A stretch of DNA of 64,000 nucleotides from an uncultured Gemmatimonadaceae bacterium (GCA_963829055.1 CAWHHI010000011.1:288001-352000), one strand, 5' to 3'. Shown: positions 1 to 64,000, numbered from the stretch's first letter. Numbers and translations are program-made. The notes: generated from the letters alone by a model not told the origin.

Positions 1-251
1 TCGCCCGGACGCGGATGACCACAACACGTGTTCGACCATAGCCCGCCCGAGTGGTACTTCGCGTCCGGCGCGACGCTGCAGCAGCAGCCGCCCATGGTCG
101 TCGAACAGGACGACGGACACCGCTCGGTGCAGTCGGCCCTGCCGATGCACCTCGAGCTTCGGCGCGACCCCGACCACCGCATCGCCCGGCGTCGACGAGG
201 ACGACATCGTCATCCGCAGTCGAACTCGCCGAATCTCGCGCGGTCCGTCAT
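1..251 (-). CDS. idi: isopentenyl-diphosphate delta-isomerase type I (5' part, runs off window; frameshifted)
   Basis: Manual minus-strand reading gives ...KLEVHRQGRLHRAVSVVLFD..GRLLLQRR..KYHSGGLWSNTCCGHPRPG, the IDI-1 motif; the ATG overlaps the crtB-frame stop. Confidence 0.85.
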
Positions 252-1165
252 GCAGTACTCCATTCACGCGGCGGATGGACGCGCGACCGCGCGAGCGATC
301 CAGAGCAACGCACTCGCGGCCAGCGCGACCTTTCGTGGGGGCGTCGTGTAGGCGCGAATCCGCAGCGTTGTCGTAACCGTTCCGGCGAATCGCCCCGTGA
401 ATCGCCCCGATACACGGCGCTCGCGACGGCGGCCGCGCGCCCGAAGTGTCGCGGCAACCGACGGAATGCTTCATCGGCCAGCCGGTAGTCCGCGTCGGCG
501 ACGTCCATCAACTGGTCCATGAGCTCCCGATACTCGGTCGTGATACGCGACCCGCGCCGCATGCCGTCGATGTCCGACTCGCTGACGCCAAATCGCCGCA
601 GCTCGGTCTCGGGCAGATACATCCGGCCACGCTCGATATCCTCGCCGACGTCGCGAAGAATGTTCGTCAGCTGCATGGCCTGACCAAGCGCCGTCGCCCG
701 ATCGAGCATCCACGAGTCACGCTCGCCGTGCAGCTCTGTCAGCCATCGACCGACGACACCCGCCGCGCGATACGTGTAGACGCGCAGCGCCTCGAGGTCG
801 GCGTACGGAGTGAAGTTCAGGTCGCTGCGCATCGCGCGCACGAGATCGTGCGGGTACGCGAACGGGATATCGCGCTCGGCCATTTCGCCCATGACGCGGT
901 TCACGAGCTCGATGCCGCAGTCCCGGCCGTCGTACGCATCCCAGGAGCAGTCGCAGCCAGCTCGTCGAGTCGTCGCTCGGCCAGCTGGGCGCTGTCGTCG
1001 CCGTCGACGAGGTTGTCGGTGTAACGACACCACGCGTAAACACGGGCGATCCGATCGCGATCCGGTTCTCGCCATCATCGCGGCGGCGAACCGAAACGAG
1101 CGCGAGTGCGACGCGAGGTATGCGGCCGGATTGGACAGCCCGTCGAGACCGGACGCAGCGGTCAC
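248..1165 (-). CDS. crtB: phytoene synthase (frameshifted)
   Basis: HSRSFRFAA, YTYRAAGVVG, LGQAMQLTNILRDVGEDIERGRMYLP; VYAWCRYTDNLVD lies in an alternative frame. Confidence 0.9.
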   Translation of the reverse strand: MTAASGLDGLSNPAAYLASHSRSFRFAAAMMARTGSRSDRPCLRVVSLHRQPRRRRRQRPAGRATTRRAGCDCSWDAYDGRDCGIELVNRVMGEMAERDIPFAYPHDLVRAMRSDLNFTPYADLEALRVYTYRAAGVVGRWLTELHGERDSWMLDRATALGQAMQLTNILRDVGEDIERGRMYLPETELRRFGVSESDIDGMRRGSRITTEYRELMDQLMDVADADYRLADEAFRRLPRHFGRAAAVASAVYRGDSRGDSPERLRQRCGFAPTRRPHERSRWPRVRCSGSLARSRVHPPREWSTA

Positions 1166-2115
1166 GACGCGCGTGATCCGGCCCGCACGACCTCGGCGCG
1201 GCTCCTCCGCTCCGGCACGGCACGATCCGGTCGCGATCGCGGCGGAGTCCGAGATTGCTCGACGCGGGATTCATGCGCGCACCTCGCCTGCTCCAGCCGG
1301 CGCGCCCGGCGCGCGCGATGAGCCATGCCGCGCCTAACGCGACGGCCGTGGCCGCGACGGCGCCCGCTCATGCCGGCGGCGATGGCCATGCCGACCGGGA
1401 GCAGCAGGTTCGCGCCGTAGTAGCCGATCAGCCAGGGCGCGGACAGCTCGCCGATCCACGAGTCCACGCGCAGTGCTCGCGAAGACGACCATCAGCGCCA
1501 CACCGGTGACGAACCAGCCGAACAGATTCAGCAGCGGCATGCCGTAGTACGGCCCGTTCGTGCCCCAGACCCAGTACTTCGTGGCGAGGCTCATCGCCGG
1601 ATCGAGCGCGAGGTCCCAGCTCAGCAGAATGAACGAGCCGAGCACCACTCGGCGCGACGACGCTCGCCGCGCCGCGGAAAGCGCCAGAACGCGATCGCGT
1701 ACGACGGCAGCGCCATCATGAACCAGGACGCCGGAATGAGCACCGGCACGTGCTCGAGCCACTTCCATCCCAGCCCGTCGGTGTAGTGGTACGGTCCGAA
1801 CGGGAGGCCAGCCATCGTGCCGGCCAGCTCGGCGCTCAGTGAAACGAGATAGACGACGGCGAACGCGCCCAGCCAGCGCCAGCCGACGTGGCGCGTGAGA
1901 AACAAGGCCAACGCCGCAAACGCGATGATGATCTGCGCGCGCGGCGCGATCACCATCATGCGGGCGTACGTCGCCGGCGGCACGTTCGCCTTCGCGAGCA
2001 GCTCCGGATGCATGGCGAAGGTGGCGAAGCCCGCCAGCGCAGCCACCGAAATGAGGTACGCGACGGCCAGGGCGATGACATCCACTCGCCCACCCGAACG
2101 CGTGATGATCACCAC
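1162..2115 (-). CDS. cruF: CruF-type carotenoid 1,2-hydratase / carotenoid biosynthesis membrane protein (frameshifted across 3 ORFs)
   Basis: ELAGTMAGLPFGPYHYTDGLGWK..VPVLIPASWF; WDLALDPAM..YWVW..YYGMPLLNLFGWF; adjacent to crtB. Confidence 0.75.
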
Positions 2116-2208
2116 GGAGACGACTGGCGGACGGTACCGGCAGCTCTCATTGCGGGGCCTTCGGCAAGACTATGCGGCGTGGCCATCGGCCTCAATCGTC
2201 GGGAAACG

Positions 2209-2269
2209 TGTCTAGCTAAACAGCAAATTTACCTAGACACAATATTGACAGAAGTTACTCGTATGTCCA
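2209..2269. promoter_or_regulatory. AT-rich crt promoter with putative CarH/LitR operator
   Basis: TAGACA (2234) and TTGACA (2245) spaced 11 bp; TGTCTA (2209) and TGTCCA (2264) 55 bp apart; lies between carH and the cruF-crtB-idi operon. Confidence 0.5.
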
Positions 2270-2368
2270 GCTTCTTAGAGCAATGAACTGGCCAACGGAC
2301 GTCCTTCAGTTCCCGATTTTCCGACCGACCGCGCCACCAGGCCCGCTCGCCCCGACCGTCGCGCCTGC

Positions 2369-3314
2369 TCAATCGGCCGCCATTGTCGATCTCGCCTCGC
2401 GCCGGTCGCGAAGCAGCACTCGCATCGTGTCGAGGTCGCGCACGACGCGGAGGTCGATGTCGGCCAACGCGCGCTCGAGCCGGATCGCCGCCATTCCGCC
2501 GACGAGCAAGAGGACCCCTGGCGGCAGCGTGCTGGCAATCGTTCGGAGATCGCGCACGGTGCTCTCGCTCTCCGAATACACGATGCTCAGTGCGACCGCC
2601 GATGCCCCCACCTGCGACGCCGCGCCACGATATCGACCGCCGGCAGGTTCGGGCCGAGGTACAGGACGTTCCATCCCTCACTGGCCGCTGCGGCAGCCAC
2701 CAACATCGCTCCGAGCTCGTGCAGCTCGCTCGAGGGCGTCGCGACGACAAGCCGCGGCGCATCGCGGCGGCACGTCGTACGCCTCGGCGATCCATCCCAG
2801 CACTCGCCGAACGGTGTCGGATGCCGAGATGCTCGTGCGCCGGCGTGAACGACCCACGATGCCAGCGATCTCCGACGTCTCGGAGAAATCGCGGCACCGC
2901 CTCATCGACGAACCGCTCCGTGCCGGCAGCGAGCGCACCCCGCTTCAACACACCCTCCAGCACCGCGGGATCGAGATGCTCCGTCGCCAGCATCGCATCA
3001 CGCACCGCGATGTCGACGGCCGACAGAGCTCGAGCGCCGCGGGGCCGCGAGTCGCTCTCGAGCAGCGCATCGAGCGCCGCGCGGTCGAGCCGCGCGATCT
3101 CGCTGATGCTGTGACCGGCCGCCGTCGCTCGCTGGAGCATCACCAGCCGCTCCACGTCGGCGTCGGAGTACAGCCGCTGGCCGCCCTCCGACCGTTCCGG
3201 ATGCACTGCGCCGTACCGGCGCTCCCAGGCGCGGAGCACGTCGGCACTGAGCCCAGTCCGCCGAATCACGGCACGAAGCGGGTATCGAGCGAGGTCGTCA
3301 GGTTGGTCGGCCAT
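2369..3314 (-). CDS. carH: CarH/LitR-type MerR HTH plus cobalamin-binding photoreceptor regulator (frameshifted)
   Basis: MerR HTH (RTGLSADVLRAWERRYG..RSEGGQRLYS), VGDRWHRG..AHEHL, then ELHELGA and LGPNLP B12-binding elements in shifted frames; directly upstream of crt genes. Confidence 0.85.
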
Positions 3315-3377
3315 CACAACGACGGTACCATTCTGTCTATCTATGGTCAACCTTTTTCAGCAAATAGTCTCGACACC

Positions 3378-3923
3378 ATGCCAGAGACCATGACGAAGCC
3401 AGACGTGACATTCGACCGCGTAGACGGCACGACCTGGACGCTACGGGCGAGCCAGACACTTCCCCGTTCTCGTGACATCGTATTCCCGTTCTTTGCGGAT
3501 GCGGCGAACCTCGAGCGCATCACCCCGGCCGAGATGGGGTTCGAAATCCTCACGCCCACCCCGATCGACATGAGGGCCGGCAGGCTCATTGACTATCACA
3601 TCAGGCTCTACGGCCTGCGCCTTCGCTGGCGCACCCTGATTTCGGTGTGGAAACCGCCGTTCGAATTCATCGACGTGCAGGTCCATGGACCGTACGCCGA
3701 ATGGGTCCATCGCCATCGGTTTACACCGACCGCGAATGGCGGAACGCTGGTCGACGATGAAGTCCGTTTTCGCCTGCCGCTCGGACGACTCGGCACCATT
3801 GCCGTGCCGCTCGTGAAACGCCAACTGCGGCGCATCTTCACCTACCGGTACGAAGCCATCGCCAGCGCCTTCGTGACGCCCCAACCCCGCTCAACTCCCT
3901 CCCGACATCGGTCCGCGGGTTGA
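3378..3923 (+). CDS. SRPBCC/START-superfamily protein
   Basis: VFPFFADAANLERITP..F.D.QV.GPY..W.H.H.F..GGTLV.DEV.FRLP.G; divergent from carH. Confidence 0.8.
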   Translation: MPETMTKPDVTFDRVDGTTWTLRASQTLPRSRDIVFPFFADAANLERITPAEMGFEILTPTPIDMRAGRLIDYHIRLYGLRLRWRTLISVWKPPFEFIDVQVHGPYAEWVHRHRFTPTANGGTLVDDEVRFRLPLGRLGTIAVPLVKRQLRRIFTYRYEAIASAFVTPQPRSTPSRHRSAG

Positions 3924-4546
3924 GGCGTCCGCGGCCAACTCGTTGAACAGCATCGCGTGCATCTCGAAGCCGTGACGCGCCTCGGCCACCATCCCCGTAA
4001 CCGCATCGTTGGACAGCGGGAGTGTATCCATTCCGTCTCGGACCGCGGTCTTGAATGCGTCGAGGTCACCGAGCTCGGGAAGGGAGTAGACTCGACGGCC
4101 TTGTCGAATTGCGGCAATGCGCGACGCACGATGCGCGCGATGTGCTGACCCGCCCGACAGTCGCCGAGGTAGCGCACGTAGGCGTGAGCCAGGAGCAGCT
4201 GTGGATCGCGGTCCGACAGCTCGACGAGACGTGCGACGTAGCGTCGAGTCGTCGGCGTGACGTTCATCATCGGCCCACTGCGATCCGCCGATCGCATCGA
4301 GATCTCGATGTAGCGACGACATGCGCCGAAGACCGGGATGTGCGAAGGGAGCCAGCACGGGATCGGTCGCATGGGCAGTCATTCCGCTTTCGAGCGCGGC
4401 ATAGATCTCGTAGAGATTACGAAGCAGCCAGGCGTACTCGCTCGCGGGGAGTGTCCCGCGAAGAAGCGGCGCATGACACCACTTCGCTCGGCGATCGTAT
4501 GCAGGTCCTGTGTTTCCGCGCGGAGGCGTAGCGACAGCGTCGACAT
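3891..4546 (-). CDS. biliverdin-producing heme oxygenase (frameshifted)
   Basis: LRAETQDLHTIAERS, LLAHAYVRYLGD(L)SGGQ, EARHGFEMHAMLF motifs spread over 3 frames. Confidence 0.85.
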
Positions 4547-4702
4547 CAGCGCCGCCGGAGTTCGACCGCCGCGGGACTGTACGGATTGTTCATCCGGCGA
4601 AGATGCGCGGCGTCGCGCGGAGACGCCATCGTGCCTCCGGCAATTGAGACGACGCGCGCCATCCGACACGTCGACGCCGTTGGCGCACCGACGCGGATCG
4701 CT

Positions 4703-6165
4703 TCACACGTGCCCCACGTGCGCGATCACGCGCTGTGCGGCCATGCGTGCGCCGGTGATGCAGTCGCCGACGGAGACGCCGGTCCGCCAGCCACCGGCGA
4801 GCGTCAATCCAACGTCATTCGTCTCCATCGCGCGCGCGGCACACACCACAGCCTCGTGTCCCGCGTCGTACTGCGGGATCGCCCGCGGCCACGCCGTCAG
4901 GGTGACAAATGACGGGGCTGCGGTTGCTCCGAGCAGCGCGCGAAGGTCACTCAACAGCGGCGGCATCAGCGCATCGAGCGGCAACGCGGTGCGCCATCGC
5001 GCCTGCGTCCCGCCGACGAAACAGGTCAGGAGCGCCATACCGTCAGGACATCGGCCCGCGAACATCAATGACGTGAATAATCCGCCAAGCAACGTGCGCC
5101 GGCTGTGATCGGCGACGAGAAACCCGAAGCCGTCCAGGGGATGGGCAATGCCATCGCGCCTAACGCCAATCGATACCGTGGCGATTGGGGCGTGGTCCAC
5201 AGCGGAAATGACGGAGATCGACTCGCGACAGGATGCCGGCAGTTGCAGATCGCGCAGGCGATGCGCGGGCACGGCAATGACCGCATGAGCGACGGTCACG
5301 CTCTGGCTCCGGCCTGCCCGCTCTACATCGACGCGCCACGAGCCTGTCGCCGTGGGTGCCAGTCGGCGCACAGTCACACCGCACGTCAGGCGATCGCCGA
5401 GGGCCGACGCGAGCGCGTTTGGCAACGCCCCCATCCCGGCCCGGAACGATAGCGACGTGCCTAACGACTATCCGTCCCGCTCGCCGCATCCGACGTCGAG
5501 CACGCGCAGCTCGTACCGCTCCGATCAGCACGGACCCGTGCCTGCGCTCCAGGTCCACGAGCCTGGGCATGGCGTGGCGCGCGGAGAGCGCGTCGGCATC
5601 GCCGGCATACACTCCGCTCACGAATGGCGCGACGAGACCATCCAGAACCTCGCTCCCCAGGCGACGGCGGACGAACGCGCCCAGACTCTCGTCACCGGCG
5701 GCGTCATCCGCGCGGCGGCCGACAAACGGCTCTCGAAGCAGCCGCCACTTGGCGCGCGTCGATAGCAACGGCGTGCGCGCCAGCTCGAGTGGAGAGCTGG
5801 GAACAGGCAACAGTGCATCGCCACGCGCGACATAGCGTCGCCGCGCTCCCGGCGCTGGGGTGACGACCTGCGCCTCGAGCCCGAGGTGCTCGATGAGATC
5901 GCAGACGTCGTCCGTCGCCGCGAGAGAATTCGGTCCGCGTTCTGCCGTCCATGCTCCCAATCGGTCGGTGCCGATGACACCTCCTGGTCGGTCGGCCGCC
6001 TCGAATACCACGACGTCGATCCCACGACGCATCAGCTCCCACGCAACAGTGAGTCCGGTGATGCCACCGCCGATGACGGCCACGCGATGCGCCGCCGCGC
6101 GCGACCTGGCGCTCGGCGGAGTCGCGGACAGGCGGACGGGGCGCACGTTCGCGCTCAGTGAGCAT
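4703..6165 (-). CDS. hemY: protoporphyrinogen oxidase, HemY-type flavoprotein (frameshift near 5450)
   Basis: VAVIGGGITGL, ERGPNS, PFVSGVYAGD, LDGFGFLV, WPRAIPQY, GVSVGDCI. Confidence 0.9.
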
Positions 6166-7172
6166 CGGACACCCAGTCACGCGGAACGAGCATATCGGCG
6201 AGCGCGGACCCGAGAGGCTCCGAACGTGAGGCATCGTGCTCGCCACCACCTAACGCGCCCTGCGCCGGAGACGGCCAGGATGCGAGGGGCGGAAGGCTCA
6301 TCAACACGCTCTCGATGCGCGCCCCGGTCTGCACGCCGAACAACGTGCCGCGGTCGTGGAGCAGGTTGAACTCGACGTACCGTCCGCGCCGCGCCAGTTG
6401 CAGCGCCCGCTCGGCGTCACCGTGCTGGCGGTGGCGGTGCCGCTCGACCAACGGCGCGTACGTAGACTCCGGCGACAGCGCGACATCGCGAAGAAACGCG
6501 AACCGCTCGGCGAGTCCCGCATTCGCGTCGTCATCGTGCAGTCGTAAGTGGTCGAAGAAGATGCCGCCTACGCCGCCGCGCTTCCCCGCCCCGGTGGCGA
6601 TTCACGAAGTACTCATCGCACCAGGGTTTGAAGCGCGGGTACAGTGACGGATGGTGGCTGTCGCACACGACGCGCAGCTCGCGATGGAAGTGGCGTGCGT
6701 CGTCCGGTCGCGGGTACATCGGGGTGAGGTCGGTTCCGCCACCGAACCACGAGTCGCATATGACGCCATCGCCATCAGTGACCTCGAAGTACCGCACGTT
6801 CAGGTGGAGCGTTGGGATGTGCGGGTTGTGCGGGTGCAGCACCATGCTGACGCCGGCGGCGAAGAAGAACGCCTGATCGTTCGGCGCGCCGCGCCCGCCG
6901 AGGCGAGCGGCCGCTTCAGGAGGAAGGACACCTTCGACCACGGATCGATTGATTCCCGCTTTCTCGAACACATTGCCGTCGATGAGCAGCCTGCTCACTC
7001 CGCCGCCACCGCCGGGTCGGTCCCATTGCTCCTCGTGGAACTCGCGCCCGTCGATACCGCTGAACAGAGATGTCAGCGCGTCGTGCACCGAGGTCGCCAG
7101 CTCAACGGCGAGATCCCGACCGGTGGCGGCTCGCGCATCGATGAAGTCGTTAGGTGCCAGCATCGCGGTCAC
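6155..7172 (-). CDS. hemF: oxygen-dependent coproporphyrinogen III oxidase (frameshifted)
   Basis: GGGGVSR..FEKAGIN, HPHNPHIPTLHLNVRYF, WFGGGTDLTP, RRGRYVEFNLLHDRGTLFG. Confidence 0.93.
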
Positions 7173-7184
7173 GTGATGTACCTC

Positions 7185-8288
7185 TTACCCGCGATGGGCC
7201 CAGGCGCGCACCGTGTTCACGAACGCGCGGGCACCTTCCACTGGCGTATCGGGAAGAATGCCGTGCCCGAGGTTCGCGATCACGCCCGCACCATCCATGG
7301 CCGCCAGCATTCGTTCCGTTCGCGACCGCACCTCCGACGGCGGGCCGTATAGACAGCACGGATCCAGATTCCCCTGAATCGCAACGCCGCATCGATTGGC
7401 GACGCGTCGCGCCTCCGCAGCCGGCGTATGCCAGTCGATACCAACGACGTCGGCGCCGGTCGTGATGGCGATTTCCTCGAGCATGGTACCGCAACCGGGT
7501 GCGAACACGATGACAGGCGCGCCAGCCGTTCTCGCGATCGACGCGGCGGTCGCGAGATGCGGCAGCGCGAATTCACGGAAGTCCTCCGGCGAAAGCGCTC
7601 CACCCCAGGACTCGAAGATCTGCACCACCTGCGCGCCAGCGCGTACCTGCGCGGCGAGATGACGACCGACCGCATCCGCGACGGTCTCGAGCAGCCGATG
7701 AGCGACGCGGCGATCGGTCATGAGCAGGCGCTTCGCTGCCGAGAAGGTCTTGGTGCCGCCCCCCTCGATCATGTACGCGGCCAGCGTCCACGGCGCGCCA
7801 GCAAAACCGATCAATGGCACACGGCCCGCGAGGCGCTGACGACAGAGACGCATCGCGTCCATCACATACGCCAGGTCGCGTTCCGGCTCCACGTATCGCA
7901 GCCTGTCGACGTCGGCACCGGACCGCACTGTCGACGCCAGGCGTGGACCAACGTTCTCCTCGACGCTGAGCCCGAGGCCCATCGCGTCGGGAATCACGAG
8001 GATGTCGCTGAACAGGATCGCCGCGTCCACACCGATCAGGTCGACCGGCTGCAGTGTGACCTCGGCGGCGAGCTCCGGGGTGCGCACGAGCCTCACGAAG
8101 TCACCAGCCTGCTCCCGCACGTGACGGTACTCGGCGAGATAGCGGCCGGCTTGCCGCATGATCCAGACGGGAGGCCTGGCGACCGACTCGCGGCGACACG
8201 CCCTGAGCAGCAGGTCGTTGGCGAGTGCCGGCCTGGCGGCGGGAACGGGAGCGTTCACCAGTGGTTCGCCCGCGATCACAGCAGTCAC
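7185..8288 (-). CDS. hemE: uroporphyrinogen decarboxylase
   Basis: PVWIMRQAGRYLAEY, DAAILFSDIL, LIGFAGAPWTLAAY, QGNLDP, NLGHGI. Confidence 0.96.
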   Translation of the reverse strand: MTAVIAGEPLVNAPVPAARPALANDLLLRACRRESVARPPVWIMRQAGRYLAEYRHVREQAGDFVRLVRTPELAAEVTLQPVDLIGVDAAILFSDILVIPDAMGLGLSVEENVGPRLASTVRSGADVDRLRYVEPERDLAYVMDAMRLCRQRLAGRVPLIGFAGAPWTLAAYMIEGGGTKTFSAAKRLLMTDRRVAHRLLETVADAVGRHLAAQVRAGAQVVQIFESWGGALSPEDFREFALPHLATAASIARTAGAPVIVFAPGCGTMLEEIAITTGADVVGIDWHTPAAEARRVANRCGVAIQGNLDPCCLYGPPSEVRSRTERMLAAMDGAGVIANLGHGILPDTPVEGARAFVNTVRAWAHRG

Positions 8289-8289
8289 G

Positions 8290-9583
8290 TCAATCTCCGG
8301 ATGACACGGTGGCACGAGCCGCTTCGGTCGCGAGCGGAGCGAAGAGCCGCGTGAGGGCTGTCGTTAGGTCGTCGACACGCTCGCCGCGCACGATCGCGCC
8401 GCGGAGCTCCGTCATCGGGCGCGCGAGCAATTTGGCGACGACGCGGTCGGCCGCCCGCCGTGCGACGCGCTCGTCGCCCGCGGCGTGCTCGAACTCGCGC
8501 TGGCACAGCGCGCTCAGGGCCTGACGCAGTGGCTGAATCGCTTCACGCGCCGACGCAGCGGCGAGCCAGTCGCGGAATCGTTGCAGCTCCACTTCGACGA
8601 TGCCTTCCGCCGCCGGCACGGCGTGTTGACGCTCGCGCTCGTCGGCGACGAGTACGGGGCGCAGCGCGTCGAGATCGACGACCACGGCACCGGCAACGTT
8701 CGAAACCGCAGGTTCAGCGTTACGAGGAAGCGAAAGGTCAATCACGAGCAGTGGGCACGTCGCTGTTCCACAATTGCGGCGCGCCACTTCGAGGCGATCG
8801 GCTCGCAGAAGTGGTGTAGGCGAGCCGGTGGCGAAGATCGCGATGTCGGCCATGGCGACCTCCACGTGCACGTTCTCGAGCGGGGCGACGCGGCCGCCGA
8901 CCTGTGCCGCGAGGTCGGCGGCACGTGCTTCCGTTCGATTCATGATGATCATGTCCCGCGCGCCGAGCTTGGACACCTGACGCGCAACGCGGGCCGCGGT
9001 CTTGCCGCTGCCCACGACCACGACACGCGCCGGCCCCAGCGATCCGAACCGCCGCGCGGCGAGGCTCGCCGCCTCAGCACCGATGGAGTGCCTGCCGCTC
9101 GACAGCGACGTCTCGGTCCTGACGCGTTTCCCGACGTGCAGCGCGGTTTCGAAAAGCCGGCGTAACGCGGACCCGGGCTCGCCGCACGCCACGGATCGCT
9201 GGTACGCCTCTCTGAGTTGCCCGAGTAGTTGTCCGTCGCCGAGGACCTGCGATTCAATACCGGCGGCGACGCGCAGCAGAATGGCGCGCGGCGTCGTCTC
9301 CGTCGCGACAGCGCGCAACCGCGAGCAGTTGGCGGGCACCTGTGGCCGTGCCCATCCACTGCCGCGCGAGCCGCGTGAATGCAAACTCGCGCCGTGTCGC
9401 CGGAAAGCCGCCGCACCACGCATAGAGCTCGGTGCGGTTGCACGTGGACAGCGCGACGGTTTCATGATCGGGGGCGGTCGCGCCACGCGCGTAAATGGAC
9501 GCGAGACGCTCGGCGCCGATATGGAACGCCTCGCGCGTGGCGACGCCGACGTGCCAGGAGTCGATCGCGAGCGATATCAGCAT
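8290..9583 (-). CDS. hemA: glutamyl-tRNA reductase (frameshifted near 9300-9450)
   Basis: LSTCNRTELY, RVAAGIESQVLGDGQLLGQ, GKRVRTET, VIDLSLPRN. Confidence 0.9.
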
Positions 9584-9599
9584 GTGATCGCGTAGATGG

Positions 9600-10787
9600 T
9601 CATGCGGGGGCGAGGCCGGTGAGGTGCGCGAGATTCTTGAAGAAGATCCGGGCGTGCGCCAGCGGCCGCGCCCGGACCAGTCGTTTCGTCATGTAGGCGT
9701 CGAACGTTAGGCGCTGCACGTCCGTGTCGCGGCAGATCGCGACGAAGCGCTCGCGGCGGGCATCGCTCGAGTACCAGAAGCGCTGCATGACACCGAGCAC
9801 GCGAAACACCTGGCCGTGCGCCCGCATGAAGCGCTTCCTCGCCGTGGCGAGCGCGCGGACGTCCCCCGTCTCGATCGCGAGCGCAACCGCGTCGGCGGCG
9901 AGCCGGCCGCCGGTCATGGCGTAGAAGATCCCTTCACCTGATGCGGGAGCGACCACGCCCGCCGCATCGCCGGCGAGCACGACATCGCGGCCGTTGTCCC
10001 ATCGTCGGAGCGGCGCCAGCGGAATCGGTGCACCTTCGCGGCGAAGCGTCGGCGCGTCCGCGAGCCCGATCGAAGCGCGGAGATCGCGGACCGCGGCCTT
10101 GAGGCCGAAGCCTTGATGGAGACTTCCGGTCCCGACGCTCGCCGTCGGCCCGTGCGGGAAAACCCAGGCGTAGAAATCCGGTGACAGCGCGCCCTGGTAA
10201 TAGACGTCGCACCGGGCCGCCGCGTAGCTGTCGGAGTCGGCGTTAGGTGTGGCAATCACCTCGTGGTATGCGAACACATGGCGCATGTCGGCGGCACCCG
10301 GGATGGATTGCCGCGCCACGGCAGATAGTGCGCCGTCTGCGCCGACCACGACGCGAGCGCGCACGGCGGCTGTTGATCCTGACCGCGATCGCCCTTGCGC
10401 GTAGCGCACGATCGCCACGCCGTCCGTATCGTGGTCGACGTGTTGAAACGTGCCGACGATGCGCGTCGCGCCGGCCGTCGCCGCACGCGCGCGAAGCCAC
10501 TCGTCGAACGCGTCGCGATCGACCATGCCGACAAATCCGTCGCCGACCGGAATATCGACCTGACGCCCCCGCGGCGAAATCATTCGCGCCGACGCGATGC
10601 GCGCAACGAGCAGTGACTCCGGGATCGCGAAGTCGCTGATCAGCTGCGGCGGCACGGCGCCGCCGCACGGCTTGGTGCGACCCGCGCGATCGAGCAGGGC
10701 CACGGAGCAGCCACGCTTCGCCAGCTCGTGGGCGGTTGTCGCACCGGCGGGACCGCCGCCGACCACGACCGCATCGTACGTCTTCAC
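9600..10787 (-). CDS. bchP: geranylgeranyl-bacteriochlorophyll reductase
   Basis: VVGGGPAG, KPCGGA, SPDFYAWVFPHG, GDAAGVVAPASGEGI. Confidence 0.96.
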   Translation of the reverse strand: MKTYDAVVVGGGPAGATTAHELAKRGCSVALLDRAGRTKPCGGAVPPQLISDFAIPESLLVARIASARMISPRGRQVDIPVGDGFVGMVDRDAFDEWLRARAATAGATRIVGTFQHVDHDTDGVAIVRYAQGRSRSGSTAAVRARVVVGADGALSAVARQSIPGAADMRHVFAYHEVIATPNADSDSYAAARCDVYYQGALSPDFYAWVFPHGPTASVGTGSLHQGFGLKAAVRDLRASIGLADAPTLRREGAPIPLAPLRRWDNGRDVVLAGDAAGVVAPASGEGIFYAMTGGRLAADAVALAIETGDVRALATARKRFMRAHGQVFRVLGVMQRFWYSSDARRERFVAICRDTDVQRLTFDAYMTKRLVRARPLAHARIFFKNLAHLTGLAPA

Positions 10788-10824
10788 CGCACCTCCCGCG
10801 CCGCGAGTGGCGCTGTCGTTAGGC

Positions 10825-11727
10825 TCACCGGATGCCGGCCGCGGCGACCATCATTCCGAGCACGTAGAGCGGCACGCCGACCCCGCTGTACCAGAGCGCC
10901 TTGGCGACAGGCGCAGCGTGGAACCGCCACATGAGCGGCAGTTGGGCGGCGATGAGAAGACTCACGGCCGCCGTGGCCCAGACGGCGCCCCAGGATGCGA
11001 GTAGACCAGCCACCACGAGTTGAGCACCGAGCATGATGCCGCAGGCGATGCGCGCCGCGTTGACCGCTCCGTGCTGCGCGGGAAGCGAGCGGACACCCAT
11101 GCGCCGGTCGCCGCGGATGGACTTGAAGTCGTTCAGCGTCATGATGCCATGCGCGCCGAGGCTATACAGGGCAGCGAGGACGACGATCCTGACGCCGGGT
11201 GCAGACCCGCCGAGCGCGACCGACGCTCCGGTGATCCAGGCCAGCCCCTCGTAGGAAACGCCGACGGCGAGGTTGCCCCACCAGCCGTTGCCCTTGAGGC
11301 GAAGCGGCGGGGCGCTGTACGCCCATGCCAGCACGAGGGCGACGAAGGTCGCGATCATGCCCCACGTGCCGAGGAACGACGCGACGACGAGCGATGCCGC
11401 CGACCAGCCTAACGCGAGATGCAGACCGAGTCGTCCCGGGATGCGGCCGGACGGAATCGGGCGACCGGGTTCGTTGATGGCGTCGACTTCGCGGTCGAAC
11501 CAGTCGTTGACGATCTGGCTCGCGGCGCAGACGCAGGGACCGGCGACGATGACGCCGAGCGCCAGCCGCCACGACGCGACGGAACCTGCGTTCGCGGACA
11601 CGACGCCGCAGGCGAACGCCCACATGGGCGGGAACCATGTGATTGGCTTTGCGAGCTCGACGACCGTCCGGATGGAGGGCCCGGGTCGTGCGAAATGTTC
11701 GGATCGATGTACAGTGAAAACTGTCAC
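10825..11727 (-). CDS. bchG: bacteriochlorophyll synthase
   Basis: KPITWFPPMWA, NDWFDREVDAINEPGRPIPSGR, GAHGIMTLNDFKS. Confidence 0.96.
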   Translation of the reverse strand: MTVFTVHRSEHFARPGPSIRTVVELAKPITWFPPMWAFACGVVSANAGSVASWRLALGVIVAGPCVCAASQIVNDWFDREVDAINEPGRPIPSGRIPGRLGLHLALGWSAASLVVASFLGTWGMIATFVALVLAWAYSAPPLRLKGNGWWGNLAVGVSYEGLAWITGASVALGGSAPGVRIVVLAALYSLGAHGIMTLNDFKSIRGDRRMGVRSLPAQHGAVNAARIACGIMLGAQLVVAGLLASWGAVWATAAVSLLIAAQLPLMWRFHAAPVAKALWYSGVGVPLYVLGMMVAAAGIR

Positions 11728-11739
11728 GTTTGATTTACA
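11696..11739. promoter_or_regulatory. tandem PpsR boxes at the bchG start
   Basis: TGTTCGGATCGATGTACA (11696-11713) and TGTCACGTTTGATTTACA (11722-11739), both TGT-N12-ACA, 8 bp apart. Confidence 0.8.
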
Positions 11740-11778
11740 CTAGGGGCGCATAAATGCTCGTGCTCTCATCCGAATCGA

Positions 11779-13209
11779 TCACGCAGTTTCTTCGGCGTCT
11801 CCCGGCGCGAGCAATCGGTGACGGCGCAGCTTCACGTAGAGGCTCTGACGGCTCAAGCCCAACACCTCGGCCGCCGCCGTTCGATTGTCGTGCGTCAGCT
11901 CGAGCGCCGCTTCTATATAGTGGCGCTCGACCAGCTCCACCGTGTCCCGCAGCAGGTCCGGCATCGACACCCGACCGACGAGGCCCGTCAGTTGCTCGAC
12001 GGCGCGGGTCAGATCACGCGCGCCCTGCGGGCCGGCCGCCACGCGTCGCGTGACATTGCGGATGATGAACCCGACCGCTGGCTCACTACCCTCGGACGTC
12101 ATGGCCGCCGAGACCTCGACTTCCGTGGTGCCTCCATGCTCGCCGCGCACGGCCGTCGACATGAGCCGAACGGAGTCGTGCTTCTTGAGCACGGCCAGCA
12201 TCATCGAGAGATCGGCGCCGGGGCGACCGATCCAGTCGCCGATGGAGCGGCCCTTCGCATGTCGCTCGCTCGCGACCTGAGCGATGTCGAGGAATGCGCG
12301 GTTGGCGGAGATGATGTCGCCGTCGAGATCGGTGACGACGAAGCCGTCAGGCAGATGCTCGATCAGATCCGTCGTCGTGTTGGCACCAGGCGCGGACGCA
12401 CTCGCCGCCGCGGCGACGGGAACGAACCTAACGAGAAACAGCGTGGACGCGTCCTGCCGGAAACACGACGCCGTTACGCCTACGGGAGTCGCGTCGCGGC
12501 CGAGTCGCACCGTGACGTCATCAGCGCGGCCGGTTGCCCGTGCGTGTGCGAGCAGATCGACGAGCGCGTGGTTCCCCACCTCATCGGCACCGAACGGGAA
12601 CACCTTCCCTTGCAGCTTGTCAGGCGGCGACTGAAAGAGCTGGCCAGCGGCGCTATTCGCATCGACCACCTTTCGATTTGCGGCATCGACGACGAGCACG
12701 GCTTCCGTCGAGAGCTGGAACAGCAACCGGTATCTTGTCTCCACGTGGCGCAGGCGCCAGTAATCGCGCTCCATCGCCTGCTGCGTTTCGACGAGGCGTT
12801 GCTGAAGCAGCGACATCGCGCGCAGGTCTCGGCCAACGGCGACGAGGCTGCCGTCATTGCCAAGACGGACAGCGGTGTACGCGACGGGAATGTCGGCGCC
12901 ATCGGCCGACAGATGATTGACCTGACGCCGAGTCGAGACGCCCTTCGCGGCGACGTCACGCATGAGGGCCTCGACCTTCGGCCTCGTCTCGCTACTGACA
13001 GTCTCGATCCACGGCACACCGACCCAACGTTCGGCGACCGCCATACCAGCATCGGCGCCACCAACAGCCACGTGACGGATCACGCCGCCGCGATCGACGA
13101 TGAGCGCAATGTCCGCGACTGCCGCCACCAGTGCCGCTGCGGCTTGCCCGTCGAGCTCAGCCAACGACTCGGAGGGGCCGGCGACGATCTCTTTCTTCTT
13201 AGTCGTCAA
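11779..13209 (-). CDS. ppsR: PpsR/CrtJ photosynthesis regulator (PpsR2-like)
   Basis: PAS domains, QQRLVETQQAMERDYWRLRHVETRYRLLF Q-linker, C-terminal HTH NRTAAAEVLGLSRQSLYVKL. Confidence 0.95.
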   Translation of the reverse strand: MTTKKKEIVAGPSESLAELDGQAAAALVAAVADIALIVDRGGVIRHVAVGGADAGMAVAERWVGVPWIETVSSETRPKVEALMRDVAAKGVSTRRQVNHLSADGADIPVAYTAVRLGNDGSLVAVGRDLRAMSLLQQRLVETQQAMERDYWRLRHVETRYRLLFQLSTEAVLVVDAANRKVVDANSAAGQLFQSPPDKLQGKVFPFGADEVGNHALVDLLAHARATGRADDVTVRLGRDATPVGVTASCFRQDASTLFLVRFVPVAAAASASAPGANTTTDLIEHLPDGFVVTDLDGDIISANRAFLDIAQVASERHAKGRSIGDWIGRPGADLSMMLAVLKKHDSVRLMSTAVRGEHGGTTEVEVSAAMTSEGSEPAVGFIIRNVTRRVAAGPQGARDLTRAVEQLTGLVGRVSMPDLLRDTVELVERHYIEAALELTHDNRTAAAEVLGLSRQSLYVKLRRHRLLAPGDAEETA

Positions 13210-14041
13210 CTGCAGCCTCGGCGCCGTGGTGAGAACCGCGCGCGCGCTCGATCAATCGGCACGCATGCTCGGGGGCTGACCGCGCATCAGCGGCGCACGC
13301 ATCCGCGCCGATACGACCGACCAGCTCCGGTCTGTCATTGAATACTCGACCTCCAACGATGATCGCGACCTTCGAGTTTCTGGAGCACGCGCGCACCTTC
13401 CGAATCTCGCGCTGGAGATGCGCCAGCCGACTGTCACACGTCACCGAAAACCCGACGACATTGAACCACTCGTCGCGCAGCAGGTTCAGCAGATCCGCCT
13501 CTGCGACGGGCGGACCAACGCTCACGCCCCACCCCGCGCGAATCATGAACTCCGCTACCATGAATAAACCCAATGTATGCTGCTCGCCGGGGATGCACGA
13601 GAGCAGCACACGGCCGATAGGATCACCGGTCGCTGGAGCGGGCGCGATGAAGACACGACTCATTTGCCGCAACACGCGCTGCAAACGTCCAAGCGCAACT
13701 GTGACCTCGACGAAATCGCACGTGTCCGCACTCCACAGTTCACCCAACGCATTCGCAGTGGGTGCGAGCAGATCCAGATAGATCGCTTCCGTCGGCACAC
13801 CGCGGTCCGTCAGCGCCGCGGCGAACCTGATCGCCTCGTCCTCGGAATCTCCGAGCACGTGACTCAGAAATGTCTCGAGGTCGGCGCGACTCACCGCCGA
13901 TGCCTGACTTCCGCTCGGCGTCAGCGCCAACGGCGCGGCGACGTCGGCGCGGAGGAGCCTGGGCATCAGCTCGCGCTCGATCATACGGCTCATCTCGGAG
14001 TTCGGGAGGAAGACCTGTGGGTCGACCTGCGATCTACGCAT
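13199..14041 (-). CDS. aerR: AerR/PpaA cobalamin-binding antirepressor
   Basis: IYLDLLAPTANALGELWSADTCDFVEVT, PGEQHTLG; immediately upstream of ppsR; start uncertain. Confidence 0.9.
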   Translation of the reverse strand: MRRSQVDPQVFLPNSEMSRMIERELMPRLLRADVAAPLALTPSGSQASAVSRADLETFLSHVLGDSEDEAIRFAAALTDRGVPTEAIYLDLLAPTANALGELWSADTCDFVEVTVALGRLQRVLRQMSRVFIAPAPATGDPIGRVLLSCIPGEQHTLGLFMVAEFMIRAGWGVSVGPPVAEADLLNLLRDEWFNVVGFSVTCDSRLAHLQREIRKVRACSRNSKVAIIVGGRVFNDRPELVGRIGADACAADARSAPEHACRLIERARGSHHGAEAAVDD

Positions 14042-14158
14042 GACATTCCGCCAAGCACACCTCCGTGAGCCACCGACGGGCGACACCGGATGCTCACACT
14101 CCCACGACCAACGAGGCTCGCACGAGCGCAGGAGCATAGTGCAAACAGTCGGGCATGT

Positions 14159-14192
14159 TGTCAAGCATGATTTACGTCAACATATATTGACA
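14159..14192. promoter_or_regulatory. imperfect PpsR boxes in the divergent aerR/bchF promoter
   Basis: TGTCAAGCATGATTTACG and CGTCAACATATATTGACA, each with one mismatch to TGT-N12-ACA. Confidence 0.65.
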
Positions 14193-14262
14193 CTTCTCAG
14201 CCGGCTTCGTATCCTAGGCCGTCCGAATCGCCCGACCTTCCACTCGCTCCCGGGAGTCGCGG

Positions 14263-16032
<1,770 letters not shown>

Positions 16033-16033
16033 C

Positions 16034-17547
16034 GTGCAACTCACCGTGTGGACGTACGAAGGGCCTCCGCACGTCGGCGCCATGCGGGTAGCGACGGCCA
16101 TGCGCGGCGTACACTACGTCCTCCATGCTCCGCAGGGCGACACGTACGCGGACCTGCTGTTCACAATGATCGAACGGCGTGACGAGCGACCGCCGGTCAC
16201 CTACACGACGTTCCAGGCGCGCGATCTCGGTGGCGACACCGCCGAACTGTTCAAGCGAGCCGTCGCCGACGCGTACGAGCGATTCGCGCCGGACGCGATG
16301 CTGGTGGGCGCGTCGTGTACCGCCGAGCTCATTCAGGACGACCCCGGCGGACTCGCCCGCGCGCTCGGCCTAACGATTCCGGTGGTGCCGCTGGAGCTTC
16401 CGGCGTACTCGAAGAAGGAGAACTGGGGAGCGAGCGAGACGTTCTATCACCTGGTGCGCGCGCTGGCGGATCAATCGCGGCGTCCGCTCGCGCGCGACGC
16501 GGCACGGCGGCCGAGATGCAATCTGCTCGGCGCCACGGCGCTCGGGTTCCGTCACCGCGACGACGTGATCGAGGTGGAGAAGCTGCTTGCCTCGATCGGC
16601 ATTGACGTTCACGTCCGCGCTCCCTCTGGCGCGACCGTGGCGGACATTGCCCGATTGGGTGAGGCCGACTTCAACGTCGTCCTCTATCCCGAAGTTGCCA
16701 CAACGGCGGCGACGTGGCTGCAGCGCACGTTCGGCCAGCCGATGACGAAGACGGTTCCGATCGGCGTCGCAGCGACGCGCGAGTTTGTCGCCGAGGCGGC
16801 GCAGCTCGCGGGCATCGAGGCGCCGAGCGCGGAGGTCGTGGCGTCGCGGCTGCCGTGGTATTCGCGCAGCGTGGACTCGACGTATCTGACGGCCAAGCGC
16901 GTGTTCGTGTTCGGCGACGCGACGCACGCGATCGCCGCCGCCCGTATCGCGACCGAAGAGCTGGGCTTCACGCTCGTGGGGCTCGGCACGTACAGTCGCG
17001 AGTTCGCGCGCGACGTTCGGGCCGTGGCGGAGCGGCATGGCCTGACGGCGCTCGTGACGGATGACTATCTCGACGTGGAGACGGCCATCACCGAGGCGGC
17101 ACCGGAGCTCGTGCTCGGTACACAGATGGAGCGCCACATCGCGAAGCGCCTCGGGATTCCCTGCGCTGTCATCTCGGCGCCGGTGCACGTCCAGGACTTC
17201 CCTGCGCGTTATGCACCGCAGATGGGAGCCGAGGGCGCGAACGTCATCTTCGATACGTGGGTGCATCCGCTCATGATGGGGCTCGAGGAGCACCTGCTCG
17301 GCATGTTCCGCGAGGACTTCGAGTTCGCTGACGGCAGGACGCCATCGCATGTAGGCGGAGCGCCCATCGAAGTGGCCGTCGCCGTCGGGCCAGCGAGCTG
17401 GTTGCCGGACGCGGAGCGCGAGCTCGGCAAGATCCCGTTCTTCGTTCGTGGGAAGGCACGTCGCAACGTCGAGCGGTTCGCTGCAGACAACGGGCTGCGA
17501 GAGATCTCGGTGGAGACCGTGTACGACGCCAAGGCTCACTTCGGCCG

Positions 17548-17551
<4 letters not shown>
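16034..17551 (+). CDS. bchB: protochlorophyllide reductase subunit B
   Basis: [30 protein letters not shown]-terminal [13 protein letters not shown]. Confidence 0.97.
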
Positions 17552-22251
<4,700 letters not shown>

Positions 22252-22252
<1 letters not shown>

Positions 22253-22998
22253 TGCATCCGTCGACGACCCACGACGGGCGCTACGTCGAACGACGGGAGC
22301 AGCTCAGCGAGTATTTCGGTGCCACCGCCGCGGCGAGTTGGGCCGCGCTCACGTCCGACGCACCGACCAACTTCGTGCGGCGAGCCGTGCGCGCTGGACG
22401 CGAGGAGATGCGCCAGCACATGGTGGCATGGCTGCCCGCGCGGCTCGATGGACTCCGCGTGCTCGACGCGGGGTGCGGCACGGGCGGTCTCTCGATCGAG
22501 GTCGCTCGCCGCGGAGCGACCGTCCTGGGGGTCGACGTGGCGGACGCGATGATCGCAATCGCACGAGACCGGACGCCGGCCGCGGTCGCGGATCGGGTGG
22601 CGTTCGTGACGGGCGACATGCTTGACGGCGCATTCGGCACGTTCGACCACGTCGTGGCCATGGACTCACTCATCCACTATGCGGGTGACGATATGGTCGG
22701 AGCCATCCGAGCGCTGGCCGAGCGGACGCGCGTCTCGCTGTGCTTTACGGTTGCGCCCCGCACACCAGCGCTGGTCGCGCGACACGCGTTGGGTCGCCTG
22801 TTCCCACGGCGGAACCGGTCGCCCGAGATCAACCCGGTACCGACTGAGCGTGTGAAACACGAAATCGGCTCGGCGTTAGGTAACACGTTTCGCGTCAGGC
22901 GGGAGGCGCGCGTCGCAACGGGCTTCTACGTCTCGCAGGGCATCGAGCTCGTGCGCGGGACCCCTGAGCAGCTTCATGACCGGAGGATCGGCGTATGA
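22252..22998 (+). CDS. bchM: Mg-protoporphyrin IX methyltransferase
   Basis: WAALTSDAP..VRAGR, VLDAGCGTG, VAMDSLIHY, GFYVSQ. Confidence 0.95.
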
Positions 22999-23324
22999 TC
23001 GTTGGTCTGGTCGTCGGCTTCGCGGCGATTGCCATCGCCGCAGTCTGGTATCAGTTCGTGCGGCCGCGCGAGGTGCCGTGCGCCATCGATCTCGAGGCGA
23101 CGCAGGAGCACTTCCACGCCCATGTGGCGCTCGAGGGCTTCGAGGTCGATGCGGGCGATGAGGTCCTGGTGCACGGGACGCCATCGCGTATCCCGTTAGG
23201 CGCCCAGATCGCCTTCCGGTCGAACGCGACCGTTCGGCCCGCGAGCCGCCTCAAACGGCGATGGGTGAAGCTCACGGGCGGGACCGAGTTCCACGAGCTG
23301 TATGACGTCGGCTTCGAGGGCTGA
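22995..23324 (+). CDS. conserved small PGC protein upstream of acsF (N-terminal TM helix)
   Basis: [34 protein letters not shown] resembles the hypothetical usually adjoining acsF; ATGA overlap with bchM. Confidence 0.75.
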
Positions 23325-23332
23325 GAGGACAC

Positions 23333-24412
23333 ATGTATACGACGGAGACACAGCTGCCAATCGACGAGTCGCGCGTGAACGAGTCCACGCGCGCGGCAAA
23401 GGAGGACGCGACACTCAGTCCTCGCTTCTATACCACGGACTTCGCCGCCATGGACAAGCTCGATGTCGAGCCGGTGCGCGCGATGTGGGACGAGCTCGTC
23501 GCGGAATTCCGGCGCGATCCGAACAAGGATCACTTCAAGCGTACTGACGAATTCGACGCCGATCTCGACGCCATCCCGCCGGCGCTGCGACGGCAGTTCA
23601 TCGACTTTCTCGTGAGCTCGGTGACGGCGGAGTTCTCAGGCTGCATCCTGTACGCCGAGGTGAAGAAGCGGGTGAAGAATCCGGACGTGCGCGAGCTGTT
23701 CGGCTTCATGAGCCGAGACGAAGGACGCCACGCGGGGTTCATCAATCACACGCTCGCCGACTTCGACGTCGCCGTGGACCTGTCGTTCCTCACGCGGGCG
23801 AAGAAGTACACGTACTTCCAGCCGAAATTCATCTACTACGCCACGTATCTGTCGGAGAAGATCGGCTACGCGCGCTACATCACGATCTACCGGCAGATGG
23901 AGAAGCACCCGGAGTATCGGTTCCATCCGATCTTCAAGTGGTTCGAGCGCTGGTGCCACGACGAGTTCCGGCACGGAGAAGCGTTCGCGATGCTGATGCG
24001 CGCCAACCCCGACATCACGCGCGGACGGAACCGACTCTGGATCCGCTTCTTCCTGCTCGCGGTGTTCGCGACAATGTACGTCCGGGATCACAAGCGCCAC
24101 GAGTTCTTCGAAGCGATGGGCTTCGACGTCGAAGACTATGATCGACGTGTGATTCGCCTGACGAGTGAGATCAGCAAGCAGGCGTTCCCGGTGCAGTTGG
24201 ACGTTGACAACCCGACGTTCTGGACGCGCCTCGCGCGAGTATACGCCAACACCCAACGCATGGAGAAGGCGCGCGAGAAAGGTGGTATAGGCGGTCGGCT
24301 GACGGCGTTCGCTTGCCTCGTCTCGAACGTCGCGACGCTCGCCCAGTTGTATTTCATGCCGGCGAAGCACCACGCGCTGCCTGCCGACGTCCGCATGCAA
24401 CCGGTGTGGTGA
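23333..24412 (+). CDS. acsF: aerobic Mg-protoporphyrin IX monomethyl ester cyclase
   Basis: [44 protein letters not shown] di-iron motifs. Confidence 0.97.
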
Positions 24413-24423
24413 GCGGAGGGCCC

Positions 24424-25869
24424 ATGAGTGGATCGAAACGCGTAAGGATCGCTCGTGTGTGGACAAAGCTACCAGCATCGTGGCTTCCATTCGCCGATGC
24501 CGGCACCGTCGAGTTTCCGCTTCGCCGCCTCCTCCGCCTCGGCTGCTTCCAGCTGGCGGTCGGCGTCTCGACCACGCTCCTGACCGGTACGCTCAACCGC
24601 GTCATGATCGTGGAGCTTGGCGTGCCGACCGCGTTGGTGGCCTTGATGGTGTCGGTGCCCTTGCTCGCCGCGCCGCTGCGCGCACTCATCGGCTATCGCT
24701 CCGACACACACCAATCCGTGCTCGGGTGGCGTCGCGTGCCGTTCATCTGGTTCGGCTCTCTACTGCAGTTCGGCGGGCTCGCGATCATGCCGTTCGCGCT
24801 GATCCTGCTCTCCGGCGATACGCGCGGCTCCGTCGCGAGTGCCCGCATCGCCGCCGCTCTCGCGTTCGCGCTGGTCGGCATCGGTATGCATACGACGCAG
24901 ACCGCCGGTCTCGCACTCGCGACGGATCTCGCGCCGGAGCGCGTTAGGCCGCGCGCGGTCGCCCTGCTCTACCTCATGCTGCTCGTCGGTCTCGTCGCGA
25001 GCTCGCTCACGTTCGGCGCGCTCCTGTCGAACTTCTCGCAGATCCGGCTCATCCAGACGATCCAGGGCGCGGCCGTCGTCACGATGGCGCTCAACATGGT
25101 GGCGCTATGGCGTCAGGAGCCACGCCGTCGCTGGTCCGCCGGTGACGCGGCGGAAACCGCACCCGACTTCCGCATGGCTCTGGCAGCACTCCGGCGAGCA
25201 CCCGGTGTCGTTCGGCTGCTCGTGAGCGTCGCACTCGGCACCGCTGCCTTCGGCATGCAGGACATCCTGCTCGAGCCGTACGGTGGGCAGATCCTTCACC
25301 TCTCGGTTGGCGCGACGACGTCGCTCACGGCGACCGCCGCGTTAGGGTCCGTCGCCGCATTCGCGATCGCTGCCCGCATGCTCGAGCGCGGGAGCGATCC
25401 CATTCGGGTTGCAGCGATGGGCGCGCTCGTCGGCGTGGTCGCATTCGCGTCCGTGATCTTTGCGTCGCCACTCGAGTCAGTGATGCTCTTCCGCAGCGGC
25501 ACGTTGCTGATCGGCTTCGGCAACGGCCTGTTCGCGGTGGGGACGCTGACTGCCGTCATGGATATCCGCGACGCGGCGCATCGCGGGCTCGCACTCGGCT
25601 CGTGGGGCGCCGTGCAGGCAACGAGTGCCGGAGTCACGCTCGCCGCCGGCGGATTGATTCGCGACGCGGTCGCATCCGTGGCGTCGACGGGTGCGCTCGG
25701 GCCCGCGATGCAGGCGGCCTCGGTCCCGTACAGCGTCGTCTACCACCTGGAGATCGGACTGCTGTTCGCGACGCTCGTCGCGCTCGGTCCGCTCGTGGCA
25801 CCGAGCCGGCGTCGTGAACGCACTGGTGGAGATCGCCGCGCGTTCGGCCTCGCGGAGATACCAGGGTGA
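24424..25869 (+). CDS. lhaA: LH1 assembly factor, PucC/LhaA MFS-like
   Basis: LPFADA, GTLNRVMIVEL, GWRRVPFIW.G, HTTQTAGLALATD, MQDILLEPYGG. Confidence 0.93.
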   Translation: MSGSKRVRIARVWTKLPASWLPFADAGTVEFPLRRLLRLGCFQLAVGVSTTLLTGTLNRVMIVELGVPTALVALMVSVPLLAAPLRALIGYRSDTHQSVLGWRRVPFIWFGSLLQFGGLAIMPFALILLSGDTRGSVASARIAAALAFALVGIGMHTTQTAGLALATDLAPERVRPRAVALLYLMLLVGLVASSLTFGALLSNFSQIRLIQTIQGAAVVTMALNMVALWRQEPRRRWSAGDAAETAPDFRMALAALRRAPGVVRLLVSVALGTAAFGMQDILLEPYGGQILHLSVGATTSLTATAALGSVAAFAIAARMLERGSDPIRVAAMGALVGVVAFASVIFASPLESVMLFRSGTLLIGFGNGLFAVGTLTAVMDIRDAAHRGLALGSWGAVQATSAGVTLAAGGLIRDAVASVASTGALGPAMQAASVPYSVVYHLEIGLLFATLVALGPLVAPSRRRERTGGDRRAFGLAEIPG

Positions 25870-25950
25870 TGCCAGCCGAAAACAAAGCCGTTCACTCGAT
25901 GCAGTAGTCCACGTCGTTCTTCAGGGTTCTTCACTCGCGCGGGAGAGCAC

Positions 25951-26166
25951 ATGCACATCACCGAACGAATCGACCTCGCTCAGCTGGCGTTGTATGCATT
26001 CTGGATTTTCTTCGCCGGGCTCGTGTACTACCTGCGCCGCGAGGACAAGCGAGAGGGCTACCCGCTCCAGTCCGACACGAGCACGCGACCGGTGAATGGT
26101 TTCCCAATGCCGCCCGCACCCAAGCAGTTCATTCACCAGTCGCATGATGAGGGACGCCGCGGATGA
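25951..26166 (+). CDS. puhA: reaction centre H subunit, transmembrane N-terminal half
   Basis: [42 protein letters not shown]. Confidence 0.9.
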
Positions 26167-26654
26167 GCACCTCAGCCCGTGACACCAATCCGATGTTGAG
26201 CGGCATGGGCCCGGCTGCGTACGCCGACCGTGCCGACGTGCCAGACCTCACCGTGGAGGGGCACGCGAAGATCGTCCCCCTGCGCACCGCACCGACGTTC
26301 TTCATCGAACCGCGCGACCCCGACCCGCGCGGCATGAGCGTCGTTGGAACCGACGGCGTGGAGGCCGGCATCGTCACCGATCTCTGGATCGATCGGGCCG
26401 AGCCGCAGCTCCGGTACTTCGAGATCACGCTGAACAACGGCGGCCGTACCGTACTTCTCCCGGCAACCTTCGCGAAGGTCGATGCGCGTAGGGGAACCGT
26501 GAAGGTCGCCTCGATACTGGCGAGCCAGTTCGCGGACGTTCCCGCCATTGCACACGCGGAGCGCATAACGCTGCGCGAGGAGGATCGTGTGATGGCGTAC
26601 TATGCATCCGGCAATCTGTACAGGACGCCGGATCGCCGAGAGCCACTGCTGTGA
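26163..26654 (+). CDS. puhA: reaction centre H subunit, cytoplasmic PRC-barrel half
   Basis: [53 protein letters not shown]; own RBS and ATGA overlap. Confidence 0.92.
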
Positions 26655-27271
26655 GCGCGGCGCTGGTGGAAGTCGAAGAGGAATTCGCGACCTACTCTCG
26701 AGAGGGCGCGGAGATTCCCGGCATCGGGCCGTCGTTGCCCATCGGTGAGAAGCTGCTCTGGGTGGGTGCGCCGCGATCGGAGCGCGTGGCGCGTTTCGCG
26801 TTGCACACGCGCGGGCTGGCGATCTACTTCGCTGTTTTGCTGCTCGGACCGGCGCTCCTGGCATCGCCGGGAGCTCGCCTAGCCGCGATCATCACAGCCG
26901 CGGTGTGGGTGGTCCCACTCGGCATCGCGACGGTGCTGTTCGCGCGTACGTTCGCCACGCTCGTCGCGCGAACGACGGTCTACGCGATCACCGATCGGCG
27001 CGTCGTGATGAAGGTTGGCGTCGCGTTGCCGACAACCATCAACATCCCGCTGCACCTCGTGACGTCGGCCGACATGCAGCCGAGGGGCGATGGTGGCGGT
27101 GACATCGCGCTCTCGCTCGCGGGCGACGCGCGAATCGCTTACCTGCTGCTGTGGCCACACGCTCGTGCGTGGCACGTAGCTCACCCGCAACCGACGCTTC
27201 GGGGCATCGATGACGTCGCCGGTGTCGGTCGCCTGCTCGCGCGTGCGGTCGCCGGCGAGGCAGCATCATGA
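26651..27271 (+). CDS. puhB: photosynthetic complex assembly protein PuhB
   Basis: LPIGEKLLWVGAP, TTVYAITDRRVVMKVGVALP, YLLLWPHARAW. Confidence 0.92.
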   Translation: MSAALVEVEEEFATYSREGAEIPGIGPSLPIGEKLLWVGAPRSERVARFALHTRGLAIYFAVLLLGPALLASPGARLAAIITAAVWVVPLGIATVLFARTFATLVARTTVYAITDRRVVMKVGVALPTTINIPLHLVTSADMQPRGDGGGDIALSLAGDARIAYLLLWPHARAWHVAHPQPTLRGIDDVAGVGRLLARAVAGEAAS

Positions 27272-27741
27272 CCAGCGCACGGATGACTCGCACGTCGTCG
27301 TACGAATCGGCGGGACTGCCGCGTCCCGTCCGCATCGCGGTAGTCGCGGTCGCCGTGTTCGCGGTGATCGGAGCCGGCGTTGCTCGCTGGACTGGCGCTG
27401 GCCACATCACCATTCCCGGCGCCACGCCAACCCTGACGCGGTCGGTTGCGTTCGTCGATCGCGCCGACGGCGGCGTGGCGGCGCTGGATGGCGTCACCGG
27501 CGACTCGGTCGCGACGTTCGCCCCGGGCACCAACGGATTCGTCCGCGGTGCACTGAGGGCGCTCGCTAGACAGAGGCGCCTGAACAGTATTGGTCCCACT
27601 GCGCCGTTCCGCCTCACGCGGTGGAGTGACGGCCGACTGACGCTCGACGATTCGACGACGGGCAGCCACGTGGAGCTCGACGGCTTTGGTCCGACCAACG
27701 TCGCTGCGTTTGCGTCACTGTTGCCACCGGCGTCCCGCTAG
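27268..27741 (+). CDS. puhC: photosynthetic complex assembly protein PuhC
   Basis: F.DRADG.V, GFVRGALRALARQR, DGRLTL.D..TG..VEL..FGPTN..AF. Confidence 0.92.
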   Translation: MTSARMTRTSSYESAGLPRPVRIAVVAVAVFAVIGAGVARWTGAGHITIPGATPTLTRSVAFVDRADGGVAALDGVTGDSVATFAPGTNGFVRGALRALARQRRLNSIGPTAPFRLTRWSDGRLTLDDSTTGSHVELDGFGPTNVAAFASLLPPASR

Positions 27742-27771
27742 GCAGGCTGACGCAACGTTAGGCACTGGTGG

Positions 27772-28755
27772 TTAGGCGTCGGGACTGCTCGCGATCGAGC
27801 GCGCGAGTGGCCCCGGCGGCGTCAGTGACCGCGCATGCTCCTCCTTCGTGAATCGCCCGAGCAGGAGCTGGTACGCGACGAGGAGCTGAGCGATGGCCAA
27901 CGGATAGCTCTGACGTGTCTGGTTGCCATCCACGAAGTTTCCTGACCCACCGGGGAGCAACCGCTGCAGGTGCGCCCGCTGCGCCCACACCGCTTCCTCG
28001 ATGGCCACCGCCTGATCGGCATCGACCGATCCGCTCACCTCGAGAAACTCGGCGAGACGGCCGTGTTCGCGCCCCACGGCGAGGCGGAGGGCGGCCGCGC
28101 CGTTACCGCTGCGCGCGATCACGCCGCTGAGATCCGGATGCTCGAGCGTTGCACGCATGGTGAGCTGCACGTTCAACCGCTCGTAGTCCGCAGGCTGGCT
28201 TGGCGGATAGAACCGGACGACGAGATCAGCCCACCGCTTCTGAGGACGTATGTGCGCCGCCGAATCCACCTCGCGGCGCTCGAGCTCCGCGAGGACCTCG
28301 TCCGGCGTATAGCCCCGCTTCGCACAATCACGCGAGACCTTCCAGCGGCGTCGCAGCTCTTCGGGCGGATCGAGATACACCTTCACGTCGAAACACTCGC
28401 GCATGCGCGCCGAGTGGAACGCAAGCAGCCCTTCGACCAGCACGAACGGTTTCGGACGCACGTACTCCGGCGGGTCGAACGATCCGGTGCTGTGATTGTA
28501 GACGGGCTTGAGAATCGGATGCCCGTCCGCCAGCGCGCGGAGGTGCTGCTCGATGATGTCGATGTAGTTGCACGATGGATGCAGCGGCGTGATGCCGAGC
28601 TCTTTGCGACGCGCCCGATCATAGCGATGGTAGTCGTCGGTGCAGATCGTGGTGACCTGGTCCACACCGATCACCTGGGCGATGCCGGCAGTCAGCGTCG
28701 TCTTGCCGGCGGCGCTGTCGCCAACGATGCCGAGCATGATCGGGCGGTGTGGCAT
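27772..28755 (-). CDS. prk: phosphoribulokinase
   Basis: IMLGIVGDSAAGKTT Walker A, CTDDYHRYDR, ILKPVYNH..G, WKV.RD..KRG; last gene of the cbbLSX operon. Confidence 0.92.
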   Translation of the reverse strand: MPHRPIMLGIVGDSAAGKTTLTAGIAQVIGVDQVTTICTDDYHRYDRARRKELGITPLHPSCNYIDIIEQHLRALADGHPILKPVYNHSTGSFDPPEYVRPKPFVLVEGLLAFHSARMRECFDVKVYLDPPEELRRRWKVSRDCAKRGYTPDEVLAELERREVDSAAHIRPQKRWADLVVRFYPPSQPADYERLNVQLTMRATLEHPDLSGVIARSGNGAAALRLAVGREHGRLAEFLEVSGSVDADQAVAIEEAVWAQRAHLQRLLPGGSGNFVDGNQTRQSYPLAIAQLLVAYQLLLGRFTKEEHARSLTPPGPLARSIASSPDA

Positions 28756-28763
28756 CGGCGTCG

Positions 28764-29747
28764 CTACTCTGCGCCGTCGGCGGGCGGCGCGTCACGAAAC
28801 ACGCGACTCGCGCGAATGTCCGCCGCATCAATGCGCGACAGTTCGCGCGCCGGCACGGGTGCGGTTTGCCCGACGAGCCGGCTCGCCTGGCGCAGCTTCG
28901 CGCGGTCGATCGCGTTGCGCACGGAGCGCGCGTTCGAGAAATACGCCTGGTGCATCCGAAGCATGAGATATTCCCGCAACGTGGCGCGCGCTTCGTCATC
29001 CAGCTCGTACTGCTGTTCTCGCACCATCAACTCGGCGATTGCCATCAGCTCATCCGCGGTGAAATCCGGGAACTCGATGTGATGCGCGACGCGCGAGCGG
29101 AGCCCCGGATTGGCCTGAAAGAATGTGTCCATCTGATCTCCGTATCCCGCGAAGATCACGACGAGATCGTCGCGCTGGTTTTCCATGACGGCGAGCATCG
29201 TCTCGATCGCTTCCGCTCCGTAGTCGCGCTCGCTGTCGGCGCGGTAGAGGTAGTACGCCTCGTCGATGAACAAGACGCCGCCCATGGCCCGCTTCAGCAC
29301 CTCGCGCGTCTTCGGCGCGGTATGTCCCACGTACTGCCCGACGAGATCATCGCGGCCCGCGGTCACGAGGTGACCCTTGCGCACGTAGCCCAGGCGGTGG
29401 AGGATCGTCGCCATTCGTCGAGCGACCGTCGTCTTGCCGGTTCCCGGACGCCCCGTGAAGCTCATGTGAAGCGTCGGCTGCTCCGTTGCCCGCCCGGTTC
29501 GCTCGCGCAGCCGCGCGATGAGGAGCAGCGACGCGATCTCGCGGATGCGCGCCTTGACCGGAGCCAGGCCGACGAGCTCGCGATCGAGCTCCTCGATGAT
29601 GTCCGTCAGCCCCGCCGCGCGAAACGCGGCAGCAACATCGACCGTCGTACGGTCATCGAGTGCCACGCCTCCGGACAGCGCGGCAGCCGATTCGTTAGGC
29701 ATCGACGGCCCATCGCCAGGGACGACCGTCATTCGCGACGCGGTCAC
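28764..29747 (-). CDS. cbbX: red-type Rubisco activase CbbX (AAA+)
   Basis: [74 protein letters not shown]. Confidence 0.96.
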
Positions 29748-30190
29748 TCGTCGGGGGCCGATCCGTTGCCACCGAGGTAACGCGACTCGGGAGGGCGCTC
29801 GGTCGCGTACGCATGTACGGTGTATCGGATGCTGCGATCCGCAGTCTCCTGGCGTTCGAGCCTGAACCCGGGTTCGTGCGGTGGGCGGGCTACGATGAAG
29901 CTGAGCGCGGTCGTCTGCCGGCCGTACGCCCGATCGTACGCCGTGACTTTCACGTAGCGGCCGGGAAACGCGTGCGTACACGCGGCGAGCTCCATGAGGA
30001 GGCCGGCCGGGTCGCGGAGATCGAACATCGGCGTGCCCCACATCTCCCAGTACACGTTGCGCGGGTGCGGGTCGTCGGTGTGCTCAATGGACACCGGCCA
30101 TCCCTGATCGATGCAGTATTGCACCTGAGCCGTGATCTGGTCGACGCTGAAATCCGGGAGGAACGAGAACGTCCCCTGTGTCAGGCGCAT
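29744..30190 (-). CDS. cbbS: Rubisco small subunit, red-type
   Basis: [53 protein letters not shown] hairpin extension. Confidence 0.97.
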
Positions 30191-30236
30191 TGGCGGTCCT
30201 CCGGGAGGACAGAGTGGGCGTTAGGCATCGACATGC

Positions 30237-31757
<1,521 letters not shown>

Positions 31758-31963
31758 TTAGGACCACGCCCACTCTCGCGGGGAGTGACAGACGGATGGA
31801 GGGCTGGATGACCCACCCATTCGGTCCGATCACACCTGTTCGATCGGGTGGGGCCGTCCAGGTATCGAACTCACGACGCGCAGGCATCGAGCGAACCGGA
31901 GGGTATCCGGTATCTCGACGTACACCCTCGGTCGCTGAGTGCCGAGCAGTCAGTCGATGGGGT

Positions 31964-32027
31964 TGTCATTCCGAGCGGAGGCCGCAGGCCGCTCGCTCGG
32001 AATGACATGCCTCCGCTCGCAATGACA
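31964..32027. repeat. REP-like palindromic element (TGTCATTCCGAGCG...CGCTCGGAATGACA)
   Basis: Inverted repeat plus a partial second copy; same family at about 62155-62308 and 63852-63925. Confidence 0.7.
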
Positions 32028-32148
32028 CCAGCGGGCGGATACGGGGACTGAAACCTGATGACTCATACTGAGCGACTGGCACACTTGGTACTCGGCAGGC
32101 CGCCGCCGGATGCCCTGTTCCACCTTGACGTGGAAATGGAGAACTGCG

Positions 32149-32796
32149 CTAGCCTCGCCCGGAGGACTTGAGGTGGGCTGCCGCCGCCTCCGTCCGATTG
32201 CTCACTTTCAGCTTCATGTAGATGTTCTGCAGATGAAACTTCACCGTGTTCTCACTCACGCGAAGTTTCGTCGCGATCACGGCGTTCGTCGCGCCCTCGG
32301 CCACGAGGTCGAGCACCGCGCGCTCGCGCGTCGTTAGGTCCGCGCCCGGCGGCCCAGGATTCCGCCCCAGCAGCCATCGCTTCGCGGCACTCGGGAACAC
32401 CAGCTGTCCATGGTACACCTGACGGATCGACTCGATCGTCTGCCGCGGCGGCTCCGTCTTGAGCGCGTAGCCATCCGCGCCTCCCTCGAGCGCTGCGCGC
32501 ATCATCGCGCCATCGCTGTACCCCGTCAGCACCAGCACGCGCACCGGAATTCCCTCGGCGCGAATGCGCGCGAGACATGCCAGCCCTCCGGTCGTGCCCA
32601 TGTCGAGATCCATCGCGACCACGTGCGGATGGTGGCGTCGGATCTCCGTCAGCAACTGTTCACCGTTCGTCGCGGTGGCGACGACCAGGAAATCCGGCTC
32701 CGCCTGCAGCAGCGCGCGCAGCCCCTCCAGCACGAGCGCGTGATCGTCCGCCAGCGCGATCCGAATTCGAGCGTCCCGTCGCTCCGCTTCGATCAC
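32149..32796 (-). CDS. NarL/LuxR-family response regulator
   Basis: LADDHALVLEGL, MDLDM, GADGYALK, LTTRERAVL..GATN..IA..L.VSENTVKFHLQNIY.KL.V.NR. Confidence 0.95.
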   Translation of the reverse strand: MIEAERRDARIRIALADDHALVLEGLRALLQAEPDFLVVATATNGEQLLTEIRRHHPHVVAMDLDMGTTGGLACLARIRAEGIPVRVLVLTGYSDGAMMRAALEGGADGYALKTEPPRQTIESIRQVYHGQLVFPSAAKRWLLGRNPGPPGADLTTRERAVLDLVAEGATNAVIATKLRVSENTVKFHLQNIYMKLKVSNRTEAAAAHLKSSGRG

Positions 32797-33473
32797 CCCG
32801 CCGGTACCTCTGCCACGACCACCGTACCCCCGCCGAGTGTGCTCTCGATACGGAGTCGACCGCCGACCATAGCAATGCGGTCGTGCATGCCGCGCAAGCC
32901 GAACCGATCACCGCTCGGCTCGCGGGAAGGGTCGAATCCCGACCCGTCATCACGGACCTCGAGGCGCAGCCAGTTCTCATCATCTCGCGTGATGGCGAAG
33001 AGCTGAATCACCACGCTGCGCGCACCACCATGCCGGTACGCGTTCGAGAGCGCCTCCTGCAGCACACGATAGACAGCGATCTTCGAGGCCACGCCGATCG
33101 TCGGCACCGGTTCGGCGAACGCGACCGAGACTTCGGTGTCCGTCACCGCTTCGTGCTGCAGCACCAGGCCCTCGACGAGCGGGCGCAGGTCGCGCGTCTC
33201 GAACCCGGGGGCCCGCAGCGTCCCGAGCGACGAGCGGATCTCGTCGAGCGCAGACTCGAGCAGTCGCCGCGCGCGCGTCAGGCGGTCGAGCGCACGCTCG
33301 CGCGCCTCGCCGACCTCGAGGACGTGACCGAGCAGGTCCAGCTGCAACAGCGCGGCGTAGACGTACTGCACAGGCCCGTCATGGATGTCGAGCAGAATGC
33401 GCTGCTGCTCGCGCTCGGCAAGCTGCAGGATGCGGCGCGGTGCGTCGTCGCGCATCGGGTCCGCACTGGTCAC
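32793..33473 (-). CDS. HisKA_3-type histidine kinase with no evident sensor domain
   Basis: EREQQRILLDIHDGPVQ (H box), YRVLQEALSNAYRH, VRDDGSGFD, FGLRGM.DR...GG, GGGT. Confidence 0.88.
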   Translation of the reverse strand: MTSADPMRDDAPRRILQLAEREQQRILLDIHDGPVQYVYAALLQLDLLGHVLEVGEARERALDRLTRARRLLESALDEIRSSLGTLRAPGFETRDLRPLVEGLVLQHEAVTDTEVSVAFAEPVPTIGVASKIAVYRVLQEALSNAYRHGGARSVVIQLFAITRDDENWLRLEVRDDGSGFDPSREPSGDRFGLRGMHDRIAMVGGRLRIESTLGGGTVVVAEVPAG

Positions 33474-33486
33474 CGGGCCACGATGC

Positions 33487-33753
33487 CTAACGGTGCCAGC
33501 GCTGGGCGAGGAGCCAGAGATGGAGCACGAGCGCAGCCAGCAACGGCACCGCCAACAGGACGATCGATGCGCCTGCCATCGCCCATCGCACCGCCACGAG
33601 TAAGGCGATGCCCGCTCCCAGAAAGGCCGCAAGCTCGCGCAGCGCGACGCCACGCCCGGTAGCGGCGCGGAGCGCGGCAAGGATCGCCGCCTCCGCTACC
33701 GTCGCACCGAGCACCCAGTCGATGAGCCACAGACCCTGGCCTCCGTCCACCAC
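33487..33753 (-). CDS. small membrane protein resembling a conserved PGC hypothetical
   Basis: Hydrophobic 88 aa (ID.VL....EA..L......GRG..LGAG..LL.A.R..A..H...RW) directly downstream of pufC. Confidence 0.65.
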   Translation of the reverse strand: MVDGGQGLWLIDWVLGATVAEAAILAALRAATGRGVALRELAAFLGAGIALLVAVRWAMAGASIVLLAVPLLAALVLHLWLLAQRWHR

Positions 33754-33841
33754 GACGTCACCTCGACTGGAGGTAGAGCTGCCAGCCCGCGGGCGTTCGC
33801 AACACTTCCCATCCCCTCACACGCACACGGACTGGCATCGA

Positions 33842-35041
33842 TCACCGAGGCGGGCGACGCCCGCTACTATCCACCGTTCGAGCCGTAGAGTCGGCGGCCG
33901 GCGCGGGAGCCAGCGGAGTCACGGTGACCGGGCTCGGCGTCCCGGGTACCGTCGTACCTAACGCCTGCGCAATCCCCGGCCTCGGCGCCGGTCGGGACAG
34001 CGGCACCAGCGGTGCAGCGCGCGGCGATCGATCCGTGGGAATCGAGTCGGCGGCACGCAGGTCGATCTGGCCCGCGTGCGTCGTGTCGCTCGGCAGCAGC
34101 GCTTCCCATGGGCCCGCATGGCCCCACAATGCGGGGTAATCCTTCACCATCGCGGCGCCATAGAGCGGTTTGTAGACGCCCTGGTGGCACGTGAGACACT
34201 GGAGCTTCGGCGGGTCGCCTAACGGGCCCCGGCGGGCGACGGGGAACGTCGTCCCCAGTGGCGTCAGGTAGGTCGAGTTCAGCTCGCGCACCATGCGCAG
34301 TCCGTACAACGCCGTCACGCGGGCCGGCGGTGCGTTCTGCCACGTCTCCCACGAACGACTGTTGTGGCAGAACGTGCAGTTCACGCCAAGCGAGCGCGAC
34401 ATGCCGATCATGAGCCCGTACGTGTTCTCGGCCTGCTTGATCGACGACCGGTTCGCCGCGGTTGGCGTCACCGTGTACGACTGCACGCGGACATTGGAGC
34501 GATCCAGGTACGCACGCAGGTACTGGTTCTCGTCCGTGTAGTGCCAGATGCCGACCGGCACTGGTGCACCGCGGTGACACGTGTAGCACGTGACACCGGT
34601 CTGCCCGACGTGCGCGCGCCAGTTCGTGTTGACGTTCCGCGTCATCTGCAGCATGCGCCGCGCGACGACCTTCGTGTACAGTGAGTCGGACGCGAAGTTG
34701 GTGAGCACGTGGCAGTACGCGCAGTTGCCGGCATTACCCCCGACCCACTGCGACATTGCAGTCATGGTCCGCGTGAACTCGGCCGCGCTGACGTCGGTGA
34801 GCACCTGCACGTTTTGCCACTGGGCAGGCACGGACGGGCCGGCCGGCGGCAGAGGCGCAGGCGCGCGGTTGAGGGCGACCGTTTTCCGGAGCTCGGAGTT
34901 GTCGTAGTTCGCTTCCTCGCCAACGCCACGGTAGCCGACCTGCACGGTTGTCTTGCCGCCGCCCTCGCAGGCGATGGCCCCGATCACGAGCAGACTGACG
35001 GCGACGAGCTGCCACCAGCGATTGCTCCGCGCTGGCGTCAT
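33842..35041 (-). CDS. pufC: reaction-centre tetraheme cytochrome c subunit
   Basis: Lipobox GAIAC, VQVGYRG, four CxxCH motifs (CAYCH, CYTCH, CTFCH, CLTCH), KPLYG. Confidence 0.96.
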
Positions 35042-36271
35042 GGTCGCCTCCGCGTGGTGTCGCGCCGATTCGCCGAGTCCGGCCTGGTCGCGGCACCGCC
35101 GGGTAGCGTGACCGCGGGATTTGCCTGGCTCGCCGGCGGCAGGGCCGCGGGTGTTGTGTTAGGCACGCCGGGGACGATGCCGCGTGGCTCGTCACGGGCG
35201 GGCGTCGGGAATGGCGTTCCCGGAGCAGACTGGCTCGGTGTCGGGGCCGTCAGCCTGAGCCCGGTGCCGGGGAATGTGTCCGGCGGTGCGCCCTGGTAGA
35301 CGCCTCGGAGATCCTCGACCTTCTGCGGCGTGACGATGAAATGCGCGGGATACTCCGGCGCGATGCCGTGCTTCACACCCCACAGATACCAGTTGTCGAC
35401 GGCTGTGCCGGTGAGCAGAATGCCGATACCACCAGTGAACGTGGTGAGAAACGCGAACCACCACGCCCACCGGTGAATGGACTCCATGGTGGCGTTCCAC
35501 CCCATTGTCCAGCGCCAGAACAGCATCGACCGCTCGGTCGCTGTGCCGCGATCCGTGATCTGCTCGATCTCACGCTCCGCGCCCAGGCGGCTCGCCGCGA
35601 GGATCGTCGCGCCGTGCATCGCGAACAGCAGCGTCGATCCATAGAGGAACGCGATCGACAGCATGTGGAACGGATTGTAGAACAGGTTCCCGTAGCGAAT
35701 CGAGAACGCGGCCGTCCAGTCGAGGTGCGGGAAGATGCCGAACGGCACCGCCTCGCCCCAGCTGCCCATGAGCAGCGGACGGATGAAGCCTAACGATAGG
35801 TAGAGGAAGATCGCCGACGCGAACGCCCACGGCGAGATGCAGTCCCAGCCCAAGCGATCGTGCACGGCGGTAGATGCGCACCCACCAGAGCAGGATCGAC
35901 GCGGTGAGGAAGAAGCCGGCCATGAGCCACCATCCGCCCTGATTGAGCGGCGGGATGTGCAGGCCGTACCCCGGCGGCGGCGGCTCGAGCGCGAGCCACG
36001 GCAGGCGGCGAATGAACTCGATGGGGCTCCACCCCACGGACGCCCACATGTTGAGCCCGATGATCTCGATCGCGATGAATCCGCAGATGAGCGACGCGAT
36101 GCCCGTCCGCCCGAGATAGATCGGTCCCACCTGCGCGTCACCGATCTTCCCCAGCCAGTAGCTGAAGCTCGGCGACCACTGCCGGATCCACGATGACTGG
36201 TCGATCGGCACACCCCAGTCGGGCGCCGTTCGGACCTGCACTTTCGTGAACAGATTCTGGTATTCCGCCAT
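35038..36271 (-). CDS. pufM: reaction centre M subunit with long C-terminal extension (1-nt frameshift near 35834)
   Basis: [67 protein letters not shown]. Confidence 0.97.
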
Positions 36272-36281
36272 GACCGCCTCG

Positions 36282-37106
36282 CTAGCGCCAGATGGGGAGG
36301 TTCAACCACCAGTTCCACCACTCGGGCCATCCGCGCGTCCACAGCGGACCGCTCACCACGATGCAGAGCGCGCTGAAGATTCCGGCCCCGAGTGCGAGCG
36401 CCAATCCGAGGCGATGGATGCCGACTGCGCCGATCGAGTACCCGAGCACGTCGCGAAAGAACGTGTTCTCGTGCTCGCTGGTTTTCACCGGCTCACCCTT
36501 CTTCGGATTCACCATCGACAGGATGAGTGAGCCGTGCATGCTGAGCGCGAGCGTCGTCGTGAAGAACAGCGTCACGGCGATCATGTGCAGCGGGTTGTAA
36601 TGAAAATGCAGATACTGGTACCCGACGTTGGAAACCCAATCGAGATGGCTGAGAATCCCGTACGGGAACCCGTGACCCCATGCGCCGAGCAGCAGCGGGC
36701 GGATCACGACGAGCGTGACGTACGCGAAGATCGCGACGCTGTAGGCGACCGGGACGTGATAGCCCATGCCCAGCTTGCGAGCGATCTCCGCCTGGCGTAG
36801 CGCCCACGACACGAACGCCCCGATCGCGGAGAACGTGATGAGCTGCCACAGCCCGCCTTCGCGAAGCGGCGCGAGCCCGAGCCCATACTTGAGGTCCGGG
36901 GGCGAGATGTTGATGCGCCAGATATTCCACGTCGGTCCGAGGGCAGCCGCCCAGACACATAACGCGGTGCCGAGCACGGCGAAGAAGATGGTCGTGACGC
37001 CGAAGAAGCCGACGTAGAACGGACCGATCCAGAAGTCGAACAGGTCTCCACCGACGAGCGTCCCGCCACGGACGCGGTACTTCGATTCGAAACTGAGCAT
37101 CGCCAT
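36282..37106 (-). CDS. pufL: reaction centre L subunit
   Basis: [47 protein letters not shown]. Confidence 0.98.
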
Positions 37107-37226
37107 GGGCCGGTTCTCCTCCCCACAGATGAAGACTCGCGACGACGAGTCGCGACGGTCCGTTCGCTCGGGGTGAGGGCCGGCGGCCCCATGAGCGGCG
37201 CCACCGTTCCCCCTCCCGACGTTGCC

Positions 37227-37415
37227 CTAACGACTACCCGGCGGAAGCGGCGACATGTCCGCCGCCGCCGTGCCGGAGCGGCGCCCGGCGTCGAGCCAGT
37301 TGAACCGGTCGGTGCTGAGCAGGATGAAGTGGATCACGAGCGCGAGCACGAACAGGAACGTGAACAACGCGATCAGCGTCCGCCGCGGATCGAAGAGCAT
37401 CCAGATGCGATACAT
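37227..37415 (-). CDS. pufA: LH1 alpha polypeptide
   Basis: [30 protein letters not shown]. Confidence 0.96.
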
Positions 37416-37424
37416 GGGAGTCTC

Positions 37425-37652
37425 CTAGCGCGTGGCGTTCGTGGCGGGAGCGGTCTGCGCCGCTACCGGATAGCCTGCCACACCCGGAATCCACGGCCGC
37501 CACTGCCACACCAGCCAGTGTGCAACCACGGCGATGAGCGTGAACACGATGAAGCTGGTCACGAAGACACGGTGGAACCCCCGCGCCTCGTCTTCGCTGA
37601 GGCCCGACGCTGAAGACGGCGGGCGAGCCGTCGGTGAAACGCCTGTGGACAT
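37425..37652 (-). CDS. pufB: LH1 beta polypeptide
   Basis: SGLSEDEARGFH..F..IAVVAHWLVWQWRPW. Confidence 0.96.
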   Translation of the reverse strand: MSTGVSPTARPPSSASGLSEDEARGFHRVFVTSFIVFTLIAVVAHWLVWQWRPWIPGVAGYPVAAQTAPATNATR

Positions 37653-37751
37653 AGCTCCTCCTGTTAGGTTGCGGGTGCTACACGTGCCGCGTGCCGAGCG
37701 CGCGGCGGGTTCGGCGGCGCACCCCGACCGCGCCGCACACTCGAGAGATCA

Positions 37752-38633
37752 ATGACCGAACAGCGACTGGCCTGGACCGAATGGCGCGACCGCTGGCCTA
37801 ACGCGGCCCACAGTCGGTTCGTCGAGGCCGGCGGCGTCCGCTGGCATGTCCAGGTCGCCGGGGCCGGACCACCAGCCCTGCTGCTGCACGGCGCCGGTGG
37901 CGCCACGCATTCGTGGGCCGACCTGCTGCCTCGGCTCGCGACGCGGTTTACCGTCATCGCACCGGATCTGCCTGGCCACGCCTTCAGCAGCGCGCCGTCT
38001 GATCCGTCGCGGCTGTCGCTCGGCGGCATGGCCGGGGACGTTGCCGCGCTGCTCGCCATGCTCGGCCTGTCGCCACGTGTCCTGATCGGCCACTCGGCCG
38101 GCGCCGCGATCTTGCTCCGCATCGTCGCGGATGGCACCGTCGCGCCCGACATCATCGTCGGTTTCAACGCCGCCCTTGCGGCACCGACCGCCGCGGCCGA
38201 CGCAGCCCTGTTGCCGGCCGTGCGCTTCATCGCGCGAACGGCAGGTGTGGCACGCGTCATCAGCACGATCGCACGGTTCGACGGCGTCGCCGATTCACTG
38301 TTGCAGTCGACGGGCACGTCACTCCCGGCCGAGCAGAGATTACGGTACAGGGCGCTCGCACAGTCGCCCGCCCACGTCCAGGCCGTGTTCACGATGTTCG
38401 CGAACTGGGACGTCAGCGCACTCACGCGCGCGATCGCATCCATCACCACGCCTACGACGTTCGCCAGCGCGCCTAACGATCCGTGGGTCCCACCCAGGCA
38501 GACCGAGCGCGTGGCCGCGACCATGCCGGCAGCGCGGTGTGTCGCGTTGCCGCCAGCCGGCCATCTGGCACACGAAGTGGAGCCCGCCGCGGCCATGGAT
38601 GTCGTCCTCGGCGCGATCGACCGACCTACGTAG
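37752..38633 (+). CDS. bchO: BchO alpha/beta hydrolase
   Basis: WPNAAHSRFV..RWHVQ..G.GP..LLLHG.G.ATHSW, PDLPGHAFS, GHSAGAAI, GHLAHE. Confidence 0.88.
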   Translation: MTEQRLAWTEWRDRWPNAAHSRFVEAGGVRWHVQVAGAGPPALLLHGAGGATHSWADLLPRLATRFTVIAPDLPGHAFSSAPSDPSRLSLGGMAGDVAALLAMLGLSPRVLIGHSAGAAILLRIVADGTVAPDIIVGFNAALAAPTAAADAALLPAVRFIARTAGVARVISTIARFDGVADSLLQSTGTSLPAEQRLRYRALAQSPAHVQAVFTMFANWDVSALTRAIASITTPTTFASAPNDPWVPPRQTERVAATMPAARCVALPPAGHLAHEVEPAAAMDVVLGAIDRPT

Positions 38634-38654
38634 CCGCTCACGCGCGTCACAGCG

Positions 38655-40106
38655 TCAGGCATGCGCGCCTGCCAGCGCGCCGCGCGCGCGTTCGACGTAC
38701 GACGTGGTCACGAGCTCGGCGCCTTCGCGCCGGGCGTCGCGCTCTGCCTTGTCTCGCAGCCGCTTGGCCGCCGAGATCCGAGCCACGAACGGCTCCGCCG
38801 CGACGAGCTCATCGAGCCGGTTCTGTGCTGCGTCGTCCCAGGGGAGCGAGGCACCCTTCGCCGGCGTCGGATCGATCTTGTCCAGGTCGGTGCCTAACGG
38901 GATGATGTTGAACAGGACATCGAACAGCGCGTTGCAGATCTCCTGGACGACGTACGTCGCGCCAGCGTAGCCCATGAACGGCGTGCCCGTATGCCGTCGA
39001 ATGGCCGCGCCCGGGAACGACGCCGGGATGTAAATCGACCGGCCACCGGCCTCGGCCAGATACATCCGCTCGTTGTAGCTGCCGAACACCACCATCGCCG
39101 GCTTCTCGCGCAGCATCGTGCGCACTGCCGCGTTGTCCGGCTTCACGCCGGCGCGACGCGACACCGAGAACGTACAGGGCAAGCCGAGCTCGTCCTCGAG
39201 GAAGTGACGGAGCCCGCGCGCATACGTCTCACCCGCAACGACGGCGAAGCTGGCCGTCGGGAAGAAGTCCTGCGTGACACTGCGCCAGAGATCCCACAAC
39301 GGCTTCACCGTCGTGTGCTTCTCGCGCTCGATGAATGGCTCGGGGTCGACCCCCACCAGCGAGCCTAACGTGCGCAGGAACTCGGTGGTCGAGAACAACC
39401 CGATGGGCGCCTGGAGATACGGCACCTCCAACCCTTCGCAGAGCTGGCGGCCGAACTCTCGATACATGCAGACGTTCACGTCGGCGTCCACGAGCCGCGG
39501 GATATCGGCGAGATGGCTGCCGAGCGGGAACACCATGTTGATCTCGCAGCCCACCCCCTCCACGAGCCGCCGTACCTCCGCCACATTGCTCGGCATGTTG
39601 AACGTGCCGTAGATGGGCCCGATGATGTTCACGCGCGGCTTCGAGCCCGGTGCGCGCTCCTTCGGCTTCGGGCGCACGCCTTTCTTGAGGCCGTACTCCG
39701 TCCACAGCCAGAACATTGCGCGGTTCGCGGCCTGCCACTGATCCTCGTCGATCGTGCGCGGGAGGAACCGCACGAGGTTCGATCCCTCGGGTGTCACGCC
39801 ACCACCAATCATCTCGGCGATGCTGCCCGTGACGACAACCGCCGGCTCGTCGGGATCGAGCGTCGCACCCGCACGCCGCATCGCCTTCTCGGTTCCGTCC
39901 ATCGCGAGGTTGTCCTCGGACAAACCGGTCACGACGATCGGCAACTCGTGAGGCGGCAAGCCGTCAGTGTAGTGGAGCACCGCCGTCACCGGCAGGTTCT
40001 CGCACCCGACAGGGCCATCGATCACGACCTGAAGTCCCTTGAGCGCCGTGAACACGTACACGGCGCCCCAGTAGCCTCCGGCCCGATCGTGGTCGAGCAC
40101 TAGCAT
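38655..40106 (-). CDS. bchZ: chlorophyllide reductase subunit Z
   Basis: [39 protein letters not shown]. Confidence 0.97.
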
Positions 40107-40125
40107 GACACGCTCATCGCGACGC

Positions 40126-41673
40126 TCATATCATCTGCTCGGCTTTGACCTTCTTCCGTTGCGCATCCATGTGACGCCGGAACCGCTCCTTCACTTCGGG
40201 CCGCTCCTTTGGCGCTTCCGCAAAGCCGTATCCCGCGGCGACGCCCGTTCCGACGCCGGCGAAGAACTCGCGCATGCGAGCCATCCGATCGCGGCCCGCC
40301 ACGGCGCCGTTCACCGTTGCGGCCAGCGAGCCGGCGCCCGCGGGACCGAACAGCGGTCGCGCCGATACGACGTTCGTGAAGTACACGGAGGGAATCGCGC
40401 GCTCCTTCGCCGCCTGCACGACCGGCGTCGTGCCGATCGCCAGATCGGGCGCGTACTCGCCTAACGCCGCGAGATCCTGTTCGAGCGACGCCCGGAATTG
40501 CACCTGCACGCCGCGCGCTGCGAGCCACTCGCGGTCGACGTCACTCCACGGCGTTCGCGGGCAGGCCGTTCCGACGTAGCGCACGTCCGCCCCGGCCTCG
40601 ATCAGCAGCCGCGCCACGATCAGCTCACTGCCCTCGTAGCCGGACAGGGTGATGCGCGCCGTGATCGGATTCTTCGCGAGCGTCGCGGCGATGGCCGGCA
40701 GCACCCGCGCTTTCGCCGCATCGATGCGATCGTCGGCGACGCCGGCCGCACGACCCACCGCCTCGAGCCAGCCAGCTGTGCCCTCGACGCCGACGGGCGC
40801 TGAGCCGACGACAGTACGCCCGGCTGCGTGCAGCTCTCGCACCGACGCGGTGTAGAACGGATGCACGGCAGCCGCCACCTCGCAGTCCAGCGCCGCGTAC
40901 AGGTCACGCCATTCGCGCGTCGGGACACTCGGGCCCGCGGCCAGGCCCATTGGCTCGAGCATCATTCCGAGCCCCACGGGGTCCGCGGGAAAGAGCTCAC
41001 CGAGGAACGTCACCGTCGGACGCTCCGACACGCCGCCACGCGGAGCCGCGACCGGCCCCTGCTCCGCTTCGAGCCGCGCGTACCGCAGCATGGCGCCGGA
41101 GAGAACGTCCTTCGCTTCCGCGTGCGTCGGCACACCGAACCCCGGCACATCGATCCCGATGATCCTGACGCCGTTGATCTGCTTCGGGAGGAGCTGCAAC
41201 GGAACACCGGACGCTGTCGGCACGCACAGGTTCGTCACGATGATCGCGTCGTACTGCGCCGGATCGGCGAGTGCGTAAACAGCGTCGCGAATGTCCTCGA
41301 ACAGCTTGCCCGTGACGAGCGTTTCGGAGTTGAACGGGACGTACCCGACCGTGCGTCGCGCGCCGTAGAAGTGTGACGTGAACGTCAGGCCGTACACACA
41401 GCACGCCGAGCCCGAGAGCACCGTCGCCGTTCGCCGCATGCGAAGACCGACGCGCAGCGAGCCGAACGCCGGGCACATGGACTGCGGCTGGTCGTGCGGC
41501 CCCTTCGGGTAGTCGCGCGCGAAGCCGTCCAGCAGCTCGGTCTTGCCCGACGCCATCGCCGCTGCCGTCATTCGCTCGGCCCCGGCGTGACAGCCAGCCA
41601 CGTTAGGCGTCGCCCCCGTGGGCTGCTCGGGCGCGACGTCCATCAGCGGCAGCGGCGTGGCGCTACGCGGCAT
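40126..41673 (-). CDS. bchY: chlorophyllide reductase subunit Y
   Basis: [43 protein letters not shown]. Confidence 0.97.
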
Positions 41674-42672
41674 CGTACACGACCTCGAGTGTTGGCCGTG
41701 AAGTGTCGCGCTTGCCCGTCATGTCGAACGTCGTCGCAGGCTCGAGCACCACGCCTCGCCCAACCGCATCGCCCTTGAATAGACCGAGCAGGTCGTCGTG
41801 GGTGAGCGGGTTCGGACGAAGCGGTGGCGCGGTCGCGACGTTGGCCGCGAGCATCTCGAACATCGGCGCCCCACTCGTCCGCCCGGACGGCCGACGATCT
41901 CGTAGTTCGCGCTTTTGCGTCGGATGTCGTCGTGCGCTGGAATCGCCGACAACACCGGTATGCCGGCCCGCTCCGCGAACGCCTGCGCTTCGCCGGTGCC
42001 ATCGTCCTTGTTGATCACGAGGCCCGCGACGCCCACGTTCCCGCCAAGCTTTCGGAAATACTCGACGGCCGAGCACACGTTGTTCGCGACGTACAGCGAC
42101 TGCAGGTCGTTGCTGCCGACGACGATGACCTTCTGGCACATGTCGCGCGCGATCGGCAGGCCGAAGCCGCCACAGACGACGTCGCCGAGGAAGTCGAGCA
42201 GCACGAAGTCGAAGCCCCACTCGTGAAAGCCAAGCTTCTCCAGCAGCTCGAACCCGTGGATGATGCCGCGGCCACCGCATCCGCGACCGACTTCCGGGCC
42301 GCCGAGCTCCATCGCGAACACGCCGTCGCGCTTGAAGCACACGTCGCCGATCTGTACGTCCTCGCCGGCGAGCTTCTTCTTCGACGACGTCTCGATGATG
42401 GTCGGACACGCACGGCCGCCGAACAGCAGCGACGTCGTGTCACTCTTCGGATCGCATCCGATGAGCAGCACCTTCTTGCCCTGCTGCGCCATCATGTACG
42501 ACAGGTTCGCGAGCGTGAAGCTCTTTCCGATTCCACCTTTGCCGTAGATCGCGATGATCTGCGTCTCTTTGGTGGCCGGAGCGGTGTGCACCGGATCGGG
42601 CTCCGTCGCCGCTTCTGCCGCGACTGACCTCCGGAGCGTGACCATCGCCGTGTTCGGGCCGCCGTCGATCAT
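41663..42672 (-). CDS. bchX: chlorophyllide reductase iron protein X (frameshift near 41875)
   Basis: [47 protein letters not shown]-terminal LEVVYD in a shifted frame. Confidence 0.96.
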
Positions 42673-43607
42673 GCGCACTGCCTCCAGTCCAGAATCATTT
42701 TCACGCATGCCGAGTCTTCGAATGCAGTCGCGTAGGCGACGTCGGCGGCGCGCGCGTCAACGCGGTGAGTGACGAGTCCGTCCAGGGACAGCGCGCCCGA
42801 GGTGACGAGATCGCGCACCGCTGCCATGTCCGCTGGCTGCCATTCGGCGGCGACGCGCAGACGCGCGCTCCGCATGAAGGCCGGCGGAAACTCGAACGAC
42901 ACGGGCGCTGCGTAGAACGCCGCGAGCACGAGCTCGCCGCGCGGCGCGAGGCGCGTGATGAGCGTGTCGATGAGCGAGGGGTCACCACTCACGTCACAGA
43001 TGCAGCGGTAGTCCCGACGTGGATCGCTGTCGGCATTGGCGACCGCGTAGCCGCGAGCGTCGAAGTGTCGTGCAGGATTCGATTCCCAGACGAGGGGCGG
43101 CGGTGCACCTAACGCGACGACGACGCGGGCAATCAGGCGGCCAAGTGCGCCGTGTCCGACGACGAGCTCGGGTGGTGTTGCTCCGTCGATGATCGCGTGA
43201 TACGCCGTGGCCGCGAGCGCGAAGAGTGCCGCTGTCTCACCGAGGGTCTCGGGCACCGCGATTGTTCGCGCTCCCGGTACGATCAACCGCGACGCCGTTC
43301 CACCGAAGAGGCAGCGCGCGTCCGTGAAGCACCGCGCGCCTGGCACGAACACCATGTCGCCCGCTTCACGCCCCGACTCGGCTCCAGCCTCGCTGATGCG
43401 CCCGACGGACTCGTAGCCGGGAACGAGCGGGTAGCCCATTCCGGGGAACGCGGGCATCGCGCCGGTCCAGAGTAGCCGTTCGGTCCCGGTGCTCACGCCA
43501 CTCCACTGCACGTCCACTACGACGTCGGCCGGGGTTGGCCGCGTCAGTGCGAGAGGTCGCACCGCGAGTGCACGAGGACGGTCGAAGACGACCGCGGTGG
43601 AGTTCAC
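42669..43607 (-). CDS. bchC: 3-hydroxyethyl bacteriochlorophyllide a dehydrogenase
   Basis: SGVSTGTERLLWTGAMP.FPGMGYPLVPGYESVG, FPPAFM..RLRVAAEW, KMILDW. Confidence 0.96.
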   Translation of the reverse strand: MNSTAVVFDRPRALAVRPLALTRPTPADVVVDVQWSGVSTGTERLLWTGAMPAFPGMGYPLVPGYESVGRISEAGAESGREAGDMVFVPGARCFTDARCLFGGTASRLIVPGARTIAVPETLGETAALFALAATAYHAIIDGATPPELVVGHGALGRLIARVVVALGAPPPLVWESNPARHFDARGYAVANADSDPRRDYRCICDVSGDPSLIDTLITRLAPRGELVLAAFYAAPVSFEFPPAFMRSARLRVAAEWQPADMAAVRDLVTSGALSLDGLVTHRVDARAADVAYATAFEDSACVKMILDWRQCA

Positions 43608-43641
43608 TTCCTGTTGCCTCCGGTCGGAAGGGTCAGGCGAG

Positions 43642-43685
43642 TGTCAATGTATATGTACACAAAAAATAGTCAATATAAGTTTACA
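43642..43685. promoter_or_regulatory. tandem PpsR boxes upstream of bchC
   Basis: TGTCAATGTATATGTACA (43642-43659) and AGTCAATATAAGTTTACA (43668-43685), 8 bp spacer. Confidence 0.85.
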
Positions 43686-43723
43686 GTAGACCACGACTGC
43701 GTCCGCTGGCGAACCCCTGGGAA

Positions 43724-44891
43724 TCACGCGATACCCACGACCACCCCGGCATGCACCGGGTATCGCGTACGCACGACGCGCGAGCGGCTGAAGCCGGCCT
43801 CTCGCAGCAACGATCGGAGCTCCTCGACCGTTCGCGCTCGGCCGCCACCCATGGCCGCGAGGTAGAAACCGAAATACACGTCACCCACCGCCCGCGCCCC
43901 ACGCACGCCGGCGAGCGCCTCCGCGATGATCACGCGACCGCCTGGCCGAAGGCTCGCGCGAACGCGGGCAAGTAGCGGCCGCACGGCATTGTCACTGTGA
44001 TCGAGCAGCACGCGCACCAGTGTGACCACATTGGCGCCAGAGGGAATCGCATTCTATATGAAAGTCCCCTCCCTCGAGCGTGACTCGGTCCGCGATTCCC
44101 ATCCGCGCGAGCCGTGTCTGCGCGCGCGCCACGACGGACGGCAGGTCGAACAACGTGAGGCGAACCGACGGATGGCGCGCCGCGACCGCGGCGACGAACG
44201 CGCCCTCGCCGCCGCCAACGTCGAGCAGCGACTGGCATCCATCGAGCGAGCAGACGTCGAGGACCTCCTCGGCGATCGGCTCGACGGTCGCGGTCATCAA
44301 CGCGCTGTACGGCGCGACCTCGTCATGCGGCAGCGAGTCGGGATGCGCCGACGACGCGTACGCGAAGAATCGCGAGATCGCCGTATCTCTACCGCGGTCG
44401 CCGCGCAGCACGGCGAGCGGATCAGTGAGCGTCGCGTAGAGGAGTCGATTGTGCTCGATCATCCGCGTGAGCCCGGGATTCGCGAGCAGTGGTCCACCGA
44501 GCGGACCGAGCCCGAATCGCCCAGCCGAGCGTCCTTGCAGAAGCCCGAGCGCCTCGGCGGCGCGCAGCAGTCGCCATACGCCTTCGATCGGCATCGACGT
44601 CGCGACAGCGATGTCCGCCGGCGCCAGGGGGCCGTGCGCCAGGAGCGTGAAGAGGTCGAGCCGAACACACGCATCGAGCGTCTGCGTGTACACAAACCCG
44701 GCACAGAGGTCGAACGCGGCCCGCGACCGTCGACGCGCGATGGCGCGAGTCAGCGGAAACGCGCCGGCCCAGCGCTGGAATGCCGGTGAGCGGACGAGCG
44801 CATCGCGAGCAGCGAGAATGCGATCTCGCAGCGTCAGACTTTCGGCGGCCCGCATACGTGCGGGCGTGAGCACGGTGTCCGCGATCGTCAT
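43724..44891 (-). CDS. crtF: hydroxyneurosporene-type carotenoid O-methyltransferase (frameshift near 44050)
   Basis: FQRWAGAFPLTR..FDLCAGFVYTQ, LLDVGGGEG, VRVL.DH, GDVYFGFYL.AMG.GR.R. Confidence 0.92.
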
Positions 44892-44923
44892 CGGTCAGGC
44901 GATGATACGGCCCGCCGGTGATA

Positions 44924-44967
44924 TGTCAAGCTTCGTTTACTGTTTTTCGTGTACGCATATTGCGACA
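44924..44967. promoter_or_regulatory. tandem PpsR boxes in the divergent crtF/bchI promoter
   Basis: TGTCAAGCTTCGTTTACT (44924-44941) and TGTACGCATATTGCGACA (44950-44967), 8 bp spacer. Confidence 0.8.
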
Positions 44968-45012
44968 CACCGGTCATTGTCGTACCGTACGGCGTCGCCC
45001 ACCAAGGATCCT

Positions 45013-46041
45013 GTGCGCCACGTCTATCCGTTCTCCGCGATCGTCGGACAGGATGAGATGAAGGCGGCCCTCCTCGCCGCCGCCGTGGATCCGACCATCG
45101 GCGGCGTCCTGATCCTGGGCGAGCGCGGCACCGGGAAGTCGACCGCGGTGCGCGCGCTGGCGGCGCTGCTTCCGGCGATCTCCGTCGTCACGGGATGTCG
45201 TTTCGGCTGCGACCCGACCGCGAACGGTTCGCGATGCGATGAGTGTCACGCGCGCATCGCCGGCGGCGAACGGCTGACTCGCCGCCCCGCCGCCATCCCG
45301 GTCGTGGACCTCCCGCTCGGTGCCACGGAGGATCGCGTCGTCGGCGCACTCGATCTGGAGCGCGCGCTCAGCCGCGGCGAGCGCGCCTTCGAGCCCGGGT
45401 TGCTGGCGCGCGCGCATCGCGGCTTCCTGTACGTCGACGAGGTGAACCTGCTCGAGGATCATCTCGTCGACCTGCTGCTCGATGTCGCGGCGACCGGCGA
45501 GAACGTCGTCGAGCGCGATGGGCTGAGTCTCCGGCATCCAGCGCGCTTCGTCCTCGTCGGTAGCGGGAATCCCGAAGAAGGCGAGTTGCGCCCGCAGCTG
45601 CTGGATCGCTTTGGCCTTGCCGTTACGGTCGGCACGCCCACGAACCTCGCCGAGCGCGTCGAGATCGTTAGGCGTCGCGACGAGTACGACCGCGACGCCG
45701 CCGCCTTCGCCCAGCGATGGACGCGCGCCGAGGCGTCGCTGCGTCGCCGCATCCAGCGCGCGCGGGCGCTCGTTACACGAGTCGAGGTCCCTGACGCCGT
45801 GATGCAGAAAGCAGCGGAGCTCTGCGCGAGACTGCAGACCGACGGCCTGCGTGGCGAGCTGACACTGTTGCGGGTCATGCGGGCGCTGGCGGCGCTCGAC
45901 GCAGTCACCGTGGTTACCACGGATCATCTCCGGCGCGTCGCCACGATGGCGCTCGGTCATCGACTGCGCCGCGACCCGCTCGACGAGACCCGGGCGACCG
46001 CGCGCGTCGACCGCGCCGTCGCCGAGATGCAGCGTGCCTAA
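45013..46041 (+). CDS. bchI: magnesium chelatase subunit I
   Basis: YPFSAIVGQDEMK, GERGTGKST, LPLGATEDRVVG, GNPEEGELRPQLLDRFG. Confidence 0.97.
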   Translation: MRHVYPFSAIVGQDEMKAALLAAAVDPTIGGVLILGERGTGKSTAVRALAALLPAISVVTGCRFGCDPTANGSRCDECHARIAGGERLTRRPAAIPVVDLPLGATEDRVVGALDLERALSRGERAFEPGLLARAHRGFLYVDEVNLLEDHLVDLLLDVAATGENVVERDGLSLRHPARFVLVGSGNPEEGELRPQLLDRFGLAVTVGTPTNLAERVEIVRRRDEYDRDAAAFAQRWTRAEASLRRRIQRARALVTRVEVPDAVMQKAAELCARLQTDGLRGELTLLRVMRALAALDAVTVVTTDHLRRVATMALGHRLRRDPLDETRATARVDRAVAEMQRA

Positions 46042-47866
46042 CGCTTCACCGGTCGCCACGGCAACGAGCGCGTCGGACACGATCGAGGATACGGGCCTCG
46101 CCGATTCGACGCTCGTCACCTCGCTGCTCGCCGTGGACCCACACCTGGGCGGCGCAGTACTCCGCGTCGGGGATCAGGACGCCTGCCGGTGGTGGCTCGA
46201 GCGATTGCATGGCCAACGGGGCCTCGCGTCGCCGGTGAGACGCGTTCCCATCGGCATCTCGGACGACCGGCTCATCGGCGGTATCGATCTCGCTGCATCA
46301 CTGGCCGCGCGACGACGCGTCGCCGCTCGCGGACTGCTCGCGCAGGCCGACGGGGGCACGCTCGTCGTCCCGTTCGCCGATCGCGTGAACGCGGCCACGG
46401 TATGGCACATCGCCGCTGCGGTCGATACGAGCCTCGTATCCGTGGAGCGTGATGGGATCACCGCCCGTGATGATGCCGCGGTCGTCGTAATCGCGCTCAT
46501 CTCGCCCGATCGCGATGCCGACGACGAACCGCGCGTGCACGACTCGTGGCGCGAGCGGCTGGCCTTCGACGTCCGCATCGAGCGGACGACATTGGACGCG
46601 CCGCCGCCCGCCTCGGCTATCGCGCTCGCACAGGCGCGCCTGCCGACGGTCGTACATGACGCGGACGCGATCATGGCCGTCTGTCGCGCCGCGCTGGTGC
46701 TCGGAGTGCAGTCGGTGCGGGCATCGGTCCTCGCGCTGCGCGCGGCACGAGCCCACGCAGCGCTCGCCGGCAGACGCGATGTGACGGCGTCGGACCTGAT
46801 GGTCGCCGCGCGGCTGGTGCTCGCCCCTCGCGCGCAGCCACACGAGACGCTCGAGTCGTCCACATCGTCGACACCAGGCGACAACGGCTCGCCTAACGAG
46901 CAGCCGCCAGCATCATCGCGGGAGCCGGGCGACGCGGCGTCCTCGCAGCAAGAGAGCGCGCCGTCGTCCTTGACCGACATCGTCGTGGCCGCTGCCCGTG
47001 CGTCGATTCCGGCAGACCTCCTCACCCGAACCGCGCGGGGCGCCGCAGCCAAAGCGCGTCGCGCTGGCCGGAGCGGCGCCGATCACGCGTCGGCACAACG
47101 CGGACGACAGATCGGCGTGCGACGCGGGGAGCTGCGGTCTGGTCGCCTCGACATCGTGGCGACGCTACAGGCAGCGGCTCCGTGGCAGCGCCTGCGCGGC
47201 ACGTCACGCCGTGACGGCAATGGGCGCGACGGCAATGGGCCGGACAACCTCGCGATCACGAAGGATGACTTCCGCCTGCGCCGCTTTCGCCATCGCGCCG
47301 CTACCACGACGGTGTTCGTGGTCGACGCATCTGGGTCATCAGCGCGGGCGCGGCTGGCAGAGGCGAAAGGCGCCGTCGAGCTGCTGCTCGCCGCGAGCTA
47401 CGCAAGGCGCGACCGTGTGAGCCTCATCGCGTTCGGCGGCAGAGCCGCGCGCTGCGTGCTCCCGCCGACGCGCGCGCTCGCGAGAGCGCGCCGCGAGTTG
47501 GCGAGCCTTGCCGCAGGCGGCGGAACACCGCTCGCGAATGGTCTCGACCTCGCGCGCGAGGCAGCAGCCGCCGCTACCGCAACGGGCGACGACGCGCTCA
47601 TTGTCGTGCTCACCGATGGCGGCGCGAACATCGCCCGCGACGGTGCCGCAGGTCGCGAGCGGGCCATGCGCGATGCGCTCGACTCGGCGCGCCGCCTGCG
47701 CGCGCTCGGCGCGGACGCGCTGGTGATCGATTGTGCGGTCCGTCCGAGCACCGCCGCTCGCGAGATCGCGTTGGCCATGGGCGCCCGACATGCGTGGCTT
47801 CCGCGCGCGGACGCCCGCGCGGTGCACGGCATCGTGAGCGCAGCACGACGGCAGCCCGCACCGTGA
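46034..47866 (+). CDS. bchD: magnesium chelatase subunit D
   Basis: DDRLIGGIDL, Pro/Ser-rich linker, ATLQAAAPWQ, vWA VVDASGS..EAKGAVELLL, GGGTPLA, LTDG. Confidence 0.94.
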   Translation: MPNASPVATATSASDTIEDTGLADSTLVTSLLAVDPHLGGAVLRVGDQDACRWWLERLHGQRGLASPVRRVPIGISDDRLIGGIDLAASLAARRRVAARGLLAQADGGTLVVPFADRVNAATVWHIAAAVDTSLVSVERDGITARDDAAVVVIALISPDRDADDEPRVHDSWRERLAFDVRIERTTLDAPPPASAIALAQARLPTVVHDADAIMAVCRAALVLGVQSVRASVLALRAARAHAALAGRRDVTASDLMVAARLVLAPRAQPHETLESSTSSTPGDNGSPNEQPPASSREPGDAASSQQESAPSSLTDIVVAAARASIPADLLTRTARGAAAKARRAGRSGADHASAQRGRQIGVRRGELRSGRLDIVATLQAAAPWQRLRGTSRRDGNGRDGNGPDNLAITKDDFRLRRFRHRAATTTVFVVDASGSSARARLAEAKGAVELLLAASYARRDRVSLIAFGGRAARCVLPPTRALARARRELASLAAGGGTPLANGLDLAREAAAAATATGDDALIVVLTDGGANIARDGAAGRERAMRDALDSARRLRALGADALVIDCAVRPSTAAREIALAMGARHAWLPRADARAVHGIVSAARRQPAP

Positions 47867-47873
47867 CGACATC

Positions 47874-48686
47874 ATGAGTATGGGTGTCACGCCGGTGCCG
47901 CACAGCACCAACCGCGTCGACCGCGCCGCGCGGCGCGGTGGTGCAATCGGCGTGACGTTGGTGGTCGTGTTCTGGTGGCTCACGACCGGCGTGCTGCTCG
48001 CGGCGCAGCGCAGCGACGCGACTCGCGTGCTGGCACTCGTTGCAACGTCGGTACTCGCGATTGTCGGCGGGTACTGGATCGCGGGTGCGCGGACGGACAG
48101 TACGCCGGCAGGCGTGACGCGGTCTTTCTTTGGTGGTGCCATGCTGTGGTTCTGGGTCGCCGCAACGTTGTATGGCGGCTGGATCGTCGGCGTGAGCGTG
48201 CCTGCACCCGCCGGTGACATCTCCCGCCTCGCGCTCGCGAGTCAGGCAATCGCCGCCACGATCTACAACGACGTCCTCGGCCTCATCGTCATTGCCGTTG
48301 CCTTCGTGCTGTCGCGCGGCGGCACCACGCATACGGGCGCGTGGACGGTCGTGACATTCTGGTCTGCGCATCAGATCGCGAAGCTGAACGTGTTTGCGGG
48401 CGTCGCGCACGCGGGGAGCGAGTACCTGCCTCCCTATCTCGATCATTTGCGGCGCTACTTCGGACCGGAAGTCAACTCGCCGCTCCTCGGCCTGTCGATC
48501 ATGGTGATGGCAGCGGCCGCCGTTGCTCTCGTCCTCCGAGCCAGGCGCGACGGACGGCCAGCCGCGCGCCGACAGTCCCTCCTGCTCGCGGCGTTAATTG
48601 CGCTCGCGCTGCTCGAGCACGTGCTGCTGGGAATCGGCACCGGGGGCGCACTCTGGACGATGTTCGTCGTGCGTGGGCGGGTTTGA
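47874..48686 (+). CDS. puhE: PuhE (DUF3623) membrane protein
   Basis: FWWLTTG, G.WT...FW..HQIAKLNVFAGV..EYLP..L.HL..YF, LALLEH. Confidence 0.8.
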   Translation: MSMGVTPVPHSTNRVDRAARRGGAIGVTLVVVFWWLTTGVLLAAQRSDATRVLALVATSVLAIVGGYWIAGARTDSTPAGVTRSFFGGAMLWFWVAATLYGGWIVGVSVPAPAGDISRLALASQAIAATIYNDVLGLIVIAVAFVLSRGGTTHTGAWTVVTFWSAHQIAKLNVFAGVAHAGSEYLPPYLDHLRRYFGPEVNSPLLGLSIMVMAAAAVALVLRARRDGRPAARRQSLLLAALIALALLEHVLLGIGTGGALWTMFVVRGRV

Positions 48687-48789
48687 CCTGCTTCCCGCAG
48701 CCGGGCAGACAATCCGTGCTTGACATCAATGCGTCGTGGCGGGAACATGGCACCGTCGCCGTACGGATTCACCCAGGGGTAACGCCACC

Positions 48790-50991
48790 ATGAACGCACC
48801 GTCGGAGCATCCTGCGTTCGGCTCAGCTGATCTGTCGAACTGCGAGCGTGAGCTGATTCACCTCGCCGGTTCAATTCAGCCGAGTGGTGCGCTGCTTGTC
48901 GTTCGCGAACCCGATTTCACGGTCGTTCAGGCGAGCGAGAACGCGCCAACGATTCTCGGTCTCAGCATTCCGACGCTGGTCGGAACATCGTTGGACGCCC
49001 TGGACAGCGATCTCGCGAAACAGGTGCGGACGCTATCGCAATCGGCCTTACTCGGCATGCCGAGTCCGTTGCGGTGCTACATCGCGACAGTCTCCGGCCG
49101 TCGTCAGTTCGACGTCGCGATCCATCGAGCCGGCCACGCTGGCATCGTGATCGAGCTCGAGCCGAGAGAGATACAGGCGGACGGGTCTGATCGGAACGCG
49201 GTGGGGCTCGCGCGCACGCTCACGGGAATGATCGCCGACATCGGCTCCGCGCCGACGATCGACACGCTCTGCGATGCCGTCGTGACGCACTTCCGGACGC
49301 TCGCTGGCTACGATCGCGTGATGGTCTACAAGTTCGACGAGGACGGTCACGGCGAGGTCGTTGCCGAAGCGCGCGACCCGCGTTTCGAGCCGTTCCTCGG
49401 CCTCCACTATCCGGCGTCGGACATCCCGCAGCGCGCACGCGACCTGTACATGCGGAATCGCGTGCGCGTGCTCGTGGACGTCTACTACCGCCCCGTGCCG
49501 GTCGAGCCGCGCATCTCGCCCGTGACGGGCGACGAGCTCGATATGTCGCAGTGCCATCTGCGGAGCATGTCCCCGCTGCACCTGCAGTACCTGCAGAACA
49601 TGGGCGTCACGGGGACACTCGTCGCCTCGCTCGTTAGGCAGGGGCGACTCTGGGGCTTGGTGGCGTGCCATCACTACGAGCCCAAGGTCGTTCCGTACGA
49701 CCTCCGGGCCGCGTGCGAGCTGCTCGCCGAAGTCGTGTCCACACGCATCTCTGCGCTCGAGAACTACGCGCAGGCACACGCCGAGCTGCTGGTGCGAAAG
49801 CTGGAGCGACGTCTCATCGATGCCACCGCGACAACCGGTGACTGGCGACTGGCGTTGTTCAATCAGCCGCAGACGCTGCTCCGAGCCGTCGAGGCCACGG
49901 GCGCCGCGTTGTTCCACGAAGGCGAGGTGCTCACCGCGGGTGAGACGCCAACGGTGGAAGAGGTGCGCGCGGTGTGCGAGTGGCTCTCGAAAGAATCCAC
50001 CGAGCCGCTGTTCTTCTGTTCGTCCATCGCACGGTTGAATCCGGATTTCGCATCGCTCTCCGCGACGGCCAGCGGCATTCTCGCCGTCGCGCTCGCACCG
50101 AGTGATGGCGAATACCTCATCTGGTTCCGCCGTGAGCAACCTCGGTCCGTCACCTGGGCAGGAAATCCGAACAAGCCGTTCGTCGTCGGGAATCATCCGC
50201 GCGACCTTTCGCCGCGGAGGTCGTTTGCGGCGTGGAGTGAGCTGGTTCGTGACACGGCGCGGCCGTGGTCCACGTCGGAGCTCGCGACGGCGAGCGCGAT
50301 TCGCTCATCGCTCGTTGATCTCGTGCTGCAGATCCGGTCGGTGCGCGTTCTCATCGTCGAACGGCAGGCAGCGCGGGCCCGCACCGCGGTGGAGACCGCG
50401 CCCGAGCCTGTAGTGATCGCCGGCGCCGACGGGCGCATCATGCTCGCCAACCAGGCGTTCAACAACCTGTTCACGCGGCCCAAGGGTCATGTCACCACGC
50501 TCGCTGACCTTCCGGCGCTGTTCGCGGAACCTGACCGCGTGCGTGGCGTGCTGCAGCGCCTGCGTGAAGATGGACAGCCATGGCGCGGCGAGCTGACCCT
50601 GGCGAAGACCGTCAGTCGTGGCGCACAGCTCGCGCTGCGCGCCGATCCCGTGCCGACCGCGAACGCAGAAATGCTCGGCTTCGTGCTGATCTTCACTGAT
50701 CGCTCGGAGCGCCGGGAGGCGGAGGCCACGCGCCGTCGTCTCGAGCACACGCCGGCCGACAGCTACCGATCACCACTCGGCGGAGTGGCCGCGGCCGCCA
50801 TGGACGACTACGATCATCTCGTCGCGGCGATCCTCGGCAACGCGAGCGCCGCGGTACTGGAGATTACGGAGTCCACCACCGATACGCCCATCGGGAATCT
50901 GATCCGGGAAGTCGAATCGGCGGCCCGCCGCGCGACGGACCTCGGCGAGCAGATCCTGAATTATTCGGCGCGGCCGGTCGGCAAGAACTGA
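48790..50991 (+). CDS. bphP: bacteriophytochrome, BphP1-type (PAS-GAF-PHY-PAS-helical output, no kinase)
   Basis: PAFGSADLSNCERELIHLAGSIQP (biliverdin-binding Cys), YPASDIP, RSMSPLHLQY, LSPRRSF; no HATPase domain. Confidence 0.94.
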   Translation: MNAPSEHPAFGSADLSNCERELIHLAGSIQPSGALLVVREPDFTVVQASENAPTILGLSIPTLVGTSLDALDSDLAKQVRTLSQSALLGMPSPLRCYIATVSGRRQFDVAIHRAGHAGIVIELEPREIQADGSDRNAVGLARTLTGMIADIGSAPTIDTLCDAVVTHFRTLAGYDRVMVYKFDEDGHGEVVAEARDPRFEPFLGLHYPASDIPQRARDLYMRNRVRVLVDVYYRPVPVEPRISPVTGDELDMSQCHLRSMSPLHLQYLQNMGVTGTLVASLVRQGRLWGLVACHHYEPKVVPYDLRAACELLAEVVSTRISALENYAQAHAELLVRKLERRLIDATATTGDWRLALFNQPQTLLRAVEATGAALFHEGEVLTAGETPTVEEVRAVCEWLSKESTEPLFFCSSIARLNPDFASLSATASGILAVALAPSDGEYLIWFRREQPRSVTWAGNPNKPFVVGNHPRDLSPRRSFAAWSELVRDTARPWSTSELATASAIRSSLVDLVLQIRSVRVLIVERQAARARTAVETAPEPVVIAGADGRIMLANQAFNNLFTRPKGHVTTLADLPALFAEPDRVRGVLQRLREDGQPWRGELTLAKTVSRGAQLALRADPVPTANAEMLGFVLIFTDRSERREAEATRRRLEHTPADSYRSPLGGVAAAAMDDYDHLVAAILGNASAAVLEITESTTDTPIGNLIREVESAARRATDLGEQILNYSARPVGKN

Positions 50992-51009
50992 CGCGGCGTT
51001 AGGCCTGGG

Positions 51010-52338
51010 TCACCCCGCGCCGGAGGCCCGCTCGAATGCACGCATCACGGCGGCGCGTGTCTCTTCGATGACGTCCGCGTCGTGCGCGGTCGACACGAAG
51101 GCGGCCTCGAACTGCGACGGGGCGAGGTACACGCCTTCCTCCAATAGCGCGTGGAAGAGCCGAGCGTATCGCGCTGTGTCGGCGCGGGATGCCGACGTGT
51201 AGTCGCTGACCGGATGCTCGGAGAGAAAGAATCCCCACATGCCGCCGAGCGCCGACGTCTGCACGACGATGCCGGCCCGCGTCGCCGCGTCGCGCACTGC
51301 CGCGGTCAGCGCTTCGCTCGCCCGATTCAGGTGGTCGTAGGCCCGGCTCTGTTTCAGCTCGCGGAGCGTCGCAATCCCTGCGGCCATCGCGAGCGGATTG
51401 CCTGAAAGCGTACCGGCCTGATACACGGTACCCGCGGGCGCGACGTGCGACATGAGCTCGCGGCTTCCTCCATATGCGGCTGCGGGCAGGCCTCCGCCGA
51501 TCACCTTGCCCAGGCACGTGAGATCCGGTCGCACATCGAACAGATTCTGCGCACCACCCCAGGCAACGCGAAAGCCGGTCATCACCTCGTCGAATACGAG
51601 CAGTGCGCCGGATTCCGTGGCGATGTCGCGGAGCGCCTGGAGGAATCCGGGCGCCGGCAACACCATCCCCATGTTCCCTGCGACCGGTTCGACGACGATG
51701 GCTGCGATCTTATCGGGGTAGCGCTCGACGAGATCACGTACGGCGTCGGCGCTATTGTACGGCGCCACGAGTGTGTCGGCCGTCGTCGACGCCGTGACGC
51801 CCGGGCTGTCCGGCAGGCCTAACGACGCGACGCCGGACCCCGCCTGCACGAGAAACGAATCGGCGTGCCCATGGTAGCAGCCAGCGAACTTGATGACCTT
51901 GGACCGGCCGGTCGCGGCGCGCGCGAGGCGGATCGCACTCATTGCCGCCTCCGTGCCTGACGAGACGAAGCGCACCATCTCGATCGACGGAATCGCGTCC
52001 ACGATCAGCGTCGCAAGCTCCAGCTCCAGTGCCGTCGGCGCGCCGTACGACGTGCCGACGACGGCCTGTCGCGTGATGGCCTCGACGACCGCCGGATGGG
52101 CGTGTCCGAGGATCAGCGCGCCCCACGACATCACGTAATCCGCGTACTCGTTGCCGTCGGCATCGACGATGAAAGCCCCGGCACCCGCGCGAATGAAGCG
52201 AGGCGATCCGCCCACGGCACGAAATGCGCGCACGGGGCTGCTCACACCGCCCGGCATAACGTGGCGCGCTTCGGCGAATAATCGCTCGGACACTTCGATG
52301 GAGCGCACGCCGGAGCGTAGCTCGGGTGCGATCGTCAC
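51010..52338 (-). CDS. hemL: glutamate-1-semialdehyde 2,1-aminomutase
   Basis: PGGVSSPVRAF, SGTEA, GCYHGH.D, FDEVMTGFR, GKVIGGGLP, YQAGTLSGNP. Confidence 0.97.
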   Translation of the reverse strand: MTIAPELRSGVRSIEVSERLFAEARHVMPGGVSSPVRAFRAVGGSPRFIRAGAGAFIVDADGNEYADYVMSWGALILGHAHPAVVEAITRQAVVGTSYGAPTALELELATLIVDAIPSIEMVRFVSSGTEAAMSAIRLARAATGRSKVIKFAGCYHGHADSFLVQAGSGVASLGLPDSPGVTASTTADTLVAPYNSADAVRDLVERYPDKIAAIVVEPVAGNMGMVLPAPGFLQALRDIATESGALLVFDEVMTGFRVAWGGAQNLFDVRPDLTCLGKVIGGGLPAAAYGGSRELMSHVAPAGTVYQAGTLSGNPLAMAAGIATLRELKQSRAYDHLNRASEALTAAVRDAATRAGIVVQTSALGGMWGFFLSEHPVSDYTSASRADTARYARLFHALLEEGVYLAPSQFEAAFVSTAHDADVIEETRAAVMRAFERASGAG

Positions 52339-53378
52339 TGGTCCTCCCGAAGCCAACGCGCGGCTGTCGTGGCGTAATAGGTCAGAATCAGGTCGGCGCC
52401 GGCTCGGCGAATGGCAACGAGAGACTCGAGTGCTGCGCGTCGCTCATCGATCCAGCCACGCTCGGCGGCGGCCTTCAGCATCGCGTACTCGCCACTCACC
52501 TGATACGCCGCGATGGGAACGTCGAGGCGTGCGCGTGCGTCTGCGATGATGTCCAGGTAGCACCCGGCGGGTTTCACCATGATCATGTCCGCGCCTTCGC
52601 GCACATCGATCAGCATCTCGCGCATGGCTTCGCGACGGTTGCGAGAGTCCATCTGGTACCCGCGTCGGTCGCCGAACGATGGCGCGGACGCGACCGCCTC
52701 GCGGAACGGACCGTAGAACGCCGATGCGTATTTCGCGGCGTACGACAGGATGCTGACGTCGTGGTGACCGGCGGCATCGAGCGCCTGACGGATCGCGGTC
52801 ACCTGACCATCCATCATCGCGCTCGGAGCAACGACGTTGGCGCCGGCGTCGGCGTACGTGACGGCGGCACTCGCGAGCCGTTCGAGCGTCGCATCGTTGG
52901 CCACGTCATCACCAGCAACGATTCCGCAGTGCCCGTGATCCGTGTACTCGCAGAGACACACGTCCGCCGCGATCACGAGATCGGGAACGGCGCGTCGCAT
53001 TGCAGCAATGGCTCGTGGTACTGGCCCGCGTGGATCTGACGCGCTGCTTCCGACGGCGTCCTTGGTAGCCGGGAGTCCGAACAGAATCACCGACCGAACG
53101 CCGCTCGTGCGGACCCCCTCCGCCACGCTGTCCGCGTGCGACACCGGCCAGCGATGCTGGCCCGGCAGTGCATCCAGCGGTTGTGGCTCGCCGTTCGCGT
53201 CGACGATGAACAGCGGCTGCATGAGTTGCGATGCGGAAAGCGCCGTCTCCGCCACCATCTCGCGAAGTCCGGCCGACGCCCGCAGTCGACGCGGCCGTAC
53301 CACTGGCCGAGTCGGTACCGCCGTTAGGCTGTCGAGGGCGCTATCGCGCGGGATCGGCGAAGTGGTCGGCGAGAACAT
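52335..53378 (-). CDS. hemB: porphobilinogen synthase (Zn-type)
   Basis: RPRRLR, DVCLCEYTDHGHCG, KYASAFYGPFREA, MVKP, YQVSGEY. Confidence 0.96.
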   Translation of the reverse strand: MFSPTTSPIPRDSALDSLTAVPTRPVVRPRRLRASAGLREMVAETALSASQLMQPLFIVDANGEPQPLDALPGQHRWPVSHADSVAEGVRTSGVRSVILFGLPATKDAVGSSASDPRGPVPRAIAAMRRAVPDLVIAADVCLCEYTDHGHCGIVAGDDVANDATLERLASAAVTYADAGANVVAPSAMMDGQVTAIRQALDAAGHHDVSILSYAAKYASAFYGPFREAVASAPSFGDRRGYQMDSRNRREAMREMLIDVREGADMIMVKPAGCYLDIIADARARLDVPIAAYQVSGEYAMLKAAAERGWIDERRAALESLVAIRRAGADLILTYYATTAARWLREDQ

Positions 53379-53421
53379 TGAGCAGCCCCTCGAGGTTGTG
53401 ATGGGTGGCCACGGCGGCGAC

Positions 53422-54494
53422 TCAGCCGCGCTCGTGACCACATGCCGCGCTGGGCCGGCCGAGTAGGCGAGCACCGCCCTCCGACAACAGGGATTCGGCC
53501 AGTGACCTGCCTAACGCCTCAGGGTTATCGACGGGGCCGGTGACCGACGCACGCACCGACGCGCCATCGATCGACCCAATGAATCCCTGCAACCGGATGT
53601 TGGGGCACACGCCCGCATGCACCTCGGCGTACGCCGCAACCGGCACGCTGCATCCGCCCCCGACCAGCGCGAGGAACGCGCGTTCCGCGATCACGGCCGT
53701 TTTCGTCGCCGCGTCGTTCAGCGACGCGATCATGAGCCAGGTGTCGGGATCCGCCGCGCGCGTTTCGAGCGCCAGCGCCCCCTGCCCGACTGACGGCAGC
53801 ATCTCTTCCGGCGAGAACACGTACGTCGCGCGATGCGACAGACCGAGTCGTGAGAGCCCCGCGGCGGCGAGCACGATCGCGTCGAACTCGCCGTCATCCA
53901 GCTTTCGCAGGCGCGTGTCTACGTTCCCGCGCATGCTCTCGAGCACGAGATCGGGGCGCAGCGCGCGGAGCTGTGCGATGCGCCGTGGGCTGCTCGTGCC
54001 GACGCGCGCGCCACGTGGTAACTCGTCGAGGCCGCCAAAGCGCGAGATCAGCACGTCATGCGGGTCGGCCCGGGGCGGGAAGACCGGCAATGCCATATCC
54101 GGCGGCAGGTCTGACGGCAGGTCCTTGGCGCTGTGCACCGCGAGGTCGATCCGCCGGTCGCGCAACGCCTGCTCGATCTCGGCCACGAACAACCCTTTCC
54201 CATCGATGGCCGCGAGAGGGCGATCGATAATGAGGTCGCCTTTGGTCGTGATCCGTTCCCGGGCGACCTGCACCCCCGGATTCGCGGCGATGATCGCCGC
54301 TTCGATGAGCGTCGTCTGCGCGAGCGCGAGCAGACTTCCTCGTGTGCCGATCGTCAGAGTGGCGGGCGTCGCGACGGGTCGCGGGGCTCCCGCGTCGGCG
54401 GTGCGGTTGGCGGCGGTAAGCGCAGTCCCCAGACGACCCTCCGGATAGCGAGCTCGGAGCTCTGGCCCTGTCGAGGATAGCCGTTTGGCGCCAT
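53422..54494 (-). CDS. hemC: porphobilinogen deaminase (start uncertain)
   Basis: IGTRGSLLALAQ, GKGLF..EIE, AVHSAKDLP, GTSSPRR, RGNVDTRL, GGCSVP. Confidence 0.94.
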
Positions 54495-54504
54495 CTCGAC
54501 GGTG

Positions 54505-54548
54505 AGTACTGTCGCCGCTACACCAGAATATGTCAAGCCTGATTGACA
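54505..54548. promoter_or_regulatory. PpsR boxes upstream of hemCBL
   Basis: Perfect TGTCAAGCCTGATTGACA (54531-54548), preceded 8 bp earlier by AGTACTGTCGCCGCTACA (54505-54522). Confidence 0.8.
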
Positions 54549-54591
54549 CTCTATTGCGGTATACTTCCGCCGGCTTCCCTCACACCATTCG

Positions 54592-55071
54592 ATGCCAACA
54601 CACTCCGCGGGCGATCGGCCGCGCAACGCTCGACACTCCGCGCGGAGCACCGACTCGCGACTGGATCTGCCGACCGGCAGACGGGTGCTCGCCATCGCGA
54701 GCCGCGTCCTCCGACTTCGCTGTCCGCACTGCGGCGGCGGTCACGTCCTCACGCGGCGCGTCGCCGTCCGAGACCGCTGCCTCGGGTGCGGCCTCCAATT
54801 TCGTCGCAGCGACGACAACTACTTCTCGGGCGCGATGTTCTTCGGCCTGTTGATCGGCGAGACCATCTTCGCGCTCAGCCTGCTCGGGACAATCGTCGTA
54901 TCGTGGCCCGACGTTCCGTGGGACGCCATCACGTACATCGCGCCGGTTGGCATGATCGTCGTGATGCTGCTGCTGATTCCCGTGTCGAAGGTCGTGTGGC
55001 TCGGCGTCGATCTGCTGGTGCGACCCGCGACGCCGGCAGAGTTGAGCTCCCCCGGCATCGCGGATCGTTAG
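54592..55071 (+). CDS. DUF983-like Zn-ribbon membrane protein
   Basis: LRCPHCGGG..RCLGCG followed by two TM helices and W.G.DL. Confidence 0.75.
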   Translation: MPTHSAGDRPRNARHSARSTDSRLDLPTGRRVLAIASRVLRLRCPHCGGGHVLTRRVAVRDRCLGCGLQFRRSDDNYFSGAMFFGLLIGETIFALSLLGTIVVSWPDVPWDAITYIAPVGMIVVMLLLIPVSKVVWLGVDLLVRPATPAELSSPGIADR

Positions 55072-55084
55072 GCCGAATCGCGGA

Positions 55085-57274
55085 TCACGGCGCCGTTCCG
55101 GGGTTGTACCGCTTCACCGTCTGCGCCTCGATGTCGGCGGGTGTGAACGCGACGCGCTTCATCTCGCCGCGCGCGAACATCTCCGCCTGATCGCTGTGGA
55201 ACGGCGAGTCCTCGCGCGAGCTTTCGCCGTAGGCGAGCACAGAATACGCGCGCGGAATCTCCTTCCCGAACTCGATCGCCAGAACCCATCCGTCGCCGCC
55301 GATGGCGGAGCGCTTCCCATCCGGATTCGTGGCGAAGTTGAGCACGCGGAAGCAGCCTAACGCGCCGCTGCATCCGCCCACCGGCACGTCGACCTTGCCC
55401 ATTCGCACGCGATGCACGTCGCCCCATGCGATGCCCGGGTCGCCGTACTGCTTCGTCGTCTCGGCAACCGCCTGAGCGAACGCGCGCGCCGCGCGCGCTG
55501 GATCCTTGAGTCCCCGCGGCGTCATGAACGGCTTCGCCGGTGTCCAGGGCTCAGCGTACAGGGAGTCGACAATTCCGCCCTGCGTGTAGAGACGCCACCA
55601 GTTCTCGAAGAGGACGGCGCCCTTACTCGTCGGGCCCGCGGCATTGTCCCACTTCGCCAGCATGTCGGCTGCGCTCGTCACCGATGCGTCTGGATTCGAT
55701 GCTCGCACCGCCGCGATGAGATCGGGCTTCACGCGATCGGCCAACAGCATCCGGTACGAGTGCTTGAGCGCGATCACGTCCTCGAGGCTGAGCTTCTGCT
55801 GCGGATCGATCAGCGTCAGGGCCATCTGCGTGCGCAGGCCGAGCCTGGGCTCCGGGAAGTTCGCCGGATACTTCGACCGGTCGAGCACCTGACGCAGATT
55901 CGTGTGATATGGCGGATCGTTCGAGTTCTGCACGTACCCGCCCTTGGGATTCAACAGCTGCGGCAGCGAATCGAAATCGACATAACGCGTCCATACGTCC
56001 GACGTCCGGCGCGCGGGAATGGCCGCGGTGTCGCCACCGCTCGGATGCGGCAGCGATGGGATCGACGCGTTCCAGACGTAGTAGATGTTCCCGGCACGAT
56101 CGGCGTAGGTGAAGTTCGAGTTGAAGCGCGAGCGAATCCGCATCGCATCCTTCCACTCCGCGAGCGACTTCGCCCGCATCATGTGCAGGAACTGCTCGCC
56201 GCCGCGGTAGTCCCCTTCGTCCGCGCCGCGGAACACGTAGATCTTGCCGCCGTCGCGCCAGATCACGGGGCCCAACGGTGTGCGCCACGTCTCCCGCGTT
56301 TCCGTCGAGAGCCCGTTGCCGTTCTTGTACGTGACGGTGGTGAGCTCGCGCTGGAGCGGCAACGACGTCCCGTCGAACAGGTAGTGGTCCGCGCGCGCCG
56401 GATCGACGTCGAGCGCGTAGATCTCGTCGAGATCCGGCGCGTTGTTCGTGGTCGACCAGCCGAGGTCCTTGTTGAATCCGCCGACCACGCCGAACGGTCC
56501 GCCGATCCGGAAGTCGCCGTAGAAGTCCATGACGCCGGGAACCGTGATATGGCCTTCGTAGTAGCCGGAGCTCCAGGCGAGGTGCGGATTCCGCAGCAGA
56601 ATGGCGCGGCCGGACTTCGTGCGGCTCGGCGCGAACGCCCACGCGTTCGACCCCTCTTCGATCGGATCGACGCCTTCGTTCGACGGCTCCGGGCTGGCCG
56701 CAGCCGGTCCAGCTCTGCGATTCGTGTTCGTCGCTGGCGCGACGCGAGCGAGGAATCGTCGCGCACTCGCCTGCGACGCCGACGTGACGTCACGCGCCGC
56801 CACGTCGTAGCCGGTGAAGCTCGGCGTGAACCCAGCTGGAAACTCCTGAGGGTGCAGCTCAATGTATCGATTTACCCCAGCCGCGAACCCCTCGTACACG
56901 TCGCGCGTCGGCTGCTCCAGGCGGGCGTAATTCTCCACCGCCAGCGCGTATTCGCGCTGAGCGCCGAAGTCGCCATCCATACTGTCGCGCCCGAACCAGC
57001 GGCCCATCTCGCCGCGCGCGCGCAGCAGCCCCATTGCCACACGTGCGCCGTAGTCCTCGAGCTGCACGTAGCCCAGCGCGTACGCCGCCGCCGCGAGATT
57101 CTCGGCCTTGATGTGGGGCACACCGTGCGTGGTGCGTCGAATCTCGACCTGTCGCGCGTAATCCGGCACCGCCGGTGTGGTCTGCGCGGCTGCACCCACG
57201 GCGGTGGTGAGCAGAAACGCGGCAGTAAAGGCTGAAACGAGCGGTGTGATGATGTGAGATCGCGTAGCGGTCAC
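55085..57274 (-). CDS. penicillin/AHL acylase family Ntn hydrolase, secreted
   Basis: Signal peptide, IRRTTHGVPHI, GSNAWA (catalytic Ser), NPHL.W. Confidence 0.9.
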   Translation of the reverse strand: MTATRSHIITPLVSAFTAAFLLTTAVGAAAQTTPAVPDYARQVEIRRTTHGVPHIKAENLAAAAYALGYVQLEDYGARVAMGLLRARGEMGRWFGRDSMDGDFGAQREYALAVENYARLEQPTRDVYEGFAAGVNRYIELHPQEFPAGFTPSFTGYDVAARDVTSASQASARRFLARVAPATNTNRRAGPAAASPEPSNEGVDPIEEGSNAWAFAPSRTKSGRAILLRNPHLAWSSGYYEGHITVPGVMDFYGDFRIGGPFGVVGGFNKDLGWSTTNNAPDLDEIYALDVDPARADHYLFDGTSLPLQRELTTVTYKNGNGLSTETRETWRTPLGPVIWRDGGKIYVFRGADEGDYRGGEQFLHMMRAKSLAEWKDAMRIRSRFNSNFTYADRAGNIYYVWNASIPSLPHPSGGDTAAIPARRTSDVWTRYVDFDSLPQLLNPKGGYVQNSNDPPYHTNLRQVLDRSKYPANFPEPRLGLRTQMALTLIDPQQKLSLEDVIALKHSYRMLLADRVKPDLIAAVRASNPDASVTSAADMLAKWDNAAGPTSKGAVLFENWWRLYTQGGIVDSLYAEPWTPAKPFMTPRGLKDPARAARAFAQAVAETTKQYGDPGIAWGDVHRVRMGKVDVPVGGCSGALGCFRVLNFATNPDGKRSAIGGDGWVLAIEFGKEIPRAYSVLAYGESSREDSPFHSDQAEMFARGEMKRVAFTPADIEAQTVKRYNPGTAP

Positions 57275-57536
57275 GAGCCAGTGGCTCCTTCGAGGCGAAA
57301 TGGGTACCGGGATAGCGCGGGGACGAGGCATTCGTCCGGACATTCTACGCGCGCTCGCTGGTGGATGCTGACATCCATGGCGCGACTCAGCGGTGTGTGA
57401 CGAAACGATCATGGTTCGGATATGGCGTCGAGCCGGCCGCCGTGTACTATTGCGGGTTGTTACAAAGCCGGTGTTTTCGCGTCGGCTCAGGGCGTCACCG
57501 CCCCTTCCAAGTACTCTCCTTTCGAGAGAGGTGTCA

Positions 57537-60500
57537 ATGAGGACGTGTCAAGTTGTCCGCACACTCGTACAAGCCGCGTTCCTAGGAACGCTCGCGTCCG
57601 GATTCGCGGTCGCGCAAACCCCACAAACGGGCACGATCACCGGCCGCGTCACGGACGCGGCGACTGGTCAGCCAGTGTCTGCCGCTCAGGTAGGCATCGT
57701 CGGTACGAACGCCGGCACGCAGGCCACCAGCGAGGGCGTATACACACTTCGCGGCGTGAACGCGGGGACGGTGCAGATTCGCGTGCTCCGAGTTGGCTAC
57801 GCCGAAGTAAAGCAGACCGTCACGGTCGCGGGTGGTCAAACCGTTACCGCCAACGTGCAGATGCGCGGCGTCGTCGCCACGTTAGCGCCGGTCGTCACGA
57901 CTGCCACCGGTGAACAGCGCCGAGTGGAAGTCGGTAACGCCATCGCGCAGGTGGACGCCGCCAAGCTCGTCGAGACGTCGCCCGTGTCGAACATGGGCGA
58001 TCTGCTCACGGCGCGCGCACCTGGCGTCATGGTCATTGGCGGAACACAGACGGGCGCGGGGACGCGCGTTCGTGTGCGCGGTACGAGCTCGCTGTCGCTC
58101 ACGAACAACCCGATCTACGTCATCGACGGCGTCAGGGTCGAGGGCACAACCGGATCGTCCACACTCGACGTTGGTGGATCGACGCCGTCTCGTGTCGGCG
58201 ATCTCAACCCGGAAGAGATCGAGAACATCGAGATCGTCCGTGGTCCCTCCGCCTCCACGCTGTATGGCACCGACGCCGCGAACGGCGTCATCGTGATCAC
58301 GACCAAGCGCGGCATCGCCGGCAAGACGCAGTGGACGTACTACACTGAACAGTCCGCGATCCAGGACCGGAACAACTATCCCGACCGCCTTCTGGGGCTG
58401 GCGCACCGGCACAACCTCCGCCACGACGTCCAGTCCGTCGAACACCGTCCAGTGCTTCCTGAGCCAGGTCTCCGCTGGCGTCTGCAAGCAGGACAGTGTG
58501 ACGACGTACAACCTCACGGACGACAAGGAGTCGACGCCGTTTGGCATTGGCTACCGGCAGCAGCATGGTCTGCAGCTTCGCGGCGGCACCGATTTCATTC
58601 GGTACTTCGCCCACGGCGAGTACGAGGACGAGGACGGCGTCTCGAAAGTGCCTGACTTCGAGGACCGCTACATGCCAGCGCACGCGCGCTCGCTGTCGCC
58701 GATCCAGCGCAGCCCGAACCATCTGACCAAGATGACGGCGCGGACGAACCTGAACATCACACTCGCGCGTAACGCCGACCTGGCGATCAACGCCGGCTAC
58801 ATCTCGCAGGATCTGCGGCTGAACGAGAGCGACGACTCCGGCACGCTCGGCATCGCGGCCAACACGTACGGCGGCCCCGGGTTCAAGTACAACACGACGG
58901 CCGCGGGCGACACGCTGTACGGATGGCGGCAGTTCACGCCACGCGACATCTACCAGCAGACGTCGAACCAGGGCATCGAGCGCCTCATCACGTCGGCGAA
59001 CGCGAACTGGCGGCCGGCTGAATGGCTGGCGGTGCGCGGGAACATGGGCCTCGACTACATCAACCGCACGGACACGCAGATCTGTCGCTTCCAGAACTGC
59101 CCGGACGTCAGCACGACTCGTCAGGGCTTCAAGATCGACAACCGCAGCAACTTCTTCATCTACACGCTGGACGCGGCCGCGACTGCGACGCGCCGACTCG
59201 GCGCGTCGGTCGAGTCGAAGACCACGGCCGGCATCCAGGCCTACCGCAATTACTTCGATCGCAACGGCGCGAGCGGCACCATCCTCGCTCCGGGTGCGAC
59301 CACGATCTCGGGCGCAGGCACGAAAGCCGCCGACGAATCCACGACCGAGAGCCGCACACTTGGCGGGTATCTCGAGGAGAATCTCGCTCTGCACGACCGC
59401 CTGTTCATCACGGGCGCGATTCGCTCCGACAAGAACAGCGCGTTCGGTGCCGACTTCAAGCGAGTCTACTATCCGAAAGCCGCTGTTTCGTGGGTCGTCT
59501 CGGACGAGTCATTCTTCCCGAAGGCGAACTTCCTCAATCAGCTTCGCCTGCGCACGGCGTACGGTGCCTCGGGCGTACAGCCCGGCACCACGGACGCCGC
59601 ACAGTTCTACACCTCCACGACGGGACGCGGCGAGAGCGGCGATTTCACTGGCGTCGTTTTCAGTTCGGTCGGCAACCGTGAGCTCAAGCCGGAACGGTCC
59701 ACGGAAGCGGAGTTCGGCATCGACGGTACGTTCTGGAACGGTCGCCTCTCGACCGAGCTCACGTACTACGCCAAGTCCTCGAAGGACGCGCTCGTACAGC
59801 GCATCCTCCCGCCATCGCTCGGCACTGGCGCCACGTCACGCTTCGAGAACCTCGGCGAAGTCACGAACAAGGGCATCGAAGCGCTCATCAACGCGCGCAT
59901 CATCCAGAGCAACCAGTTCGGCTGGGACGTCACGCTGAACGGGTCGTCGAACGCGAACAAGCTCGTCACGTTAGGCGGTGTACCCTCCATCGTCACGTCG
60001 TCCACGCTGCAGCAGCGCGAGGGCTACCCGCTCAACGGCTGGTGGTCGCGTAAGCTGCTCGGCTACGAGGACAAGAACGGTGACGGCATCATCACCAACA
60101 CGGGCTGCGCCGCGCTCCAGAAGGACAACACCGCGCAGTGCGAGATTTCTGTCTCGGACACGACGATGTTCCTCGGCTATTCGTCGCCGAGGGCCGAAGC
60201 CGCGATCACCAACGGCTTCGATCTGTTGAACCGCCGCCTCCGCGTGAGCGCGCTGATCGACTACAAGGGCGGTCACAAGAATGTACAACAACACGGAGCG
60301 CATTCGCTGCGCGAGCCGCTTCAACTGCTCGGGACTCATCAGCCCGGATGCGAGTGAGTTCCAGCAGGCCCGCACCGTGATGGTCCGTGAGCACGCGAGC
60401 AGGTCGGTCGGCGGCTTCATCGAGCCCGGCGACTTCGTCCGCTTCCGCGAGCTGTCGGTCTCGTACACCGCACCGGAGTCGTTCGCCTCGCGCTACATCC

Positions 60501-60670
60501 GCGCGCGCAGCCTGGTTGTCTCGGGAGCGGTTCGCAACATCGGCACAGTCTGGACGAAGTACACTGGCGTTGACCCGGAAGCGTTCGGCACGACCGGTGA
60601 CGCCCCGTCGGAGTTCCAGGCCTTCGCGCCGCCGACGTACTTCTCCTTCCGTCTCAACCTTGGCTTCTGA
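57537..60670 (+). CDS. SusC/RagA TonB-dependent receptor (frameshifts near 58385 and 60280)
   Basis: GTITGRVTD, plug DLNPEEIENIEIVRGPSASTLYGTDAANGVIVITTK, LKPERS.E.E.G, C-terminal Phe. Confidence 0.92.
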
Positions 60671-60673
60671 GGA

Positions 60674-62086
60674 ATGGACCTCCGAATGAACACATATACC
60701 ACCTTCGTCTCGGGCTGGACCCGACGCACGAGCGCGTTCATCGCGCTCGCTGCGCTGTCTCTAGTCGGGTGCAAGTCGCCGGACGAATTTCTCTCGGTCA
60801 CCGACCCTGACATCATCAACCCCGCCGACGTGCAGTCCGCCGCTGGCGCGGACGCCGTGCGGCTGGGCGCTCTCGCCCGACTGAATAGCTCGACCAGCGG
60901 ACCGGTGACGTCGACCGGCGGCGAAAGCTTGTTCCTGCTCGGCGGCCTGTTCTCCGACGAGTACAACAACGGCGACTCGTTCATCGCGCGTCAGGAGGTC
61001 GATCAGCGCATCATCACGATCCAGAACAACTTCCTCACCGACGCGAATCGCGCGATGCATCGGGCGCGCCTGGCCGCGCAGCAGGCCATCGGACTCGAGA
61101 AGCAGTACAACCCCACGGCGCCCGCGGCGAACATCGCCGAGATGTACTTCGTTCAGGCGTACATCGAGACGATGATGGCCGAGCACTACTGCAATGGCCT
61201 GATCTTCAGCACGGTCGTCGACGGCGTCGAGAAGTACGGTCAGCCGATCACGACGCAGGAGGCGTTCGCAATCGCGCTCGCACACGCCGATTCTGGTCTC
61301 GCGCTCATCACCGGCACGACGGCGCAGGACGTCAAGATCAAAGGCGTGCTGCAGGTGACGAAGGGTCGTATCCTGATGAACCTCAACCGCTATGCGGACG
61401 CTGCCACAGCTGTCGCGGGGGTTGCGACGTCGCTGCAGTATCAGGAGCTCCACACGGCGACCACGAGCCAGCAGAATCAGATGTGGTCGTTCAACGTGAG
61501 CAACCGACGCTACAGCGTGAGCACGGGCGAGGGCACGAACGGTCTCAACTTCGCCACGGCTAACGATCCGCGACTGCCGGTTTGCCTCGGCGGCGATGCG
61601 GCATGCCGGGCGATCGGCGTGACGCTCGCGACTCGCGACGACCTAACGAGTCCGATCTACGTCCAGCGGCTGTGGACGACGAACGCGAGTCCGGTGACGA
61701 TCGTGAGTGGTATCGAGGCACGCATGATCGAAGCGGAAGCACAGCTCAAGGCGGGACAGCCCGCGGCGGCGCTCGCGACGCTCAACGCGGCTCGCGCGAC
61801 GGTGACGGGACTCACCCCACTCACCGATCCCGGAACCGACGCCGCTCGCGTCGACCAGATCTTCCGTGAGCGGGCGTTCTGGATGTTCTCCACCGGTCAC
61901 CGCACCGGTGACCTGCGGCGCCTCATCCGCCAGTACGGCCGTGCCGCGAACTCGGTCTTCCCGACGGGTGGCTGGCACAAGGGCGGGAACTACGGTGGCG
62001 ACGTCACGCTTCCGGTCCCGCAGGCGGAGCAGAACAACCCGAACCTGCCGTCGTCGGCAACGACCTGTATCGATCGGGTCGCCTAA
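60674..62086 (+). CDS. SusD/RagB lipoprotein
   Basis: Lipobox LSLVGC, EARMIEAEA..LN..R, ERAFW.F..GHR.GDLRR, E.NNPN; follows SusC. Confidence 0.88.
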   Translation: MDLRMNTYTTFVSGWTRRTSAFIALAALSLVGCKSPDEFLSVTDPDIINPADVQSAAGADAVRLGALARLNSSTSGPVTSTGGESLFLLGGLFSDEYNNGDSFIARQEVDQRIITIQNNFLTDANRAMHRARLAAQQAIGLEKQYNPTAPAANIAEMYFVQAYIETMMAEHYCNGLIFSTVVDGVEKYGQPITTQEAFAIALAHADSGLALITGTTAQDVKIKGVLQVTKGRILMNLNRYADAATAVAGVATSLQYQELHTATTSQQNQMWSFNVSNRRYSVSTGEGTNGLNFATANDPRLPVCLGGDAACRAIGVTLATRDDLTSPIYVQRLWTTNASPVTIVSGIEARMIEAEAQLKAGQPAAALATLNAARATVTGLTPLTDPGTDAARVDQIFRERAFWMFSTGHRTGDLRRLIRQYGRAANSVFPTGGWHKGGNYGGDVTLPVPQAEQNNPNLPSSATTCIDRVA

Positions 62087-62107
62087 CGTTCTGGTCGGTA
62101 AGGCTGC

Positions 62108-62150
62108 ATGCAAAACCGCCGGCGACACGAAGTCGCCGGCGGTTTTGCAT
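62108..62150. terminator. bidirectional intrinsic terminator
   Basis: 19-bp perfect stem ATGCAAAACCGCCGGCGAC-ACGAA-GTCGCCGGCGGTTTTGCAT between convergent genes. Confidence 0.85.
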
Positions 62151-62154
62151 TGGT

Positions 62155-62308
62155 GTCATCCCGAGCGCCAGCGTAATGTCATCCCGAGCGCCAGCGAGGG
62201 ATCTTCTGTGAAGTCACTCGTAGCCAGACCGGCTACGATGACGTCAGCGAGTCCCGAACTGCGGCGCTGCGCTCCTGAGCGCAGGCTCTGACGCTGCTCG
62301 GGATGACA
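62155..62308. repeat. REP/MITE-like element (TGTCATCCCGAGCGCCAGCG x2 ... GCTCGGGATGACA)
   Basis: Tandem direct copies plus a terminal inverted copy; intergenic. Confidence 0.7.
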
Positions 62309-62349
62309 CGCGAGCTGCCCTTCTCTGTTCCCGGTTCCCCGTTCCCGCC

Positions 62350-63235
62350 TTACGGTGCCTCGTTCGGCTCTCCCGCCTGCGCAATGAGCGCTGGTAGCGC
62401 GCTCGACTCGACGCCGTGCTTCACCGACTCGAGCGATAGCGTGAGCGTGAACTTCGAGAACTTCGCCTTCACCTGCACCGGATACCTGCTCGCGTCGTCC
62501 GTGAACCACACCTGGGCCTGACCGTCGTCCGAGAAGATGCCGCTCGTGCGAATCGTCGGTCGGATAACCGTCGTCGCGAACGTGCCCGCACCGACCGTGA
62601 CCGTATCACGACGAAGACCCGTCAGTACCACCGGATTCTTGTCAGGCCGGAAGTAGCGGTTGTCGCTGCGCGTCTCACCGACGTTCACGCCCGCGGTGCG
62701 AACGGCGTAGATGAACGAGCCATCGTCCAACGGGTTCGTCACGCTCGCGTGCACCGAGTCGCCCTGCTTCTGGTACTCGGCGCGCTCGGGGTAGATCTCG
62801 TACGACGTCGTCGCTGTGATACCGGCCCTCCGAGATCTGCTGGCGATGACGCAGCGACGCGAGCGTCTCGACGTCGATCCAGCTCTCGTATCGGTCGTGC
62901 ACGCGGAACAACGGCACGCCGCCGTCCACGCTGAACACGACGTGATACGCCGGACGCCCGCGGACGACCTCGATGCCGTCCACGCGCATGCGTGCGGTGC
63001 CCGCATGAATTCCGCTGAACGTCGCGCGATACGTGAGCTCTTCACCCACGGCGTACGGAACGGACGCAACAGAAATGGTCTGGCCTGCAGCCTGAACGAC
63101 ACGCAGCTGCGGCTGCTGTGCGCCAGCGGCCGCTGATGCCGAGGCCACAACGCCTAACGCCATCACGACGAGGCCGGCGCTCGCGCGCGCCGCGTGTCCC
63201 AGTCGCTGATTGATTCGCTCGTAGATCCTTCGCAT
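62350..63235 (-). CDS. DUF3108-like secreted beta-rich protein (frameshift near 62815)
   Basis: PYAVGEELTY, RVHDRYESWID, PLDDGSFIY.VR, VTVGAGTF, IFSD.G...VWFTDD..R.PV. Confidence 0.75.
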
Positions 63236-63384
63236 CGCCCCGCTCCGTCGAGCCGCTCCGTCTTCTCCACTGCGCCACGCGTCAGTACGCCGCGCGGTCG
63301 CCGTCCGGATTGTCGAACGGTTCGTCTGAGAAACGTGCATGACAGTGACTTTCATATCTGAAGTATTACCTTAAAACAAAAGCG

Positions 63385-63805
63385 CTACTTCAACGAGCTC
63401 AGCACCTTCGCAAGCGCCAGTCGCTCAGTCGGCCCCAACGATTCGGCGAACGCAGCCTCGACCTCAGCTACGACTGCCGCTCCAGCAGCCGCCTTTTCCT
63501 CACCCAACGGCGTCAGAATCGCCCGCTTGCTGCGCCTGTCCGATGGATCGTCAGTGCGCCGCACCAGGCCGTCAGCCTCGAGCCGGTCGATGAGTGTCGT
63601 CATGTTCGATGCGACACATCTCCTGCTCCTCTGCGAGCAGCCTCAGCGGTATCGGTTCCTGCGCGTTAGCCAGCTGCGACAGCACGTAATACTTGGCCGC
63701 CGAGAGTCCGACACCCTTCAATGCGTCCTCGAGCCGAGCGTACTGGGCGCGGCCTGCCTGGAGCAGCATGAAGAAAATCGGGTCCTTGTTATCTGGATTA
63801 TTCAC
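63385..63805 (-). CDS. MarR-family transcriptional regulator (frameshift near 63620)
   Basis: GLSAAKYYVL..L, then TTLIDRLEADGLVRR..DP.DRRS...LT..G. Confidence 0.85.
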
Positions 63806-63851
63806 ATGTGCATTATCGCTCGCCGTTCGAATTGACGCAAGCCCCGGCCGT

Positions 63852-63925
63852 TGTCATTCCGAGCGGAGCCGCGAAGCCGTGTCATTCCGAGCGGAGCGCC
63901 GCGAGGCGCGGAGTCGAGGAATCCC
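63852..63925. repeat. REP-like element (TGTCATTCCGAGCGGAGC x2 ... GAGGAATCCC)
   Basis: Same family as the 31964 and 62155 elements. Confidence 0.65.
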
Positions 63926-64000
63926 TGGTGTCCGCGGTAGAGGGCGTCGCTACCCTGCAAGCCAAGGACCCTCATGCGATCGCCTTCGGCGACTCGCTTC

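Follow-up and report, generated by a model that had tools for sequence, protein, structure and literature searches.

A dispersed word in the photosynthesis and cbb region

The window, a stretch of 64,000 nucleotides from an uncultured Gemmatimonadaceae bacterium, carries photosynthesis and cbb genes: bchP, bchG, bchN, bchB, bchH, bchL, bchY, bchZ, bchI, acsF, ppsR, pufC, pufL, prk, cbbX and rbcL. Dispersed through it, as single sites on both strands, is the word CGTTAGG(C)/(G)CCTAACG, with 52 exact copies and five first-base variants:

1333..63159, both strands, dispersed word
1333..1339, minus, CGTTAGG site
5159..5165, minus, CGTTAGG site
5460..5466, minus, CGTTAGG site
6249..6255, minus, CGTTAGG site
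7148..7154, plus, CGTTAGG site
8362..8368, plus, CGTTAGG site
9705..9711, plus, CGTTAGG site, bchP
10241..10247, plus, CGTTAGG site, bchP
10817..10823, plus, CGTTAGG site
11408..11414, minus, CGTTAGG site, bchG
12427..12433, minus, CGTTAGG site, ppsR
15263..15269, plus, CGTTAGG site, bchN
16369..16375, minus, CGTTAGG site, bchB
17686..17692, minus, CGTTAGG site, bchH
18907..18913, minus, CGTTAGG site, bchH
19802..19808, plus, variant TGTTAGG
20867..20873, plus, CGTTAGG site, bchH
21819..21825, plus, variant TGTTAGG
22874..22880, plus, CGTTAGG site
23194..23200, plus, CGTTAGG site
24942..24948, plus, CGTTAGG site
25340..25346, plus, CGTTAGG site
27756..27762, plus, CGTTAGG site
27770..27776, plus, variant GGTTAGG, end of prk
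29693..29699, plus, CGTTAGG site, cbbX
30219..30225, plus, CGTTAGG site, just past rbcL
31461..31467, plus, CGTTAGG site, rbcL
31756..31762, plus, CGTTAGG site
32332..32338, plus, CGTTAGG site
33486..33492, minus, CGTTAGG site
33957..33963, minus, CGTTAGG site, pufC
34218..34224, minus, CGTTAGG site, pufC
35157..35163, plus, variant TGTTAGG
35789..35795, minus, CGTTAGG site
37226..37232, minus, CGTTAGG site
37662..37668, plus, variant TGTTAGG
37797..37803, minus, CGTTAGG site
38472..38478, minus, CGTTAGG site
38893..38899, minus, CGTTAGG site, bchZ
39364..39370, minus, CGTTAGG site, bchZ
40460..40466, minus, CGTTAGG site, bchY
41601..41607, plus, CGTTAGG site, bchY
43108..43114, minus, CGTTAGG site
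45666..45672, plus, CGTTAGG site, bchI
46037..46043, minus, CGTTAGG site
46892..46898, minus, CGTTAGG site
49632..49638, plus, CGTTAGG site, bacteriophytochrome-like gene
50997..51003, plus, CGTTAGG site
51818..51824, minus, CGTTAGG site
53322..53328, plus, CGTTAGG site
53510..53516, minus, CGTTAGG site
55066..55072, plus, CGTTAGG site
55356..55362, minus, CGTTAGG site
59969..59975, plus, CGTTAGG site
61642..61648, minus, CGTTAGG site
62082..62088, minus, CGTTAGG site
63153..63159, minus, CGTTAGG site

An earlier note on this DNA had counted 57 GTTAGG/CCTAAC sites, 52 of them the full word, split about evenly between the strands; our recount gives the same numbers at the same places, with 24 exact copies on the plus and 28 on the minus strand. 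Its chance expectation of about seven is too high, the mean over 100 dinucleotide shuffles being 3.0 and the largest count 12. By our own gene calls, which assign all 52 sites, 17 are read as TTA-GG (Leu-Gly), nine as CCT-AAC (Pro-Asn), six as CTA-ACG and five as GTT-AGG, six supply stop codons (four TAG, two TAA) and nine lie outside called genes, which bears out the use of rare codons and the presence in both genes and intergenic DNA. In the photosynthesis and cbb genes the density of the word matches that of the genome, whereas three blocks of the assembly that look foreign have no site against about 100 expected; these genes are therefore native to a word-bearing host, as had been argued.

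The word is enriched and conserved genome-wide

The whole genome (G000) holds 6,391 copies of CGTTAGG/CCTAACG in 7.78 Mb, that is 0.82 per kb or roughly one per 1.2 kb, with 3,237 on the plus and 3,154 on the minus strand. The favoured form is the octamer CGTTAGGC, present 5,004 times, 49-fold above the order-2 expectation. The TGTTAGG variant behaves like the exact word genome-wide, and the related GTTAGA is depleted (77 versus 6,391). The 5,805 genes carry 3,886 sites, thirteen-fold more than their synonymous, codon-aware shuffles (282–320).

In coding DNA the word takes up 1,130 of the 1,829 Pro-Asn-[ADEGV] slots, and 238 of the 730 TAA stops are spelled with it. The encodable tripeptides themselves outnumber their reverses (1,829 versus 1,123), while other Pro-Asn-x tripeptides show no such excess (1,359 versus 1,723 for the reverses). 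Enrichment of encodable tripeptides has been reported as a trait of uptake sequences (PMC2817400). Of 222 sites that align with a congener, 124 (56%) keep the word in it, compared with 27% for words of the same composition and 14% for other TTA words. Enrichment and conservation above controls support the view that selection acts on the DNA itself, and with codon-slot use and spacing they bear out the earlier proposal of a host-wide signal.

Neighbouring sites avoid each other and show no polarity

The pair correlation of sites is 0.27–0.36 below 100 bp and reaches about 1 by 300–500 bp; controls are mostly at least 1.0. The fraction of available codon slots that use the word climbs with distance to the next site, from 0.03 to 0.40 for Leu-Gly and from 0.21 to about 0.75 for Pro-Asn, and the variants TGTTAGG and CGTTATG are likewise repelled. 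The repulsion is weak in Chthoniobacterales (0.67–0.94 below 200 bp) and noisy in G341, for which 160 kb of sequence were used. This mutual avoidance, which reaches to about 300 bp, suggests that a fragment needs only a single site. For neisserial uptake, PMC2397512 likewise states that one site per fragment suffices and that site spacing matches the size of recombined fragments.

Along seven large contigs, on which GGGNAGGG flips with GC skew, copies of the word show no bias by replichore, and 1.2 Mb of G579 show none either. An identity with Chi or KOPS, against which the earlier note had already argued, is thereby rejected: like those signals, which are read on DNA, the word is short, non-palindromic and over-represented, but it lacks their replichore polarity and its sites repel each other. 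Genome-wide searches for terminator pairs, site clusters and an extended flanking consensus found none. Inverted pairs closer than 50 bp (20 of 3,078 neighbouring opposite-strand pairs) are not in excess over same-strand pairs, no preferred position within genes was found, and there is no helical or sub-kilobase periodicity within 1 kb.

The word is patchily distributed in two phyla

Of 300 Gemmatimonadaceae genomes, 97 are rich in CGTTAGGC, and they lie at scattered points of the tree. In a second, unrelated phylum 19 of 200 Chthoniobacterales, from one branch, are rich in the word, in the dialect TCGTTAGGC with T at -2 in 79–86% of copies. Word-rich genomes hold hundreds to thousands of copies. 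Sister genomes differ between about 1,000 and fewer than 10 copies per Mb, which implies repeated gain or loss. The earlier note had included neither the second phylum, nor the site repulsion, nor the integron identity described below; our literature search found no paper on this word.

Shared or core DNA is not preferred: against the congener, unaligned DNA carries 0.94 sites per kb and aligned DNA 0.75, and genes conserved across phyla carry 0.58 per kb versus 0.73 in the remaining genes. Only the 5% most atypical windows of the genome have a lower density (6.1 versus about 8.5 per 10 kb). Host-level density extends to plasmids, accessory DNA and the genes of temperate phages, and also to the virion modules of phages and each of the four replicons of G341, an observation that suits an intracellular reader as well as uptake. 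A stretch of G341 had no match among named phages, and a protein of the window had none among plasmids. When the G000 proteome was compared with 1.2 of the 4.0 Mb of G579, 450 loci came up; among those listed no DNA-binding gene showed transfer-like identity between the phyla.

The word spells the integron crossover

The core of integron attC and attI sites is GTTRRRY, paired with the inverse core RYYYAAC. The word is identical in letters to the attC/attI crossover, CG|TTAGGC, and the variants TGTTAGG and CGTTATG are also found at attC/attI ends. GTTAGGC/T cores end the arrays of G027, G341, G000 and Chthoniobacterales. In an attC site the inverse core and the core also form an imperfect inverted repeat of 57–141 bp that flanks a cassette. 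Genome-wide, inverse-core/core pairs are not in excess at 40–150 bp, and true attC hairpins number only about ten, with some in relatives too. The word thus differs from attC in being present as thousands of solo sites with neither hairpin, L boxes nor cassette, in its stricter spelling (GTTAGA is unused in the word, though attC ends often have it) and in its independence of intI.

In word-rich Chthoniobacterales all nine lineage-type attC right ends and seven attI-like sites read TCTCG|TTAG, in agreement with the T at -2 of the genome-wide word; one further right end is of another type, and the attI-like sites of three word-poor relatives do not read TCTCG|TTAG. This dialect match comes from small numbers. 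The base at -2 does not everywhere agree with the arrays: in G341 the array ends are mostly TCG|TTAG, yet only 21% of the genome-wide word copies have T at -2. In G186 an attI-like site has the sequence GCCTAA-6-TTATGT. A dif arm is rejected as the source of the word, the dif-like site of the family having a different sequence, TAA-6-TTATGTAAACT.

Candidate explanations and readers

The best explanation, which we put forward tentatively, is that the word is a selected, orientation-free tag that the type IV pilus/ComEC uptake machinery recognises through a sequence-specific receptor. Reading would take place at uptake, a fragment of a few hundred bases would need just one site, and tagged fragments would enter and recombine more often, driving the word through the genome and into genes through rare codons, with neighbours tending to lie more than about 300 bp apart. 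The preference of the receptor may be tuned to the tag borne by integron cassettes. Transformation feeds integrons in Vibrio (PMC12614218), so that a preference for DNA with a cassette tag would make sense.

The word shares with the DUS of Neisseriaceae and the USS of Pasteurellaceae its non-palindromy, a density of about one per kb on both strands and in genes, tripeptide enrichment, above-background conservation, lineage dialects and the company of competence genes. It differs in being eight bases long, in lacking inverted terminator pairs, an extended flank and a core-genome preference, in its presence in plasmids and temperate phages, in its repeated gain and loss across two phyla and in its integron-core spelling. 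This genome encodes ComEC, DprA, a secretin, PilM/N/O, pilins and a ComEA-like piece.

No reader was found among the integron integrase, three methylase families, Ku, AddAB, ComEC, ComEA and one minor pilin. ComEC and ComEA are rejected as the switch, occurring in word-poor genomes too. One pilin group is found in 12 of 50 word-rich and none of 29 word-poor genomes; its solo minor pilin (G000 C11:105411), missing from most rich genera, is a lineage marker, and a fold search with its model (pLDDT 85.6) gave no match at E<=0.001.

A distinctly less probable alternative to uptake is an intracellular self-tag, a non-polar Chi-like signal at which a scanning nuclease, helicase or defence protein is halted or switched to repair, so that resident DNA gains from one site per few hundred bases. 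The host-level density in plasmids, accessory DNA and temperate phage genes and the saturating spacing would suit such an enzyme, whereas known Chi sites are polar and the word has no replichore skew. Among Gemmatimonadales, fewer word-rich than word-poor genomes have the AddAB/RecB-type nuclease (PF12705, E<=1e-11), 5/44 versus 16/30 in a first panel and, more weakly, 5/33 versus 11/30 in a second; these are raw counts that ignore kinship and completeness. However, the anti-correlation is missing in Chthoniobacterales (5/10 versus 6/10), and an AddAB-like locus is present in this genome itself. We keep the anti-correlation as a lead that hints at a different end-processing route in word-rich genomes. 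Ku is common in both groups (34/38 rich, 23/35 poor), a habitat-like rather than specific pattern, and is rejected as the reader.

It is unlikely that the word is a site of chromosome architecture, bound about once per kilobase by an abundant protein, perhaps with a tyrosine-recombinase core-binding fold, that organises or segregates the nucleoid, as proposed for HIP1. The even spacing and strand independence suit a structural role at the DNA level, and the word and its variants (YG|TTAKGC) resemble tyrosine-recombinase half-sites, such as those in the attI-like site of G186 and the dif-like site of the family, but the only tyrosine recombinases found in this genome are XerC, XerD and IntI-type. 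HIP1 is conserved and periodic (PMC5861425), with long-range periodicity; the word shows short-range repulsion and no periodicity within 1 kb, and its exclusion fades over 300–500 bp, which is not footprint-like. Repeated gain or loss among sister genomes also sits badly with a structural role.

We regard as improbable that the integron integrase itself reads solo sites as attG-type targets and favours them when it acts on DNA that enters or resides in the cell. IntI does put cassettes into genomic sites, and the word matches the attC/attI crossover ends exactly, including the T at -2 in word-rich Chthoniobacterales; however, the consensus published for attG goes no further than GWT, and an insertion within a gene does harm (10.1101/2022.09.11.507474). 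IntI passes its cut-off in 44 of 75 genomes, among word-rich and word-poor ones equally, and searches of the near-complete word-rich G378, G347 and G269 did not find it. Word-rich IntI do not form one clade, so that neither presence nor clade of IntI is the switch, and no conserved neighbour of intI was found. That attC ends often read GTTAGA, depleted genome-wide, also speaks against this explanation.

Slightly more doubtful still is a methylation word in the manner of HIP1, marked by a methyltransferase and enriched by repair or methylation-dependent uptake. HIP1 (GCGATCGC, cyanobacteria) is likewise a hyper-abundant octamer in coding DNA under selection, and the word resembles it in density, coding-slot use and conservation; PMC13756078 reports that HIP1 is read by two methylases and was recently linked to DNA uptake. 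The word, however, is not a palindrome (CGTTAGGC versus its reverse complement GCCTAACG), no single one-base precursor is specially depleted genome-wide, and no cognate methylase was found in the three families searched: PF00145 had no match in G000, G348 and G426, PF01555 none in G000, G348 and G341, and PF02384 none in G000, which is 86% complete. None of the three is shared by the word-rich relatives tested, which leaves the methylation option of the earlier note unsupported; in the co-occurrence it had suggested with methyltransferase or competence genes, the three methylase families gave no shared match and ComEC and ComEA occur in both groups.

Mutational bias, a codon effect or an assembly artefact can be dismissed: frameshifts and foreign-looking blocks do occur in this assembly, but the word is thirteen-fold above the codon-aware null, high in 97 of 300 independent assemblies and conserved above controls, read runs of four other studies over 29–35 kb place none of the 40 differences listed (of 109) within a site, and a neutral bias would not produce spacing repulsion.

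Implications

The word is a sharp marker for binning and for host assignment, flagging foreign blocks in this assembly and picking out the phages of its hosts. The patchy spread among sister genomes means that the reader should be findable by whole-genome profiling, a search that has been hard for HIP1.

To our knowledge, genome-wide selected words at such density are known only from Neisseriaceae, Pasteurellaceae and cyanobacteria. A fourth and a fifth group, in two very common soil lineages and with a word that shares its letters with the integron core, would make sequence-directed DNA handling wider than thought and would link it to integrons. More speculatively, and on balance improbably, the two soil lineages may each have evolved an uptake receptor for the integron cassette tag, harvesting cassettes from environmental DNA, whatever the species. 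If so, the uptake signal would mark a mobile gene pool rather than kin, the thousands of genomic copies would be the footprint of receptor preference, and DNA would pass preferentially between the two phyla.

Genome-wide enrichment and DNA-level selection of the word

The earlier note had counted about 52 copies of the heptamer CGTTAGG/CCTAACG (the word) in the window, among about 57 GTTAGG/CCTAAC sites. Our counts agree: there are 52 exact copies (24 on the plus strand and 28 on the minus) and 57 of the shorter sites, and the chance level for the exact word is 3.0 (mean of 100 dinucleotide shuffles). The window's own genome, G000 (7.78 Mb, 20 contigs, completeness 86%), carries 6,391 copies (0.82/kb) where 249 (order 2) or 720 (order 3) are expected; its highest-ranked octamer, CGTTAGGC, is observed 5,004 times versus 102. 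The flanks of GTTAGG hold much information only at −1 (C, 90%) and +6 (C, 79%), and of the heptamer's 21 single-base variants, clear enrichment is confined to TGTTAGG (6.5x) and CGTTATG (3.9x). Named records bearing the word are consistent with the Gemmatimonadota label. Contigs from four studies cover window positions 29-35 kb, with none of 40 listed differences (109 in total) falling within a site; public runs containing this segment come from soil, rhizosphere and sediment.

Genes were called with our own hexamer model (6,756 calls, 72% of G000 bases), an under-call because the assembly contains frameshifts. The proposed enrichment withstands a codon-aware null: the 5,805 genes of at least 300 nt hold 3,886 sites, versus 282-320 when synonymous codons are shuffled within genes (five shuffles) and 242-246 after codon resampling (three runs). 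Sites fall in each of the four open frames (TTA-GG 1,511; CCT-AAC 1,130; CTA-ACG 746; GTT-AGG 499) and stops also lie inside the word (238 of 730 TAA, 192 of 1,507 TAG), so coding and template strands serve about equally. TTA codons directly precede GG in 1,817 of 2,602 cases. Pro-Asn-[ADEGV] tripeptides number 1,829 versus 1,123 for the reversed tripeptides, and other Pro-Asn-x 1,359 versus 1,723. The host-wide signal supposed in the earlier note is borne out by orthologues as well: in 152.6 kb aligned to a congener at 79.7% identity (out of 242 kb retrieved blind), conservation extends to 124 of 222 sites, both genomes contributing to the count, versus 27% of same-composition words and 14% of other TTA words. 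In rpoC, identical Leu-Gly and Leu-Thr slots are reused by distant word-rich genomes (one slot recurs in 10 of 28), and none of 33 word-poor genomes has any site. The word is selected at the DNA level, genome-wide.

Sites repel one another at short range

The lack of strand polarity claimed for the window extends along seven large contigs, where replichore skew is absent; GGGNAGGG tracks GC skew. Pair correlation of sites in G000 is 0.27-0.36 below 100 bp and 0.45-0.54 at 100-200 bp, reaching about 1 from 300-500 bp; short-range values for three control words are mostly 1.0-2.6. In all four frames the share of usable codon slots that bear the word increases with distance to the next site, and repulsion therefore holds after control for codon opportunity. 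Only 5.8% of TGTTAGG and 7.7% of CGTTATG lie within 100 bp of an exact site (controls 12-17%), and since both are repelled we count them as the same signal. We found no inverted terminator pairs of the word, no notable clusters and no periodicity below 1 kb in G000. We infer that the benefit of a site levels off over a few hundred bases. In G579, a word-rich Chthoniobacterales genome, repulsion is weak, and the small sample from the word-rich multi-replicon family genome G341 is noisy.

Patchy distribution in two phyla

A Gemmatimonadota survey, proposed earlier, found the word abundant in six of six congeners (3,400-6,700 copies). Among 300 family genomes, 97 have at least 50 CGTTAGGC per Mb (97 of 294 excluding the unpublished G013, G336, G371, G517, G533 and G557), 30 of these at least 500, and 198 have fewer than 20 (median 4.8); 29 of 71 genera are positive. 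Outside the family, none of 271 genomes in a class-wide sample, read by eye and including the unpublished G055, G058, G063 and G165, exceeds about 70 heptamers per Mb, but the sister-family genomes G036 and G040 stand at 210-260. On an RpoC tree (67 rows, weak backbone) rich genomes are interspersed among poor ones, which implies repeated gain or loss of the trait.

Rich/poor neighbourhoods on the RpoC tree, each with support of at least 0.93
G010 (rich) / G324 (poor)
G144 (rich) / G337 (poor)
G341 + G362 (rich) / G334 (poor)
G269 (rich) / G549 (poor)
G036 + G040 (rich) / G026 (poor)

In a paired-word scan of 4 of the 64 parts of GTDB (80 loci with flanks), all dense loci came from Gemmatimonadota and Chthoniobacterales/Verrucomicrobiae. 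Five genomes of the latter hold 2,136-5,186 octamers each, and by hand count 19 of 200 further Chthoniobacterales genomes have at least 50 per Mb (the unpublished G737 and G751 are included, neither among the positives). The form of the word there is TCGTTAGGC, and CGTTATG is unenriched. On contigs C1 and C2 of the compared genome G581 the first listed sites are mostly same-strand over long stretches, unlike G579, a possible polarity. Searches of the literature on the word, Gemmatimonad motifs and uptake, GTTRRRY and attC, taking in few subscription papers and no supplements, found no published report; the word, present in two phyla, is apparently undescribed in print.

Link to integrons

The integron core consensus is GTTRRRY, which GTTAGGC matches. 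In the poor genome G027 the heptamer occurs in same-strand runs spaced by about 600 bp; these are attC-like hairpins with CG|TTAGGC ends, and one run adjoins an intI match. About ten attC-like hairpins occur in G000, whose C20 bears an IntI-like gene, so attC accounts for less than 1% of its word sites.

C20:155000-209000 (L154-L156), G000: region resembling an integron; its several attC hairpins point both ways
C20:208007-208985, G000: IntI-like gene on a long branch, usual GKG lysine not seen
C4:2862, G000: second intI fragment

In rich Chthoniobacterales, TCTCG|TTAG stands at 9 right ends of attC and at 7 attI-like sites, in agreement with T at −2 of the word in that order; an additional end belongs to a different type. 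Poor relatives have T at −2 in 3 of 4 attC ends, which argues that the attC form is independent of the word; their attI-like sites differ in 3 of 3. Array ends of G341 are mostly TCG|TTAG, but T stands at −2 in only 21% of its words, against a simple match. GTTAGA is frequent at attC ends yet avoided genome-wide, and a putative reader of the word would therefore be stricter than the integrase tolerates.

Search for a reader protein

When the G000 proteome was set against 30% of the G579 genome, no candidate reader emerged. ComEC and ComEA-like genes, present in rich and poor genomes, were rejected as the determinant. A minor-pilin group (L148:10390-10806; G000 C11:105411), syntenic with a TetR/efflux operon, occurs in 12 of 50 rich genomes but in none of 29 poor ones, and is absent from most rich genera; it is limited to G000's genus and part of one rich clade. 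Rich Gemmatimonadales less often have an AddAB-type nuclease (5 of 44 versus 16 of 30 poor; Fisher p 1.5e-4, uncorrected for kinship; second panel 5 of 33 versus 11 of 30), but G000 has one and Chthoniobacterales show no trend. AddAB is patchy over the family. Ku is found in 34 of 38 rich versus 23 of 35 poor genomes.

C15:10392-16010, G000: fragmented locus for an AddAB-like helicase-nuclease, in what looks like an accessory region
C16:560810 (−), G000, and L140-L144: site resembling dif (TAA-6 bp-TTATGTAAACT), some 20 kb from xerD; seen in six family genomes

A tentative uptake-type tag and its rivals

The word works most like the DUS/USS uptake sequences, but lacks their terminator pairs and core enrichment; as these two features failed, we do not assign it to that class. 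HIP1, Chi, KOPS and attC were rejected as identities. Comparisons drew on parts of PMC2397512, PMC2817400, PMC5861425, PMC7811141, PMC13756078, PMC12614218 and 10.1101/2022.09.11.507474. Our tentative preference is for an uptake-type tag.

Mobile DNA bears on the alternatives. All four replicons of G341 carry the word. Paired-word patterns selected 155 viral loci, and on five high-GC contigs among them solo words occupy both strands at a density of 0.6-1.2/kb; three of the five have clear virion genes, and both near-complete ones have integrases.

L464, L475, L485, L494, L517, L531 (IMG/VR): same-strand CGTTAGG runs, mostly paired with the inverse core; these virus-classed sequences contain integron cassette arrays
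L436, L438, L445, L450, L457, L459: viral, GC 46-53%, 0.4-0.8 words/kb on both strands, which may be chance at such GC

The full word load on plasmids and prophages and the lack of core-genome preference leave room for a tag by which the cell marks its own DNA internally, which we consider unlikely, and for a nucleoid site, which we hold to be somewhat less likely again. Weaker than both is a word read by the integron integrase itself, an improbable case: IntI scores above cut-off in 44 of 75 genomes, rich and poor, and the IntI clade was rejected as determinant since rich genomes' IntI make no rich-only clade. The methyltransferase co-occurrence raised earlier was not seen within three methylase families, no member of which is common to the rich genomes tested, and a methylation-linked word is the least probable of these readings.

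Under the uptake-type tag, a putative receptor on the pilus/ComEC route would prefer one-word fragments, word-bearing fragments would recombine more often, and word-creating mutations would spread where protein coding permits and no word is close by. Such a tag would account for the density of the word and its use of both strands, for the tripeptide footprint, and for saturation and dialects; its letters would have been chosen because integron cassettes carry them.

Probable foreign blocks and the photosynthesis cluster

Three blocks of G000 hold 0 words where about 100 are expected. Their tetranucleotide usage deviates, they duplicate housekeeping genes such as aroC and def, and they probably represent foreign sequence merged into the assembly. 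At the border of a foreign-looking block there is an HsdM-like fragment.

C6:11000-55000, G000: word-free block
C6:592000-623330, G000: word-free block
C11:1-44000, G000: word-free block
9600-48000, window: photosynthesis gene cluster whose puh and puf regions are separated by inserted prk, cbbX and rbcL

Word density across the photosynthesis cluster indicates that it belongs to the host, which supports the earlier claim that the photosynthesis and cbb genes are native, and suggests a member of the Gemmatimonadaceae with phototrophy and RuBisCO together.
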